Positions 1-64,000 of a stretch of 64,000 nucleotides of DNA are shown here, one piece after another. A program made the translations under genes and the position numbers. The DNA is from Lysobacterales bacterium (GTDB lineage Bacteria; Pseudomonadota; Gammaproteobacteria; Xanthomonadales; SZUA-5): contig JALHMH010000018.1 in the NCBI GenBank assembly GCA_022844165.1, positions 29,071 to 93,070 on the forward strand, given 5' to 3'. How positions within the stretch are numbered: the first letter of the stretch is position 1; the number at the start of each line of letters is the position of its first letter. Under the pieces are notes generated by a model. The model ran no database searches, was not told the origin of the DNA, and saw nothing but the letters and a program-made list of their open reading frames with translations.

Positions 1-2
1 TC

Positions 3-1070
3 AATACCGCAGCCTCGGGGCAACTGCTGCGGTTCGATGCAGCCCCGAGCGTCAACCCCGACGATGTGGTGATCGATTATTTGACGCCGCGCAGCACCTT
101 CGGCACAGCGCCAGCGGCCGATCACAGCGGCCACTATCGCAATCCAATTTACTTGAGCGACGGCAGCATCGTGGTCGCGCACACGAGCGAGCAGGGCGGC
201 CTCGCCAACGTCGGCACCAATACAGCACCACAGCCGAACTACCGCTTCCGACTCAAACGGATGGTCAATGGCGTGGGCGGCTTTTTGACGGCGGGCACGC
301 CGTTGACCAACGGCATCAACAAGACCGTGAATTGGTGGAGCCCAGATGTTGCGGTCAGCTACAGTGGCGAACTCTGGGAGTTGAGCCCGGTCGAAGTCCG
401 CGCCAGAACGGTGCCGCCATTGACAAGCGAACCGCCGCTCGCGGCGCCCGAAGCCGCCGCGTTTGCGGCTGCCGGCGTTGCACCGAGCACGTTCAAGGCC
501 TTCTTGCGCGCACAGAATTTGGGATTGATCACGGTGCGCAACAACACCGCACGCGATGATGCCGACCGCCAACAGCCGTTCCGTCTTCGTGTGCCCGGCG
601 GCGTTAGTCATTTGCCCGGTACCGGTGCGATTTACGACATACGCCATTTTCAACTCGTGCAAGGGGATCAGGTGCGGGGCATCGGTGGCGCGGCCAGCCC
701 AGATCCAGGCCGTCGCGTCCTGGCGCGCTTCATGCACGGTCTGCCGGCAACGCTCAATCCCCCGAATCCCACCGGCCCGGCGAGCAGCGTCGGTATTTTT
801 AGCGACGGCTCGTCCGCTTCGTTTGTGCCGACACGTCGGGCGCTCAGTTGGCAAACCACCGATCCGGGCGGAACGCCTGTCGTCCGCGAGCGATTCTGGC
901 TGACGCTGCAACCGGGCGAAATCCGTGCCTGCGATGGTTGCCACGGCGTCAACCGTGCCGGCCAGTCTGGACAATCGGCGGCTACCAATACGCCACAAGC
1001 GTTGATCGATTTGCTGCAGCGCTGGAGTCAGGCGAACGGCGGACTCATGTTCGCCGACAACTTCGAGTAA
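3..1070 (+). CDS. 5'-truncated HzsA-related (hydrazine synthase alpha-like) protein with one CxxCH heme motif and C-terminal MFADNFE tail
   Basis: Frame is open from the window start. VVRERFWLTLQPGEIRACDGCHG resembles the HzsA-related C-terminal region. Ends LMFADNFE*. Confidence 0.65.
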   Translation, partial: NTAASGQLLRFDAAPSVNPDDVVIDYLTPRSTFGTAPAADHSGHYRNPIYLSDGSIVVAHTSEQGGLANVGTNTAPQPNYRFRLKRMVNGVGGFLTAGTPLTNGINKTVNWWSPDVAVSYSGELWELSPVEVRARTVPPLTSEPPLAAPEAAAFAAAGVAPSTFKAFLRAQNLGLITVRNNTARDDADRQQPFRLRVPGGVSHLPGTGAIYDIRHFQLVQGDQVRGIGGAASPDPGRRVLARFMHGLPATLNPPNPTGPASSVGIFSDGSSASFVPTRRALSWQTTDPGGTPVVRERFWLTLQPGEIRACDGCHGVNRAGQSGQSAATNTPQALIDLLQRWSQANGGLMFADNFE

Positions 1071-1164
1071 GTGCCGCGCCTTTGCGCGCCGAATCGGCGC
1101 GCCTGCTCCGCACGAACGGCGCAACGCGTAGTCTTGTCAGCCTCTCGATGACCGGATGTCGCTC

Positions 1165-3861
1165 ATGGCTACGCTGTATTTGATCGACGGCTCAAGTTTC
1201 ATGTATCGCGCGTTCCACGCGCTACCGCCGCTGAGCAACTCGGCCGGTGAACCGACCGGCGCGCTGTTCGGCGTGGTCAACATGCTGCGTAAAATTATGA
1301 GCGAGGCCAAACCGGAGTATCTGGCCTTCGTGTTCGATGCGTCGGGCCCGACCTTCCGAGATGCGCTGTATTCCGAGTACAAGGCCAATCGCCCGCCGAT
1401 GCCGGAAGACTTGCGCGCGCAAATCGAACCGTTGTTGACTTTAGTCGAAGCGCTGGGCGTACCGATACTGCGCGAGTCCGGGGTCGAGGCCGACGACGTG
1501 ATCGGAACACTCGCGCTGCAAGGACTGGCCGCGCAGCAGGAAGTGGTCATCGCCACCAGCGATAAAGACTTGACGCAATTGGTTCGGCCCGGGATTCGCT
1601 GGCAGAACTCGATGACCGGAGAGACGCTCGACAGCGCTGGTGTGGCCGTGAAGTTTGGCGTTCCGCCGGAGCGCATCATCGACTATCTGGCGCTGATGGG
1701 CGATAGCGTCGACAACGTTCCTGGTGTCGAGAAGTGCGGGCCAAAAACCGCTGCCAAATGGATCGCAGAATTCGGCTCGCTCGAGGGCGTCATGGCACGC
1801 TCGGGCGAGGTCTCCGGCAAAATCGGCGAGTATCTGCGCGCGGCACTCGATCGGCTGCCGCTCAATCGCCAGTTGGTGACGGTAAAGACCGACGTTGCAC
1901 TGCCGGTCGGCGTGACCGACTTGAAGCGCACCGAGCCCAACATCGAGAAGTTGCGAGAACTCTACTTCCGATACGGATTCAAGCAGGCGCTCAATGAAAT
2001 CGGCGGACCGCCCGCAGCGGCGCCGAAGCCGGAAGTGGTCGCCAAACCGATTGAAAAGCACTATGCGCTGATCATGGATATGACGGCGCTTCAGCTGTGG
2101 ATCGCCAAGCTGCAAGCAGCGGATGCATTCGCATTCGATACCGAAACCACCAGCATCGACGCGCAACAGGCGGAACTCGTTGGCGTCTCTTTCGCCGTTG
2201 CACCCGGCGATGCGGCTTACCTGCCGCTGGCGCACGATTTTCCCGGAGCACCGCCACAACTGGAGTGCAAGCGCGTGCTGGATGCACTCAAGCCGATTCT
2301 TGAAGATGCAGGCAAGACCAAGATCGCGCAGCACGGCAAGTACGATATCAACGTGCTAACGCGCTATGGCATTGACATTGCCGGGTTCCGCTACGACACG
2401 ATGCTCGAATCCTACGTGCTCGACTCGACTGCGACGCTGCACAATATGGATGCGCTCGCCAAACATTACCTGGGCATTCAGACCGTTGCGTACGAAGAGG
2501 TTGCAGGCAAAGGCGCGAAACAAATCGGCTTCTCGCAGGTGGCGCTCGACGATGCAATGAACTATGCCGCGGAAGACGCCGATGTGACCTTGCGCCTGCA
2601 TCACCATTTGTGGCCGAAGCTGCAAGAGACGCCCGCCTTGAAGCGCGTATTCGAAGACATCGAAATGCCGCTGGCACCGGTGCTGGCGCGCATGGAACGA
2701 CGTGGCGTACTAATCGATGCCGCGTTGATGCGGCAACAAAGCAACGAGCTCGGTAAAGCGATGCACCAGCTGGCTATGGCGGCTGAAGCACTGGTTGGAC
2801 ATCCGTTTTCGCTGGACTCCCCAAAACAGCTGGCGCAGGTGTTGTACGTCGAACGTGGCCTGCCGATCAAACAGCGCACGCCGTCGGGCGCGCCGTCGAC
2901 CAACGAAGATGCCCTCGAAGATCTGGCCGATGTCGATGAGCTGCCGAAGAAGATCCTCGAATACCGCTCGTTGGCGAAACTCAAAGGTACCTATACCGAC
3001 AAGTTGCCGGAGCTCATCAACCCACGCACCGGGCGCGTACACACGAGTTTCCATCAAGCCGTCGCCGCCACCGGTCGATTGTCCTCATCCGATCCGAACT
3101 TGCAGAACATTCCGATCCGCACCGCCGAAGGCCGGCGCATTCGCCAGGCTTTCGTTGCACCGCCCGGCTGGGTCTTGCTCGCCGCCGACTACTCGCAAAT
3201 CGAGTTGCGCATCATGGCGCATCTGTCGAACGATACGGGCCTGCTGAGCGCATTCGGCGCAGGCGCCGATATTCATCGCGCCACCGCGGCCGAGGTTTTC
3301 GGCAAGAGTCTGGCCGAGGTCAGCAGCAATGAGCGTCGCGCCGCCAAAGCGATCAACTTCGGATTGATTTACGGCATGAGCGCTTTCGGCCTGGGCAAAC
3401 AACTGGGCATTGGCCGCGCCCAGGCGCAGCAGTACGTCGATCTGTATTTCCAGCGTTATCCCGGCGTACGCGCGTATATGGACGAAACGCGCAAATCCGC
3501 GCGCGCCAAGGGCTATGTCGAAACCGTGTTCGGCCGCCGCCTGTATCTCCCGGACATCGCTGCAAAGAGCTTCGCTGCCCGCGGCGGCGCCGAGCGGGCC
3601 GCGATCAATGCGCCGATGCAGGGCACCGCCGCCGACATCATCAAGCGCGCGATGATCGAACTCGACCGCTGGCTCGCAGACAAAGATGACGCAGCGCGGA
3701 TGCTGCTGCAGGTCCACGACGAGTTGGTGTTCGAGGTGCGCGAGGATGCGATCGATGCCTTCAAGACCGGCATCGCCGACCGTATGCAAGCCGCCGCTAC
3801 GCTCAAAGTGCCGCTGCTCGTCGACGTCGGCACTGGCCGGCACTGGGATGCGGCGCATTGA
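1165..3861 (+). CDS. polA: DNA polymerase I
   Basis: 5'-3' exonuclease (LIDGSS...RAFHA), 3'-5' exonuclease (FDTETT, YAAEDA), polymerase motifs DYSQIELR, RRAAKAINFGLIYG and VHDE. Start could be 1156. Confidence 0.98.
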   Translation: MATLYLIDGSSFMYRAFHALPPLSNSAGEPTGALFGVVNMLRKIMSEAKPEYLAFVFDASGPTFRDALYSEYKANRPPMPEDLRAQIEPLLTLVEALGVPILRESGVEADDVIGTLALQGLAAQQEVVIATSDKDLTQLVRPGIRWQNSMTGETLDSAGVAVKFGVPPERIIDYLALMGDSVDNVPGVEKCGPKTAAKWIAEFGSLEGVMARSGEVSGKIGEYLRAALDRLPLNRQLVTVKTDVALPVGVTDLKRTEPNIEKLRELYFRYGFKQALNEIGGPPAAAPKPEVVAKPIEKHYALIMDMTALQLWIAKLQAADAFAFDTETTSIDAQQAELVGVSFAVAPGDAAYLPLAHDFPGAPPQLECKRVLDALKPILEDAGKTKIAQHGKYDINVLTRYGIDIAGFRYDTMLESYVLDSTATLHNMDALAKHYLGIQTVAYEEVAGKGAKQIGFSQVALDDAMNYAAEDADVTLRLHHHLWPKLQETPALKRVFEDIEMPLAPVLARMERRGVLIDAALMRQQSNELGKAMHQLAMAAEALVGHPFSLDSPKQLAQVLYVERGLPIKQRTPSGAPSTNEDALEDLADVDELPKKILEYRSLAKLKGTYTDKLPELINPRTGRVHTSFHQAVAATGRLSSSDPNLQNIPIRTAEGRRIRQAFVAPPGWVLLAADYSQIELRIMAHLSNDTGLLSAFGAGADIHRATAAEVFGKSLAEVSSNERRAAKAINFGLIYGMSAFGLGKQLGIGRAQAQQYVDLYFQRYPGVRAYMDETRKSARAKGYVETVFGRRLYLPDIAAKSFAARGGAERAAINAPMQGTAADIIKRAMIELDRWLADKDDAARMLLQVHDELVFEVREDAIDAFKTGIADRMQAAATLKVPLLVDVGTGRHWDAAH

Positions 3862-4200
3862 TGATCGGCAGCGCTGGCTGTGTTGGCTTCGATCCGGAAT
3901 CGCGTCCAGCGCAATCATCCGGGCGCGATTGGCTCTGTCACGGAAAGAGAAGTCGAAAATCGGAATGAACAGCAAGTCGTAGACAGGCGGCGTGCGACTG
4001 AAGGATGAGTCAGTTCAAATTGCGCATCCAGCGAGCTGTTTAACTGGATCGAAGAGGCCTATCGCGCTGCATGAGGCCTGGTGGCAACCAACACGCCTGC
4101 AGCCCGAAGTCCCAATTGACGGACACTGAGCGACAACCGCTGCACTGGATCTCAACGCTATCCTGCACATGTGCGGCATTGGCGAAACAGGAGCATTTGG

Positions 4201-5484
4201 ATGCATCAGGCCCCACGCGCCACGGCGGCTGCGGTCGTCGGCACGGTCTTCGAATGGTTCGACTTCTTTCTCTACGGCAGCCTCGTTGCGGTTCTGAGCG
4301 CGCAGTTTTTTCCTTCAGATCAACCGACCGCAGGACTGTTGGCAGCGCTCGCCGCCTATGGCGCAGGCTGGATCGTGCGGCCGCTGGGCGCACTGTACTT
4401 TGGGCGTATGGGAGATCGGATCGGGCGTAAGAAGACGTTCTTGATCACGATTTCGCTGATGGGCGGCGCGACCGTTGCGATCGGTTGTTTGCCAACCTAT
4501 GCCCAGGTGGGGCTGCTCGCACCCACGCTGCTCGTCGCGCTGCGCTTACTGCAGGGATTTGCGGTGGGCGGCGAGTTTGGTGGTGCGGCTACGTACGTCG
4601 CGGAACACGCGCCCGATCGGCATCGCGCGCTGTACACGAGTTTGATCCAGGGTACGGGAACCTTGGGCTTGTTGTTAGCGCTGTTGGTGATCGGCGGCGT
4701 GCGTGCCGCGCTCGGCGCCGAGGCGTTTAACGACTGGGGATGGCGGGTGCCGTTCCTGCTGTCGATTCTGCTGCTTGCGCTGTCGATTTACATGCGCTTG
4801 TCGCTGCACGAGTCGCCGTTGTTTGCACGCGCACAGGCGGCCGGGCAGCTCTCCAAATCGCCATTGAAGGAAGCGTTTTCCAGTCGCGAACACGTACGCT
4901 CGATGGGTCTTGCCATTCTCACGCTGACGATGGCGCAAGGCGTGGTCTGGACCACCGGGCAGTTCTTCCCGTTGGTGTTCATGCAATCGACACTGGGGCT
5001 TGACGTGGGTGTCGCTTCGGGCGTGATGGCGGCGGTGCTCGCGGCCAGCGCGCCTTTGTTTCCCGCTGCGGGTTGGCTCGCCGATCGTATCGGTCGCCGT
5101 CCGGTGGTGATTGGTGGCTTTGTGCTGTCGGCGCTACTGATCATGCCGGTGTTCAAGGGTCTGGGCGCGGCCGCAGCGCCATTTTCGTTCGGCGCGGCAT
5201 TCGCCTGGCTGATGCTGCTTGCGATACCAGTCGCATTGGTGTGTGCACCCGCGAGCGCCTATCTCGTGGAGTTGTTCCCCACACGCATTCGCTACAGCGC
5301 GATGGGCTTGCCCTACCACTTGGGCAACGGCTGGTTCGGCGGTTTCATGCCGCTGGCCACCGCGGCCATCGGCGCACACTTTGGCGATCCCTATGCGGGC
5401 TTTTACTACTCGATCGCATTGTCCATTGCGTGCGCACTTGCGGCCTTTTTTCTCATGCCAGAGACACGCGGGCGAGCGCTGTAG
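4201..5484 (+). CDS. MFS transporter, metabolite:H+ symporter (MHS) family
   Basis: GTVFEWFDFFLYG, GDRIGRKKTF, RLLQGFAVGGEFGGA and WGWRVPF motifs. AGGAG RBS lies 7 nt before ATG 4201. Confidence 0.92.
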   Translation: MHQAPRATAAAVVGTVFEWFDFFLYGSLVAVLSAQFFPSDQPTAGLLAALAAYGAGWIVRPLGALYFGRMGDRIGRKKTFLITISLMGGATVAIGCLPTYAQVGLLAPTLLVALRLLQGFAVGGEFGGAATYVAEHAPDRHRALYTSLIQGTGTLGLLLALLVIGGVRAALGAEAFNDWGWRVPFLLSILLLALSIYMRLSLHESPLFARAQAAGQLSKSPLKEAFSSREHVRSMGLAILTLTMAQGVVWTTGQFFPLVFMQSTLGLDVGVASGVMAAVLAASAPLFPAAGWLADRIGRRPVVIGGFVLSALLIMPVFKGLGAAAAPFSFGAAFAWLMLLAIPVALVCAPASAYLVELFPTRIRYSAMGLPYHLGNGWFGGFMPLATAAIGAHFGDPYAGFYYSIALSIACALAAFFLMPETRGRAL

Positions 5485-5506
5485 CGCCGCCACGGAGCGG
5501 CGGCGC
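5484..5506. terminator. GC-rich hairpin between convergent genes
   Basis: GCGCCGCC-ACGGAGC-GGCGGCGC directly after the MFS stop. There is no U-tract. Confidence 0.4.
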
Positions 5507-5519
5507 GTCCGATCACGCG

Positions 5520-7720
5520 TTATTCGAAGCCATTCGCAAACACACCGTCATTGTCGAAGGTATGCGACCAGACGCCACGGCCCAGCGTGCCTGCATAGAG
5601 CGTCTGAGTGGATGGCACGTAGCGCAGGTCGAATACCAATACGTCCGGTAACGCGCTGCCGAGTTGCGACCAGACAGCGCTATCGACGGCCGCTGTGTAA
5701 ACGCCCGATCGTGTGCCCAGTGCGACCTCCCCGCGGCCAGCGAGAAACTCAATCGTGCGGAAGTCGACGGACGAGATCGCGCCTAGATTTCCGGTGACAT
5801 CGGTCCAGGTCACGCCGGCGTCCGTTGAGCGAAACACCTGGTTGTCATCGATCGCGAAGACCAGGTTGCTGGTGGCTGGGTCCATCGCCACGTCAGTGAT
5901 CGTAGCAGCACCAGCAGGCAAGGCCGAAGTGACCACAAAGGTGGCCGTTCCCGGCGCGCGGTAATGCACGGCTGCGCTGCGACCGACGTAGGCAACTTCG
6001 GGTGCGGCCGTCGCACCGTAAGCCATCGCGTTGCGATTAGCGCCAGGGCCGCCGAGCGACGTGAGTGTCGGTGCGCCGCTGTCGGCGTTCGTCGATTCAT
6101 AGATGGTATTGACCCCGCCGACCAACAATCGCGATGGATTTGCGGCGCTCAGTTCGGTGGGCGTAACGAATTGCGGGTCGGCAATGTTCGGCATCCCCAA
6201 ATTCCCGGTCTGCGTGTTCGTCATATCAAACGCGGCACGGCGAAAACCGCCGAGGTTCTGTGCGCTAATGAAGCGGAAACTGCTCGCCGGCGTGCGCGCG
6301 CGATCGTCGATCACAACATCGCCGCCGTCGCCACTGTTAATCCAGCGCCATCGCGGATCGACCGCCGTGACCTGCATATGCGTGCCGTTATCCTGGGTAC
6401 CGATCACCAGGATGTTACTGACGCTGTCGTGATCCAGATCGTGCACCTCCATCACATTGAGATTTCCGTTGACCGATACCCACGCCCGCGTGGAGGCGCC
6501 TGGGTTGCTCAAGCGATAGACGCCGCCGTCGTCGCTTTGCAGAAGATTTCCGGCGGCATCGAACGCCATCGCACGGCTGTCGGCATGGGGCGCCGTGTTG
6601 TTCGCACCGCCGTCGACGACCGAAGTCGCCTGGGCACCCAGCGTCGAGGCTGCGTTAACGCGAAACACACTGCCTGTGAACGGGCTGGCTGTGATGCGGT
6701 CCCCAGCGATGTAAACCACATTCCCATCCAGCGGATCGGCGGCGATCGACGTATTGGTACCGCCCTGGCCTCCGGGGTGGATGTTCGGTTCATCGAGCGC
6801 AACCCAGGTTGCGCCTCGATCCGGCGAGCGCATCAACGCAGTAATTCGCCCGGCCTGGACAACAATGACGAAGACGCTCTGCCCAGGCCCAACTGCGATA
6901 CGAATCCGACTATTCGCCGGCGCCACGTCGGTCAACCCGGCGGTGATGTCAGTCCATGTCGCGCCGAAATTTTCGCTGCGATGCACAGTGCCGTTGCGCA
7001 CTGCGGCGTAGAGCCGGTTGCTATTGGCCGGATCGACGACCAAATCGTGGATGCCGCCGGTGGGCAAGACGCTGCCTGAGACGTTGGTCCAAGTCGCACC
7101 CGTATCCGACGAGCGGAACAAGCCGCCGCCAAACGACGCTGCCAAGATCTCTGCGCCGCGCGCTTGCACGCCAACGAGTTTCTGACCAAGCAGATCCGTA
7201 CTGCCGAGCAGCGTCCAACTCAGACCGCCATTGGTTGTGCGGTACACGCCAATCTCATCGTCGCCGCGCTGCGCGAAATTGCTCCAGCGGCCAAGACCGG
7301 CCACGAGTGTCTGTGAGGTCGCATCGGTCGGGTCGAAACTGATGGCACCGATCGATTGCGACGGCATCCCGTCGGTCAGCGGCGCCCAACTCGGACGCGC
7401 GGCGAGCGCGTCGTTGGTTCGCCAAACGCCACCATTGACGCCGCCGATATAGAGAATGTTCGCATTCGTTGGGTGCGGCGCGAGCGCGTGCACAGCGCCC
7501 GAAACTTCGTTGTCCGGGGGACTCTGACTTGCGCCGAAAATGTTGGCGCTGGACCGCGTTCGATCCAGGTCGCACCGCTGCCGCGATCAGACTGCATCGG
7601 CGGGACGATCGCGGGCCGCTCCTCGGAAGGGTCCACCGGTTCGGCATCGCCGAGTACGGTTGGTCGCGACACACAACCGGTTAAACAGCTCAATGCAAGA
7701 ATCAGGAGGATGCGGTTCAC
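5520..7720 (-). pseudogene. BNR/Asp-box repeat beta-propeller lipoprotein (sortilin/GH74-like), frameshifted at a C5 run (7516-7520)
   Basis: GTG 7720 starts MNRILLILALSCLTGC (lipobox) in one frame. The main body (PDNEVSGAVHALAPHP...; repeated RSxDxGxTW Asp-boxes; ends VFANGFE*) is in another frame. One extra C joins them. Could be a sequencing error. Confidence 0.75.
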
Positions 7721-7796
7721 AGCAGTCGGTCGAGGGCCAAAGACCGCGAGAAGATCGCGCAGATTCGACGTCTTCGCCAGTGCCATCGCGAGAAAA

Positions 7797-8468
7797 TCAG
7801 CCCAGCGACATCGGCTTGGATATCCCGAGCCACATCGCAGCAAAAATTGCGATCCAGATCACCCAGACAATCGGCTTGACCTGCGCGATGATTCTGCGCA
7901 TTGCCGTCTCATCCTCCGCCGTGGCGAGGCCGTTGGCGACCTTGGCCAGCAACGGACCGAAGGGCAATAACTGTCGGCGGATCACGAGGCCACAGACAAT
8001 AATCGCGGCGAATAGCCCGACTTTGGCCTGCAGCCAGAATTGATCAGCCAACGGTGCACCGCGGCGGATGCTCTGAATCAACATCGCCACAAGGCCCAGT
8101 GCGATTGCGATTCGCAGCAGCCAGTCGAAGCGACGCAGGCGCTCGCCCAACGCTGAATGCTCGCGCAGGTGCACGGCCCAGACCATGACCAGCCAGGCAA
8201 GGCAGAACACCAGCACAGCGACAACCCCGGGGCCGTCGATGGATAGAAAGCCCATTACCTGCGCCAGCGCCATTCCGCTGCCCAACATCAGCACCAGACA
8301 CGTCCGCGGAATCATGTCCGCCAACAACATCAGTTTTGCTGCATACATGCGGACCGCGGCGGGGCGTTGGCGGTCGATGACATGATTGCTGACCAGGTAG
8401 ACGACCAGATCTGAGCCCAACCAATAGATGACGCACAACAAGTGAAACAACAGGGCAAGGGTGTACAT
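7797..8468 (-). CDS. Hypothetical integral membrane protein (about 6 TM)
   Basis: 223-aa ORF with multiple hydrophobic helices, co-oriented just upstream of the BNR gene. Confidence 0.8.
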   Translation of the reverse strand: MYTLALLFHLLCVIYWLGSDLVVYLVSNHVIDRQRPAAVRMYAAKLMLLADMIPRTCLVLMLGSGMALAQVMGFLSIDGPGVVAVLVFCLAWLVMVWAVHLREHSALGERLRRFDWLLRIAIALGLVAMLIQSIRRGAPLADQFWLQAKVGLFAAIIVCGLVIRRQLLPFGPLLAKVANGLATAEDETAMRRIIAQVKPIVWVIWIAIFAAMWLGISKPMSLG

Positions 8469-8778
8469 GGGTCGTCGTGTTTGCCGTTCGGTTGAGGTCT
8501 GATTCTCGCATTCACGCGCCGAGCGCTAAACCCGCATTCCGCCTTTTCTCGCCCCACTCCGGCGCAAAAGAACCTCTCTAGCGGCGCAGCCGCCAATCGT
8601 TCAGTCTGGCGCGCAGCTCGCGCTGCGCAAGCTCGCCGGCGTCCAGTCTGGTGCGGCGGCGCGGTTGTCGGGTGGAGCTGTTGCCCTGAATCCGGCGCGC
8701 TGCTGGTGCGAAGCGGTAAAAACCCCACCCGCCCCAAGTCCCCGTTACGCTAAGAACCGCCCATACCGGAGACGCTTC

Positions 8779-11700
8779 ATGCGCCTGCTCGTGCTGCTCT
8801 TCCTGCTACCTTTCCAAGCCTTCGCCCAGACGCCAACGACGCCGCGCGAGTCGCCGCCGCAGATCTGGATTGACCCGAGCGCTGGGGACCTCAAACCCAT
8901 CGTACTGGGCGATGTGACGATCGACATCCGAACTTCTGGTTTCATCGCCCGCACGTCCATAGAGCTGCGTTTCGACAATCCGAATTCGCGTGTGCTCGAA
9001 GGCGAGTTTGTGTTCCCGTTGAGCGCTGGTCAGACGGTGGCAGGTTACGCGCTGGAGGTGAACGGCGCGATGCGCGAGGGTGTCGTGGTGGAGAAGGAAA
9101 CGGCGCGGGTGGCGTTCGAGGACATCACGCGCCAGCAGGTCGATCCGGGACTGGCGGAAATCACCCAGGGCAATGTGTTTCGCACGCGGCTCTATCCGAT
9201 TCCGGCGCGAGGCAGCAAACGCGTGCGACTGTCGTTCGAGCAGGTGATGAGCAATGGCGATAAGGCTTGGCGGTATGAGCTGCCGCTGCATTTCACGCAG
9301 ACGGTGGGACGCTTTACGGTGCGGGTGCGCGCGGCTTTGGCGAGCGCCGCGCCGAGTGGCGGGGAGTTTGCGTTCGAGCGCGCGGGCACCGAGTGGTTTA
9401 CCGAACTGACGCGCGAGAATGTGACGCCGCAGCGGCGCTTGCAGTTCGACATTCCGAAGGGCGAGGGCAGCCAGATCGTCGAAGCCGTCGATCCGATCGA
9501 GCCGCAGTGGCGCAGCGTGGTCGCGCTGATCGCGCCGCCGGCGGTCAAGGATGTGGTGATCCCCAAACGTCTGGCGTTGTTTGTCGATGCTTCCGCCAGC
9601 GCGCGCGATCAGGATTGGGCGCGCGTCAACGCGGTGCTGCGGCGCTATTTCGAGCGCATCGGTTCGGCGGAGGTGCGACTGGTGGTGTTTCGCAATGAGG
9701 CCGATCCCCCGCAAACCTTTGCCGTGCGCGGCGGGCGAGCGCCGGAACTGCTGGCGGCGTTGGCAGCGCTGACGTTCGATGGCGGATCGAGCTATGGGTC
9801 GCTGACGTTGCCGGCGGGCAGCGATGCGGCGCTGATCATCGGCGACGGCCTGAGCAACTTCGGCACCGCAACGGCGACGCTGCCGGTACCCACCACCGCA
9901 CTGCACGCCGCACAGCGCTTCGATACGGCGCACTTGCAGCGTCTTACGCGCGGCGCGGCGGTGGTCGATGCGCATGGCGATGTCGACGCTGCCAGTGCGG
10001 CGCTGCTGGGCGCCGTGTGGCGGATGAACTCGCGTGGCAATTGCGAGCAGCAGCATTTGGAAACGCGCCTCGGGCAGCTCATCTGGTACGGGCGCTGCAA
10101 GGGGCAGGGCACACTGGCGCTGACGTTGGCGAAGGGCCGCGAGCGTGCCGAGGTGCCGATCGCATTCGGCGTTGGGAACAGCGATCTCAACGAGACCGTG
10201 CATCGGCTCTGGGCGCAGTCGCAATTGGCGGAGTTGGGTCGCAGCAGCCCGACCGATCGCGCTGCGATGATCGCACTCGGCAAGCGCTATGGCGTGGTCA
10301 CCGAGGGCACCTCGCTGCTGGTGCTCGATCGCGTTGAGGACTATGTGCGTTATCGCGTCGAGCCCAGGGAACCCGAACTGCGCGCGCAGTACTTGCAGCA
10401 ACTGGCGGCGCTGCCGAAGACGCCGGCCGATCCGGATCGCGCGCAGCGTATCGCGCAGTTGATTCAGCGCTGGCAGGCGTTCAAGGCCTATCACGCGGCG
10501 AGCTATCCGAATGTGGAGAGCGTGCTGGTGCCAATCGCGGAGCAGGAATCGGCGGCGTGGCCGAATACGCACATCAAGGATGTTGCAGCAGGCTTTCAAC
10601 AGGCGCAGGCGTTGCTGACGGATGCGCGCACGTTGGTGTCGCGGTTCGCGCGCGATGGCGCGGAGCCGGATTCGGCCGCAAAGTGGCGGCGGGAAGCGAG
10701 TGCGTTGATGATGGCCATTGAGGCGCTGCGCAAGCGGCGCGAGTCGATGCCGTTGGTGGCGCAGGCTGCAGATGAGCTGGCGCGCGAACGCGATGACTCG
10801 AATGTGGTGTCTTCCCGTGCTGTCGCGCAAAGTGCGCCACGCGAAGAGCTGGTGATGGCGGCCGGTTTCGCGGCCGATGCACCACGCGCGGCGGCGCCGC
10901 CGTCCCCGGCTGCTGCAGCCGTCGCCGAATCGATGGAACCCGTTCTTGCCGAAAACAAAGCCGTCGGCGGCAGCGCGACTGAGCTCGAGCCTGTGCGCGC
11001 CACCATCGAGCTGACCGGCTGGACGCCCGACTCGCCCGATGTTCTTGCGATCCGCGAGGCGCGCGATAGTTACGCTGCGTACTTATCGGCGCGGGAACGA
11101 CTTGCAAGTTCGCCGGCGTTCTTCTTGGATGTGGCGGATGTTCTGCGCGGCAAGAAGCAGGATCGACTAGCGCTGCGCGTGCTGTCGAATCTCGCCGAGA
11201 TGGACGTGGACAACGCCGCGCTGGTGCGTGTTCTCGCATATCGCCTGAGCGAGTGGGAGCGCTTCGATCTGGCGGTGCCGCAATTCGAAAAAGCGCTGGC
11301 GTTGCGCGGCGAGGAACCGCAGAGTTATCGCGATCTGGCATTGGCGCTGTACCGCCAACAAGCACCCGAACATCACCGCGCAATCGATCTGTTGTGGCAG
11401 GTCGCTACTGGCGATTGGCATGGGCGATTTCCGGATATCGAGCTGATCGCGCTGCATGAGATGAATCAGGTGCTGGTAAGCGCGCCGGGCGCGACAGCGA
11501 GCGTCGCGCGATTGGGCATTGCGCCGGAGCTGATCGATCCGGTGGCCGTCGGATTGCGCGTGGTGTTGAGCTGGGACGCGGATAACACCGACATCGATCT
11601 GTGGGTGGTCGATCCGAGCGGCGAGAAGGCGTATTACAGTGACCCGGAAACGCCCACCGGTGGTCACGTCAGCCGCGATTTCACGCAAGGCTATGGGCCA

Positions 11701-11913
11701 GAGGTGTTCACCATCCGGCGCCCGTTGCCGGGCACATATGTTGTGCTCGCGAACTACTACGGCGATCGGCGGCAAAGCCTCACCGGGCCGGTGACGCTGC
11801 AGCTCGAATTCCAGACGCGATTCGGGACGGCGGCGAGCACACGAGCGGTGACCACGCGGCGCTTGAGCGAGGGCAAGGAGACCATCGAGATCGGGCGGTT
11901 TACGGTCGAATAG
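8779..11913 (+). CDS. Secreted VIT-domain / vWA-like / DUF2135 (YfaP-like) protein
   Basis: Signal peptide MRLLVLLFLLPFQAFA; VIT motif (NPNSRVLEGEFVFPL); DASAS; C-terminal LSWDADNTDIDLWVVDPSGE...DFTQGYGPE. Confidence 0.88.
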   Translation: MRLLVLLFLLPFQAFAQTPTTPRESPPQIWIDPSAGDLKPIVLGDVTIDIRTSGFIARTSIELRFDNPNSRVLEGEFVFPLSAGQTVAGYALEVNGAMREGVVVEKETARVAFEDITRQQVDPGLAEITQGNVFRTRLYPIPARGSKRVRLSFEQVMSNGDKAWRYELPLHFTQTVGRFTVRVRAALASAAPSGGEFAFERAGTEWFTELTRENVTPQRRLQFDIPKGEGSQIVEAVDPIEPQWRSVVALIAPPAVKDVVIPKRLALFVDASASARDQDWARVNAVLRRYFERIGSAEVRLVVFRNEADPPQTFAVRGGRAPELLAALAALTFDGGSSYGSLTLPAGSDAALIIGDGLSNFGTATATLPVPTTALHAAQRFDTAHLQRLTRGAAVVDAHGDVDAASAALLGAVWRMNSRGNCEQQHLETRLGQLIWYGRCKGQGTLALTLAKGRERAEVPIAFGVGNSDLNETVHRLWAQSQLAELGRSSPTDRAAMIALGKRYGVVTEGTSLLVLDRVEDYVRYRVEPREPELRAQYLQQLAALPKTPADPDRAQRIAQLIQRWQAFKAYHAASYPNVESVLVPIAEQESAAWPNTHIKDVAAGFQQAQALLTDARTLVSRFARDGAEPDSAAKWRREASALMMAIEALRKRRESMPLVAQAADELARERDDSNVVSSRAVAQSAPREELVMAAGFAADAPRAAAPPSPAAAAVAESMEPVLAENKAVGGSATELEPVRATIELTGWTPDSPDVLAIREARDSYAAYLSARERLASSPAFFLDVADVLRGKKQDRLALRVLSNLAEMDVDNAALVRVLAYRLSEWERFDLAVPQFEKALALRGEEPQSYRDLALALYRQQAPEHHRAIDLLWQVATGDWHGRFPDIELIALHEMNQVLVSAPGATASVARLGIAPELIDPVAVGLRVVLSWDADNTDIDLWVVDPSGEKAYYSDPETPTGGHVSRDFTQGYGPEVFTIRRPLPGTYVVLANYYGDRRQSLTGPVTLQLEFQTRFGTAASTRAVTTRRLSEGKETIEIGRFTVE

Positions 11914-12107
11914 GCGCTGCGCTACTCGGCGCCGGGCGAGAAAAGTAACGATTTGCCGGGATCAAGTCGTTCGGCGTTTCGATCTATGCTCCTCACACAC
12001 TGTGCATCCGCACCGAATTTCGGTATCGCGTGGTGCCGGCGAACCGAGCGTCCTGCGTCCGATTTGTTCCGGACGTTCCGCGGTGTTTGAACTTCGAAGG
12101 GGGATTT

Positions 12108-15100
12108 ATGCGATCAGTAACGTTGGCTGCGGCGCTTGCCGCATTGTGTTCGTCCTGGGCAAGCGCGCAAACCGAAAGCGAGCCGTTGTCTTTCCTCACC
12201 GAGAAGCCGTGGTCATTGAGCCAGCACGGGCCAATACTGGGTGCCGAGGCGGCCAATCGGGCGCTGAGCTGCGCATTGGCAAAAAGCCCGATCGCGCGCA
12301 TGGCGCTGCCCAAAGGGGGTCAAATCGCGCTCACCAAACCTGAGCCCGGCGCTGACCTCGCGATCCCGGACAATTACCGCAGCGCCAGCGGCAAGCACAA
12401 GTTGATGGTCAGCGGCGTTGGCTTTGGCGCGCTCAAGTCCATCGGTGCGGACAACATCCAAGACTATGGCAGCTTCCTGGTGGCTGATGTCGATGCGCGC
12501 GCCGTGAGTGCATTGAAAGCGCTGAGCAGCACCGAGCCGACGTATGTCGATTACCAGAATCTGATTCAGATCGGGCAGCGCTTGTTCGATACCACCGACG
12601 CTGCGGTCAAAGCGCGGTCGCGCGACGCCAGCGAGTCCGGGCAACGGATCGTGCAGTTTTCGGGCCCGATCAAGGACGAGTGGTACGCAGCTCTGCAGGC
12701 CACCGGCGCTGCTATTGTCGGCTACCTGCCGAGCAATGCCTATGTCGTGGCAGGCGGCGCGAAGGAACTAGAGCGCGTGCAACGCTTCGCCCGCGAGGCC
12801 AGTTACGTGCAGTGGCAAGGGCCGGTGTTGATCGAAGACAAACTCACAGTTGGAGCGGATCAGCACCTGAAGTCGTTGCGCCCCGGCGAACCTGCGCCAG
12901 GCGGCATCTACACAGTACAGGTGTTGCGCGACACGCCCATGAGTGTACAAACGCGCGCACTCATCACCACCAGCGCTACCGGCCGGATCATCAACGAATA
13001 CGACATTCTCGAATACACCAATATCTTGCTGCCGCTCAGCGTCGCGAGCTTACGTGAGATCGCGGCGCGACCGGATGTCGTAGTGGTCGAGTCTTATGTG
13101 TCCCCTACCAAGCTTGACGAACGCCAGAACATGATCGTCGCCGGCAATATCACTGGTAACGGCCCGACGCCAGGCGACTACTTCAGTTTGCTCTCTACCT
13201 GGGGCTTCAACCAGGCGCAGTTCACCACGTCCAACTTCGGCGTCGATGTCTCGGACAGCGGCATCGACAACGCCACCACCACACCGAACCACTTTGGGCT
13301 GCGACTCGCCGGCGCGATCGGCGGCACCAGCCGCGTTGTCTACAATCGCCTCGAAGGCACGGCGAACGTGGGTTCGACGCTGCAAGGATGCGATGGCCAC
13401 GGCAATCTCAACGCGCACATCATCGGCGGCCACACCGGATCGCGAACCGCGGCACCGCATGCCGACGCACAAGGTTTCCGCTATGGATTGGGCGTCAACC
13501 CGTTCATCAATCGGATCGGCAGCAGCGTGATTTTCGATCCCAGTACCTTCACGAACCCCAATCTGCCGAATCTGCAATCGCGCGCTTACAACGATCAGAT
13601 GCGGCTGAGCAGCAACAGTTGGGGTTCCGCCGCTAACGGCGCCTACACCACAACATCGCAAACCTTCGACGCGCTCACGCGCGACGCCCAACCCACCGGA
13701 AGCACCTTCGCCAACGCCGGAAACCAACAAATGGTGGTGCTGTTTGCGGCCGGCAACAGCGGACCCGGCGTTGATACGATGGGCGCCCCGGGAACGGCCA
13801 AAAACGTGATCACGGTGGGCGCGTCCGAGAACGTCCATCCCTTTGGCGCCGCGGACCAATGCGGCACCACGGACAGCGGCGCCGATAACCTCAACGACAT
13901 TATCGCTTTCAGCTCGCGCGGCCCGACCGACGACGGTCGTGTCAAGCCGGACATCGTCGCGCCCGGTACGCATGTCTCCGGCGGCGTCTTTCAAGCGACG
14001 CACTCCGATGCCGGCAACGGCGCGGCAGCCGCCTGTTTCGACGCGAGCGGGGTTTGTGCCGGCCCTGGCGCCAGCGATTTCTGGCCGCTGGGCCAGCAGT
14101 TCTACACGGCCTCCTCGGGCACCAGCCACTCCACACCCGCCGTCGCTGGCGGCGCGTCGCTGGTGTACCAGCAGTTCCTCAACAACCCGACGTACCTGTC
14201 CGATCGTCTGCCGGCCGGCGCCCAACCGCCGAGCCCGGCAATGGTCAAGGCCTATTTGACCAATACCACGCGCTACATGACCGGGGTGAGCGCGAACGAC
14301 AACTTGTACTCGAATAACCAAGGCATGGGCCTGATGGATCTCGGCCGGGCATTCGACACCACGCCGCGCATCATTCGCGACCAGGTGGCAGCGCAAGCGT
14401 TTGCCAACACGGGCGAATTGCGAGTGTTCACCGGCAGTGTCAGCGACGCATCGCGGCCGTTCCGCGTGTCGTTGGCGTGGACCGACGCACCGGGTGCGAC
14501 CACTGGAAACAGCTTCAGCAACAATTTGGATCTGACGGTTACGATCGCTGGCCAAACCTATCGAGGCAACGTTTTTTCGGGCGCACTGTCGGTGCCTGGC
14601 GGTTCGGCTGATATCGCTAACAACCTCGAAAGCGTCTTCCTGCCGGCCGGCTTTCCGGTTGGTACGCCATTTTTGGTCACCGTCAGGGCCACCAACATCA
14701 CCGCGAATGGCATTCCGAACGACGGCGCCGCCGACCCGACGGACCAGGACTTTGCGCTGGTCGTCTACAACGGCGCGACCGCGTCGTTGCCGGTGATCCA
14801 GGGAACGGCCACGATCGTCGGCGGAACCTGTCCTGCCAACGGCACGGCGCCCGATCCGGGCGAGACCCTTGAAGTCAGCATTGCGCTGCAAAACATTGGT
14901 ACGGCCAACACCGGCAACCTGAACGTGCAACTGCTGAACCAGAGCGGCGTCACGCTGGCCTCGGGCACGCCCGTCAACTACGGCACGCTCGTCGCCGGTG
15001 GTGCTTCTGTTGCTCGTGCGCACGGTCTGCGCGTGGATCCAGCCCTGGTCTGCGGCAACAGCTTCACGCCGATCGTGCGCATGAACGATGGTGGCGCCGT

Positions 15101-16781
15101 CGTGAATCAGGATCAGAGCTTGAACACCCAGATCACAGGCGTAGCCAACATTCCGTTGGCTGAGAACTTCGACGGGGTGGTTGCCCCGGCCTTGCCGGCT
15201 GGCTGGACCGCGTCGCTGCCGCTCGGCAGCGGCCCGACCTGGACGACGACAACTACGCTGCCCAGCGACAGCGGAACTAATAAGATCTTTACGCCAAATC
15301 CCGCCACGCCCTCCGACAGTCGGATCAACTCGCCATCGGTCGCCATTCCGGCCGGGCCGACTGCATCGGTGCTCGTGTTCCGCCACCGCTTCTTGACTGA
15401 GAATCGATTCGATGGTGGCGTGTTAGAGATCTCCATCGGCGGTGGCGCTTTCGCTGACATCATCACGTCGGGCGGTACCTTCGTTGCCGGCGGCTACACC
15501 AATACGCTGAGAACGGACCTCGGAACGACCAATCCGCTCGCAGGGCGTTCGGCCTGGACGGGCACACAGACCGCCTTCGGCACGGTGCAGGTCACGCTGC
15601 CCCTCAGCGCCAACGGCCAGAACATCGTGCTGCGCTGGCGCTTTGGAACGGATAACCTGGTCAATGCGACGGGCTGGTTCGTCGATTCCATTCAGATATC
15701 GTCCGGGCGCACATGCGTCTTGGGATGCCAGGGCACAACGATGTCGATCAATGATGTGAGCGTCAGCGAAGGCAACAGCAGCACTACGTCGATGACCTAC
15801 ACGGTGACGCGCAGCAATCCGCTGCTCACGCAGTCGGTCAGCGCGCAGACGATCGCTGGCGGCACCGCTACAGCGCCAATCGACTTCACAGCCGTGGGTC
15901 CGACGACGCTGACCTTCAGCGGCGCCCAGACCACCCAGAATTTCACAGTGTCCGTGAACGGCGATAACGACGTGGAGACTGACGAAACGGTGTTCGCACA
16001 GCTGAGTGCGATCACCGGCGGCGTGGCGCTGACGGATCCTGATGGCATCGGCACCATCCTGAATGACGACAATGCCATTGCAACGACGACCACCATCACC
16101 AGCGATGCGCCCGATCCTTCCACCGCCGGTCAGCCGTATGCGGTGAATGTGACCGTGTCGAGCGGCAGTGTGTCGCCCACGGGCAGCGTGACGGTGAGCG
16201 ATGGCACCATCAGTTGCGGCCCCGTGGCACTGCTTCCCGGTACCGCGCCCAACAGCACCGCCTCGTGCAACTTGAGTAGCACCACCGTTGGCGCGCTCAC
16301 ACTGACAGCAACCTATGCGCCGTCGGGTTCGTTCAGTGGCAGCACCGATACCGAACCGCATACGGTCAATCCCGCGGCGAGCGGTGGCGATGTCAGCGTG
16401 ACCTTGACCGACGCGCCCGATCCGGTGTCCGCGGGCGGCCAGCTCACCTATGTTGCAACGCTGACCAGTAACGGTCCGGGTAATGCCGATAACGCCAGCA
16501 TCTCGCTGCCGTTGCCGGGCACAACCGTACTGGTGTCGGCCAACGCTGGCGCCGGCGGCAGTTGTAGCGGCAACCCGGTGGTTTGTACCTGGCCAGGCGC
16601 AACCGCACCCAGCACCACGCGCATCGCGACGATTGTCGTCACCGTGCCGGCCTCGGCCAGCGGTACCCTGAGCGCCACCGTCACTGCAGGCGCCAGCAAC
16701 GATGGCAACGTGGGCAATAACACCGCTGGCACCACCACCTTGATCTCGCGCCGACGCATTATTCCGCCGCCGGGACCGTAA
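12108..16781 (+). CDS. Secreted S8 serine peptidase (Kp43-like) with jelly-roll, Calx-beta, Ig-like and DUF11 domains
   Basis: Signal peptide; catalytic D (DVSDSG), H (GHGNLNA), oxyanion N (AGNSG), S (SGTSHSTP); GPTDDGRVKPD; SINDVSVSEGN (Calx-beta); DVSVTLTDAPDPV (DUF11). Confidence 0.92.
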   Translation: MRSVTLAAALAALCSSWASAQTESEPLSFLTEKPWSLSQHGPILGAEAANRALSCALAKSPIARMALPKGGQIALTKPEPGADLAIPDNYRSASGKHKLMVSGVGFGALKSIGADNIQDYGSFLVADVDARAVSALKALSSTEPTYVDYQNLIQIGQRLFDTTDAAVKARSRDASESGQRIVQFSGPIKDEWYAALQATGAAIVGYLPSNAYVVAGGAKELERVQRFAREASYVQWQGPVLIEDKLTVGADQHLKSLRPGEPAPGGIYTVQVLRDTPMSVQTRALITTSATGRIINEYDILEYTNILLPLSVASLREIAARPDVVVVESYVSPTKLDERQNMIVAGNITGNGPTPGDYFSLLSTWGFNQAQFTTSNFGVDVSDSGIDNATTTPNHFGLRLAGAIGGTSRVVYNRLEGTANVGSTLQGCDGHGNLNAHIIGGHTGSRTAAPHADAQGFRYGLGVNPFINRIGSSVIFDPSTFTNPNLPNLQSRAYNDQMRLSSNSWGSAANGAYTTTSQTFDALTRDAQPTGSTFANAGNQQMVVLFAAGNSGPGVDTMGAPGTAKNVITVGASENVHPFGAADQCGTTDSGADNLNDIIAFSSRGPTDDGRVKPDIVAPGTHVSGGVFQATHSDAGNGAAAACFDASGVCAGPGASDFWPLGQQFYTASSGTSHSTPAVAGGASLVYQQFLNNPTYLSDRLPAGAQPPSPAMVKAYLTNTTRYMTGVSANDNLYSNNQGMGLMDLGRAFDTTPRIIRDQVAAQAFANTGELRVFTGSVSDASRPFRVSLAWTDAPGATTGNSFSNNLDLTVTIAGQTYRGNVFSGALSVPGGSADIANNLESVFLPAGFPVGTPFLVTVRATNITANGIPNDGAADPTDQDFALVVYNGATASLPVIQGTATIVGGTCPANGTAPDPGETLEVSIALQNIGTANTGNLNVQLLNQSGVTLASGTPVNYGTLVAGGASVARAHGLRVDPALVCGNSFTPIVRMNDGGAVVNQDQSLNTQITGVANIPLAENFDGVVAPALPAGWTASLPLGSGPTWTTTTTLPSDSGTNKIFTPNPATPSDSRINSPSVAIPAGPTASVLVFRHRFLTENRFDGGVLEISIGGGAFADIITSGGTFVAGGYTNTLRTDLGTTNPLAGRSAWTGTQTAFGTVQVTLPLSANGQNIVLRWRFGTDNLVNATGWFVDSIQISSGRTCVLGCQGTTMSINDVSVSEGNSSTTSMTYTVTRSNPLLTQSVSAQTIAGGTATAPIDFTAVGPTTLTFSGAQTTQNFTVSVNGDNDVETDETVFAQLSAITGGVALTDPDGIGTILNDDNAIATTTTITSDAPDPSTAGQPYAVNVTVSSGSVSPTGSVTVSDGTISCGPVALLPGTAPNSTASCNLSSTTVGALTLTATYAPSGSFSGSTDTEPHTVNPAASGGDVSVTLTDAPDPVSAGGQLTYVATLTSNGPGNADNASISLPLPGTTVLVSANAGAGGSCSGNPVVCTWPGATAPSTTRIATIVVTVPASASGTLSATVTAGASNDGNVGNNTAGTTTLISRRRIIPPPGP

Positions 16782-16790
16782 CACGCCTGA

Positions 16791-16827
16791 CGCCTGGATC
16801 GCCCGGCACAGCCTGGCGATCCAGGCG
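16791..16827 (+). terminator. Strong hairpin after the S8 gene
   Basis: CGCCTGGATCGCC ... GGCGATCCAGGCG 13-bp inverted repeat starting about 10 nt after the stop codon. Confidence 0.5.
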
Positions 16828-17131
16828 CCAAAGCCGCTGAATTGGGGACAACACCGACTGCGCGGGCGAACGCTGCAGCGGGCATTGGAGCGTTTGCAGG
16901 AGAACGCTTCGCGGATGCCAGCTGTGCCTGGACACCAGACATCGAGAACGGTGGTGACGAGCAAGGCAGCATTCGTGCCGGCCCGGTTCATACATCGAAG
17001 AGCGAATGTCGATTGCAGACGACAGGATACGGACGCCGCCGAAAAATCGTGTCGTTCGCGATGCATTGACCGCCGCAACGCTATGCTGTGCTCAGCGTCA
17101 GTGCCCAAAACCAAACCAGAGCCAGGTAACG

Positions 17132-17683
17132 ATGTATAGCCGTACCAGTGAACCGGTCAAGTTCGAGCGCGACTGCGCTGCCGTGATGGTGCCGAGCGGC
17201 GAGACCGTCAGTTTGCCTGCTGGTAGCGTTGGCTACATCACGCAAGCGCTTGGCGGCAGCTTTACGGTGTATGTGGAGGGTAACCTGTTCCGCATCGCCG
17301 GCAGCGACGCCGACGCAATCGGCAAACCGCCCGTTGCTGCGCCGACACTGCCCGATGGCGCGACCAATGCCGATGTCGAGTCCCTGATCTGGGAGCAGCT
17401 GCGCACGTGTTTCGATCCGGAGATTCCCGTCGACATCGTTGAGCTCGGTTTGGTCTACGAATGCAACGTGTTTGCCGAGGACGACGGCCAGCGCCGTGTC
17501 GAGATCAAGATGACGCTCACAGCGCCGGGCTGCGGCATGGGCGAAACGCTGATCAGCGATGTGCGCAACAAGATCGAAATGATCCCAACAGTCGCACAAG
17601 CTGACGTCGATCTGGTGTTCGATCCGCCTTGGAATCAAAGCATGATGAGCGAGGCCGCGAAACTCGAGACTGGGATGATCTAG
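17132..17683 (+). CDS. sufT: Fe-S cluster assembly protein SufT (DUF59)
   Basis: YITQALGGSFTV, CFDPEIPVDIVELGLVY, MTLTAPGCGMG, FDPPW. Confidence 0.93.
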   Translation: MYSRTSEPVKFERDCAAVMVPSGETVSLPAGSVGYITQALGGSFTVYVEGNLFRIAGSDADAIGKPPVAAPTLPDGATNADVESLIWEQLRTCFDPEIPVDIVELGLVYECNVFAEDDGQRRVEIKMTLTAPGCGMGETLISDVRNKIEMIPTVAQADVDLVFDPPWNQSMMSEAAKLETGMI

Positions 17684-17685
17684 CC

Positions 17686-18108
17686 GTGGCGCTCAGCATC
17701 AGGCGGTTAACGGAACAAGAGTATGCGTCGATTCCCGACTTGTTCTTGCTGCTGGAGCCGCACCAGGACCCGGCACAGATCGCCGAGCGCTGTGCCGAGA
17801 TGCGCCAGGCAGGCTGGTTCTGCATCGGCGCCTTTCAGGGCGGTACGCTGCAAGCGATGGCTGGCATTTCGTTGCGCACACACTTGTTCAGTGGCCGCGT
17901 GGCTTTCGTCGAAAACGTTGTGGTGTTGGACGAATATCGGGGACGTGGGCATGGCCGATTGCTGATGGCATGGATCGAAGAATTTGCCCGCGGCCGCGGT
18001 TGCCGCATGGTGACGCTTGATGCGTATCAGAAGAACTTACCCGCCCGTGCGTTTTACGAACGCCTCGGTTACGACGCGCGCGGCGTGCATTTTGTGATCG
18101 AACTCTAA
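17686..18108 (+). CDS. GNAT family N-acetyltransferase
   Basis: VVVLDEYRGRGHGRLLM (acetyl-CoA motif A) and ARAFYERLGY. Confidence 0.88.
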   Translation: MALSIRRLTEQEYASIPDLFLLLEPHQDPAQIAERCAEMRQAGWFCIGAFQGGTLQAMAGISLRTHLFSGRVAFVENVVVLDEYRGRGHGRLLMAWIEEFARGRGCRMVTLDAYQKNLPARAFYERLGYDARGVHFVIEL

Positions 18109-18437
18109 CGAGGCTTCGCCTCAGACCGCCGAGCATTGCTGGCTTCGCCAGACACCGAACTTGCCACAACCCGCGCTTCGCGCGCCCCTTAACTTAAGGG
18201 GCTGCAAAAGCCAAAGCCGCTCCTAAGAAAATTTGACTCAAATGACAAGATCCAGCTTCATCAAGGACTCTAGCGAGGCTTCGCCGCAGACCAACGAGCA
18301 TTGTTGGCTTCGCCAGACACCGAACTTGCCACAACCCGCGCTTCGCGCGCCCCTTAATTTAAGGGGCTGCAAAAGCCAAAGCCGCTCCTAAAAAATTCGA
18401 CTCAAATGACAAGATCCAGCTTCATCAAGGACTCTAG
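18109..18437. repeat. Tandem pair of a 164-165 bp hairpin-rich intergenic repeat (18109-18273, 18274-18437)
   Basis: Two near-identical units, each starting CGAGGCTTCGCC and ending TCAAGGACTCTAG. Same family as 36256-36616. Confidence 0.95.
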
Positions 18438-18438
18438 G

Positions 18439-19515
18439 ATGAGTGCAACACTGACGATCGTGCTTTACGGGGGCGATCGCGTGCGACGCGAAGCGCTGCG
18501 GGCGACGGCAATGGCGGTTGCGGGCGAACATGCAGTCGTCGTTTTGTCGGTTGAGCGCCAGGCGGACGCTGAAGGCGACACGTCGATCGACGTATCGTCG
18601 CACCACGCCGCGCAGTCGCTGGTGGATGTGCTTGCCGCGCATCGAGATTTCGAGCGCGTTGGGCTGTTCGGCGCTATTGCGGGTGGTCTTGAGGTGAGCG
18701 CTGGCGCTGTTGTGCACGGTGCGAATGTACCTTTCGGAGGGCTGGGAATGGCCACCGCACAGGCAGCGCTGCTGACACGCGCTGCTGAACCCATGAGCGA
18801 CCGCGGGCGCGTGGTCTGGATTGCGCTGTTATCGGCGGCCATCAAGTCCCTGTCGCCAGCTGGACAGCGAATCCGTCCAATGATCGCGATCGCGATGCAA
18901 GGCTGGCTGTACTCGCGCGCGTTGCGTTTGCTCGGCTGGAATCTTGCAGCCGTCGCCTTCGGTGGGTTCTTGATGGGCGCCTGGGCCTGTTCGCAAGGCG
19001 TGCTGCTGCAATGGTTGCTGGTGGGCGATGCGCTCATCGTCGCGCTGAAGGTGCTGGCTAACGAAGCCGCAGGGTTCATCGGCGTTAACGCGCCGCCATT
19101 GGCCTTGCTGCTGATCGTCTGGGTTGCGGCGCATGGGTTGATCGTGGCGGTCGGTACCGCAATGGCATGGCGGCGGCGATTCGATGCGCCGCCTGAGCGC
19201 ATCGTGGCCTTCGGATTGATGGTGCCGAGCGGCGATCGCCGCTGGTGGCAGACGCTGGTCCATGCGTTTCGCGAGTTGCTCCGGCCTACGTTCTGGTTGC
19301 CGCTCGTGCTGATTCTAGGCGCACTGGCTTGGGCCGGTCAGCCGCAACAGAGCCTGGTCTTTGTTGCGCTGCGCGCCATGACGATTGCGCTCATCCTGAT
19401 GGTCCTGGTGCAGCGATTGAATCTATCGGCGCTGCCAGAACGACTGCAAAAACTGGGTTATTGGGGCCCGGCGCTGGCATGGCGCCAGGCCCTGGTGCGC
19501 CTAGGCCTGCGCTGA
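18439..19515 (+). CDS. Hypothetical polytopic membrane protein (possibly ECF S-component-like)
   Basis: Many TM segments; GLFGAIAGGLEV..G..VH...VP and AAIKSLSPAG..IRPMIAIAMQG. The family assignment is tentative. Confidence 0.7.
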   Translation: MSATLTIVLYGGDRVRREALRATAMAVAGEHAVVVLSVERQADAEGDTSIDVSSHHAAQSLVDVLAAHRDFERVGLFGAIAGGLEVSAGAVVHGANVPFGGLGMATAQAALLTRAAEPMSDRGRVVWIALLSAAIKSLSPAGQRIRPMIAIAMQGWLYSRALRLLGWNLAAVAFGGFLMGAWACSQGVLLQWLLVGDALIVALKVLANEAAGFIGVNAPPLALLLIVWVAAHGLIVAVGTAMAWRRRFDAPPERIVAFGLMVPSGDRRWWQTLVHAFRELLRPTFWLPLVLILGALAWAGQPQQSLVFVALRAMTIALILMVLVQRLNLSALPERLQKLGYWGPALAWRQALVRLGLR

Positions 19516-20286
19516 CAGTGCGATCACATACGTCAGCGCGCCGGTCGGGTCGCCGATCATGCCAATGCGGCCAACGCCTGGGGCATCGAACGCCGGCACG
19601 CAGACCGATCCGCCCAGTTCCACAGCGCGTTCGATCGTCTCGTCGGTGTTGGCCACGACCACATAAAGCGACCAGGCAGAAGGCATGTCGCCCCATTCTT
19701 TTGTCATTGGGATAAAGCCGCCGTAACGCGTATCGCCGGCCGAATACTCGGTATACATCAGATCGGCAAAATTCGGCATCGGCGATTCCTTATAAGACCA
19801 GCCGAAAAGCTCACCATAGAAGTGGCGCATGCCCGGTACATCGCGTGTCGCCAATTCGACCCAACCAAAGGCGTTCTCCTCGAACATTGCAAAGTCGCCG
19901 TCGCCGCTGGTGGCCGATTGCCACAGCGCAAAGACGGCGCCGCCTGGATCGGCCAGGAAAACGCCGCGGCCATGGCCTGGCGCCTCGAAGGGTTCCATGA
20001 AGACGTTCGCCCCAAGCGATTTCGCTTTCGCGATGCTGGCTTCAAGGTCGGCCACTGCAAAATACGCGGCCCAGCGCGAAGGCCCATCGACGCCAGGTGG
20101 CATACCGGCCAGTGCGCCGACCGTGCCGGTGGTATTGCGTAAAAAGGTGTACGGGCCCATTCCCACGTGGTTAACCTCGCCCTGCCAGCCGAACAGAGCG
20201 CCGTAAAACACGGCTGACGCATCGGGATTCGTGCTGGACAGCTCGAACCAGCATGGAGCGCCCATCGGCAGCGATACGATTGCCAC
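19501..20286 (-). CDS. VOC family (two glyoxalase domains) protein
   Basis: GAPCWFEL...FYGALFGW and a second copy GWVELAT...FYGELFGW; ADPGGAVF and GDPTGA. GAGAGG RBS before GTG 20286. Confidence 0.9.
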   Translation of the reverse strand: MAIVSLPMGAPCWFELSSTNPDASAVFYGALFGWQGEVNHVGMGPYTFLRNTTGTVGALAGMPPGVDGPSRWAAYFAVADLEASIAKAKSLGANVFMEPFEAPGHGRGVFLADPGGAVFALWQSATSGDGDFAMFEENAFGWVELATRDVPGMRHFYGELFGWSYKESPMPNFADLMYTEYSAGDTRYGGFIPMTKEWGDMPSAWSLYVVVANTDETIERAVELGGSVCVPAFDAPGVGRIGMIGDPTGALTYVIALSAQA

Positions 20287-20397
20287 GACACAACCTCTCG
20301 TTTTCGAATGCGAACCTGGATTCTGCGAGCGAAAGGTGGCGCCGTAAAGGTATCGTCGCCGCATACTGCACCACGAACCGATGGTTGAGAGCGAGCC

Positions 20398-20940
20398 ATG
20401 AGCCTGGAAAAAGTCCCCGCTGGCGCCGATGTGCCCAACGAAGTGAACGTCATCATCGAAATCCCGATGAATGCGGAACCTGTCAAGTACGAAGTCGACA
20501 AGGCCTCCGGGGCGATTTTCGTGGATCGCGTACTGACCACGCCAATGCGCTACCCATGCAACTACGGCTACATCCCGCGCACATTGTCGGGTGATGGCGA
20601 CCCATCCGACGTACTGGTTGTGATGCCGCTGCCACTGATCCCTGGCTCGGTGATCCGCGTACGCCCCATTGGCCTGCTCTCGATGGAAGACGAAGCGGGC
20701 GAGGACACCAAGTTGATCGCTTTGCCGATCATCAAAGTGTTCTCCGCATACGCACACATGCACACGATCGATGACGTGCCACAGCACACGTTGGATCGCA
20801 TTCGACACTTCTTCGAACACTACAAAGACCTCGAAAAAGGTAAGTGGGTCAAGGTGCGCGGCTGGCAAGGTATTGATGCGGCCAAACAAGACATCTTAGA
20901 TGCCGTTGCGCGATACGCTGGCGGCAGCGCAGGCGCGTAA
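20398..20940 (+). CDS. ppa: Inorganic pyrophosphatase
   Basis: [41 protein letters not shown]. Confidence 0.97.
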
Positions 20941-21096
20941 AGCCATTGCAGCCGTCGTGAATTCTCACCGGAAGTGAGAATGTTGCGGCATGCGGCTTTG
21001 CGTGTTCCGAAATTGACCCTCAATCACGCTTCCTCGATTTACTTCGCTTCTGCATCGGCGTAACTTCGGCTCGACAAGACCGTATCGGGCAGGGCG

Positions 21097-22614
21097 ATGG
21101 TCGAAATCGAAGAGACATTTCAATTTGCTGCGGAGGTCGAGTCGCTCGAGCCATGGAATGTGCTCGTGGTCGACGACGAGCCGGCGGTTCACGAGGTGAC
21201 CAAGCTGGTTCTCGGCAGTTTTACGTTCGAAGACCGCCCGCTAAAGTTCCTGCATGCCTATTCGGCCTCGCAGGCGCGCGAGCTGATGCGCGCAAGCTCA
21301 GATCTGGCCGTGTTGTTGCTGGATGTGGTGATGGAGTCGGATCAAGCCGGCCTTGATCTGGTCAAGTATGTGCGCAGCGAGTTGCACAACCATTTTGTCC
21401 GCATCGTCTTGCGTACCGGTCAACCAGGGCAGGCACCCGAGCATGAAGTCATTACCAACTACGACATCAACGATTACAAGGACAAAACGGAACTGACGGC
21501 CCAGAAGCTGCGCACCATGATGTACGCAACGCTGCGTGCCTATCGCGACGTGATGCTGATCGAACGTAATCGCCAGGGACTGGAACGCGTTATCGCCGCA
21601 TCGGCGCATATTTTTTCGCACCAGAAATCGCACGAGTTCGCTTCCGCTGTGCTGGGCCAGCTCGGCAATGTCGTCGGCCTCGCGAAAGGGGCGATGTATT
21701 GCAAACCCGTTGAGCAAGGCGAGAGCCGGCAGTTGGTGGTCGCAGCAGCAACCGGCGACTACGAAAAATTCGTCAACGAAACGGTCGATCAGGCGTTGCC
21801 AAAACACTTGATTGACTCGCTCCGCATGGCGTTCTCGCAAAAGCAGAATTTGTTTGCGGACGATCACTACGTACTGCACTTCACCGACAGCCATGCGACC
21901 GAGAGTTTGTTGTACGTGGGCGAAACACCGCGCCTGCGCGAGGTGGACTATCGCCTGGTGCAGCTGTTTTGCACCAATGTATCGATCGCCTTCGAGAACC
22001 TGCACCTCAACAAAGAGCTGTTCGAGAGTCAGCTGGAGATGGTCTATCTGCTGGCCGGCGCTGCCGAAACGCGTTCCCGGGAAACGGCGAATCACGTGCG
22101 GCGAGTGGGTCTGCTGGCGGAGCTGATCGGATTGCAGTGCGGTTTGGACCAGAACGATGCCGCGATGTTGCGTTTTGCCGCGCCGCTTCACGATATCGGC
22201 AAAATCGGCATTCCCGATTCGATACTCAACAAGCCGGGTGCACACACACCGGAAGAGTCTGTCGTCATGCGTTCGCATGCCGAACTCGGTGCGCAGATGT
22301 TGGGCGCGTCCAAGCGCCCGCTGATGCAGCTCGCGGCTCAGGTCGCCCGCGAGCATCACGAAAACTGGGATGGGTCTGGCTACCCGAGCGGAACGAGAGG
22401 TGATCGGATCGGTCTGGCCGGGCGAATTGTTGCACTGGTAGACGTGTTCGATGCGCTTGGCAGTCACCGCTGTTACAAGCGCGCCTGGGGCGATGACGAG
22501 GTAAGGGCTTTTATTCAGGGCCAGTCCGGGCGCAAATTCGACCCGCAGCTGGTCGAGGTGCTGTTTTCGGTGTGGGATCAAGCGCAGGAAATTCGGCGAA
22601 CGCTGCCGGACTGA
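21097..22614 (+). CDS. Response regulator with DUF3369 and HD-GYP domains (c-di-GMP phosphodiesterase)
   Basis: VLVVDDE and LLDVVME receiver; RTGQPGQAPE; LHDIGKIGIPD; HHENWDGSGYP. Confidence 0.93.
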   Translation: MVEIEETFQFAAEVESLEPWNVLVVDDEPAVHEVTKLVLGSFTFEDRPLKFLHAYSASQARELMRASSDLAVLLLDVVMESDQAGLDLVKYVRSELHNHFVRIVLRTGQPGQAPEHEVITNYDINDYKDKTELTAQKLRTMMYATLRAYRDVMLIERNRQGLERVIAASAHIFSHQKSHEFASAVLGQLGNVVGLAKGAMYCKPVEQGESRQLVVAAATGDYEKFVNETVDQALPKHLIDSLRMAFSQKQNLFADDHYVLHFTDSHATESLLYVGETPRLREVDYRLVQLFCTNVSIAFENLHLNKELFESQLEMVYLLAGAAETRSRETANHVRRVGLLAELIGLQCGLDQNDAAMLRFAAPLHDIGKIGIPDSILNKPGAHTPEESVVMRSHAELGAQMLGASKRPLMQLAAQVAREHHENWDGSGYPSGTRGDRIGLAGRIVALVDVFDALGSHRCYKRAWGDDEVRAFIQGQSGRKFDPQLVEVLFSVWDQAQEIRRTLPD

Positions 22615-22632
22615 AGCGTCATTGCGGCACGG

Positions 22633-23982
22633 TCATTTGTCCTTCTGCAGCTCCCGCCAGTCGAATTCGTAATCCCATAGATCGAAGTACAGATTGCCAC
22701 CACGCCACTCGACCTCGCCGCGCTGCGAATCGACGGTCTCGCTGCGCGCGAACTGTTTGGCAGGCGAAAACGGCCGACCCCAGTCGTCGTTGAACACGAT
22801 GCGATAACCATCCATCCCGCCAAAATAGAAGTGACGCACACGCGGATCTTCGCTGGTGAGCAGACCGTGGGTCGGGTCGAGCGGCACCCATCCCCAGGGC
22901 GGCAACCACACTTGCAGCCAATCGTGCATCGTATCGAACTCGGTCGGCGAGAGCTGCCATCCCGATTGCCAGCGCGCCGGGATTCCGCGCGCGCGCAGCG
23001 CCGCAATCAACAACATGGCTTTTTCGCCGCAGTCGGCGGAAGGCGACATCAAGGCATGTTCTGCCAGATGCTCAATGGTGGAGTATTCGCGCGCCACGGC
23101 CCAAGGTTTGGCCGCCACTTGCGTAAACAAGCGACGCGCAATGTCCAAAGAACTGTCGTCATCGGCCGGTGCGCCGGCAAATTGGGCGATCGCCGGCGTC
23201 ACCACCAGATGTGGCGCCCGTGGCTCCAGATCCGCTACCCATCGCATTCGATCTGGTACGCGGGGTTGCTCAGCCCCGGCGGAATCGAGCAACGCAACGC
23301 GCGTGTACGTCCGCAGCCTGTAGCGAATCCAGACGTGTGTCGCCAAGTTCTCCTGGGCGACGGTTTCGAGATAAACCGTGCGCTGCAGATCTGAGTTCGG
23401 CGCCACCCGTGCAGGCACCGATGCCGCCAGCAGTTCGATTTGGTCTTGCGTCCCGGCGACTTCGCGTGGAAACGGTATCCAGATCCGCAGGGTCTCGCCA
23501 GCTGGTACTGCGCCAGCGGCAACGGTCATACGATGCGTCACCTCAAATCGTCGCGGATCCAATGAAACGAGCGAGTGGCGCGCCCCCGCCGCCTCGCCGG
23601 CGGCGAGCCAAAGCGCATGCAGAGGATGTGCCCCGTACAGCGGGCCATCATCAATGGCCGGCTTGAGGGCAAGACGTGCCGCATCGGCATCAATCAGCGG
23701 CAGATTGCGCACGGCGCGGTGGAACCATCGGCGCTCCCCGTCAAGTACCAGTGACGGCAACAGTCCCTGCTGAGTGTAGCGATCAAGCATGGCATCGTTG
23801 CCGCCGTCGACGTGCTCTCGCAGTTGCTTAAGCGTGGCCGCCCGATCATGCGGGAAATCGAGCGCGATACGCCGCGCCAGCTCGCCGCGGTCAATATCCA
23901 CTGCGCTGGCGCCTTGTACCCAAAAGGCCAAAACCAGCGTACTATTTTGGAGAATGCGCGAGTGAATCCGGAACCTGAACAT
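22633..23982 (-). CDS. Transglutaminase-like domain protein
   Basis: Cys-His-Asp triad (DCGEK, MHDW, PLDPT); RARGIPARWQSG. The start is uncertain. Confidence 0.87.
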   Translation of the reverse strand: MFRFRIHSRILQNSTLVLAFWVQGASAVDIDRGELARRIALDFPHDRAATLKQLREHVDGGNDAMLDRYTQQGLLPSLVLDGERRWFHRAVRNLPLIDADAARLALKPAIDDGPLYGAHPLHALWLAAGEAAGARHSLVSLDPRRFEVTHRMTVAAGAVPAGETLRIWIPFPREVAGTQDQIELLAASVPARVAPNSDLQRTVYLETVAQENLATHVWIRYRLRTYTRVALLDSAGAEQPRVPDRMRWVADLEPRAPHLVVTPAIAQFAGAPADDDSSLDIARRLFTQVAAKPWAVAREYSTIEHLAEHALMSPSADCGEKAMLLIAALRARGIPARWQSGWQLSPTEFDTMHDWLQVWLPPWGWVPLDPTHGLLTSEDPRVRHFYFGGMDGYRIVFNDDWGRPFSPAKQFARSETVDSQRGEVEWRGGNLYFDLWDYEFDWRELQKDK

Positions 23983-24487
23983 GAGAAGTGCCATACTGAT
24001 TTTTCTGTCGATGCTGATTGTGAGCAGTGCTCAGGCCATCACGGACCCCAATCGCCCGTTGCAACTCGATGAGATTGCGGACGAAGCACAGCTTGCTGTG
24101 GATCTCGCGCGTTCCGGCCAGTATGGCAAGCTTTCGACACGCCAGATCAAATTGGTCAATGCAGCGCTCGATACCATCCAGGCGATCGCCCAAACAAACG
24201 CCTCGCTGGGCGATCTGGACCAGACCGAACGGCGCGAGTTGCGCAATTCGCGCATCCGAATGGACAAAATTCTGCGCGTTCGTAACAAACACCGCATCGT
24301 ATGCACGAGCGAGGCAAAGACAGGCAGTCGACTTGGACGCCAATTGTGCCTGACGGTCGCGCAGCGCGAAGAGCGTGCGCGCAATTCAAAACGCCAGGCA
24401 CGCGACCTCCAGCGGGGTTATTGCATACCCGGCGAAAATGCACGATGCGAACTGCTTCAACCGATTGGATCTGGAACCGGTTCGTAA
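23981..24487 (+). CDS. Small secreted protein, paralog 1 (CxxxxxTGSRLxxxxC motif)
   Basis: Signal peptide ending AQA; nearly identical to 24561-25043. Confidence 0.8.
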   Translation: MRSAILIFLSMLIVSSAQAITDPNRPLQLDEIADEAQLAVDLARSGQYGKLSTRQIKLVNAALDTIQAIAQTNASLGDLDQTERRELRNSRIRMDKILRVRNKHRIVCTSEAKTGSRLGRQLCLTVAQREERARNSKRQARDLQRGYCIPGENARCELLQPIGSGTGS

Positions 24488-24560
24488 GGTGGCTCACATC
24501 GCGGTCGGCTTTCGATCGGCGTACGGTTCCGACGCAGTTTCGCCAAGGGAGGGTTTGTCG

Positions 24561-25043
24561 ATGAGAAGTACCCTGATGATTCTATTTTGGATGCTGATTG
24601 TGAGCAGTGCTCACGCCATCACGGATCCCAATCGGCCTTTGCAACTCGACGAAATCGCCGACGAAGCTCAGCTCGCGGTCGACTTGGCGCGCTCTGGTCA
24701 ATATGGCAAGCTTTCGACTCGGCAGATGAAGTTGGTCAATGCAGCGCTCGACACCATCCAGTCGATCGCGCAGAAAAATGCGTCGCTCGGCGATCTGGAC
24801 GAAACGGAACGGCGCAATTTGCGCAATGCCCGGATTCGCATGGACAAAATACTGCGCGTTCGAAACAAGCACCGCATCGTATGCACGAGCGAGGCAAAGA
24901 CAGGCAGTCGACTTGGACGCCAATTGTGCCTGACGGTCGCGCAGCGCGAAGAGCGGGCACGCAATTCGAAACGACAGACGAGAGATTTGCAGCGCGGCTA
25001 CTGCATTCCAAGCCCGGCATCGGCGTGCACGAAAGCGAATTGA
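24561..25043 (+). CDS. Small secreted protein, paralog 2 (CxxxxxTGSRLxxxxC motif)
   Basis: GGGAGG RBS; signal peptide ending AHA; duplicate at a 580-bp offset. Confidence 0.85.
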   Translation: MRSTLMILFWMLIVSSAHAITDPNRPLQLDEIADEAQLAVDLARSGQYGKLSTRQMKLVNAALDTIQSIAQKNASLGDLDETERRNLRNARIRMDKILRVRNKHRIVCTSEAKTGSRLGRQLCLTVAQREERARNSKRQTRDLQRGYCIPSPASACTKAN

Positions 25044-25136
25044 CCCGCAGCGCGTCACGGTCCCGTCGGGCCCCGTGGCAAGCCGCTGGGCGTTCGCCGT
25101 CTGGGCCGGCATGCCGATCCCGCACCGTCAGAGGCG

Positions 25137-25817
25137 TCAGTGCGAAAACCAACCGGAGATCGCCAACCTCGGGACGTTGGCCATGGCGCCGACCGCTGTA
25201 ACATGGTGCAAGTGCGGTACTCGGAAGATTAGTAGTCGATTGAACGTAGGTTTGATTGCGTACTGCACGTCGTCGCGTTCATCCGTGAATGCCAGCAACC
25301 CGCCGAAGTCGCTCTGCCAGCCTTGCGTCAGATACAACACATAAGCGAAGCGGCGGCGCTCTTCTTCCAGCACATCATTGTGCGTCCGCAAGAAATGGCC
25401 TGGGCGATACCGCGTCGCCTGTGCGTCGACGCGGCGAATCGCCGCATCGCCCGTCATCGTGCGCGCAACGCCGAGAAACGCGGGACTGTTGAAGTACTCC
25501 AAAAGTTCGCGCAACAGCGGCACGCGTCGATCGTTCGCCAAATGCGCTTTAACCAGGTGGTAACCATCGTACAAGTAAGTAAAGCGCTGCTGGCTCGTCG
25601 ACAGAGATTGCAGGGCGTGCTGTTCGGCGATTGCATCGACATCGGTTTCCAGATCCTGGCCATCGATTCGATACGCAAGCCGGTATGGCGTCTGGTCCGC
25701 CAATACCCGGTAAAGCGCATTCGCACGCTCGGGGATCAGTACATTCGGTATGTCGACCAGCCCATACTGTTGCAGCGTTCGGCCGAAGTCCGACCAGGAG
25801 ATCGAATCATTGAGCAT
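25137..25817 (-). CDS. 2OG-Fe(II) oxygenase (prolyl hydroxylase-like)
   Basis: HxD (THND), distal H (HLHHV), R-x-S (RLAISGWF), YVLYL...DFGGLL. Confidence 0.9.
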   Translation of the reverse strand: MLNDSISWSDFGRTLQQYGLVDIPNVLIPERANALYRVLADQTPYRLAYRIDGQDLETDVDAIAEQHALQSLSTSQQRFTYLYDGYHLVKAHLANDRRVPLLRELLEYFNSPAFLGVARTMTGDAAIRRVDAQATRYRPGHFLRTHNDVLEEERRRFAYVLYLTQGWQSDFGGLLAFTDERDDVQYAIKPTFNRLLIFRVPHLHHVTAVGAMANVPRLAISGWFSH

Positions 25818-25901
25818 CGGCGTTCGTCGTCGGTGCGGTGCTGGCATTCTGCGTGAATTTGGACCGCATCGCTCGGTTTTGCCATCGAATCGAAAGAGCC
25901 T

Positions 25902-26732
25902 ATGTTGCCTTCTTCCATCCGTCGACTATTGCTGCTGATCTTGCTACTGCCAGCGATGGCCTGGGTGGCTGCGGTAGCGATGATCTGGTGGACGCAAGAA
26001 CGGCTGCTCTTCTTTCCCACCGTCTTGCCGCCAGATACGCCGTTAGCCATCGCGCCGAAGGTTTTCGAACGCAGCGTCGAGGTTTCCGGCGCACGATTAT
26101 CGTTGCTCGAACTGCGGCTGGACGCGCCAAGCGGCGTGGTTTTTTTCCTACATGGTAACGGCGGCAGTTTGCGCGAGTGGTTCGTCGACCCGGAGCTCTA
26201 CCGGCAGGCGAATTTCGATTTGGTGATGATGGACTACCGCGGCTACGGCAAGAGCAGTGGAGAAATCGAAAGCGAAGCGCAGTTGCATTCCGATGTGCGC
26301 CGGGTATGGGATACCGTGGCGCCCAGATACAAAGACCTGCCGATCGTGATCTATGGGCGCTCGCTTGGCACCGCGCTGGCGGCCCAGCTGGCCAGCGAGA
26401 TCGATCCACAGTTGACGGTATTGGTATCGCCCTATCGCAGCATGGTCGCCCTGGCGCGGCATGACTATCCCTGGGTGCCACCGTTTGCGGTGCGCTATCC
26501 ACTACGGACCGACGCTGCACTGCTCGGCGTCACTGGCCCGGTGCTCATTTTCCACGGCGACCGCGATACATTGATTCCGCTGGAGCATGGTCGCGCATTG
26601 GCCGCTATGCACCCCAGTGCGCGCCTGCACGCTATCGCTGGCGCAGGTCATGACGATGTGCACCATTTCGATCAGTATCGCCATGCGCTCGCAGGTGCTT
26701 TGCAGGCCATTGCATTGAAGCGAGACAACTGA
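25902..26732 (+). CDS. Alpha/beta hydrolase
   Basis: FFLHGNGG, DYRGYGKS, GRSLG nucleophile, HGDRD, GHDD. Confidence 0.92.
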   Translation: MLPSSIRRLLLLILLLPAMAWVAAVAMIWWTQERLLFFPTVLPPDTPLAIAPKVFERSVEVSGARLSLLELRLDAPSGVVFFLHGNGGSLREWFVDPELYRQANFDLVMMDYRGYGKSSGEIESEAQLHSDVRRVWDTVAPRYKDLPIVIYGRSLGTALAAQLASEIDPQLTVLVSPYRSMVALARHDYPWVPPFAVRYPLRTDAALLGVTGPVLIFHGDRDTLIPLEHGRALAAMHPSARLHAIAGAGHDDVHHFDQYRHALAGALQAIALKRDN

Positions 26733-26774
26733 GACATGGCGCGCTTTGCGTCAACTGGCGAGCCGCTTCAAGGA

Positions 26775-27176
26775 TCAGGCCCGGTGCGATGCGCCGGGCG
26801 ATGGCGATCGCAGGTTGCGTTGCGCAGCAGCCGCTATTACCAGCAATGCAATCGCGACAACATCCGCGATCACGACGGGCATCAGCGCGTCTGGCAAGCC
26901 GCCCACCAACGCGATGCATAGAAAGCCGATGTCGCTGAGCAGTACCAGAGAAATGGCGATTGGCCGCAGCACCGCGTTGCGCATCGCCACCAGCAGCAGG
27001 GCGGCGAAGAGCGCGAACATCATGGCGCGATGGCGCAGCAGCAGCAGCGAGGTAGCGTCGATGTTGTCGAGGTCATAAAGCGCTTGCAGTTGCGTCGCCC
27101 CGAGCACGCCGGGCAGCGGCAGCAAGTGAATCAACGCGACCAGCGCCAGCGCTGCCAACACGATTTGCTGTCTCAT
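26775..27176 (-). CDS. Small conserved membrane protein
   Basis: IHLLPLPGVLG...LY...LLRHRA; about 4 TM; overlaps the upstream stop (ATGA). Confidence 0.78.
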   Translation of the reverse strand: MRQQIVLAALALVALIHLLPLPGVLGATQLQALYDLDNIDATSLLLLRHRAMMFALFAALLLVAMRNAVLRPIAISLVLLSDIGFLCIALVGGLPDALMPVVIADVVAIALLVIAAAAQRNLRSPSPGASHRA

Positions 27177-27574
27177 GGTGCGACCGCCGCCGATTGACCC
27201 AATCCGACGTACTGAAGTCCGGCAAAGACCGCCACCGCAAGCGCCTGGCCAACCAGCAACACGATGCCTGGGGTACTCGGCTGGATCCAGTCCGACCCTG
27301 CGAGCAGCAGGCTGGCAACCATCCAAAGCGAGTTGCCAGCGATGACGACCCACACCCACCGTGTATCGATCCGCGGTTTCGTGCTGAACCAACCGATCGT
27401 CAAACCATAGCTCAACATAAACAAACCGGCAGCGGAAGTCGTGGCAGCGCTCGCGCCCAACCAGGTCGCGACCGAGCTCTTGCCAATCAACGTCAGCGCA
27501 CCCACGAGGGAGCTGCCGGCGGCATCAAGACGTAACGCGAATCGAAGCAATGGGGACATGAAAAGCATGAACAT
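27173..27574 (-). CDS. Small integral membrane protein divergent from the XRE regulator
   Basis: LLRFALRLDA...GN..W...QAL.V..FA.LQY.GL; GGAG RBS. Confidence 0.78.
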   Translation of the reverse strand: MFMLFMSPLLRFALRLDAAGSSLVGALTLIGKSSVATWLGASAATTSAAGLFMLSYGLTIGWFSTKPRIDTRWVWVVIAGNSLWMVASLLLAGSDWIQPSTPGIVLLVGQALAVAVFAGLQYVGLGQSAAVAP

Positions 27575-27680
27575 GGCGAACACTCCGTATGAGGTGGCGA
27601 TAGCTTCGGTGTCGCCAGTAACGGTGTCGATTACCTGTTGGGTAATGGGTCGCAGCAGCGATCCGAGCTAAGATCGCCCA

Positions 27681-28478
27681 ATGAAAAACATTGAATTGGG
27701 CGCACTGTTGCGCGACTGGCGTCAGCGCCGCCGATTGAGTCAACTCGATCTGGCGGGTGATGCGCGCATCTCAACGCGCCACTTGAGTTTTATCGAAACC
27801 GGACGCTCTCGCCCCAGTCGCGGCTTGATCTTGCATTTGGGCGAGTTGTTGGACTTGCCGCTACGCGAGCGCAATCGTTTGCTGCTTGCCGCCGGTTTTG
27901 CGCCGCACTTTGCCGAGAACGCACTGGTGTCCGCGCCTCTGCAACCAGCAATCGATGCGCTGCAGCAGCTGTTACGCGTACACGATCCGAATCCAGCTGT
28001 GGTTGTCGATCGCCATTGGAACCTGGTGCTTGCCAACCGCATGGCGGAACGCTTGCTGGCCAATGTCGCGCCCGAATTGTTGCCACCCAACTGCAATGTG
28101 CTGCGACTGACGTTGCATCCCCAAGGCCTGGCCCCGGCGATCGTTAATCTGGGCGAGTGGCGTGCGCATTTGTTGTCGCGGCTGCGGCGTCAGATCGCGA
28201 TGAGTGGCGACACCAAGCTGTCTGAACTGCTCCGGGAACTGAGTGGTTACGCGCCGCTGCCCGATGAAGATCAGCCTGGCGGCTACGCCTCGCCAGCACC
28301 CGATGTGCTGGTGCTGTTCCGTTTGCGCAGCCCGGTCGGCGAACTGAGGTTGTTCAGCACCATGACCGTGTTCGGCACACCCGTGGACATCACGCTTTCC
28401 GAACTGGCGCTGGAGTCGTTTTATCCGGCCGACGCCAGCACAGCCGACAACCTGCGAAAACTGGCGAATTCGCCGTAA
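27681..28478 (+). CDS. XRE-family HTH regulator with MmyB-like ligand-binding domain
   Basis: LRDWRQRRRLSQLDLA...STRHLSFIETGRSRPS; TVFGTPVDITLSELALESFYPAD. Confidence 0.93.
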   Translation: MKNIELGALLRDWRQRRRLSQLDLAGDARISTRHLSFIETGRSRPSRGLILHLGELLDLPLRERNRLLLAAGFAPHFAENALVSAPLQPAIDALQQLLRVHDPNPAVVVDRHWNLVLANRMAERLLANVAPELLPPNCNVLRLTLHPQGLAPAIVNLGEWRAHLLSRLRRQIAMSGDTKLSELLRELSGYAPLPDEDQPGGYASPAPDVLVLFRLRSPVGELRLFSTMTVFGTPVDITLSELALESFYPADASTADNLRKLANSP

Positions 28479-28492
28479 CGAACGCCGCGCGC

Positions 28493-29452
28493 TCAACGCG
28501 CTACGCTGGCCGCTTTGGCTGCCAGAAATTCGCACAGTTGTTCTGCGTTTGCCTGTGTCTTTCGTGTCAGCGAAAACGCGTGTTCGGCATCGAGTACCCG
28601 ATCCAGCCAAATGCCGCCCTCGGCACTCAACGCCGGCCGCGTTGAGCCCAACCATAACGCGGTATCGCCGCCCTCTTCGGCGCTGCGCAGGTGGCTGCGC
28701 AGCACTGCGCGAAAAGCGGGCAGAGCCGTTCGCACACCCGCGGTATCGACCCAGCCGGGATGCATCACATAGGCGCGCGGTTGCCCTGACCAGCGCTGAT
28801 TCCATGCCCGAGTCAGTTCAACTTGAGCGCGCTTGTGAAGGGCATACGCGGCCATACCGTCGTGCGCAATGGCAGTGGTTGCGCACATCTCCTCAAGCTT
28901 GAGCGGCGCGCCATACATGCCACCGGAACTCATGTTGATCACCGCGGCGCCGTTCGCGAACCGGTGTGCAGCGAGAAGATCCTCGGTGAGAACGAAGTGG
29001 CTTAGCAGGTTCGTCACGAATGAGGTTTCCATACCCTCGGTCGTCAACTCGAATCGGTCCAATAACAAACCAACATTGTTCACCAATACGTCGACGCGCT
29101 CACCGCGTTCGACCAGGCCTCGAACCAGGCGCCGGGTATCGGCAACGCTGGAGAAATCCACCTTGAGTGGCACGATTGCATTGTTCTCGCCCGCTTCTTG
29201 CGCGCACGTACGAACCAGATCCGCCAGCTTGCTTTCGCTACGTGCCGCCGCGAGCACTCGCGCCCCGCGTGTATGGGCGGCGTGCGCAATGGCGGCGCCA
29301 ATGCCGCCACTGGCGCCGGTGACCAACCATGTTTGACCGTCAAGCCGCTCCGGATATGCCTGCCAGGAGCGCTGGCGATCGCGCAATCCCACGCGACTGA
29401 ACCGTGTGAAAAAACGCGCGTAGAAGAAGAGACTGGCAATCGCTCTGAGCAC
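28493..29452 (-). CDS. SDR family oxidoreductase (DHRS12-like)
   Basis: TGASGGIG, VNNVG, SSGGMY, YALHK (YxxxK), HPGWVDT. Confidence 0.92.
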   Translation of the reverse strand: MLRAIASLFFYARFFTRFSRVGLRDRQRSWQAYPERLDGQTWLVTGASGGIGAAIAHAAHTRGARVLAAARSESKLADLVRTCAQEAGENNAIVPLKVDFSSVADTRRLVRGLVERGERVDVLVNNVGLLLDRFELTTEGMETSFVTNLLSHFVLTEDLLAAHRFANGAAVINMSSGGMYGAPLKLEEMCATTAIAHDGMAAYALHKRAQVELTRAWNQRWSGQPRAYVMHPGWVDTAGVRTALPAFRAVLRSHLRSAEEGGDTALWLGSTRPALSAEGGIWLDRVLDAEHAFSLTRKTQANAEQLCEFLAAKAASVAR

Positions 29453-29550
29453 GGTCCACGCCTTTGATCACGGTGCGAGCATTAGAGGGCCAAAAGGTGT
29501 GAGAACTGCGTGACGTGCGCGACAACACGATGCAGATTCGGCGTGTCGGA

Positions 29551-31470
29551 TCAGGCCCTGGCATCTTCGTTGTGAGTGGCGAAAAATGCCTCTACGTCCG
29601 CGAGTACGCGCGTGCGCCGAAACGCTGGTAGCGCGGCGATAAACTCGCGGCCGTAGGATTTGCTGACAAGGCGCGGGTCGCACAACATCAGCACACCGCG
29701 ATCGCGGCTGCTGCGGATCAGGCGTCCGGCACCCTGCTTGAGCGCCAGCACGGCCGATGGCAACTGGTAGTCGCGAAACGGATTGCCGCCGCTCTGCCGA
29801 ATCGCATCCAGGCGCGCTTCCATGACTGGATCGCCCAATTGCGCGAACGGGAGTTTGTCGATCACCACCACGCTAAGTGCGTCGCCGGGCACATCGACAC
29901 CCTCCCAAAAGCTGGCCGCACCGAGCAGTACGCCATTGCCGCTGGCGAGGAAATCGGCCAGCAGGGCGGGGCGCGGGCGCTCTCCTTGCACAAAGAGCGG
30001 AAATGGCGACGTCAGGCGCAGGATCTCGGCCGCCTCACGCAGTGCGCGATGCGAAGTGAACAACAAAAATGCGCGGCCACCGCTGGCGCGCAAAACGGGC
30101 ATCGCGGCGGCAACCACACCTTCGACATAACGGTCGGTGTTCGGTTCGGGCATTCCGGCAGGCTGGTAGAGCAGCGCCTGATTCGGATAGTCGAACGGGC
30201 TATCGAGACACAGTGTCTGCGCGCGGTCGAGCCCGGTGCTCTGTTGGAACAAATCGAACCGGCCGGATACGGCCAGCGTGGCTGAGGTGGCGATCCACGC
30301 GGCATGTGTGGAGTCGCGATACGACTTGAGCGGCTCGGCGGCGTCCAGCGGCGTTGCGTGCAAAGCAAAGCCGCGCTGGAACAATTCGTACCAGCACACT
30401 TCTCCATCCTGGCGCTGGGCGACGCGTTCCAAACGCAGCGCGACGTCGGCGGCGCGAGCCGCGCAACTCTGCAAACCAGTGCTGCGCTCGGCCTGCTCGC
30501 CCAACGCGCCGGACAGCCCGGCGATCGCGTTTTGCAGGCGCTCGTGCGTGGCAATCACTTCGCCACTCTCTGCAGCGTGCCACCAGGGGCCTTTGATCGG
30601 CAAAGGATCGAGTGCCAGTCGAAACTCGCGTAGTCGCTGCTGCGTCTCGTCGACGGGTGGTTGCAGCAACGCCAAGGCGCCCTGTTGCTGGGACGCTTCG
30701 TTCAGCGCATCGCGCGTCAGCTCAACGATCTGCCGGTAACTGATGGACGTAGTGAAGAAAGTACTCGCGACGTCGCCGATCTGGTGCGCCTCGTCGAGAA
30801 TGAAGGCCTCCGCGCCGGGGAGGATTTCGCCAAAGCCCTCGCGCTTCAGGGCCAGATCGGCGAACAACAAATGGTGATTGACAATAACGAGGTCGGACTC
30901 CTGAGCTTTGCGCCTGGCCTTGACGACGAAGCACTCGGCATATCGCGGGCAATCTTGCCCCAGACAGTTGTCGGCACTCGATGTCACCCATGGCCAGATG
31001 CTCGAGTCCTCGGGCACACGATCCAGCTCCATCCGATCGCCCTCGCGAGTGATTCGCGCCCACGCCCTCACCTCCGCCAGCTCTTTCACCGCGTCTTTGC
31101 TGGCGAGCCGTGCCTGCTCTTCAGACAGATCCAGGCGATGCAGGCACAGGTAGTTGGCGCGACCCTTCAGCAGCGCCTTTTTTGGAGTGATCTGCAAGGT
31201 CTTGCACACGCGTGGCAGATCGCGATGGAACAGCTGATCTTGCAGCGTCTTGGTGCCCGTCGAGACGATGATGCGCATGCCGGCGAGCAGCGCCGGTACC
31301 AGATAGGCGAAGGTCTTGCCCGTGCCTGTGCCTGCCTCCACGAGCAGCGTCGAGCGTTCGATCAACGCGCGTTCCACGGCTTGGGCCATCGCCAATTGTT
31401 GCTCGCGCGGCGTAAACAGCGGATCGGCGCTGAACGGCCCATCGGCGCCAAGCGCGTTGGTGGCAGACAT
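29551..31470 (-). CDS. yoaA: DinG/YoaA family ATP-dependent DNA helicase
   Basis: EAGTGTGKT, KGRANYLC, Fe-S cysteines (C..QDCP..C), DEAH, QGAGRLIR. Confidence 0.93.
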   Translation of the reverse strand: MSATNALGADGPFSADPLFTPREQQLAMAQAVERALIERSTLLVEAGTGTGKTFAYLVPALLAGMRIIVSTGTKTLQDQLFHRDLPRVCKTLQITPKKALLKGRANYLCLHRLDLSEEQARLASKDAVKELAEVRAWARITREGDRMELDRVPEDSSIWPWVTSSADNCLGQDCPRYAECFVVKARRKAQESDLVIVNHHLLFADLALKREGFGEILPGAEAFILDEAHQIGDVASTFFTTSISYRQIVELTRDALNEASQQQGALALLQPPVDETQQRLREFRLALDPLPIKGPWWHAAESGEVIATHERLQNAIAGLSGALGEQAERSTGLQSCAARAADVALRLERVAQRQDGEVCWYELFQRGFALHATPLDAAEPLKSYRDSTHAAWIATSATLAVSGRFDLFQQSTGLDRAQTLCLDSPFDYPNQALLYQPAGMPEPNTDRYVEGVVAAAMPVLRASGGRAFLLFTSHRALREAAEILRLTSPFPLFVQGERPRPALLADFLASGNGVLLGAASFWEGVDVPGDALSVVVIDKLPFAQLGDPVMEARLDAIRQSGGNPFRDYQLPSAVLALKQGAGRLIRSSRDRGVLMLCDPRLVSKSYGREFIAALPAFRRTRVLADVEAFFATHNEDARA

Positions 31471-31522
31471 CCAGCATTCCCAGGCGATATAAGATTCCCG
31501 GAAGTCTATCGGGATCGCTCAC

Positions 31523-32545
31523 GTGTCGCTGTACTCCCTCGCCAAACCGCTGCTTTTCGCCCTTGATGCCGAGCGCGCGCATGATTTGGGCTTACTTAGC
31601 ATCGAACTGGCCTGGCGTGCTGGCTTGAATCCGCTGCTGGCGGTCAAACCCAAGACCCTGCCCACGCGGGTATTCGGCATCGAGTTTCCGAATCCCGTCG
31701 GACTGGCGGCCGGCCTGGACAAGAACGGCGCGCATATCGACGCGTTGGCGAGCCTGGGCTTCGGCTTTATCGAAGTCGGCACGATCACACCCAGGGCGCA
31801 ATCCGGCAATCCCAAGCCACGCATGTTCCGGTTGCCCGAGCAGCGCGCGGTGATCAACCGGCTGGGATTCAACAACGGCGGCATTGAGGCTTTGGCAAAG
31901 AACCTCGAATGCACGCGCTTTGGTGGCGTGCTCGGGATCAACATTGGCAAGAACAAGGACACGCCGAACGAGCGCGCCGTCGACGACTATGTGTACTGCC
32001 TTGAGCGCGTGTATGCGCGCGCCAGCTACATCACAGTCAATATCTCATCGCCGAACACACAGGGTTTACGCGATTTGCAGCATGAGGACGCGCTGAAGGC
32101 ATTGATCGGTACTCTGCGCGAGACGCAGGAGCGCCTCGGTGCGCTGCATGGGCGCAAGCCAATGTTGCTCAAAGTCGCGCCGGATTTAACCGATGCGGAA
32201 CTGGATTCGATGGCTGCCGTGTTGCTGTCGAGCGCCATCGATGGCGTTATCTGCGGCAACACCACCATTGATCGCGCCTCGATTGCCGGACATCCGCTCG
32301 CGCGCGAGATCGGCGGCCTGTCTGGCGCACCGCTGATGGCCAAAGCCACCGCGACTCTGCGCGGCATGGCCGCGCGCGTGGGCGGCAAGCTGCCGATCAT
32401 TGGCGTCGGCGGCATTCTATCCGGGCGCGATGCGACGGAAAAAGTTGCCGCTGGCGCGTCACTGGTGCAGTTCTATACCGGCCTCATCTATCGCGGGCCG
32501 GCGTTGATCGTCGAGTGCGTCGAGGCGATTCGTGCGCGTCGTTGA
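31523..32545 (+). CDS. pyrD: Quinone-dependent dihydroorotate dehydrogenase
   Basis: [41 protein letters not shown]. Confidence 0.97.
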
Positions 32546-33533
32546 GCAGGCACCCCTGCGGGCGCTGAATTCCTTTGGCGTCGATGCCCGGGCGCGCTTC
32601 CTGGTGCGCGCCAATTGCTCCGATGAATTGCTCGCCGCGCAGGATTTCGCGGCCGCCAGATCGCTACCGCTGGTAGTGCTGGGCGGTGGCAGCAATATCG
32701 TCATCGCGCGCGACCTTGAGGTGGTAGTGCTGACGCCAGATCTGCGCGGCATCGACGTCGAGCGCGGCGGTGATTCGATAGTGATCGAGGCCGCCGCGGG
32801 CGAAAACTGGGCGGAGTTTGTGCAACGCTCGGTGGACATTGGCGCGTGCGGTCTGGAGAACCTGGCGGCGATTCCGGGTTCCGTGGGTGCCGCGCCCATT
32901 CAGAATATCGGCGCGTACGGCGTAGAACTCGAGCGCTTCGTCGAGCAAGTTGAAATTCTCGATCTGAGGACGCACGAACAGAAGCATCTGAGCCGGGCGG
33001 ATTGCGAGTTTGGCTATCGCGATAGCCGCTTCAAGCGAGAGCCGAACGAAATCGTGACACGCCTGCGCCTGCGCCTGCCGACCCAGGCTGACCTCACCAT
33101 CGACTATCCCGGTGTACGCGAAGAACTGGCCGCGATGGGTGCGCTACCATCGCCGCGCACCGTACACGATGCGATCACCGCCATCCGCTGGCGCAAATTG
33201 CCGCGCCCGGAGGTGCTCGGCAATGCTGGCAGCTTCTTCAAAAATCCGATCCTGGACGCGGCACAAAAAGACGCGCTTCTAGGCTTGGCGCTGGCTCCGA
33301 TCTATCCACACGCAAGCGCATTCAAGGCATCGGCCGCGTGGCTCATCGATGCCTGCGGTCTCAAGGGATTCGTACTCGGGCGAGCCGCAGTCCATCGCGA
33401 ACACGCCTTGGTCATCGTCAACCTGGGCGGTGCGAGCGGAGCGGAAATCCTCGCGCTCGCAGCGCACATCCAAACGCGGGTGTTCGAACGATTTGGTATC
33501 ACACTGGAGGTGGAGCCGCGGGTGCTCCAGTGA
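32532..33533 (+). CDS. murB: UDP-N-acetylenolpyruvoylglucosamine reductase
   Basis: [49 protein letters not shown]. Confidence 0.97.
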
Positions 33534-33536
33534 GCG

Positions 33537-34469
33537 CTAATCGGGAAGGCGATGGCAACGCATCATCGCACGCACATGCGCCACCGAGCTTTCGCGCAAA
33601 GCGGCAAGCGAATAGCCACCTTCGAGCGTCGAGACGATGCGGCCGTGCGCGTGGCGCTCGGCCAGGCGAACCAATTCAGTCGTGATCCATGCAAAGTCGG
33701 CAGCATCGAGATTCAGATCCGCCAGCGGATCGAGTCGGTGCGCATCGAAGCCGGCGGAAATGATGATCAGCTCCGGTGCGAACGCGTCAACCGCCGGCAG
33801 CAAGGTGCTCGACCAAAGCGCACAAAATGCGTCCGAGCCGCTACCCGGTCTGAGCTCACCGTTGACGATATTGCCGACGCCACGTTCGCTGGCCCGCCCG
33901 GTGCCGGGATACAACGGCGACTGGTGCGAGGACACAAATTGCACGCGCGGTTCGTTCTCGAAAATGTCCTGTGTCCCGTTGCCATGATGTACATCGAAGT
34001 CGACGATGCTGATGCGTGCACAGCCGTGTGCTGCGAGCGCATGATGCGCCGCCACAGCGACATGATTGAACAGGCAAAATCCCATCGCTTCGTTGCCAGT
34101 GCTGTGATGTCCCGGTGGACGGACGGCGCAAAAACCGCGCTCGTTGCGCAGGACAGCAGCATCGACGGCTGCACACAATGCACCACTCGCGCGATAGCTC
34201 GCTTCCAGCGAGGCCGGGGACATCACCGTGTCGGCATCGACTCGAATCAGGCCGTGAGCGGGTGCGTTGCGTTTCAGCAGATCGATGAAGGCAGGAACGT
34301 GCGCGCGACCCACCTGCGCCTCGTCGCCGAGCGGCGCCTCACACCACGTCAGAGCATCGGCAAACTCCGTGCGGAGCGCGTCGAGTATCGCCGCAAGGCG
34401 TCCGGCGTGTTCCGGATGACCGGCGCCGGTGTCGTGATCGAGACAACGCTGATGCGTGTAGATGTTCAT
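33537..34469 (-). CDS. Histone deacetylase family (acetylpolyamine amidohydrolase-like) protein
   Basis: HPE, RPPGHH, GFCLFN, DFDVHHGNGT, SAGFDAH, LEGGY. Confidence 0.95.
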   Translation of the reverse strand: MNIYTHQRCLDHDTGAGHPEHAGRLAAILDALRTEFADALTWCEAPLGDEAQVGRAHVPAFIDLLKRNAPAHGLIRVDADTVMSPASLEASYRASGALCAAVDAAVLRNERGFCAVRPPGHHSTGNEAMGFCLFNHVAVAAHHALAAHGCARISIVDFDVHHGNGTQDIFENEPRVQFVSSHQSPLYPGTGRASERGVGNIVNGELRPGSGSDAFCALWSSTLLPAVDAFAPELIIISAGFDAHRLDPLADLNLDAADFAWITTELVRLAERHAHGRIVSTLEGGYSLAALRESSVAHVRAMMRCHRLPD

Positions 34470-35671
34470 CGTCGCGATACGCTCAGGGCACGTTTCAGCC
34501 AGCGCGCCCGCTGCGCACGGCCCACGACCGCGGCGACCAGGTGTTTTGGCCGCAACGGTTTTTTCAGGAAGTCATCGCCGCCAGCGGTGAGCGTTTCGAA
34601 ACGCCGTTCCTGGTCGTCGTCGCCGGAGATGAGTATGACGGGTGTGAATGCCGTTTTCGGATGCGCGCGAAACAAACTCAGCAATTCGAGCCCGTTCAAG
34701 TTCGGCATGTGCAAATCGAGCAAAATGACGTCGGGATCGAAACTCTCGATGGCCTCGAGCGCACGGGTCGGGTCATGGACAACGCGCGTTGCCATGCCGG
34801 AGCGTCTCAACACCGACTCGACTACCATCGTCATCGACAGATCATCGTCGACGAACAGCGCGCGGTACGGATCGAGTCGGTCGGCGAGCGTAGCGACGAT
34901 TTCGCGGGCGAGCTGGTCGACGTCGGCGGGCAGAACGAAATAGCCGTCCGCACTGACCTTCGCGGCGGCGAGCCGCTGCCGCGGATCGTCGCTGCGCGAA
35001 ACAACAAATAAGCCGATGCGGCGCCGCGCCTGGTCGAGCGCCGGATCGAGCTGCGCCAGTTTGCTCCAGATGTCCAGTGCTGCAGCGGGAAGGATCAGCG
35101 CCTTCACTTCTTCTTGACCCAGTAGTTGCCCGGTCTGGCGATCCAGGCGCAGTAGCGGCTGAACCACATAACCGCAATCTTCAAGCGCAATACCCAAGGC
35201 GGCTGCATCGCGTCCGGATGGGTCGATGAAGATAATGGTGTTCACCGGTGTTTTGGTCGCGGGCAGCGGCAGATCATGGATCGGCGCTGGCACACGCCCG
35301 TGCGCCTCGGGTGTTGGCGGATCGAGCAACATTGGGCCGTGTTCAGGCACATCCTCAGGGAGGTCCAGGTCAACCCCGGCATCTTCCAATCGATGCATTT
35401 GCTCGGTGACGGCGTCTAACAGCGCAATCAGCTGCGCGCGCTTTTGTTGTACCGGACCTGCGCGCGACCCGGTGAACGCGCTCAGGTAAGCGGCGAATCC
35501 CAGACACGCTTCGGCCAAAGATGCGTGCTGTGGATCGCTCAACTGATCGCTCAGAACTTCTGCGCGTTCGCAGACGTCGCCCGCCGCATCGCAATCCCAG
35601 GCGCTGGCCATCAGCCGTCGTGCATCGATTTCCAGCTGTCGCAAGGTATCCAGGTCTTGCGTCATCGTCAT
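34466..35671 (-). CDS. Response regulator (degenerate plus canonical receiver, no output domain)
   Basis: C-terminal receiver FVDDD...LLDLHMPNLNG...ISG...FLKKP; upstream receiver-like segment ending ADGYF. Confidence 0.85.
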   Translation of the reverse strand: MTMTQDLDTLRQLEIDARRLMASAWDCDAAGDVCERAEVLSDQLSDPQHASLAEACLGFAAYLSAFTGSRAGPVQQKRAQLIALLDAVTEQMHRLEDAGVDLDLPEDVPEHGPMLLDPPTPEAHGRVPAPIHDLPLPATKTPVNTIIFIDPSGRDAAALGIALEDCGYVVQPLLRLDRQTGQLLGQEEVKALILPAAALDIWSKLAQLDPALDQARRRIGLFVVSRSDDPRQRLAAAKVSADGYFVLPADVDQLAREIVATLADRLDPYRALFVDDDLSMTMVVESVLRRSGMATRVVHDPTRALEAIESFDPDVILLDLHMPNLNGLELLSLFRAHPKTAFTPVILISGDDDQERRFETLTAGGDDFLKKPLRPKHLVAAVVGRAQRARWLKRALSVSRR

Positions 35672-35711
35672 CCGACCCAACCTCAAAGACCGGTGTTATA
35701 CCGTGCCAAGA

Positions 35712-36131
35712 TCAAAGCAGTTGTCGAAGCGCGATGACCGTCAGAACAAACAGCGGCACGTTGGACAGCGCGAACAGCATAAAACGCAGCGGTATGACGT
35801 TGATCGTGGCCTGCACCAGGCTATGCACAACGCGAAGCGCAAAGTACGCCCAGGCCATGGCCACTGCGAGCGTCGATGTCTCGCCCATGACCGCCAGTGC
35901 CAGAGATATCGCGTAGAAGATGGTCGGCTCTTCCAGCAAATGGTTGTAATTATCTGCTTTCCACCGAACTTGAGCCGGAAGTTCCGCCATTTGTTCCCCG
36001 CGTGGGCGGGTTTGGTCGAGTTTCATGCGCGATCGGCGGATGGCGGGCAGCCGAGTTGCGTACATCCAAAGCCACATGACGAGTGTCCACGCGACCAGCG
36101 AAACGATCGGCCCGAGCATGGGATTTTGCAT
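35712..36131 (-). CDS. MAPEG family membrane protein
   Basis: WMYATRLPA, ADNYNHLLEEPTIFY, RVVHSLV. Confidence 0.9.
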   Translation of the reverse strand: MQNPMLGPIVSLVAWTLVMWLWMYATRLPAIRRSRMKLDQTRPRGEQMAELPAQVRWKADNYNHLLEEPTIFYAISLALAVMGETSTLAVAMAWAYFALRVVHSLVQATINVIPLRFMLFALSNVPLFVLTVIALRQLL

Positions 36132-36255
36132 ATCGATGTCCTTGGGACGAGCTGCAGAAGGGTTGCCTGTCGCGCGCGTGAAGCCGTTCGCGCGTCCTGA
36201 AGATAGCGGCTCTGTGTTCGCGGCAATAGGGGAAATGCGGTCGACAAACGCCTGG

Positions 36256-36616
36256 CGAGGCTTCGCCTCAGACCGCCGAGCATTGTTGGCTTCGCCAGAC
36301 ACCGTACTTGCCAAAACCCCCATTGAGCGCTGCGCGCTCAATCGCCCCCTTGTACTCAAGGGGGCTTCAACTGCCAGAGCCGCTGCGCAGAAAATTTGAC
36401 TCAAATGTACAGATCCGGCTCCGTCAAGGACTCTAGCGAGGCTTCGCCTCAGACCGCCGAGCATTGCTGGCTTCGCCAGACACCGTACTTGCCACTACCC
36501 CCATCGAGCGCTGCGCGCTCGATCGCCCCCTTAATTTAAGGGGGCTGCCAAAGCCAAAGCCGCTCCTGAGAAAATTTGACTCAAATGACAAGATCCAGCT
36601 TCATCAAGGACTCTAG
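36256..36616. repeat. Tandem pair of 180-181 bp units of the same repeat family as 18109-18437
   Basis: Units 36256-36436 and 36437-36616 start CGAGGCTTCGCCTCAGACC and end TCAAGGACTCTAG. Confidence 0.95.
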
Positions 36617-36769
36617 CAGGCTGTTGAGAAACAGCCTGCGGGCGCGAACCATGGATGGTTCGCACATGGATCGAGCACGTAAGTGCTTGATCCATGGAGA
36701 GCGAGTCCGGACATGTGCCGGACTCGCGACTTGAGAAACGCACAGGAAGTGCGTTTCTCAACAAAGTGC
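36616..36769. mobile_element. 154-bp MITE-like element with 17-bp terminal inverted repeats flanked by TA
   Basis: Left GCAGGCTGTTGAGAAAC; right GTTTCTCAACAAAGTGC (14/17 match). Both ends sit in CTAG. The interior is made of consecutive hairpins and has no ORF. Confidence 0.75.
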
Positions 36770-36777
36770 TAGTGCCC

Positions 36778-36803
36778 CTTGAAAGCGCAAACGCCGGCCC
36801 CAT
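36778..36803 (+). promoter_or_regulatory. Sigma32 (RpoH) heat-shock promoter of groESL
   Basis: CTTGAAA-N13-CCCCAT matches the RpoH consensus, about 90 nt upstream of groES. Confidence 0.88.
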
Positions 36804-36894
36804 TAAGCGCCCGTCGCAGGGTTCAGGTGTTCCAACTCGAACCCGCACAAGACACTAACTCGTTGATTTGACTCACCTTGAGAGGATTTGAGCC

Positions 36895-37185
36895 ATGAAG
36901 ATTCGTCCCTTGCACGACCGCGTCATCATCAAGCGCATGGAAGAAGAGCGCCTGAGCGCTGGCGGTATCGTGATCCCCGACACCGCCACCGAGAAGCCGG
37001 TGCGTGGCGAAGTTGTTGCCGTCGGCAACGGCAAGATCCTTGAAGACGGTTCGGTACGCCCGATTGCGGTCAAGGCCGGCGACAAAGTTCTGTTCGGCAA
37101 GTACAGCGGCACCGAAGTGAAGATTGATGGCCAGGAACTGCTGGTCATGCGCGAAGAAGACATCATGGGTGTCATCGAGGCCTGA
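36895..37185 (+). CDS. groES: Co-chaperonin GroES
   Basis: [10 protein letters not shown]...[20 protein letters not shown]. Confidence 0.99.
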
Positions 37186-37235
37186 TCGCGCGTTCGCGTC
37201 GGCTCGTTTCGCATTCAATTCATTGAACACTATAA

Positions 37236-38894
<1,659 letters not shown>

Positions 38895-38914
38895 AACTCC
38901 TGACAGAGCAGACC

Positions 38915-38943
38915 GGGCAGCGAAAACGCCGTTTTCGCTGCCC
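38915..38943. repeat. Perfect 13-bp-stem palindrome downstream of groEL
   Basis: GGGCAGCGAAAAC-GCC-GTTTTCGCTGCCC. Confidence 0.7.
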
Positions 38944-38977
38944 AATCGATCTGGCCGTGTTGCAAGATGGTCTTCTC

Positions 38978-39002
38978 AAGCCCCGCTTCGGCGGGGTTTT
39001 TT
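38978..39002 (+). terminator. Intrinsic terminator of groESL
   Basis: AAGCCCCGC-TTCG-GCGGGGTTTTTT. Confidence 0.9.
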
Positions 39003-39023
39003 GTGCTCGAAGGTGCGCGCTCT

Positions 39024-40898
39024 TCAGCCGTTCGCGCGCCGTAAATGGACCAACAACAACGATACGGCCGCGGGTGTGACACCAGGAATCCGGCCTGCCT
39101 GGCCGAGGGTTGTTGGCCGAACGCGCTCGAGCTTCTGTAGCACTTCATTCGACAGCCCGCGTACCGTCTGGAAATCGAATCCAATCGGAATTTGCGCCTC
39201 TTCGGCGCGCCGGTTGCGTTCGATATCCAGCGTTTGACGACTGAGGTACCCCTGGTATTTTGCCTGCACTTCGACCTGCTCGGCGACCTGCGCGTCCGCC
39301 ACACCGGGGCCGAATCCGTCGATCGCAATCAGTGTTGCATAGGTCACGCCGGGTCGTTTCAGCAGATCGGTCGCGCAACATTCGCGTGTCACGGACTCGC
39401 CCGTGGCTGCGCTGAAGCTCTGCCCCAAAGCATTGTTTGGCGTTGCCCACAACGCACTTAATCGCGCGGACTCGGCGCCGACCGCATCGCGTTTGCGTAC
39501 AAATGCCTCGAAGCGTACGCTGTCGACCAGCCCAAACGTGCGTCCGATTTCCGTCAACCGCAAATCGGCATTGTCCTCACGCAACGCCAGCCGGTGTTCG
39601 GCGCGGGACGTGAACATCCGGTACGGTTCGTTGGTACCGTGCGTAATCAGGTCGTCGACCAGTACGCCGAGGTAGGCTTGATCACGACGCGGCGTCCAGG
39701 GTGCTTGATGGCGGCAGGCGCGAGCGGCATTCAAGCCGGCGAGTAAACCCTGTGCGGCGGCCTCTTCGTAGCCGGTGGTACCGTTGATTTGACCCGCAAA
39801 ATACAGGCCCGATACGGCTTTGGTTTCCAGCGACGGTTTCAAGCCGCGTGGGTCGAAGTAGTCGTATTCGATCGCGTAACCTGGCCGAGTGATGTGCGCA
39901 TCTTGGAAGCCTTTGATCGAACGTACCAGCGCCAGTTGCGCGTCAAACGGCAAACTGGTCGAGATGCCGTTGGGGTAAATCTCGTGCGTGCCCAATCCTT
40001 CGGGTTCGATAAAGATCTGGTGCGTGCTCTTTTCCGCAAAGCGCACCACTTTGTCTTCGATCGATGGGCAATAGCGTGGGCCGACGCCCTCGATAGCGCC
40101 GGTGAATAGCGGCGAGCGATCCAGTGCGCCACGAATGATGTCGTGCGTGCGCTCGCTGGTGTGAGTGATCCAGCAACTGAGCTGCCTGGGGTGTGTTGCG
40201 CGATCGCCCAGGAAAGAAAACACCGGTCGCGGATCGTCACCGGGCTGTTCCAGCAAACCGGAATAGTCGATCGATCGGCCATCGATCCGCGGCGGCGTGC
40301 CGGTCTTAAGGCGGCCTTGTCCCAACGGCAGTTCGCGAAGGCGATCGGCGAGTTTGAGCGCGGGTGGGTCGCCTGCTCGCCCGCCGCGGTAGTTTGCCTG
40401 GCCGATGTGGATTAACCCGCCGAGAAAAGTGCCGGCGGTCAACACGACGCAGTTCGTCTTAAAGCGAAGACCCATCTGCGTCACGACGCCAATCACCCGA
40501 TCGCCTTCCAGGAGCACATCATCGACGGCTTGCTGAAACAACTGCAGATTCGCCTGCTTCTCCACGGCCTCGCGAATTGCCGCCCGGTACAGCGCGCGAT
40601 CGGCCTGACAACGCGTGGCCCGCACGGCCGGGCCCTTGCTGCCGTTGAGCGTGCGCCAGTGGATACCCGCACGATCCGCCGCCCATGCCATGACACCCCC
40701 GAGCGCATCGATCTCGCGCACCAGATGGCCTTTGCCGATGCCGCCAATCGCCGGGTTGCAGCTCATTTGCCCGATCGTCTCGATCGCGTGGGTCAGCAGC
40801 AAGGTTTGGGCGCCGGTGCGCGCCGCTGCAAGCGCCGCTTCGGTGCCGGCATGGCCGCCCCCGACCACAATGACCTCAAAGTGCTTGTCGAACCACAT
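39024..40898 (-). CDS. mnmG: tRNA U34 carboxymethylaminomethyl modification enzyme MnmG (GidA)
   Basis: [61 protein letters not shown]. Confidence 0.98.
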
Positions 40899-41152
40899 GG
40901 CAAAACGCGGCAGCAGGTGACGAAAAGGGGCGCTATGGTAAGGGCAAACGACGTGACAACTCACATGCCCGGAAGGTTTTGTTCACGTGGCGCTGATTTC
41001 AGACGTTGCGCGCTGTGTGGCTCGGAAAGCCGCGAGCCGTCAACATTCTCTTCATAAACAATAGCTTACAGACACTTCCCGCATGTCGGCAGAATTTGCC
41101 CGTCGGCGATCGCTCATCGACATCGGATAGCTCAAAGGAATCAAAGCGACGC

Positions 41153-41168
41153 TGGCCCGCTCCTTGCA
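41153..41168 (+). promoter_or_regulatory. Putative sigma54 (-24/-12) promoter
   Basis: TGGC-CCGCTCC-TTGCA gives exact GG-N10-GC spacing. An IHF-like AAACAA-TAGC-TTA lies at 41056-41068. Confidence 0.6.
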
Positions 41169-41178
41169 GAACTCAGCT

Positions 41179-41235
41179 TGCGTCAGGGGGAATCGTTGCC
41201 GTTCATGGTTTCAAAGCCATGAACGGCTTTTTTTT
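41179..41235 (+). ncRNA. Candidate ~55-nt small RNA
   Basis: Bounded by the sigma54-type promoter and an orphan intrinsic terminator, with no credible plus-strand CDS. Inference only. Confidence 0.45.
41198..41235 (+). terminator. Strong intrinsic terminator with no upstream plus-strand gene
   Basis: GCCGTTCATGG/CCATGAACGGC 11-bp stem followed by T8. Confidence 0.85.
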
Positions 41236-41424
41236 GGAGAAGGTCTCGGCGCCCGACGTTCAACTGGAACAGGGGGAATCCGGATGAACGCTTCATCGGA
41301 CGCCGAAACCATAGAAACCTTCTCGGTAAGCTTAACTCAGCTGCCGCTGCCAACTGTGATCGCCGTCAAGTTTTACCTGCGACGGCGATGCGGGATTCCG
41401 TTACGCTTAACGAAACTGTCCAGC

Positions 41425-41937
41425 TTATTCCACGTGGTCTACCGCGCGGCTCGACCCTCGTGAGACAGCGCTGTCGCGCACCGGGCGGCTCCAGCCTGAC
41501 GCGTCGCCAGTTCGCGCGCGCGCCGGACTCATGTTCGATCCAGCAGCAGGGTAATCCGGGCCATAGTCGCGGCGACGTTGCGGGGCCATATCGTCATAAC
41601 GCAGCCAACGGTCGCGGTTTCGATCCGCTTCCGCCTGCGCCATGGCCCTGGCAATGTGCGCCGCTCTCGACGGTGATGTCATCGGTGCCGGCATCGATGG
41701 AGTTCGGTACCAGTGGGGATGGCGCCAGGGCCCGTGCCAACCGGCGTACGTGCATGGATGCCATGCGAAAGGCGAAAAGCCAAAACCCACGAATCCACCG
41801 CATCCATGAGCGGCTACGCTTAGAGAGACGTGACGTGTCTGCGGTGCACTCCAATATCCATCCGACGCATAACGATAGCCGCTGTTGGTCGCGCAGCCAC
41901 CGAGCGCAACAACGAGTATCAGCGCAAGCCACTTCAT
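41425..41937 (-). CDS. Hypothetical lipoprotein
   Basis: GGAG RBS; MKWLALILVVALGGC lipobox; aromatic/Gly-rich N-terminal region. Confidence 0.72.
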   Translation of the reverse strand: MKWLALILVVALGGCATNSGYRYASDGYWSAPQTRHVSLSVAAHGCGGFVGFGFSPFAWHPCTYAGWHGPWRHPHWYRTPSMPAPMTSPSRAAHIARAMAQAEADRNRDRWLRYDDMAPQRRRDYGPDYPAAGSNMSPARARTGDASGWSRPVRDSAVSRGSSRAVDHVE

Positions 41938-42003
41938 GTTCACTCTCCAAGGGACGCAGGCCAGCGTAACGCTGCGGCTGTAAAACGCGCCTGAATTTTG
42001 AGA

Positions 42004-43230
42004 TCAAAGCGGTTTGCGCGGCGGCACGAGGGAGCTGCCCAGAACCAACCCGGCCACCAGGGCGGCGATCAGTGTGACCACCGAGAACGCGGCGTCGAGA
42101 CCCAGAAACACGTCTTTTTCGAACACAAAAGACAGACTCTTGAAGCCGACGGATCCCGGGACCAGCAATATCAGGCCGGGCATCCGAAAAGTTGCACCGG
42201 GACGATTGGCGACCCGCGAATAAATGTTGCTTGCGACACTGACGATAAAGCTCGCGACAAAAAGACCAACCTCAGGACCCAGCAACGGCGTGGCCCATTT
42301 GCTGCTGTAGTAGCTGATCGAAGCCGCCAACAGGACCACCCAGGCGTCGCGAATGCGCGCCTTGAACAACAATGCAAAGGCCGCTGCAGAGATCATCAGC
42401 GCTGCGGTCTCCAACCACTCGGGTTGCACGGTGCTCAACGCCTGCATTGGGGCCCAGCCAAGCCCCTGCGCGAGCCTGGTACCAACCAGTGCGCCGAAAG
42501 CCAGCTTTAGCAGGGTGGCTACCGCGCCAGCAAAACGCGCACTGCCAGACACCAGGTGATTGGTCGCAACTTCGGCAGCTGCGGTTGTCAACATCAAACC
42601 TGGGAGCAGGACAATCAAACCCGCAGTGATCACCAATCGCGTCGAAATCGGTTCGATCGCGTGCGCGATCCACGTGGTACCAAGCGCCACAATGAAAGCG
42701 GCCGCGGCATCGAATGTTGCCCCGACCCGCTGCCGCCCCACCGACAGCTGCGCCAGGATGCCGATCAACAACCCCAGCGCGCCCGCGCACACCATTTCGA
42801 TGATGCTGGCTTTCAGCAGCCCGGCGACGCCAGCAGAGGCGAACAAAAAGCCGAAGACCGTCTCCAACCACTGCCGACGCAATGGATCAGGACGCGTTGA
42901 GCGATGCAACTCCTGCATGCCGTCTGCGGCACTCAGTTCGCCGCGGGCAACGCGTTCGGCGATGTCGTCGAGCCGCCACAGGCGGCGCAAATGGATGTCG
43001 CCGGGTTGCAGCCGAACGACACGGGTAATGGTGTCGGCATCGCCCACAGCACCGACCGGACGCACGGTGATGATGATTGCAGTTGGACTTGACCAGATGT
43101 TCGCGTCAAGGTTGAGTCGCCTGGCAACGCCATCGATCGCGGCCTCCAGACGGGGCGCCGTGGCGCCGCCCTGGTGCAGATCGCGCGCCAACTCGATGAT
43201 GAAGTCCGTTTGGTGGCCATACTCGGTCAT
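42004..43230 (-). CDS. Threonine/serine exporter family (ThrE) protein
   Basis: LH..G..APRLE, GLIVLLPGL, HLVSGSARF, PGLILLVPGSVG. Confidence 0.92.
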   Translation of the reverse strand: MTEYGHQTDFIIELARDLHQGGATAPRLEAAIDGVARRLNLDANIWSSPTAIIITVRPVGAVGDADTITRVVRLQPGDIHLRRLWRLDDIAERVARGELSAADGMQELHRSTRPDPLRRQWLETVFGFLFASAGVAGLLKASIIEMVCAGALGLLIGILAQLSVGRQRVGATFDAAAAFIVALGTTWIAHAIEPISTRLVITAGLIVLLPGLMLTTAAAEVATNHLVSGSARFAGAVATLLKLAFGALVGTRLAQGLGWAPMQALSTVQPEWLETAALMISAAAFALLFKARIRDAWVVLLAASISYYSSKWATPLLGPEVGLFVASFIVSVASNIYSRVANRPGATFRMPGLILLVPGSVGFKSLSFVFEKDVFLGLDAAFSVVTLIAALVAGLVLGSSLVPPRKPL

Positions 43231-43424
43231 GCCGAGGATTCTGCGGCACACGAATTCGAGTGATGTGTGTGATTCGGCGATCAGGCTTTAGGGGCGGTTT
43301 AGCTTTGCGCCGAATGCAGGGCGCCAATCGCAAGTCGCTATCCCGACCACGATCGAATTTCGCGGACGCGGCTTAGAACCCGTCCAACCCGCTATCTTCC
43401 GCCCCCCAGTCTTCGGCAAGTACC

Positions 43425-44303
43425 ATGAACGTCGGTCTCGGAGAGGTGTTATCGGTGGCTGCTGCGGCGTCGTGGGGGCTGGGTGTTGCCTTGTACCGCA
43501 AACTCGGCGACCGCATGCCACCGGTGGCGCTCAATCTATACAAAAACGCCATCGTATTGGTACTGCTGGTGCCCACCGTGCTGTTCATGCATGGCTTTGC
43601 GCTGCCTGATATCGCACCTTGGGGGCTGGCGCTTGCGGCAGCCAGCGGGCTGCTCGGCATTGCGGTTGCCGACACGATGTACTTTAAAGCGCTCAATACG
43701 CTCGGAGCCGGTCGCCTTGGCGTGGTTGGCAACCTCTTCAGTCCGTTCGTCATTGTGCTGTCGTACTTGTTCTTGAACGAGCGACTGACGGCAATCCAGT
43801 TCGTGGGCTTTGCGTTGGTGATGGGCGGTGTGCTGCTCGTGCATCAGCGTGCCAGCAACGAAACGCTTGCGCCACGCGAGTTGAAAATCGGTATGGCATT
43901 GGGTTTGGCGGCGGTGTTCCTGAACGCAGCGGGCATCGTGATGGTCAAGCCGGTGCTCGAAGAGTTCCCGTTCTTCTGGGTTGCAGCCATCCGCATGCTC
44001 GCTGCCTTGTTGCCGATGATGCTGATGAATCAGCTGGTCGCTGCGCATCGTCGTGCCCCGCCGCTGCGCGAAATACCTTGGGCGTTGCTGATCTTCGCGG
44101 CCTTCGTCGGCCAATACCTATCGAGCCTGTTATGGCTCGGTGGTTACAAATACACCAGCGCGTCGGTGGCCTCCGTGCTCAACGAAACCGCGTCGATCTT
44201 TATTCTGCTGTTCGCCTGGGCGCTGCTGGGCGAGACGCTGACGCGGCGTAAGCTGATGGGTGTGGCGTTGACTTTTGGCGGTGTGTTGGTGATGTTGCTG
44301 TAA
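43425..44303 (+). CDS. DMT/EamA family transporter
   Basis: Two EamA repeats, about 10 TM (FLNERL; LLGETL). Confidence 0.9.
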   Translation: MNVGLGEVLSVAAAASWGLGVALYRKLGDRMPPVALNLYKNAIVLVLLVPTVLFMHGFALPDIAPWGLALAAASGLLGIAVADTMYFKALNTLGAGRLGVVGNLFSPFVIVLSYLFLNERLTAIQFVGFALVMGGVLLVHQRASNETLAPRELKIGMALGLAAVFLNAAGIVMVKPVLEEFPFFWVAAIRMLAALLPMMLMNQLVAAHRRAPPLREIPWALLIFAAFVGQYLSSLLWLGGYKYTSASVASVLNETASIFILLFAWALLGETLTRRKLMGVALTFGGVLVMLL

Positions 44304-44348
44304 AGCTCATGCTATTCATGCGATCTGAATTTCATCGGACGCCAAACC

Positions 44349-45800
44349 ATGCGCACTGCACTTTTGCGGCTCGCCAATTTTATCGACGGCGACTATCGTG
44401 CGCCGATCGGCGGGGCGTATTTGCCGGTGATCGAACCTGCCACCGGGCAGGTATTTGCCGAAGTTCCGGCGAGCAACGCGGGCGACGTCGATGCGGCCAT
44501 CTCGGCCGCACGCCGCGCCGCGCCCGTTTGGGCAGCGACAGCCCCGAGTGAGCGGGCGCGCGTTTTGCGCCGTATCGCCGACGAGATCGATGCGCGTGCT
44601 GCATCGCTCGCCGAAGAGGAATCGCGCGACAGCGGCAAGCCGGTGTCGGTCGCGCGCAGCGTCGACATACCGCGCGCTGCGGCGAACTTCCGGCACTTCG
44701 CCGCGCAAGCCGAGACCTTTGCCTCCGAATCGCACGATGGCGAAGCGGGTACCTTGAACATCACGCTGCGTCAGCCGCTGGGCGTCGTCGGCTGTATCAG
44801 TCCGTGGAATCTGCCGTTGTACTTGCTGACATGGAAAATTGCGCCGGCGCTTGCAGCAGGCAATGCCGTCGTCGCCAAACCCAGTGAAGTCACGCCGGTC
44901 ACTGCGTGGTTGCTCGGCGATGTTGTCCGGCATGCCGGTTTGCCGCCAGGGATTTTGAACATCGTGCAGGGCGCCGGCGCGACTGCAGGCGCTGCGCTGG
45001 TCGCCCAGCGTGATGTCAAAGCCTTGTCGTTTACCGGCAGCACCGCCACGGGCGCCGCGATCGCGGCGGTCGCCGCCCCTCAGTTCAAAAAGCTGTCGCT
45101 GGAACTCGGTGGTAAAAACGCCACGCTCGTGTTCGCTGATGCGGATTTTGATCGTGCCGTCAGCGAGAGCGTGCGCGCAGCGTTTTCCAATCAAGGCCAA
45201 ATCTGTTTGTGCGGTTCGCGCATCCTGGTCGAACGCTCACTGATGCCGCGATTTCGCGAAGCCTTCCTGGCGCAAGTCGCGGCGCTGCGCGTAGGCGATC
45301 CGCGCGAAGCAGACACGCAAATCGGCGCGCTGGTGTCGGCTGAGCATTTGGCGAAGGTGCAGGCGTACATCGCGCTCGCGCACGAGGAAGGCGGGCGCCT
45401 GCTCTGCGGTGGTTCTCGCATCGAGCTTCCTGGCCGCTGCCAGGACGGCTACTTTTTAGCGCCGACCGTGTTCGACCATCTGGACATGCACTGTCGGGTC
45501 AATCAGGAAGAGATCTTCGGTCCGGTTGTGACACTGACGGCGTTCGATGACGACACCCAGGCGATCGGATTCGCCAACGGCACGCCCTATGGGCTTGCCA
45601 CATCGGTCTGGACCCGCGATCTGGCGCGCGCACAACGCTGCGCTCGGGAACTGCAAGCCGGCATCGTCTGGATCAACTGCTGGATGGCGCGCGATCTGCG
45701 CACGCCGTTCGGCGGCGTCAAAGCTTCAGGCGTGGGTCGTGAGGGTGGGTTGGAGGCCATGCGTTTTTTCTCCGAATCGAAGAACGTTGCATTCGGCTGA
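44349..45800 (+). CDS. Aldehyde dehydrogenase (2-aminomuconate/2-hydroxymuconate semialdehyde dehydrogenase-like)
   Basis: ISPWNLPLYLLTWK, FTGST, LELGGKN, NQGQICLCGSR, EEIFGPV, RDLRTPFGG. Confidence 0.92.
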   Translation: MRTALLRLANFIDGDYRAPIGGAYLPVIEPATGQVFAEVPASNAGDVDAAISAARRAAPVWAATAPSERARVLRRIADEIDARAASLAEEESRDSGKPVSVARSVDIPRAAANFRHFAAQAETFASESHDGEAGTLNITLRQPLGVVGCISPWNLPLYLLTWKIAPALAAGNAVVAKPSEVTPVTAWLLGDVVRHAGLPPGILNIVQGAGATAGAALVAQRDVKALSFTGSTATGAAIAAVAAPQFKKLSLELGGKNATLVFADADFDRAVSESVRAAFSNQGQICLCGSRILVERSLMPRFREAFLAQVAALRVGDPREADTQIGALVSAEHLAKVQAYIALAHEEGGRLLCGGSRIELPGRCQDGYFLAPTVFDHLDMHCRVNQEEIFGPVVTLTAFDDDTQAIGFANGTPYGLATSVWTRDLARAQRCARELQAGIVWINCWMARDLRTPFGGVKASGVGREGGLEAMRFFSESKNVAFG

Positions 45801-45820
45801 TGGCTGTGAAGATGTTCACG

Positions 45821-45834
45821 ACTGAGTTAGCATC
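45821..45834 (+). promoter_or_regulatory. Conserved upstream motif ACTGAGTTAGCATC (likely -10 region), shared with 49318-49331
   Basis: 13/14 identical to the motif at nearly the same distance upstream of the paralog. Confidence 0.5.
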
Positions 45835-45874
45835 GTGAGTCGATTTGCCTTCACATTCTCAGGGGAACGTGTCA

Positions 45875-48800
45875 ATGAACGTCTTTTCGCTTCGGGCTGC
45901 GGTAATAGCCGGGCTTATGTTCGGCACTGCCGCATACGCTCAGACCAAGGATCAGCTCACGCAGCAACTGATCGATTTGCAAACGCAGATCGAGACACTG
46001 AAGGCGCAAGGCAACCTGAGCGCTATCGCGCCGGTGCAGGTGCAGTTCGATCAAATTTCTGCGCAACTGGGCGGCGATACGCCATGCGGCGTCGGTCCGG
46101 TGCAAGCGGGTTCGTCGGCTTCGCGCGCGCCAGCGCCGTCTCCAGTTGGCTGTACGGCGACAACGACCAACTTTGCGCAAACCACTGCCACCGCCATTCC
46201 GACCGGACCTGCGGTTGTTACATCGACGCTGACTGTCGCGGGTGCGGGCTCCTACTTGTGGGACGTGGACATCACCACCAATATCGTGCACTCGTTTGCG
46301 GCGGACCTGGACATCACGATCCAATCGCCAGCCGGCACGGTGGTCACTCTGACCACGGACAACGGTGCTGGCAACGACAATGTGTTTAACGGCACGGTGT
46401 GGGATGACGATGCGAATCCCGGCGGCACCGTACCGTACACCACGAACAACGGACTCGTGACCGATCACGCGTACGCCAATCTGACGCTGGCCTCGCCACT
46501 GGTGCCGGAGGAGTCGTTAGCTGCGTTCGTTGGCGAGAATCCGAACGGCACGTGGACGATCACCATCAGCGACGATCTGGCCGGCGATGGTGGCAGTCTG
46601 GATAGTTGGGCGCTGGCGCTGACCACGTTCCCGCAGGCTGTGCAGACGAGCCCGCTGCAGGCATTCAATCAAACCACGCCGGTAGCCATTCCCACGGGGC
46701 CGGCGGTCGTCACGTCTACGCTGGCAGTGAGTGGCGTGACCAATCGCTTGTGTAAGGCAGTGATTCGCTCCTCGATCACGCACAGTTTCTCGGCGGATAT
46801 GGACATTACGCTGACCTCGCCAGCCGGGACAGTGGTGACGCTGACGACAGACAACGGCGCTGGCAACGACAACACCTACAACGGAACCACGTGGGATGAC
46901 GATGCCAACGCTGCAGGGCAAGTGCCGTATGTGACTAACAATGGACTGGCGACCGATCACGCTTATGTCAATTTGACCACCGCAACACCGTTGGTGGTTG
47001 AGGAGTCGATGGGCGCGTTTATGGGTGAAGATGCCAATGGCACCTGGACGTTGACCATCAGCGACGATCTGGCGGGTGACGGCGGCAGTATCGATGCCTG
47101 GGGACTGGACATCCAAGGATGTTTCTGCGGCGGCGACCTGACGCTGGCCGTCACCGACACACCAGATCCAGTCACGCCGGGTACCGCGATCACCTATGTC
47201 GCCACGGCAACCAACAACGGCCCGGGTAGCGTTAGCGAAGTCAACATCAGTTTTCCGATGGCCGCGGGCACAACCTTTACCTCTGCAGCAGCAAGCGCTG
47301 GCGGCAGTTGCACCTCACCAGCGGTCGGCGCTACGGGCACGGTCAGCTGCACCTGGCCCGGCGTTACAGCGGTGGGGGCGGGCGCTGCGCGCTCCGTGAC
47401 GATCGTCGCAGGCGTGCCGCCGGCGGCGACGCCGGGAACCAACCTGACGGTTAACGCGACGACAGCATCGACGCCGCCGGATCTCAATACGGGAAACAAT
47501 GGCGCGTCTGCCACGACCACGGTGGGTCCGGCATCTGCCGATCTTCTTGCGGGTTTGACGGCCGCGCCGACGCCATCGGTCGTCGCCGGCACGAACCTGG
47601 TGTACTCCGCAACGGTGACCAACCAGGGACCGTCCGATGCGCAGAACGCCCAGGTGAGTTTGCCGCTGCCGGCAGGGACCAGTCTGGTCTCGGCGATGGG
47701 CACAGGCGCAACCTGCTCGGGCACCACAACAGTCGTTTGCGTGTTCAGCGGTGCAACCGCGCCGACGATTGCGCGCACTGCGATGATCACAGTCCTGGTG
47801 GCGGCCTCCGTGCCGAATGGCTCCACGTTATCGGCGATCAACTCAGTGTCTGCGACGACAGCCGATCCGGTCACCGGTAACAATGACGCGTCGGTCTCGA
47901 CCAGCGTTGTGGCGAATGCGGACTTGTCGGCGGGTCTGACGGCAGCACCCACGCCAAGTGTGATTGCCGGCACCAATCTGGTGTACACGGCCACGGTCGC
48001 CAACCTCGGCCCGTCGGATGCCCAGAATGCCCAAGTGAGCCTGGGATTGCCCGCCGGCACGAGCCTCGTTTCGGCCTCCGGCACGGGTGCGACCTGTTCG
48101 GGCACCACAACGGTGGTCTGCGTGTTCAACGGCGCCACGGCGCCAACCATCACCCGGACTGCAACCATCACCGCCCTGGTTGCCCCGTCGGTGGCCAATG
48201 GCGCAACGCTGTCGGCCAGCAACACCGTGTCGTCGGCAACCACAGATCCAGCGGGCGGCAACAACACCGCATCGGTCTCGACGACCGTGAATACCAGTGC
48301 CGATCTGGTGGCCGGCCTGACGGCAGCGCCTTCGCCGTCTGTCAGCGCTGGCGCCAATCTGGTCTACACCGCAACCGTCGCCAAACTCGGCCCGTCCGAC
48401 GCGCAGAATGTGCAGGTGAGCCTGCCCTTGCCGGCCGGAACCAGCCTGGTGTCCGCCTCGGGTACGGGTGCGACCTGTTCGGGCACGACCACCGTGGTGT
48501 GCGTGTTCAATGGCGCCACCGCGCCCTCGGTCACGCGCACGGCAACCATCACCGTATTGGTCGGTGCGGCGGTGGCCAACGGCACCACGCTCACGGCAAC
48601 GAACACAGTGTCCTCGGCAACCTCCGATCCTGCGACCGGCAACAACACCGCATCGGTATCGACCACGGTTGTCACGAGCGCGAATCTGGCGCTGACGCTC
48701 ACCGCCTCGTCGCTCGATACACCGCTCAACACGCCGGTGACCTTCACCGCCGTCAGCACCAACCTCGGCCCGAGCGACGCGCAAAATCTGTCGATTTCGA

Positions 48801-49159
48801 TTGTGCTGAGCCCGGACTTCCGCTTCGGCACAGTGACGCCGGGTGCGGGTGGCACGTGTACTTCGCCGCAAATCGGCTTAACTGGCACGGTGACCTGCAC
48901 CTACGCCCGTGCGACGGCAGCGAATACATCGCGTACGATGGCCGTGACATCAGCGGCGGTGGTCGACGGCGTCACAACGATCAGCGCCAGCACAACATCG
49001 GCAACAAGCGATCCGGTCACGACGAATAACACGGCGAGTCTGTCGATGCGCGCGGGGCTGCCGTACGAGGCGATTCCGGTGAATAACCCGGTGGCGCTCG
49101 CGCTGCTGGCGCTGTTGCTGGGTGGACTGGGCCTGACCCTGGTGCGTCGCTACGGCTAA
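45875..49159 (+). CDS. Surface protein: two proprotein-convertase P-domains, five DUF11 domains, IPTL-CTERM-like anchor
   Basis: Signal peptide; HSF.ADLDIT..SPAGT.V.L and NGTWT.TISD twice; N.GPSDAQN repeats; ends IPVNNP-TM-RR. Confidence 0.88.
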   Translation: MNVFSLRAAVIAGLMFGTAAYAQTKDQLTQQLIDLQTQIETLKAQGNLSAIAPVQVQFDQISAQLGGDTPCGVGPVQAGSSASRAPAPSPVGCTATTTNFAQTTATAIPTGPAVVTSTLTVAGAGSYLWDVDITTNIVHSFAADLDITIQSPAGTVVTLTTDNGAGNDNVFNGTVWDDDANPGGTVPYTTNNGLVTDHAYANLTLASPLVPEESLAAFVGENPNGTWTITISDDLAGDGGSLDSWALALTTFPQAVQTSPLQAFNQTTPVAIPTGPAVVTSTLAVSGVTNRLCKAVIRSSITHSFSADMDITLTSPAGTVVTLTTDNGAGNDNTYNGTTWDDDANAAGQVPYVTNNGLATDHAYVNLTTATPLVVEESMGAFMGEDANGTWTLTISDDLAGDGGSIDAWGLDIQGCFCGGDLTLAVTDTPDPVTPGTAITYVATATNNGPGSVSEVNISFPMAAGTTFTSAAASAGGSCTSPAVGATGTVSCTWPGVTAVGAGAARSVTIVAGVPPAATPGTNLTVNATTASTPPDLNTGNNGASATTTVGPASADLLAGLTAAPTPSVVAGTNLVYSATVTNQGPSDAQNAQVSLPLPAGTSLVSAMGTGATCSGTTTVVCVFSGATAPTIARTAMITVLVAASVPNGSTLSAINSVSATTADPVTGNNDASVSTSVVANADLSAGLTAAPTPSVIAGTNLVYTATVANLGPSDAQNAQVSLGLPAGTSLVSASGTGATCSGTTTVVCVFNGATAPTITRTATITALVAPSVANGATLSASNTVSSATTDPAGGNNTASVSTTVNTSADLVAGLTAAPSPSVSAGANLVYTATVAKLGPSDAQNVQVSLPLPAGTSLVSASGTGATCSGTTTVVCVFNGATAPSVTRTATITVLVGAAVANGTTLTATNTVSSATSDPATGNNTASVSTTVVTSANLALTLTASSLDTPLNTPVTFTAVSTNLGPSDAQNLSISIVLSPDFRFGTVTPGAGGTCTSPQIGLTGTVTCTYARATAANTSRTMAVTSAAVVDGVTTISASTTSATSDPVTTNNTASLSMRAGLPYEAIPVNNPVALALLALLLGGLGLTLVRRYG
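47540..48682 (+). repeat. Three intragenic 381-bp (127-aa) DUF11 repeats
   Basis: Units start at 47540, 47921 and 48302. Confidence 0.9.
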
Positions 49160-49182
49160 GCTCACACGTCAATACAGAGGAT

Positions 49183-49215
49183 GAAGGGGCGGCCACCAGG
49201 CCGCCCTTCTTTTTA
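49183..49215 (+). terminator. Intrinsic terminator
   Basis: GAAGGGGCGGCC-ACCA-GGCCGCCCTTC-TTTTT. Confidence 0.85.
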
Positions 49216-49370
49216 CGCTTGTCTCGCCATCAAATTCGGCTGAGCCCCAGATTGTGCTTGCGCCCGCAGAACGCCGCATAGAACCTCGTATTCACACATA
49301 CTGTTCAGAACTGCTTCACTGAGCTAGCATCTTCCATCCACTTTGTCCTCACATGCCCAGGGGATTCACG

Positions 49371-51896
49371 ATGAAAGCAAAGTTGTTCCTGGCCACGGCG
49401 GTTGCCGCTGGCTTGATGTTCGGATCCGGCGCGTCTGCGCAAACAAAGGATCAACTGACCCAGCAACTGATCGATTTGCAAACGCAGATCGAGACACTGA
49501 AGGCGCAAGGCAACCTGAGCGCTATCGCGCCGGTGCAGGCGCAGTTCGATCAAATTTCTGCGCAACTGGGCGGCGATACGCCATGCGGCGTCGGTCCGGT
49601 GCAAGCGGGTTCGTCGGCTTCGCGCGCGCCAGCGCCGTCTCCGGTTGGCTGTACCGCGACAACGACCAACTTTGCGCAAACCACTGCCACCGCCATTCCG
49701 ACCGGACCTGCGGTTGTTACATCGACGCTGACTGTCGCGGGTGCGGGCTCCTACTTGTGGGACGTGGACATCACCACCAATATCGTGCACTCGTTTGCGG
49801 CGGACCTGGACATCACGATCCAATCGCCAGCCGGCACGGTGGTCACTCTGACCACGGACAACGGTGCTGGCAACGACAATGTGTTTAACGGCACGGTGTG
49901 GGATGACGATGCGAATCCCGGCGGCACCGTACCGTACACCACGAACAACGGACTCGTGACCGATCACGCGTACGCCAATCTGACGCTGGCCTCGCCACTG
50001 GTGCCGGAGGAGTCGTTAGCTGCGTTCGTTGGCGAGAATCCGAACGGCACGTGGACGATCACCATCAGCGACGATCTGGCCGGCGATGGTGGCAGTCTGG
50101 ATAGTTGGGCGCTGGCGCTGACCACGTTCCCGCAAGCTGTGCAAACCTCCGGCACGCAGGTGTTCACTCAGCCGACGGCCGTGGCAATTCCCACTGGCCC
50201 TGCGGTGGTGACGTCAACTCTGGCGGTCAGTGGTGTGACCAATCGCTTGTGTAAGGCAGTGATTCGCTCCTCGATCACGCACAGTTTCTCGGCGGATATG
50301 GACATCACGCTGACCTCGCCTGCGGGTACGGTGGTCACACTCACGACAGACAACGGCGCAGGCAACGACAACACCTACAACGGCACCACCTGGGACGACG
50401 ACGCGAATCCTGCGGGTCAGGTTCCTTACACCACCAACAACGGCATGGCGACCGATCACGCCTATGCGAATCTGATCACAGCAACTCCGTTGGTTGTCGA
50501 AGAGTCGATGGGCGCGTTCATGGGCGAAGACGCCAACGGCACCTGGACACTGACGATCAGCGATGATCTCGCGGGCGATGGCGGCAACTTGACATCGTGG
50601 GCACTGGATCTCACCGGTTGCTTCTGCGGCGGCGACCTGACCCTGGCCGTCACCGACACACCAGATCCGGTCACGCCGGGCACCGCGATCACCTACGTCG
50701 CGACTGCAACCAACAACGGCCCGGGTGATGTCTCCGACGTCAACATCAGCTTCCCGATGGCCGCTGGAACGACCTTCACGTCGGCGGTTGCCAGTGCGGG
50801 TGGCAGCTGCACCACGCCGGCAGCCGGCACGGCAGGCACCATCAGCTGCACCTGGACGGGCACCACCACGCCAGGCGGCGGCAACGCTCGCTCGGTCACA
50901 ATCGTGGCAGGTGTTCCTGCAGCAACCGCGCCGGGCACTGTTCTTGCCGTCACGGCGACAACGGCATCGACGCCACCGGATCTGAACACGGGCAACAACA
51001 GCGCCGCGATCACGACCACCGTCGGTGCAGCATCGGCCAATCTGGTCGCCGGTCTTTCCGCAGCACCCACGCCTTCGGTCACCGCTGGAACGAACCTGGT
51101 TTACACGGCAACCGTTGCCAACCTGGGTCCATCCGATGCGCAAAACGCGCAAGTGAGCCTGCCATTGCCAACGGGCACGAGCCTGGTTTCCGCCTCGGGC
51201 ACTGGTGCGACGTGTTCGGGCACGACCACGGTGGTCTGCGTGTTCAATGGCGCGACGGCGCCGACGGTCACACGTACGGCGACCATCACTGTGCTGGTGG
51301 CTGCCTCGGTGGCGAACGGCACCACACTGACGGCGACGAACACGGTGTCGTCGGCGACTGCCGATCCTGTAGCGGCCAACAACACCGCGTCGGTTTCCAC
51401 CACCGTGAACGCCAACGCCAATCTGGCGCTGACGTTGACCGCCTCATCGCTGGATACCCCGCTTAATGTGCCGGTGACCTTCACGGCTGTGAGCACCAAC
51501 CTTGGTCCGAGCGATGCGCAGAATCTGTCGATCTCGATCGTGCTGAGCCCGGACTTCCGCTTCGGCACAGTAATGCCCGGTGCAGGCGGCACGTGTACTT
51601 CTCCGCAAATCGGCTTGACAGGTACCGTCACCTGCACTTACGCCGGGGCGACCGCACCGAATGCGTCGCGCACGATGATTGTGACCGCAGCAGCGGTGGT
51701 CGACGGCATCACGACCATTAACGCCAGCACGACATCGGCAACGAGCGATCCGGTGACGGCGAACAATACGGCCAGCCTGTCGATTCGCGCGGGTTTCCCG
51801 TACGAAGCAATTCCGGTCAACAACCCACTGGCGCTTGCGCTGCTGGCGCTGCTGCTGGGTGGTCTGGGTCTGACGTTGGTTCGTCGTAACGGCTAA
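49371..51896 (+). CDS. Paralogous surface protein: two P-domains, three DUF11 domains, IPTL-CTERM-like anchor
   Basis: Same architecture as 45875-49159 with two fewer DUF11 units; ends IPVNNP-TM-RRNG. Confidence 0.88.
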   Translation: MKAKLFLATAVAAGLMFGSGASAQTKDQLTQQLIDLQTQIETLKAQGNLSAIAPVQAQFDQISAQLGGDTPCGVGPVQAGSSASRAPAPSPVGCTATTTNFAQTTATAIPTGPAVVTSTLTVAGAGSYLWDVDITTNIVHSFAADLDITIQSPAGTVVTLTTDNGAGNDNVFNGTVWDDDANPGGTVPYTTNNGLVTDHAYANLTLASPLVPEESLAAFVGENPNGTWTITISDDLAGDGGSLDSWALALTTFPQAVQTSGTQVFTQPTAVAIPTGPAVVTSTLAVSGVTNRLCKAVIRSSITHSFSADMDITLTSPAGTVVTLTTDNGAGNDNTYNGTTWDDDANPAGQVPYTTNNGMATDHAYANLITATPLVVEESMGAFMGEDANGTWTLTISDDLAGDGGNLTSWALDLTGCFCGGDLTLAVTDTPDPVTPGTAITYVATATNNGPGDVSDVNISFPMAAGTTFTSAVASAGGSCTTPAAGTAGTISCTWTGTTTPGGGNARSVTIVAGVPAATAPGTVLAVTATTASTPPDLNTGNNSAAITTTVGAASANLVAGLSAAPTPSVTAGTNLVYTATVANLGPSDAQNAQVSLPLPTGTSLVSASGTGATCSGTTTVVCVFNGATAPTVTRTATITVLVAASVANGTTLTATNTVSSATADPVAANNTASVSTTVNANANLALTLTASSLDTPLNVPVTFTAVSTNLGPSDAQNLSISIVLSPDFRFGTVMPGAGGTCTSPQIGLTGTVTCTYAGATAPNASRTMIVTAAAVVDGITTINASTTSATSDPVTANNTASLSIRAGFPYEAIPVNNPLALALLALLLGGLGLTLVRRNG

Positions 51897-51920
51897 GCGA
51901 CCGCGATAGCCGAACATGCG

Positions 51921-51953
51921 AAGGGGCGGCCTCGAGGCTGCCCCTTTTCATTT
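51921..51953 (+). terminator. Intrinsic terminator
   Basis: AAGGGGCGGCC-TCGA-GGCTGCCCCTT-TTCATTT. Confidence 0.8.
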
Positions 51954-52100
51954 CCAGTGGTGCGATTGGCCATCAAGACGTGTCGAAGAGCCAGCCTACC
52001 GGCAGTCGCGTCGATTTTGCCGCGCCAGGTGACGCTGCATCCCGTCAACGCCGCACGCAGTGATACGTTGAGCGCATGATCCGACCAAAGGACTTCGCGC

Positions 52101-54926
52101 GTGAAGTTGCTCCCGCTGCTGTTGATCGCCTCGTTCGCGCATGCCCAGGATTTCTCCCCCGTCACCACACAGGTGCAATCTTTGGTCACCAGCGCCAACC
52201 TGCCCGGAGCGTCGGTGCTGGTGATCCGCGATGGACAGGTGCTCTATCAACAAGCCTTCGGCGGCTATACTTTGCAGCAACGCGTCGCGATTGCCTCGGC
52301 AAGCAAATGGTTGTCCGGCGCCGTCATCGCGCGGCTGGTCGATCGCCAGGTGATGCGCTGGGACGACACCATCGGGCAGTACTTACCGAATGCACCCGCC
52401 GACAAGCGCGCAATCACGCTGCGGCAACTTTTTTCCCATACCTCAGGCCTGCCCGGTTCTGAAACCGGCTGCCTTGGCGATGCGACGTTGGTGTATCAGT
52501 TCTGCGTCGACCAGATACTCGCTGCGCCGTTGGCCTACGCGCCGGGCACTCGATTTTCCTACGGTGGCTATTCGATGCATGTTGCCGGCCGCCTTGCAGA
52601 GATCGCCACGGGACAACGCTGGGATCAGATTTTCCGCAACGAGGTCGCTACGCCGCTTGGCATGACGCAGACGGACTACGCGTTCGCCAGCGCGGCCCCT
52701 GGGTATGTCGAAGTCAGCAATCCACGCATCTCGGGTGGCGCGCGATCAACGCTGCAGGACTTTGGTCGGCTGGCGCAAGCGTTCGTGCAGCGCGGTCAGT
52801 TCAACGGCCAAACCTGGCTCAGCTCTGGCCTTGTGGATCAACTGGTCGAGGACCAGACACGCGGCGCAACGATCCTGTCCACGCCTTTTGAAGAAGCGCA
52901 GGGCTATGGCATTGGTCTTTGGCGCGAACGGCTCGACGCCAACGGCAAGACAACCATGGCATCGAGCCCTGGCGCATTTGGTTTTTACCCGGTGTTCGAT
53001 CGCGAAGCCGGTTATGCGGGCGTGTTCCTGACGCAAAACCTGCTGCGCAATATTGAAGAGCCCGTTCAAGCCATCTGGGGCGATGTGCGCGCCATTCTCG
53101 GTACCGCCTTGCCGACGGTAAATGCAGCGAGCGGCTATCGCATTGCCGCCAGCGCAACCGCACCGACCGAGGTGTACGCTGAAGCGCCCGGTGCAGTGCG
53201 GGTGTTCGATCGTTGGCTGGGCGACGCGCCGGTTCTCGCCGATCCCCGCGCCTGGCACGCGTCGTTTCCGATGCCAGCACACGCGGTGACGCTGGCAGCC
53301 CGATTTGTCGCGATCCCGGCGCCAGGCACCACGCAAACACTGAACATCAATGGAGCGCGCTATCGGCAGCTGGTTCCGGCCAATCCCCGCGGATTGATTT
53401 TTTCGTTTCACGGCAGTGGCGGCAGTGGCGATCTGCCTTTCCAGAAACCGCAAGCCATCGAAGCGACGACGCTGTTTGTCTCTCGTGGTTTCGGCATCGT
53501 GGGCCTGGATTCGGTCAATCGGATTGATCGGCAATGGAATCCGCTGTTTTCCACCAGCAATCCCGATGTGATCAATGTCCAGGCGATCATCGACCGCTTG
53601 CGCGCCAGCGGCGTCATTGGCACCAACACGCCCATTTTTTGCGAAGGCACCAGCAACGGCGGCGGCTTCTGCTCGCGCGTGAGTGCACTGCTCAGTTTCA
53701 CCGGGCAATCGCTGATGATTGCCGACGGCATCGAAGCGATCATGGCGCAGACGCCCGTACCGACGATCTGGACGCTGGGGCGCAACGATCCAACCCTGGC
53801 GCCCGGATCGATTGAAAGAGCGCAAAGCTCGAGCGCAGGAATGACGGCGCGCGGCGTGCCGAATGAGCTGAATATCGTCGAGCCGAATCCCGTGTATCCA
53901 GAGCGATTTGCGCGAATCGACGGCATCACCGTCGATGCTTCGCGCGCCTTGACCACCAGCCTGCGTCAGGGCGGGTTTCTCGACGCTCGCGGCATGGTCG
54001 TCCGCGATCCGCGCGGCGGTGCGATCGATGCACTGATTCCCGCGGACTTGCGGCAGTTCCGCGGCGACATCACCGGAATCATGGAGAATGCCTCAGGCGC
54101 ACACGAGTACCACAGCGACTTCATCCACCGCACCGCACACTTCTTCGAAGCGCGGCTCAAGCGCAACCTCGCAGGGCTGTATTCCAAAGCCGATGAACCC
54201 GGCTGGGGGCTGAGCATTGCGCACCAAGGCGATGCGCTCTTCCCCACGTGGTATACCTACGATCAAAACGGTCGCGCGGTCTGGTTTCTCGGCGGCGCGC
54301 TTGCGCTGCAGCCGGATGGTCGTTACACCGGCCCCGCATTTCGCGCGACCGGTACACCGTTCGACCAGATCGCTGGCGACGCCGGTGCCCAACTGGTACA
54401 AGTCGGTGATTTCGCGCTGCGGCCGTTACCCGCAGGCGCACTCGAATTCGGCTACAACATTGGCGGCGTCGCGCAGCAAAAGCGAGTCGAGTTGTTCCGT
54501 TTCGGCGCATTGCCGATCTGTCGATTTACCACTGGTGCGCGCGAGGGGAGCGCCAACCGCAGTGACATCTGGTGGAATCCCAGGCAGTCGGGCTGGGGAC
54601 TGCAGCTCGCGGAGCAGGGCAACACGCTGGTCGTTGCGTGGTACACCTATGGCGCCGATCGCCAACCGATTTGGTTACTGGCCACGCTGGCAAGGGATAG
54701 CAGTGGCCGCTTTGCGGGGGCGCTGAGACGCCCGATCACCGGCACACCGTTTGCCCAAATCAACGGCACCGTTGCCTCAGGCGATCTACCCATCGTCGGC
54801 GACGCCACGGTCGAATTCGTTGACGGTCAAAGAGGTGTGTTTCGCTATCGCGTCGATGGCGTCAGCCAAAGCCGCGATATTGAGCGCTTCGTATACGGTG
54901 GGCCAGGCTTGAGTGAATGTATGTAG
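52101..54926 (+). CDS. Secreted fusion: beta-lactamase-family serine hydrolase, alpha/beta hydrolase and two C-terminal GWG...WYTY repeats
   Basis: SxxK (SASK), LFSHTSGL, PGTRFSYG; FHGSGG, GTSNGG (GxSxG); two GWGL...QG...WYTY units. Confidence 0.85.
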   Translation: MKLLPLLLIASFAHAQDFSPVTTQVQSLVTSANLPGASVLVIRDGQVLYQQAFGGYTLQQRVAIASASKWLSGAVIARLVDRQVMRWDDTIGQYLPNAPADKRAITLRQLFSHTSGLPGSETGCLGDATLVYQFCVDQILAAPLAYAPGTRFSYGGYSMHVAGRLAEIATGQRWDQIFRNEVATPLGMTQTDYAFASAAPGYVEVSNPRISGGARSTLQDFGRLAQAFVQRGQFNGQTWLSSGLVDQLVEDQTRGATILSTPFEEAQGYGIGLWRERLDANGKTTMASSPGAFGFYPVFDREAGYAGVFLTQNLLRNIEEPVQAIWGDVRAILGTALPTVNAASGYRIAASATAPTEVYAEAPGAVRVFDRWLGDAPVLADPRAWHASFPMPAHAVTLAARFVAIPAPGTTQTLNINGARYRQLVPANPRGLIFSFHGSGGSGDLPFQKPQAIEATTLFVSRGFGIVGLDSVNRIDRQWNPLFSTSNPDVINVQAIIDRLRASGVIGTNTPIFCEGTSNGGGFCSRVSALLSFTGQSLMIADGIEAIMAQTPVPTIWTLGRNDPTLAPGSIERAQSSSAGMTARGVPNELNIVEPNPVYPERFARIDGITVDASRALTTSLRQGGFLDARGMVVRDPRGGAIDALIPADLRQFRGDITGIMENASGAHEYHSDFIHRTAHFFEARLKRNLAGLYSKADEPGWGLSIAHQGDALFPTWYTYDQNGRAVWFLGGALALQPDGRYTGPAFRATGTPFDQIAGDAGAQLVQVGDFALRPLPAGALEFGYNIGGVAQQKRVELFRFGALPICRFTTGAREGSANRSDIWWNPRQSGWGLQLAEQGNTLVVAWYTYGADRQPIWLLATLARDSSGRFAGALRRPITGTPFAQINGTVASGDLPIVGDATVEFVDGQRGVFRYRVDGVSQSRDIERFVYGGPGLSECM

Positions 54927-54992
54927 CCGGGCTGACCAAGCTTTGATCCGATCCCATCCCGGAACCAAATACCTCGTCGTGCTTCAGTCCGG

Positions 54993-56363
54993 TCAGAACA
55001 CCGGTCCCGCCTGCGCTGCCAGATAGGCCATGGCCGCGTACACACCCACATTGAAGTCCAGATCGCCCGGCGCAATCTTGTCGATCGTATCGGCACTGGT
55101 GTGGTGGTAGTCGAAGTAATTGCTACCGTCTTGATTCAAACCCAGCAGCGGCATGCCGGCATCGCGCATCGTCGAAAGATCGGCGCCACCGGTCGCGTCG
55201 TTCGGCCCCAACACGATCTCCAGTGGCGCGAGCACTTGATGCATCGCCTGAATGACTGGCAGGGCTTCAGCGCGCACTCGCGTACTCATCCGATAAATGC
55301 GCCCCGCGCCAAAATCCGACTCGGCGCCGATGATGTGCTTGCCAACACTGTCCTTGTGCGCCGCAGCGTATGCCTTTCCGCCCCAAATGCCCTGTTCTTC
55401 GTTGGCGAACGCGACCACACGCACGGTGCGCTTTGGTCGCTCATCGAGCGCAGCGATAAGCTCGCCGGCCGCCATCGTGATGGCCACGCCCGCACCATTA
55501 TCGAGTGCACCCTGGCCCAGGTCCCAAGAGTCCAGATGCCCACCGATCACCACAACTTCATCGGGCGTCTCGCTTCCCAGCACTTCGCCAATGACGTTGG
55601 CCGAGGTGTAAGACCCATTGCGAACGCGGCTGCCGAGATTCAGTTCCACGGTGGTCTCGCCCAAAGAAAGAACCGCTTCCAGGGCATCGGCATCAATGTT
55701 GCCCAAAGCTGCGGCCGGTATGCGTGTCAGCATGTTGTCGTAGCGCATCGTGCCGGTGTGCGGTGTGCGCGCCTGGGCGTCTGTGCCGATCGATCGAATC
55801 AGCACTGCGGCGGCGCCTGCACGCGCGGCGAATACCGCGCCGGAAACGCGTGCCGCAACAGCCGGACCGTAACCACTGCCGTCGCGCGCACGCTGCATGC
55901 GGTTGCCGATATAGGCGATTTTGCCGCGCAACGAACCGGCAGGTGCCTTCTCCAATTCCGCGATGGTGGCAAAAGCAACAACCGAGGCGCGAATGCCGCC
56001 TTCCGGCGTGCCGATACTCCCGCCCAGCGCAGTGATAGTCAGCGGTTGCGGCGTGGGCGCAATAATCGCGGCACTTTCATAGCCACGATCCCACACTGGA
56101 AAGCTCACCGGCTGCGTGTACACACGGTCAAAGCCCATGGACTTCATTTTCGCGACAGCCCATGCGACACCCTTCGCATCGTTCGGCGTGCCCGCCATGC
56201 GATGGCCAACCTCGGTCACCAGGGATTCGACGATGCCGAAGGCGCGCCCCGAATCCTTCGCCGCATCGCGCAATTGCGCCGCCCGATCGAGGTCGGATCG
56301 CGTAAACACCTCGCCGTTCGCGATCACTGGCAAAAACAGCAGCAAGACAACCATCGAACGCAT
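54993..56363 (-). CDS. M28 family peptidase (carboxypeptidase Q-like, PA domain)
   Basis: GGHLDSWD, GALDNGAG, ANEEQG, ESD.G, YHHT.AD. Confidence 0.93.
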   Translation of the reverse strand: MRSMVVLLLFLPVIANGEVFTRSDLDRAAQLRDAAKDSGRAFGIVESLVTEVGHRMAGTPNDAKGVAWAVAKMKSMGFDRVYTQPVSFPVWDRGYESAAIIAPTPQPLTITALGGSIGTPEGGIRASVVAFATIAELEKAPAGSLRGKIAYIGNRMQRARDGSGYGPAVAARVSGAVFAARAGAAAVLIRSIGTDAQARTPHTGTMRYDNMLTRIPAAALGNIDADALEAVLSLGETTVELNLGSRVRNGSYTSANVIGEVLGSETPDEVVVIGGHLDSWDLGQGALDNGAGVAITMAAGELIAALDERPKRTVRVVAFANEEQGIWGGKAYAAAHKDSVGKHIIGAESDFGAGRIYRMSTRVRAEALPVIQAMHQVLAPLEIVLGPNDATGGADLSTMRDAGMPLLGLNQDGSNYFDYHHTSADTIDKIAPGDLDFNVGVYAAMAYLAAQAGPVF

Positions 56364-56605
56364 ACGAGTCGCCAAAGGTCCGAACACCAGCAGAGACTAG
56401 CTCAAGCACTCGGAGTCTGCAGGCGACGTCAGCTCACGGCTCGTTGTGGGTCGCGCTACAGCGCGACGCTCTTGTCTGTTGCCCACGGCAAGCCGTCAAC
56501 TCATCTTCCGCAGCGAACGTTCTCGGCAACGGAGCCTCCGGCCAGTTGCCCCTGCGTGTCGTCGCACCAGCCGCAGCGTCGGGCGCTTGTTGTAATCTTG
56601 GACAT

Positions 56606-58552
56606 ATGAAAAAACGCCTGCCCGATCCCGAGCGCGCCGCAAAAACAGCGGCGAAAATCCGTGCCTCAAAAATGGGCAAGTGGCGCGCGCTGGCGCTGAT
56701 TGCCGTGCATGTTCTGATCGGTTTGCACATCACGCATTGGCTGGTCGCCGGCGAAACCATCACGCCGGTGGAGCCCTCCGAAGCGATGGCTTTCAGCCAA
56801 TCGTCGATCATCAACGCTGGCTTTGTATTTTTTGCGGCGATGATCTTGCTCACCGCAATTTTCGGCCGCTTCTTTTGCGGCTGGGCATGTCATTTGGTGG
56901 CACTCCAGGATTGGTGCCGGCATTTAATGCTGAAGATCGGCATCACTCCGCGCCCGCTCAAATCGCGGGCGCTGATGTGGGTGCCCACGTTGGCGTTCCT
57001 CTACATGTTTATCTGGCCGCTTGCGTACCGCATCGCCGTCGGCGACTCGATCGCCATACGCGGCACCGAATTTGTCACATCGCATTTCTGGGCCACGTTT
57101 CCCGGCTGGATTGTCGGCGCACTGACGTTCCTCATTTGTGGCTTCGTCTGCGTGTACTTTCTGGGCGCCAAAGGCTTCTGCACATATGCCTGCCCCTACG
57201 GCGCGGCATTCGCGGCCGCCGATCGCCTGGCGCCGATGCGCATCCGCGTGACCGATGCCTGCAACCAATGCGGCCATTGCACCGCGGTGTGCAGCTCCAA
57301 CGTGGTCGTGCACGAGGAAGTGCGCGACTACAAAATGGTCGTCTCGCCCGGCTGCATGAAATGCCAGGACTGCGTCAGCGTCTGTCCCAACGGCGCGCTG
57401 TACTACGGCTTTGGTGCGATCCCGCTGATGGTCAAGCCACCCGAGCCGCGCCAACGGGCGCCAAAACCCATTCAGTGGCGCGACGAGGCCTTGTTGGTCA
57501 CGGTGTTCGTTTGCGCCTTCCTGATCGTGCGCGGTTTGTACGGAGTGGTGCCGTTCTTGATGTCGCTCGGCGTGGCGGGTGCCATCGCTTTTGTCGCGCT
57601 CACGCTGATGCGCTTGCTACGCGAACCCACTCTGGACCGGATCGGCTGGCGATTGAAGCGCCAGGGAACGCTCTTGCCGGCGGGACGCGCTTTTGTTGCA
57701 TTCGCCGTGCTGTTGGCGGTCTTCATGGCGCACAGCGCCGTGCATCGCTGGCAATTGCAGCAGGGCGACAACGTCTACGAGGAAATGTTCGCCGCGCGCC
57801 AGATGTTGATGAGGGCGCCCGGTGCCGGCGCCCCGTCGGAGATCGCGGATGCTGCGCGCCGCGGCATCGCGCCCTTCGATTTCGTCGATACCTGGGGATG
57901 GTTTCCAACACTCGGAAGCGCCGCCAAACAAGCCTGGCTGCACGCGATAGCTGGCGAAGATGATGCCGCAGAGCGTTACGCAAAACGGGCGTTGGAACGC
58001 AACGAACTGCCGGCCGATATGCACCAGATTCTGGCGCACATCGCCCTGCGCCAAAACAACGGTGACGCTGCGGTTCTTGCCTGGCAAGCCGCGATCGAAG
58101 AGCGCCCCGATCTTGAATCGCCCCACCTCGCCTATGGCTTGCATCTAGGTCGACAAGGTCAACTGACCCTGGCCAGCGAGGTCTTCGCTCGTGGGCTGCA
58201 AGCCATTCCGGACTCGTCGCTGCTCGCCTACAACGCGGCAGTTGCCAGAGCCATGATGGGCGACACCGCAGGCGCATTGACGTTACTCGAGCGCACCTTG
58301 GCACTCGATCCCAGCCATCACCAGGCGCGCGAGAACTACGCCGGCGCTTTGGCCAGCATCGGCCGGTACGGCGAAGCCGCCGACCAGTTCGCACTGTTGA
58401 CGATCGACAATGACACACCAGAACTCTGGCTGACTCGAGCCCAGGCTGAATTGGCAGCCGGCCGCACCGCGGCCGCACGCGCAACGCTCGAGACTCTGCT
58501 CAGTCGGCATCCTGAACACACGCAGGCGCGCGAAATTCTGGATTCTTTATGA
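56606..58552 (+). CDS. NapH/RdxA/CcoG-type polyferredoxin membrane protein fused to a C-terminal TPR domain
   Basis: GRFFCGWACH, FCTYACPYG, CNQCGHCTAVC, CMKCQDCVSVCP; multiple TM segments; TPR-like helical repeats (LALDPSHHQARENYA). Confidence 0.88.
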   Translation: MKKRLPDPERAAKTAAKIRASKMGKWRALALIAVHVLIGLHITHWLVAGETITPVEPSEAMAFSQSSIINAGFVFFAAMILLTAIFGRFFCGWACHLVALQDWCRHLMLKIGITPRPLKSRALMWVPTLAFLYMFIWPLAYRIAVGDSIAIRGTEFVTSHFWATFPGWIVGALTFLICGFVCVYFLGAKGFCTYACPYGAAFAAADRLAPMRIRVTDACNQCGHCTAVCSSNVVVHEEVRDYKMVVSPGCMKCQDCVSVCPNGALYYGFGAIPLMVKPPEPRQRAPKPIQWRDEALLVTVFVCAFLIVRGLYGVVPFLMSLGVAGAIAFVALTLMRLLREPTLDRIGWRLKRQGTLLPAGRAFVAFAVLLAVFMAHSAVHRWQLQQGDNVYEEMFAARQMLMRAPGAGAPSEIADAARRGIAPFDFVDTWGWFPTLGSAAKQAWLHAIAGEDDAAERYAKRALERNELPADMHQILAHIALRQNNGDAAVLAWQAAIEERPDLESPHLAYGLHLGRQGQLTLASEVFARGLQAIPDSSLLAYNAAVARAMMGDTAGALTLLERTLALDPSHHQARENYAGALASIGRYGEAADQFALLTIDNDTPELWLTRAQAELAAGRTAAARATLETLLSRHPEHTQAREILDSL

Positions 58553-58619
58553 AGATTTGCACATTTCATCAGCCGATTCCGGACTATCATCCGCATCGAT
58601 TTCCACTCGGGAGCGGGGA

Positions 58620-59870
58620 ATGTTCAGTTCGATCAGTCGCGGCGCGCGCGGGTTGCTCGCCAGCGTCGCTTTGTTGTCTTCTGCTGCGGCCGTCGCAGCG
58701 GGGGGGCCGGATGTGACGGTGTTTGCGTTGAGCGACACCCAGAATTACGGCGTTTCTGGCGGTATTCGTGGCTATTCGATCGGCACAACCTCTTGCAATA
58801 TTGGCACCGCACCACTCAATTGGTGCGATGAGGCTGGCGGATGCTCGAATGGTGTGATCAATCTTACCTCCAGGCAACACCCGGTCATCGCGCAGAATAT
58901 TTATCGTTTCAAAGACGGGCGCTTCGAACAAATCGGCGCCAGTTGGTTGAAGCACGGTTTCTTGTCGTTGAACAATACCTCCGCCGGTTGTGGCAATGGT
59001 TCCTGTCAAATCCCGCCGTTAGGTGGCAGCCAACTGGGCGTCGGTTGCACCGACCCATACGGCGCCGGGCTCAATGGCTCGCGCCCCCTCGGACGGCGCT
59101 CGGAAGTCAACGGCGCAACCGGTGATTTTCCTTTCCCAATCGGTGGTGGCGGCGCCACTTCTGCTGTTTGGAACCAACGAGTTGCGGTAGCTGAGTCGGA
59201 TCTGGCCCCGGCGAACAATCCCGGCGCTCGCTACTTCGCTGAAGGCCACTACATCGCAGGTGATGACGGCCTGGCGGGCAATGGTCTCAACAACGCGTCC
59301 TATCGTGAAGTTACCGTCAACGCAACCTCCTTCAATCTGAGCTTTAGTGGTGCCACGGTCCGCGAGCGCGCTGCGATCCAGGCATGGCCGGTGTTGGATC
59401 CCTCAGTCCAACTTTTCAACGTCGACATTCCTGGCAGCGAGCCGCTCGAACGCTTCCATCTGGCCCGCAAGGTCACGCAGGTCTCGCCCGGCCTTTGGCG
59501 CTACGAATTCGCAATCCACAATATGAATTCCGATCGTGGCGCAGACCGCTTCAGCATCGACTTTGGTGTCCCGACGACGTTTTCAGGCGTTGGATTCAAA
59601 GACGTAAACGCGCACTCCAATGAGCCCTACGACACCACCGATTGGGGCAATAGCGTGACTGCCACGGCAGTTCAGTGGCAGGCCGCCGCGTTTACGCCAG
59701 CGCAGGACGCCAACGCCCTGCGCTGGGGCACCATGTACAACTTCTGGTTCGAAGCGACCTCACCGCCGGTCGCGACCACAGGCGTACTACGCATCTTCAA
59801 ACCCGGCACACCCACCGAGGTCACCATCGCATTGCCCGCAGAGACGCTGTTTGCCAATGGGTTTGAATGA
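58620..59870 (+). CDS. Uncharacterised secreted Cys-rich protein with LFANGFE tail
   Basis: Signal peptide; GPDV, GTTSCNIG, QHPVIAQN, SWLKHGF, LGVGCTDPY, NALRWGTMYNFWF. Confidence 0.85.
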   Translation: MFSSISRGARGLLASVALLSSAAAVAAGGPDVTVFALSDTQNYGVSGGIRGYSIGTTSCNIGTAPLNWCDEAGGCSNGVINLTSRQHPVIAQNIYRFKDGRFEQIGASWLKHGFLSLNNTSAGCGNGSCQIPPLGGSQLGVGCTDPYGAGLNGSRPLGRRSEVNGATGDFPFPIGGGGATSAVWNQRVAVAESDLAPANNPGARYFAEGHYIAGDDGLAGNGLNNASYREVTVNATSFNLSFSGATVRERAAIQAWPVLDPSVQLFNVDIPGSEPLERFHLARKVTQVSPGLWRYEFAIHNMNSDRGADRFSIDFGVPTTFSGVGFKDVNAHSNEPYDTTDWGNSVTATAVQWQAAAFTPAQDANALRWGTMYNFWFEATSPPVATTGVLRIFKPGTPTEVTIALPAETLFANGFE

Positions 59871-59894
59871 GCTTTAGCCTCGATCGGTAACAAC

Positions 59895-59924
59895 CGTTGC
59901 GACCGCAGGGTAGCGGTCGCAACG
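59895..59924. terminator. Hairpin between convergent genes
   Basis: CCGTTGCGACCGC-AGGGTA-GCGGTCGCAACGG. Confidence 0.6.
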
Positions 59925-59997
59925 GACATGTCCGCAACGTTTGCATTGAGGCTCTCGCCAGATATGGCCTAACGGTTTCGAGTTCCATTCAAGGCGT

Positions 59998-62619
59998 TCA
60001 TCCGACAGAGCCAATCGCGACACGGGGTTGGAGCCGGGCTCGCAGTTGCTGATGAATGGGAATCTGGATGCCTTCGGCTACCTCAAGGGTAACGGCAAGG
60101 CCGTAAGGAATCGCGTCATCGAGGCTGGCCGTTGCATCCTTCTTGCATGAAACATGCAGCAAAATGCTGTCGCCATCCTGGAAGGCCGCGATTTGATCGG
60201 TGCCTTCCAACACTTCGTGCTGTACCGTTCCACGCAACACTTGATTGTGGTCTGCGTGCTGGCGCGCGAGTTTCAGCGGCAAGTCGCCCCATGAATGCGC
60301 CGGGTTCAATTCCAGCTTTGCTTCACGGTAATTGCGGTGCGCTGGATTGATTGGACTGAACCAGGCCAACGTCACCACCAATCGACGCCATTCCTGATTG
60401 CTGGAAAGGTCGATAGGAAGCGGCAGGCGATACTCGTGTATTGAATCCGCCGAGATCTCTCCACAGCCAATTACCGTGCCGCGTTGCTCGGTACAGGCCA
60501 ACACACGCTCGATTTCAACCGTGCCATAGCCGAGATAGCGCGACAGGACTTCTTTGAACTTACGTGAGTTGCTGGACGTTTTCAGCGCGGCCGTGAGCGC
60601 AGTTCGCGCCCCGTCATCATGCTTGGCTCCATGCACCAGCAGCGCCTTTATGAGCACGGAAACCAGTTGTCGCGGAATATGTTCGCCGTGTTCGGCGCGC
60701 AACGCCTCCAGCACTTCGTAAATGCGCGCTGCGCTGCGTGTGGCAATTGCCGTCGCATTGCTGGTGCCGCGTGTATGGGCCGTTTGCGAAAGCCTTCCGG
60801 CTTGGCTACTGTCCCAAGCGACTTTCTGGCCGGGTGCACCGATGGCGCGATCCAGAACGTAGAGCGAATGGCTGTCCAGCGGAGGGGTGCGGAACAACTG
60901 CCTGCCGCCGGGCAGCAGAACCTCCGGCTTCACCGAGCGGAGCAGACCGTGCCCCAGCCGATTGACAGGGCTGAACAGGGATGAATCAGGAAGCAGGTCG
61001 GTACGCTGAGCTTGGGGATAACTTCCCGCCTCGTCCGTATGACTCGCACCTACCGTGATGGCGTTGATAGACTCCGCCGGCGACAAGATTCGCCGCTCGG
61101 ACAACTGCGTTTGGATGAGCTTCAGGACATGTTCGACCTTCTGCTGGTCGGACAACAACTGAAATGATGGAATGGTCAAGCCGATGTCAATGGCGTCCGG
61201 ATAATTCCCAGCGCTGACACAGAATAGCACTCGATACTTCCATGACAGCCAATCGAGCAATCGAGCCCAGGGGCTGGTTGTGTGAATTAAAGGGCGCGCT
61301 GGATCGCCGATGGAGAGATTAATAACGCAAACATTGGGCGCTTGCGCGGGCGTGGAGCCTTCGCCTTCGAACATCCGCCTGACCGCGCGCGCAACACGAT
61401 CCTCGAAGAACACTTCGTCGGGAACGTGCTCGATTCGGTTTCTCGGGTCGGAATGCGGGTCAGGCTGCATGACGGGCAGCACATAAACTTGACGCGCCAA
61501 CGGCTCGGCATCTCCATTTGCCATGTCGCCCCACACGACCAGCGAAGCCATCGCCGTTCCGTGCTTCCTCTCGCCGGGCTGGTATTGCGCGGACAGGTTG
61601 TCCGGGTCATCAATAAGCAAACGTCCCTTCAATGCCTGATGCTGCATGTTGGGCACCCCATCAAGAATCGCCGCAATGGGAGGAAGTTCGACCTCCCCCT
61701 CTGCGATGTCTGCCTCAGCGCCTTCCCCTCCCTCTGTTGCAGCTAGGCTTTGCCCGGTGGGGCGGAAATACATGACGCCATGAAACTTGAAAAGCTGGAT
61801 ATCGGTATCGTGAGCCTCTGAAGCCAGATCATTCAGGAGTTGCCGAACACTCTGCGCTGATAATTCCGCCTTAACCGCGTGGAAGGCGATTTCCGGCATA
61901 TCGATGAAGGCTCCCAAGGGTTTGCCGCCCGTAGCTTGCAGCAGCGCCGAGACACTACGTTCAGATTGCCTCCGCAGTTCCTCGGTCCTCCGATAGAACA
62001 GTTCGATCTGGCAGCGGATTGGTTGCTCCGGATCGATGGGTTCAAGCAAATCCCGCCAGCGATCCAGCATCCCGGTCTCGCGCAGAGTTTCTTCGATACC
62101 CCAGCGGCGAATCTGCACCGTCTGGTTGAACACATCCCGCCATTTGGTTTTTCCGCTCGGTAGCGTCTGATTGTTCTTCCATTGCTGCCACAGCGACAAG
62201 AGCTCGCGTAGACCCGCTTCGTTGCCGAGCGAAAGGAACATACGGCCTTTTAAGGGATTTTCGGTGCGCATCTCCTTGTTGTTCGTCTCGAAAAAATCCT
62301 CGTCTGGCTGAATTCCATCCACGTCCCATTCGCCCATCCACTCCAGCCCGATTGCCTCGACGGCTTGGCGGAAGTCATTCACTGTTCCCGCAATTTCAAT
62401 GACGAGAATGGTCTCAGGCTCAAGCCCCGATACAGAACTGCTGACGCTCGCCTTGTAGCGATCGAAGTTCTCTTGCAAGGAATCCAGTTGTGCGCCCAAC
62501 CGGGTCACCTGCTTTCCATGTCCAGGGACATGGGGCTGCTTCACGGGAAAGCCCCTACCTGATGGCGGGACGAGGGATTTAGCCTGCGGAAACAGCAGCA
62601 GAGGGAGACGGGTTGCCAT
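59998..62619 (-). CDS. S8 subtilisin-like protease, IetS/y4bN-like
   Basis: ILDG, HGTAMAS, NLSIG, SAGN, SPAESINAITVGA, VKPE, GTSNA; no signal peptide; start overlaps the ATPase stop (TGATG). Confidence 0.88.
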   Translation of the reverse strand: MATRLPLLLFPQAKSLVPPSGRGFPVKQPHVPGHGKQVTRLGAQLDSLQENFDRYKASVSSSVSGLEPETILVIEIAGTVNDFRQAVEAIGLEWMGEWDVDGIQPDEDFFETNNKEMRTENPLKGRMFLSLGNEAGLRELLSLWQQWKNNQTLPSGKTKWRDVFNQTVQIRRWGIEETLRETGMLDRWRDLLEPIDPEQPIRCQIELFYRRTEELRRQSERSVSALLQATGGKPLGAFIDMPEIAFHAVKAELSAQSVRQLLNDLASEAHDTDIQLFKFHGVMYFRPTGQSLAATEGGEGAEADIAEGEVELPPIAAILDGVPNMQHQALKGRLLIDDPDNLSAQYQPGERKHGTAMASLVVWGDMANGDAEPLARQVYVLPVMQPDPHSDPRNRIEHVPDEVFFEDRVARAVRRMFEGEGSTPAQAPNVCVINLSIGDPARPLIHTTSPWARLLDWLSWKYRVLFCVSAGNYPDAIDIGLTIPSFQLLSDQQKVEHVLKLIQTQLSERRILSPAESINAITVGASHTDEAGSYPQAQRTDLLPDSSLFSPVNRLGHGLLRSVKPEVLLPGGRQLFRTPPLDSHSLYVLDRAIGAPGQKVAWDSSQAGRLSQTAHTRGTSNATAIATRSAARIYEVLEALRAEHGEHIPRQLVSVLIKALLVHGAKHDDGARTALTAALKTSSNSRKFKEVLSRYLGYGTVEIERVLACTEQRGTVIGCGEISADSIHEYRLPLPIDLSSNQEWRRLVVTLAWFSPINPAHRNYREAKLELNPAHSWGDLPLKLARQHADHNQVLRGTVQHEVLEGTDQIAAFQDGDSILLHVSCKKDATASLDDAIPYGLAVTLEVAEGIQIPIHQQLRARLQPRVAIGSVG

Positions 62620-63647
62620 CAGCGAGGCGCTCTCTCTTTCGTGGAATCCTTGGCGTTAGCGGCGCTCTTGGTTGCGGTTGGCTTCAACCGGCCTTTCCAT
62701 TGTTCCAGCTTGCGCTTGGTGACTTGCTGCGCATTCTCCGTTTGCATGTCGAGCACGGCACGGCGAACCACGCCAAGGCAGAATTCCTCGGCTTCCGCAA
62801 AGTTCAAGCCAAGCAAGTGTTTCGCCAGGGTTTCCGGTTCGAAGCCAAAGCTCACGCCGCACCGCTGTGCGATGGATGCGATGTAATGCGTCAGCTGTTC
62901 GCGCGTCGGGGTGGGCAGTTCAATCCGCAACTGGAAACGCCGCCAGACTGCCTTGTCCAGAAGCTCAGGGTGGTTGCTGGCGGCGACCACCACCACGTAA
63001 TCCGGCAAGTCGTCCAGCTGCATCAGTAAGGTGCTGACGACGCGCTTGATTTCCCCTGTCTCGTGGGTGTCTCCGCGCTCCTTACCCAACGTCTCGAACT
63101 CGTCGAAGAACAGGACACACCGCTGCGTCCTGGCGTAGTCGATCACGCTCTTCAATCGACTGGATGTTTCCCCGAGATAACTCCCGACCAACGTTTCGTA
63201 GCGGATAATTATTAGCGGATACATCAACTCGAATGCCAGCGCCTCGGCCAGCGTAGTTTTCCCATTGCCCGGCGGGCCCGCAATCAGGATTCGATTTCTT
63301 GCAAGCAAGTTGTGAGCGTGAAGCAACTCCGCGCGATGCTGTTCTTCCACGAGCTCCTGAATCTGGGTCCTGATGGTCTCCGGCAGCACCAGACTTTCCA
63401 GGTTGCGCTCTGGCGTGATTTCGTAAAGAAGATCTTTCACAGGGCTGCTGTCGCTCACCTTGGTGAGCGCGGGGCGAACAACCTGGGCTGCTGAAGGCCG
63501 CAATGCTTTAGTCATGCGTTCCGCAAGCAGCCGATGTCCTTTCTGACTTTCTTCCATGATTAGTCCTTCAGCTGCCTTCCTGAAGGCAAGCTGATCTCCG
63601 CTGGTTGCGGTCTTCAGCAGATCAACCAACAAATCAGCTTGCGCCAT
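62619..63647 (-). CDS. AAA+ ATPase, IetA-like
   Basis: GPPGNGKT, SYLGET, LFFDEFE, GEIKRVV, ASNHPELLDKAVWRRF. Confidence 0.92.
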   Translation of the reverse strand: MAQADLLVDLLKTATSGDQLAFRKAAEGLIMEESQKGHRLLAERMTKALRPSAAQVVRPALTKVSDSSPVKDLLYEITPERNLESLVLPETIRTQIQELVEEQHRAELLHAHNLLARNRILIAGPPGNGKTTLAEALAFELMYPLIIIRYETLVGSYLGETSSRLKSVIDYARTQRCVLFFDEFETLGKERGDTHETGEIKRVVSTLLMQLDDLPDYVVVVAASNHPELLDKAVWRRFQLRIELPTPTREQLTHYIASIAQRCGVSFGFEPETLAKHLLGLNFAEAEEFCLGVVRRAVLDMQTENAQQVTKRKLEQWKGRLKPTATKSAANAKDSTKERAPR

Positions 63648-63695
63648 GAGCCTTTGCTCCGTCAGACATAGAACGCCAACTCATTTCGTCATCTC

Positions 63696-63722
63696 AATTT
63701 AGGGCGGAAAGACCCAAGTCAA
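63696..63722 (-). promoter_or_regulatory. Possible sigma70 promoter of the ATPase-protease operon
   Basis: TTGACT-N15-TAAATT on the minus strand; the spacer is short. Confidence 0.3.
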
Positions 63723-63788
63723 CAGGCGCGCGTTGCGCATACTAGTGATCTGCGCGACGGGTTGCCTGTTCCCAGCTAGCAGCGCCCG

Positions 63789-64000
63789 ATGCAGCATACA
63801 TCGACGCCGTCAACCGTCACCGATCCGAGCAGCGGCACAACCTCCTTCACCTACAACGGTTTCGGCGAATTGCTCACGCGTACCGACAACCGTCCGCGCA
63901 CGAGCACCCACACCTACGATGTGCTGGGCCGCATGACAGCGCGCACTTGGGATGAGTTTCCGCACGGCTCGACGACATCGTTGCCGGCCAGCGAAATCAC
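63789..64000 (+). CDS. RHS/YD-repeat protein fragment, running off the window end
   Basis: Not in the ORF track. Translates MQHTSTPSTVTDPSSGTTSFTYNGFGELLTRTDNRPRTSTHTYDVLGRMTARTW, which is typical YD-repeat sequence. Confidence 0.75.
   Translation, partial: MQHTSTPSTVTDPSSGTTSFTYNGFGELLTRTDNRPRTSTHTYDVLGRMTARTWDEFPHGSTTSLPASEI

Follow-up and report, generated by a model that had tools for sequence, protein, structure and literature searches.

A nine-residue C-terminal peptide, typically ending in Gly-Phe-Glu and here called the GFE tail, is an independent module on at least 41 unrelated protein families of a Lysobacterales bacterium, where it lies outside any shared domain and is limited to exported proteins (nearly all of them, by a crude signal-peptide detector). 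There is an even chance, in our judgment, that it is a genuine lineage-specific, ultrashort recognition tag on Sec-exported cargo that is bound in trans after Sec export. Three tail genes lie in the window, the whole 64,000-nucleotide stretch analysed here (positions 29,071 to 93,070 of contig JALHMH010000018.1, assembly GCA_022844165.1).

All three endings described in a first-pass annotation of the window are read from its DNA at exactly the positions given there: MFADNFE-stop at 1047-1070 (plus strand), VFANGFE-stop at 5520-5543 (minus strand) and LFANGFE-stop at 59847-59870 (plus strand). The first closes an HzsA-like/PD40 exported protein of 712 amino acids (translation; Pfam HZS_alpha, E 6e-9), whose C-terminal 355 codons occupy 3..1070 of the plus strand; the gene itself begins farther upstream, outside the window, at G000:C18:28002 (G000 being the source genome), and its product has a signal peptide by the crude detector. 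Translation and homologues mark its ending as a family-specific variant of LMFADG[FLM]E. The second closes a BNR/sortilin-type propeller ORF (5520..7493, minus strand; translation, Pfam and homologues), which at 657 amino acids from a GTG at 7493 is N-terminally shorter than its homologues of 750-770 amino acids with the signal in frame. A 5' segment of this gene is translated in another frame (7526..7720, minus strand) and provides a GTG start and the lipoprotein signal VNRILLILALSCLTGC (7673-7720), which is followed by 'DAEPVDP', the conserved N-terminal region of the BNR family in a comparison of homologue N-termini. Because VNRILLILALSCLTGC and the 5520-7493 ORF are read in different frames, the BNR gene is frameshifted at about 7515-7528 in this assembly. 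A contig of run X1 carries the same sequence, though X1 may be the source sample.

The third ending belongs to a Cys-rich exported protein of 416 amino acids (58620..59870, plus strand), with a signal peptide at about 58620-58700 by translation and the crude detector. It has 1946 homologues and no Pfam or NCBIfam family; its AF2 model (pLDDT 88.7) consists of beta-sandwiches, for which a Foldseek search of the PDB returns only weak beta-sandwich matches (TM ~0.2). The statement that both proteins with visible N-termini carry signal peptides therefore stands for the Cys-rich protein, and for the BNR lipoprotein only across the frameshift. The bodies of the three proteins (HZS_alpha/PD40, Sortilin/BNR and a protein of no family) are unrelated, as had been claimed.

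In six-frame stop-to-stop segments of the 4.68 Mb genome (n=44,320; 6.15 million residues), the regex [ILMV]F.[DNS][GNS]F[ED] matches 77 times, and 50 of the 77 matches lie directly at a stop codon, against 0.19 expected if they were placed as other matches are and 0.014 expected from composition. Segments ending in GFE-stop number 70, with GFK (1), GFD (4), GFS (9), GFQ (10), GFR (12) and GFA (23) as controls. The pattern seen on three proteins is real, and chance is excluded as its source. A consensus tail, [D/E/N]-x-[LVMI]-[FL]-x-[N/D/S]-G-F-E, terminates 56-76 ORFs of the genome. Among the 56 strict tails, position -9 holds D in 29, E in 7 and N in 6; position -7 is L in 30 and V in 16; position -6 is F in 44 and L in 12; position -4 is N in 36, D in 14 and S in 6; position -3 is G in 52; and positions -2 and -1 are F and E throughout.

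Several departures from this core form occur. About 10 tails in the genome have one to three additional residues past the motif, and a sister form of about 20 residues reads …GFE[ST]GD.S.W…, or, with its preceding positions, …F.DGFE[ST]GD.S.W…. The terminal residue in relatives is sometimes not E (…GFQ, …GFDS, …GFEP). The source genome also contains motif copies away from the C-terminus, two or three just after signal peptides and about seven in inter-domain linkers or loops, so a free C-terminus does not seem to be strictly required. Differing codons had been noted for the three window genes, and synonymous codons are indeed found at all tail positions across the genome. With codon variation at every position and stops of all three kinds, selection acts on the peptide rather than on a repeat in the DNA, an origin that the codon variation rules out; no conserved DNA was found 3' of the stop codons of the 56 tail genes.

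Orthologue sequences indicate that the tail is under purifying selection and that the short tail is exchangeable with the sister form of about 20 residues. All three window families retain the tail in orthologues. Among the 119 homologues listed for each family, short, long and regex-unclassified tails number 88, 13 and 18 in the HzsA-like family, 107, 8 and 4 in the BNR family, and 41, 66 and 12 in the Cys-rich family. No other anchor type was found at the tail position among these best 119 listed homologues per family, which reach down to about 55% identity.

Tail proteins are strongly enriched for export signals, the enrichment that the first-pass annotation had proposed to look for. Of the 70 tail ORFs with at least 300 amino acids, 65 have a signal-peptide-like start, against 981 of 2516 controls (odds ratio 20 and p 9e-21 in a Fisher test), by a detector crude enough to score 39% of control ORFs positive; signal peptides can be discerned by eye in three of the five tail ORFs that it missed. 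Whole tail proteins (n=56) form 41 clusters, and the 120 amino acids preceding the tail in these 56 proteins form 46 clusters, 39 of them singletons. The possibility that the tail is the terminus of an annotated domain was also checked: pre-tail regions are unrelated, and no curated Pfam or NCBIfam model detects the tail, with a search of four tail fragments against NCBIfam at E up to 10 returning only a spurious GCX_COOH match (E 0.034). Pfam matches are found in 32 of 60 strict tail proteins, every one of extracellular type, and 28 of 60 have no match. The matched types comprise Kelch, FG-GAP, BNR and DUF5122 propellers, Ig-like domains, beta-helix, S8 and M12B peptidases, Endonuclease_1, esterase and CotH. 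The presence of the tail on at least 41 families, its placement at the stop and the excess of signal peptides bear out the earlier view of a self-contained peptide that holds a fixed position on exported proteins otherwise unrelated to each other. No k-mer upstream of 60 tail genes survived multiple testing as a shared promoter.

AlphaFold2 models indicate that the tail is free, carried on a flexible linker and unpacked against its own protein. In the Cys-rich protein, the body has a pLDDT of about 95 and the final five residues (412-416) fall below 50; in a long-form homologue, the final 21 residues have a pLDDT of about 46. Disorder at terminal peptides is common in AF2 models and hence weak evidence. 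The undocked tails would neither favour nor disfavour docking in trans, as in donor-strand complementation.

Across the genomes sampled, the tail is restricted to one order. Of 399 genomes from the host's order, 207 contain DNA-pattern matches, up to about 76 per genome, and in seven families of the order 157 of 158 genomes are positive, mostly with a few to tens of matches; a reversed-pattern control gives 0-2 matches in the order's genomes. In a set of 298 genomes from the class's other orders, 24 show one or two tail matches and 19 show matches to the control pattern, so that outside the order the sampled genomes are at noise level. The first-pass annotation placed similar tails in Dokdonella- and Ahniella-like genomes, and the names on homologues agree, showing the tail to be frequent in genomes of Ahniella, Dokdonella, Tahibacter and Aquimonas type. 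Of five tail-free relatives, four lacked any match to the BNR family and the fifth gave one weak match; with cargo families missing from tail-free relatives, co-distribution cannot separate a tag from lifestyle or gene set.

The GFE tail shares several features with established C-terminal signals. Like LPXTG/sortase, PEP-CTERM/exosortase, GlyGly-CTERM/rhombosortase and MYXO-CTERM/myxosortase signals, it lies at the extreme C-terminus and is lineage-restricted; like these tripartite signals, it is present in dozens of copies per genome on unrelated signal-peptide proteins, and its cargo likewise consists of propellers, Ig-like domains and peptidases. IPTL-CTERM is also counted among the tripartite C-terminal sorting domains. 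The tail has the recurring C-terminal signature motif of such domains, on 56-76 ORFs. In place of an Arg-rich end, however, it is acidic, with D at -9, N/D at -4 and E at -1. As outlined in 10.1101/2023.06.07.544157, this class of sorting domain consists of a signature motif, then a transmembrane helix, then an Arg-rich cluster; set against that outline, the GFE tail corresponds to the first part alone, at nine residues in total. The earlier judgment that the tail is not PEP-, IPTL- or GlyGly-CTERM-like is correct: the tail contains no transmembrane helix or basic cluster, and none follows past the stop. A hydrophobic stretch is encoded beyond the stop, in any frame, in 1 of 56 tail genes versus 7.7% of 796 controls, and no hidden read-through anchor was found. 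The tails likewise have no LPXTG pattern. No co-occurring endopeptidase was found among C25, C13 and sortase. Other proteins of the source genome do carry classic tripartite signals, about 12-15 in all, two of them within the window.

Signals without a membrane helix offer further points of comparison. In type IX secretion (T9SS), the CTD is a folded domain of about 70-100 amino acids. The GFE tail resembles it as a C-terminal, non-membrane signal on Sec-exported cargo in a genome that encodes PorU-like C25, but differs as a nine-residue unfolded peptide that the distribution of C25 does not track; Pfam and NCBIfam find no folded C-terminal domain, and the pre-tail regions are unrelated. Like the BAM beta-signal, the tail is short and C-terminal, with alternating hydrophobics and a penultimate Phe. 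As the annotation had also recognized, it is nevertheless no beta-signal: all 56 strict tails end in Glu, and the cargo consists of soluble propellers, enzymes and Ig-like domains, not beta-barrels. A further likeness in form is to the 'ultrashort' putative sorting motifs of NCBIfam (YLP box, NF050076/NF053834), which are also very short, C-terminal and without a transmembrane helix, but which, as described, differ in sequence. PTS1/Pex5 and EEVD/Hop, in which a TPR receptor reads a short linear motif at the C-terminus, are eukaryotic and cytosolic; by analogy only, they too use a few terminal residues as an address independent of cargo fold. A strict carboxylate clamp is unlikely for the GFE tail, given its tolerance of one to three extra residues and its internal copies. 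In a full-text literature search for tail peptide strings, the papers listed were all unrelated, and the literature on C-terminal sorting signals yielded only the known tripartite systems.

If the tail is a recognition tag, a shared envelope component would bind the free peptide in trans after Sec export. The peptide's pair of phenylalanines and its N/D-G turn point to a hydrophobic groove or to strand addition as the mode of binding, and the putative component could retain, dock or pass on its cargo at the outer membrane or on the surface of the cell. The type II secretion system (T2SS) may carry tail-bearing cargo across; GspL is present in all five small tail-bearing genomes checked and in the source genome, and its presence in every tail-bearing genome checked neither excludes nor implicates T2SS as a partner. 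A bolder and more doubtful proposal is that the tail marks an undescribed post-Sec sorting route of diderms, in which an anchor-less peptide of nine residues (about 20 in the sister form) would suffice for about 50-75 proteins per cell. Such a route could involve a surface-retention, secretion or covalent-attachment step run by a reader co-evolving with the tag, which would account for the lineage variants …GFE, …GFQ, …GFDS and …GFEP.

None of the four candidates or neighbours tested by distribution fits as the reader. The PorU-like C25 peptidase does not follow the tail across genomes. The C13 legumain-type peptidase, which is a membrane protein of polytopic topology, turns up in 14 of 28 genomes with the tail and in 9 of 21 without it. 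The single sortase (G000:C4:178156-178512) adjoins its own LPNTAG+TM+basic substrate. The PF07638 ECF sigma factor, as a marker, occurs in 399 of 399 genomes and so does not discriminate tail-positive from tail-free ones. These distributions bear on the improbable case that a sortase-like transpeptidase cuts within the tail, for instance at [N/D/S]↓G, and attaches the C-terminus thus exposed to an acceptor in the envelope, for example LPS, with GFE, or GFE[ST]GD..W… in the long form, as the leaving group. The motif does have a suitable shape, hydrophobic-F-x-[N/D/S]-G with a short leaving group behind it and with G at -3 almost invariant (52/56), and LPXT↓G and asparaginyl peptide ligase sites (Asx-Gly-hydrophobic) resemble it. 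A candidate for the enzyme is either of the two PorU-like C25 peptidases of the source genome, whose Peptidase_C25 ORFs have 1672 and 1351 amino acids. C25 is present in 23/24, 14/15 and 7/8 genomes of families f1, f9 and f3, and in family f12 it occurs in 11 of 64 genomes, 10 of which are among the 11 tail-positive ones. None of the 65 f2 genomes yielded C25, however, not even G134 and G380 (100% complete) with their 21 and 26 tail matches; C25 was found in 0/4, 0/2 and 21/44 genomes of f5, f6 and f10, and in the tail-free genus g14 it is present in 13 of 38. The distribution of C13, the pairing of the sole sortase with its own substrate, S instead of N/D at -4 in 6 of 56 tails, and motif copies after signal peptides, which would be senseless as leaving-group signals, also argue against cleavage.

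A tail that acts in cis and needs no reader is another unlikely account: it could be a C-terminal cap against periplasmic or extracellular exoproteases or against edge-strand aggregation, or a remnant of jelly-roll first strands. The likeness to such strands noticed in the first-pass annotation is real, since a domain of the S8 protease in the window begins with IPLAENFDG…PAGWT, a start that the long tail form …F.DGFE[ST]GD.S.W… resembles; the protease region after this start has a match to a domain present in sorted M36 peptidases (NF038111, E 2e-23), and internal motif copies sit at domain borders. Against this, nine positions are kept over at least 41 families and in orthologues of 55-70% identity, beyond the needs of a cap, both AF2 models lack docking in cis, and the sharp restriction to one order favours a co-evolving partner.

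Tail genes are also significantly linked to modules of ECF sigma factors and Ser/Thr kinases, a new observation. One kinase family has 38 members in the source genome, of which 16 are no more than four genes away from a tail gene (4.8 expected, p 5e-6), and the same is true of 8 of the 20 members of the paired ECF sigma family (p 0.002). Pfam identifies Sigma70_ECF, Pkinase and TPR in the linked modules, and a transmembrane segment separates the kinase from the TPR part. TPR domains bind C-terminal peptides in other systems. In a reading that we consider very improbable, TPR-like sensor domains of transmembrane Ser/Thr kinases would sense the tail in the periplasm and feed exoprotein load back on expression. 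The linkage recurs in another family, where a hand count places 9 of 26 tail sites in G380, 5 of 21 in G134 (about 15% expected) and 1 of 6 in G004 within 10 kb of a kinase match, and kinase matches are numerous in tail-rich f2 genomes (28 in G134, 37 in G380) and few in tail-free ones (four each in G013 and G001). Co-regulation of adjacent exoprotein genes, however, accounts for the linkage without any reading of the tail, and an identical tail on about 60 cargos gives no specificity to 38 kinases. G280 (92% complete) has 10 tail matches and no kinase match, whereas tail-free G037 has 11 kinase matches; PF07638-type sigma factors, moreover, are ubiquitous in the order's genomes. A complex predicted from one kinase sensor (P0244, residues 418-876) and the adjoining protein's C-terminal domain plus tail (P0245, residues 590-767) scored 0.02, which counts neither way. 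The linkage itself suggests that the exoproteome is switched on gene by gene.

Should the GFE tail be an address label, it would be the shortest known for bacterial exoproteins and would do without the membrane anchor on which every catalogued C-terminal sorting signal relies. It would then reveal at a glance the exoproteome of many little-studied soil and water bacteria of Lysobacterales type, indicate missing envelope machinery and offer a nine-residue handle for surface display. Cultured carriers, by the names on homologues, include Ahniella affigens, Tahibacter caeni and Pseudomarimonas arenosa, so the function of the tail is accessible to direct testing.

All three endings reported by the first-pass annotation lie exactly where it had placed them: MFADNFE and a stop at 1047-1070 (plus strand), at the end of a 712-aa protein that matches HZS_alpha and whose C-terminal part lies in the window, VFANGFE at 5520-5543 (minus strand) on a BNR/sortilin propeller, and LFANGFE at 59847-59870 (plus strand) on a 416-aa Cys-rich protein. 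Pfam and NCBIfam searches bear out that the carriers are unrelated, the Cys-rich protein matching no family in either. In the source genome (4.68 Mb, 59 contigs, GC 60.5%), every stop-to-stop segment of 60 aa or more, in all six frames, was scanned with the pattern [ILMV]F.[DNS][GNS]F[ED]. Of 77 matches, 50 fall exactly on the stop and about 10 more 1-3 residues before it; 0.19 would be expected at the stop if placement followed non-terminal matches, and 0.014 from composition. GFE is terminal in 70 segments, against 1 for GFK, 4 for GFD, 9 for GFS, 10 for GFQ, 12 for GFR, and 23 for GFA.

A looser pattern, with L also allowed at position -6 (counted back from the last residue) and up to 3 extra residues, finds 83 segments, 76 of them within a crude gene set. 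The strict form ends 56 genes, with D29/E7/N6 at -9, L30/V16/M6/I4 at -7, F44/L12 at -6, A33 at -5, N36/D14/S6 at -4, G52 at -3, F56 at -2, and E56 at -1. The differing codons noted in the window extend genome-wide, with several synonymous codons at every tail position. TGA, TAG, and TAA are all used as the following stop, and comparison of the DNA 3' of the tails found nothing conserved; selection therefore acts on the tail peptide.

The proposed enrichment on exported proteins is strong. A signal-peptide-like start occurs in 65 of 70 tail ORFs (at least 300 aa), compared with 981 of 2516 control ORFs by the same crude detector (odds ratio 20, p 9e-21). Of the five ORFs that the detector missed, three show an obvious signal peptide on visual inspection and another is the BNR gene of the window. 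The signal peptide previously described for that protein exists as a lipoprotein signal, VNRILLILALSCLTGC, which lies with the family's conserved 'DAEPVDP' region at 7526-7720 (minus strand) but in another frame than the propeller ORF; a frameshift must therefore lie in the gene near 7515-7528 (minus strand), at a run of C between the lipoprotein-signal segment and the propeller ORF. BNR homologues are 750-770 aa long with the signal in frame. A contig from one sequencing run, which may be the source sample itself, is identical over 6968-7900; either the gene is a pseudogene, or the frameshift is an error that the source data share. Pfam matches 32 of 60 strict tail proteins and leaves 28 without a match. 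All 32 are of extracellular type, including Kelch, FG-GAP, BNR, and DUF5122 propellers, Ig-like domains, beta-helices, S8 and M12B peptidases, Endonuclease_1, an esterase, CotH+LTD, and CHRD+RTX.

The 120 residues preceding the tail in the 56 proteins form 46 phmmer clusters (39 singletons), and the whole proteins form 41, so the tail is not the terminus of a common or annotated domain, a concern raised when it was first described. Orthologues of the three window families retain it: among the best 119 homologues per family, short, long, and unclassified tails number 41, 66, and 12 for the Cys-rich protein, 88, 13, and 18 for the HzsA-like protein, and 107, 8, and 4 for the BNR protein. The long form, …LF.DGFE[ST]GD.S.W[ST]xxxP, mostly runs 12 residues past the E; no C-terminus in the source genome carries it. 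Many unclassified tails are variants such as …GFRNGFE and …IFANGFQ, and homologues also show lineage variants ending …GFQ(Q), …GFDS(P), or …GFEP/L. Non-terminal copies in the source genome lie directly after signal peptides and in linkers, in ORFs ending at C41:24767 (minus), C7:45785 (minus), and C17:81213 (plus). By eye, one linker copy separates AA10-like and FN3-like domains, and two other copies directly follow signal-peptide cleavage sites.

A 21-base degenerate DNA pattern for F-x-[N/D]-G-F-E-stop has 43 forward and 0 reversed matches in the source genome; across the order, 207 of 399 genomes match it. Of the 158 genomes that make up families f1, f3, f4, f5, f6, f9, and f10, 157 are positive, mostly with few to tens of matches and a maximum of about 76. 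The pattern is nearly missing from family f2 (3 of 65), the exceptions including two complete genomes, G134 (21 matches) and G380 (26); f7, f8, and f12 have few matches. In other orders of the class, 24 of 298 genomes have 1-2 matches and the reversed control is positive in 19, so that matches there are at about control level. Tail genes are dispersed around chromosomes and do not form islands. A weakness of reading the tail as a tag is that tail-free relatives lack the cargo families too (the BNR family was not found in 4 of 5 such genomes, with one weak match in the other), and shared distribution thus cannot tell the tag apart from its gene set.

The anatomy and distribution of the tail suggest a short linear recognition tag on Sec-exported proteins, a reading that we hold to be about evenly poised. 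Tagged cargo would leave the cytoplasm via Sec, and the tail would then be recognised in trans. GspL turned up in each of five small genomes with the tail, so the type II secretion system could be the carrier. The tail might instead be a transpeptidase-type processing signal, which we consider improbable. The source genome encodes two PorU-like C25 peptidases, and 10 of 11 C25 carriers in f12 are tail-positive; as a reader, C25 was rejected, being found in 0 of 65 f2 genomes (G134 and G380 included) and in none of f5 and f6, and present in 13 of 38 tail-free genomes of one genus (g14). A C13 legumain-type membrane peptidase was likewise discarded (found in 14 of 28 genomes with the tail and 9 of 21 without it; 23 of 49 panel genomes overall, independent of the tail), as was sortase, a single copy with its own adjoining LPNTAG substrate. 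A tail acting in cis as a cap, or persisting as a domain remnant, is given equally little weight: in AlphaFold2 models neither short nor long forms dock on their own protein, with pLDDT below 50 for the last five residues of the Cys-rich protein and about 46 for the last 21 of a long-tail homologue.

That the tail is a signalling epitope for kinases seems less probable still, although kinases are its clearest neighbours. When neighbours were clustered, with linkage taken as within four genes, one family of transmembrane Ser/Thr kinases, whose C-terminal parts are TPR-like, had 16 of its 38 members linked to tail genes (4.8 expected, p 5e-6), and the paired PF07638-type ECF sigma family had 8 of 20 (p 0.002). 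The linkage recurs in f2, where hand counts place 9 of 26 tail sites in G380 and 5 of 21 in G134 within 10 kb of a kinase match (about 15% expected). These genomes have 37 and 28 kinase matches, respectively, against 4 in each of two tail-free relatives (G013, G001). However, another genome (G280) has 10 tail matches and 0 kinase matches, tail-free G037 has 11 kinase matches, and the sigma family is found everywhere in the order. We read the linkage as co-regulation of a tagged exoproteome and not as proof that kinases read the tag. The recurrent module, comprising the sigma factor, the kinase, and a large exported protein, lies at C55:15800-22100, C8:26900-35000, and 14 more loci. A family that by eye resembles IS200/RAYT-type transposases, with 15 loci (e.g. 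C1:256080, C3:14384, and C54:22213), is also enriched near tail genes (7 of 15 members, p 0.001).

As part of a preprint by Haft describes it (10.1101/2023.06.07.544157), the known tripartite class has a motif, then a transmembrane helix, then an Arg cluster. The GFE tail differs from that description in having neither helix nor Arg cluster, as the first-pass annotation held, and none was found encoded beyond its stop. Pfam and NCBIfam gave no match for the tail, a full-text literature search with motif strings found nothing relevant, and literature on sorting signals returned only known systems. The source genome also carries about 12-15 classic tripartite signals. Two paralogous DUF11/P-domain proteins in the window (45845-49159 and 49353-51896, both plus strand) end …AIPVNNP[LV]ALALLALLLGGLGLTLVRR[YN]G; a TM-anchored C-terminal system thus operates beside the GFE tail in this genome.

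Several further loci were observed. A third ending, …[LV]ISRRRIIP(PP)G(P)-stop, occurs on a 1583-aa S8 protease ending in DUF11 (window 12030-16781, plus strand) and another large protein (C45:22875-26819, minus strand) and may be a further C-terminal motif. A sortase gene and its adjoining 315-aa protein, whose C-terminus consists of LPNTAG followed by a TM helix and basic residues (C4:177267-178512), form a one-substrate pair in a Gram-negative genome. At C17:65075-66625 (502-2052 of locus L072), a single fusion protein combines a polytopic membrane region at the N-terminus with the C13 (legumain/GPI8-type) domain. The Cys-rich protein (58620-59870, plus strand) belongs to a large uncatalogued family of 1946 homologues at E<=1e-5, including MAG proteins labelled Thermoanaerobaculia, with numerous invariant Cys, Trp, and His residues; its confident AlphaFold2 model (90-sequence alignment; pLDDT 88.7 overall, about 95 in the body) found no convincing fold match in the PDB. 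At C26:50732-65067, a 2141-aa ORF ending …LFRNGFEEPR-stop runs 13 bases into a 2640-aa ORF, at that ORF's start; the second ORF has a tripartite signal at its end, and the two may together be a single giant gene that is interrupted by a frameshift and holds the GFE motif internally.
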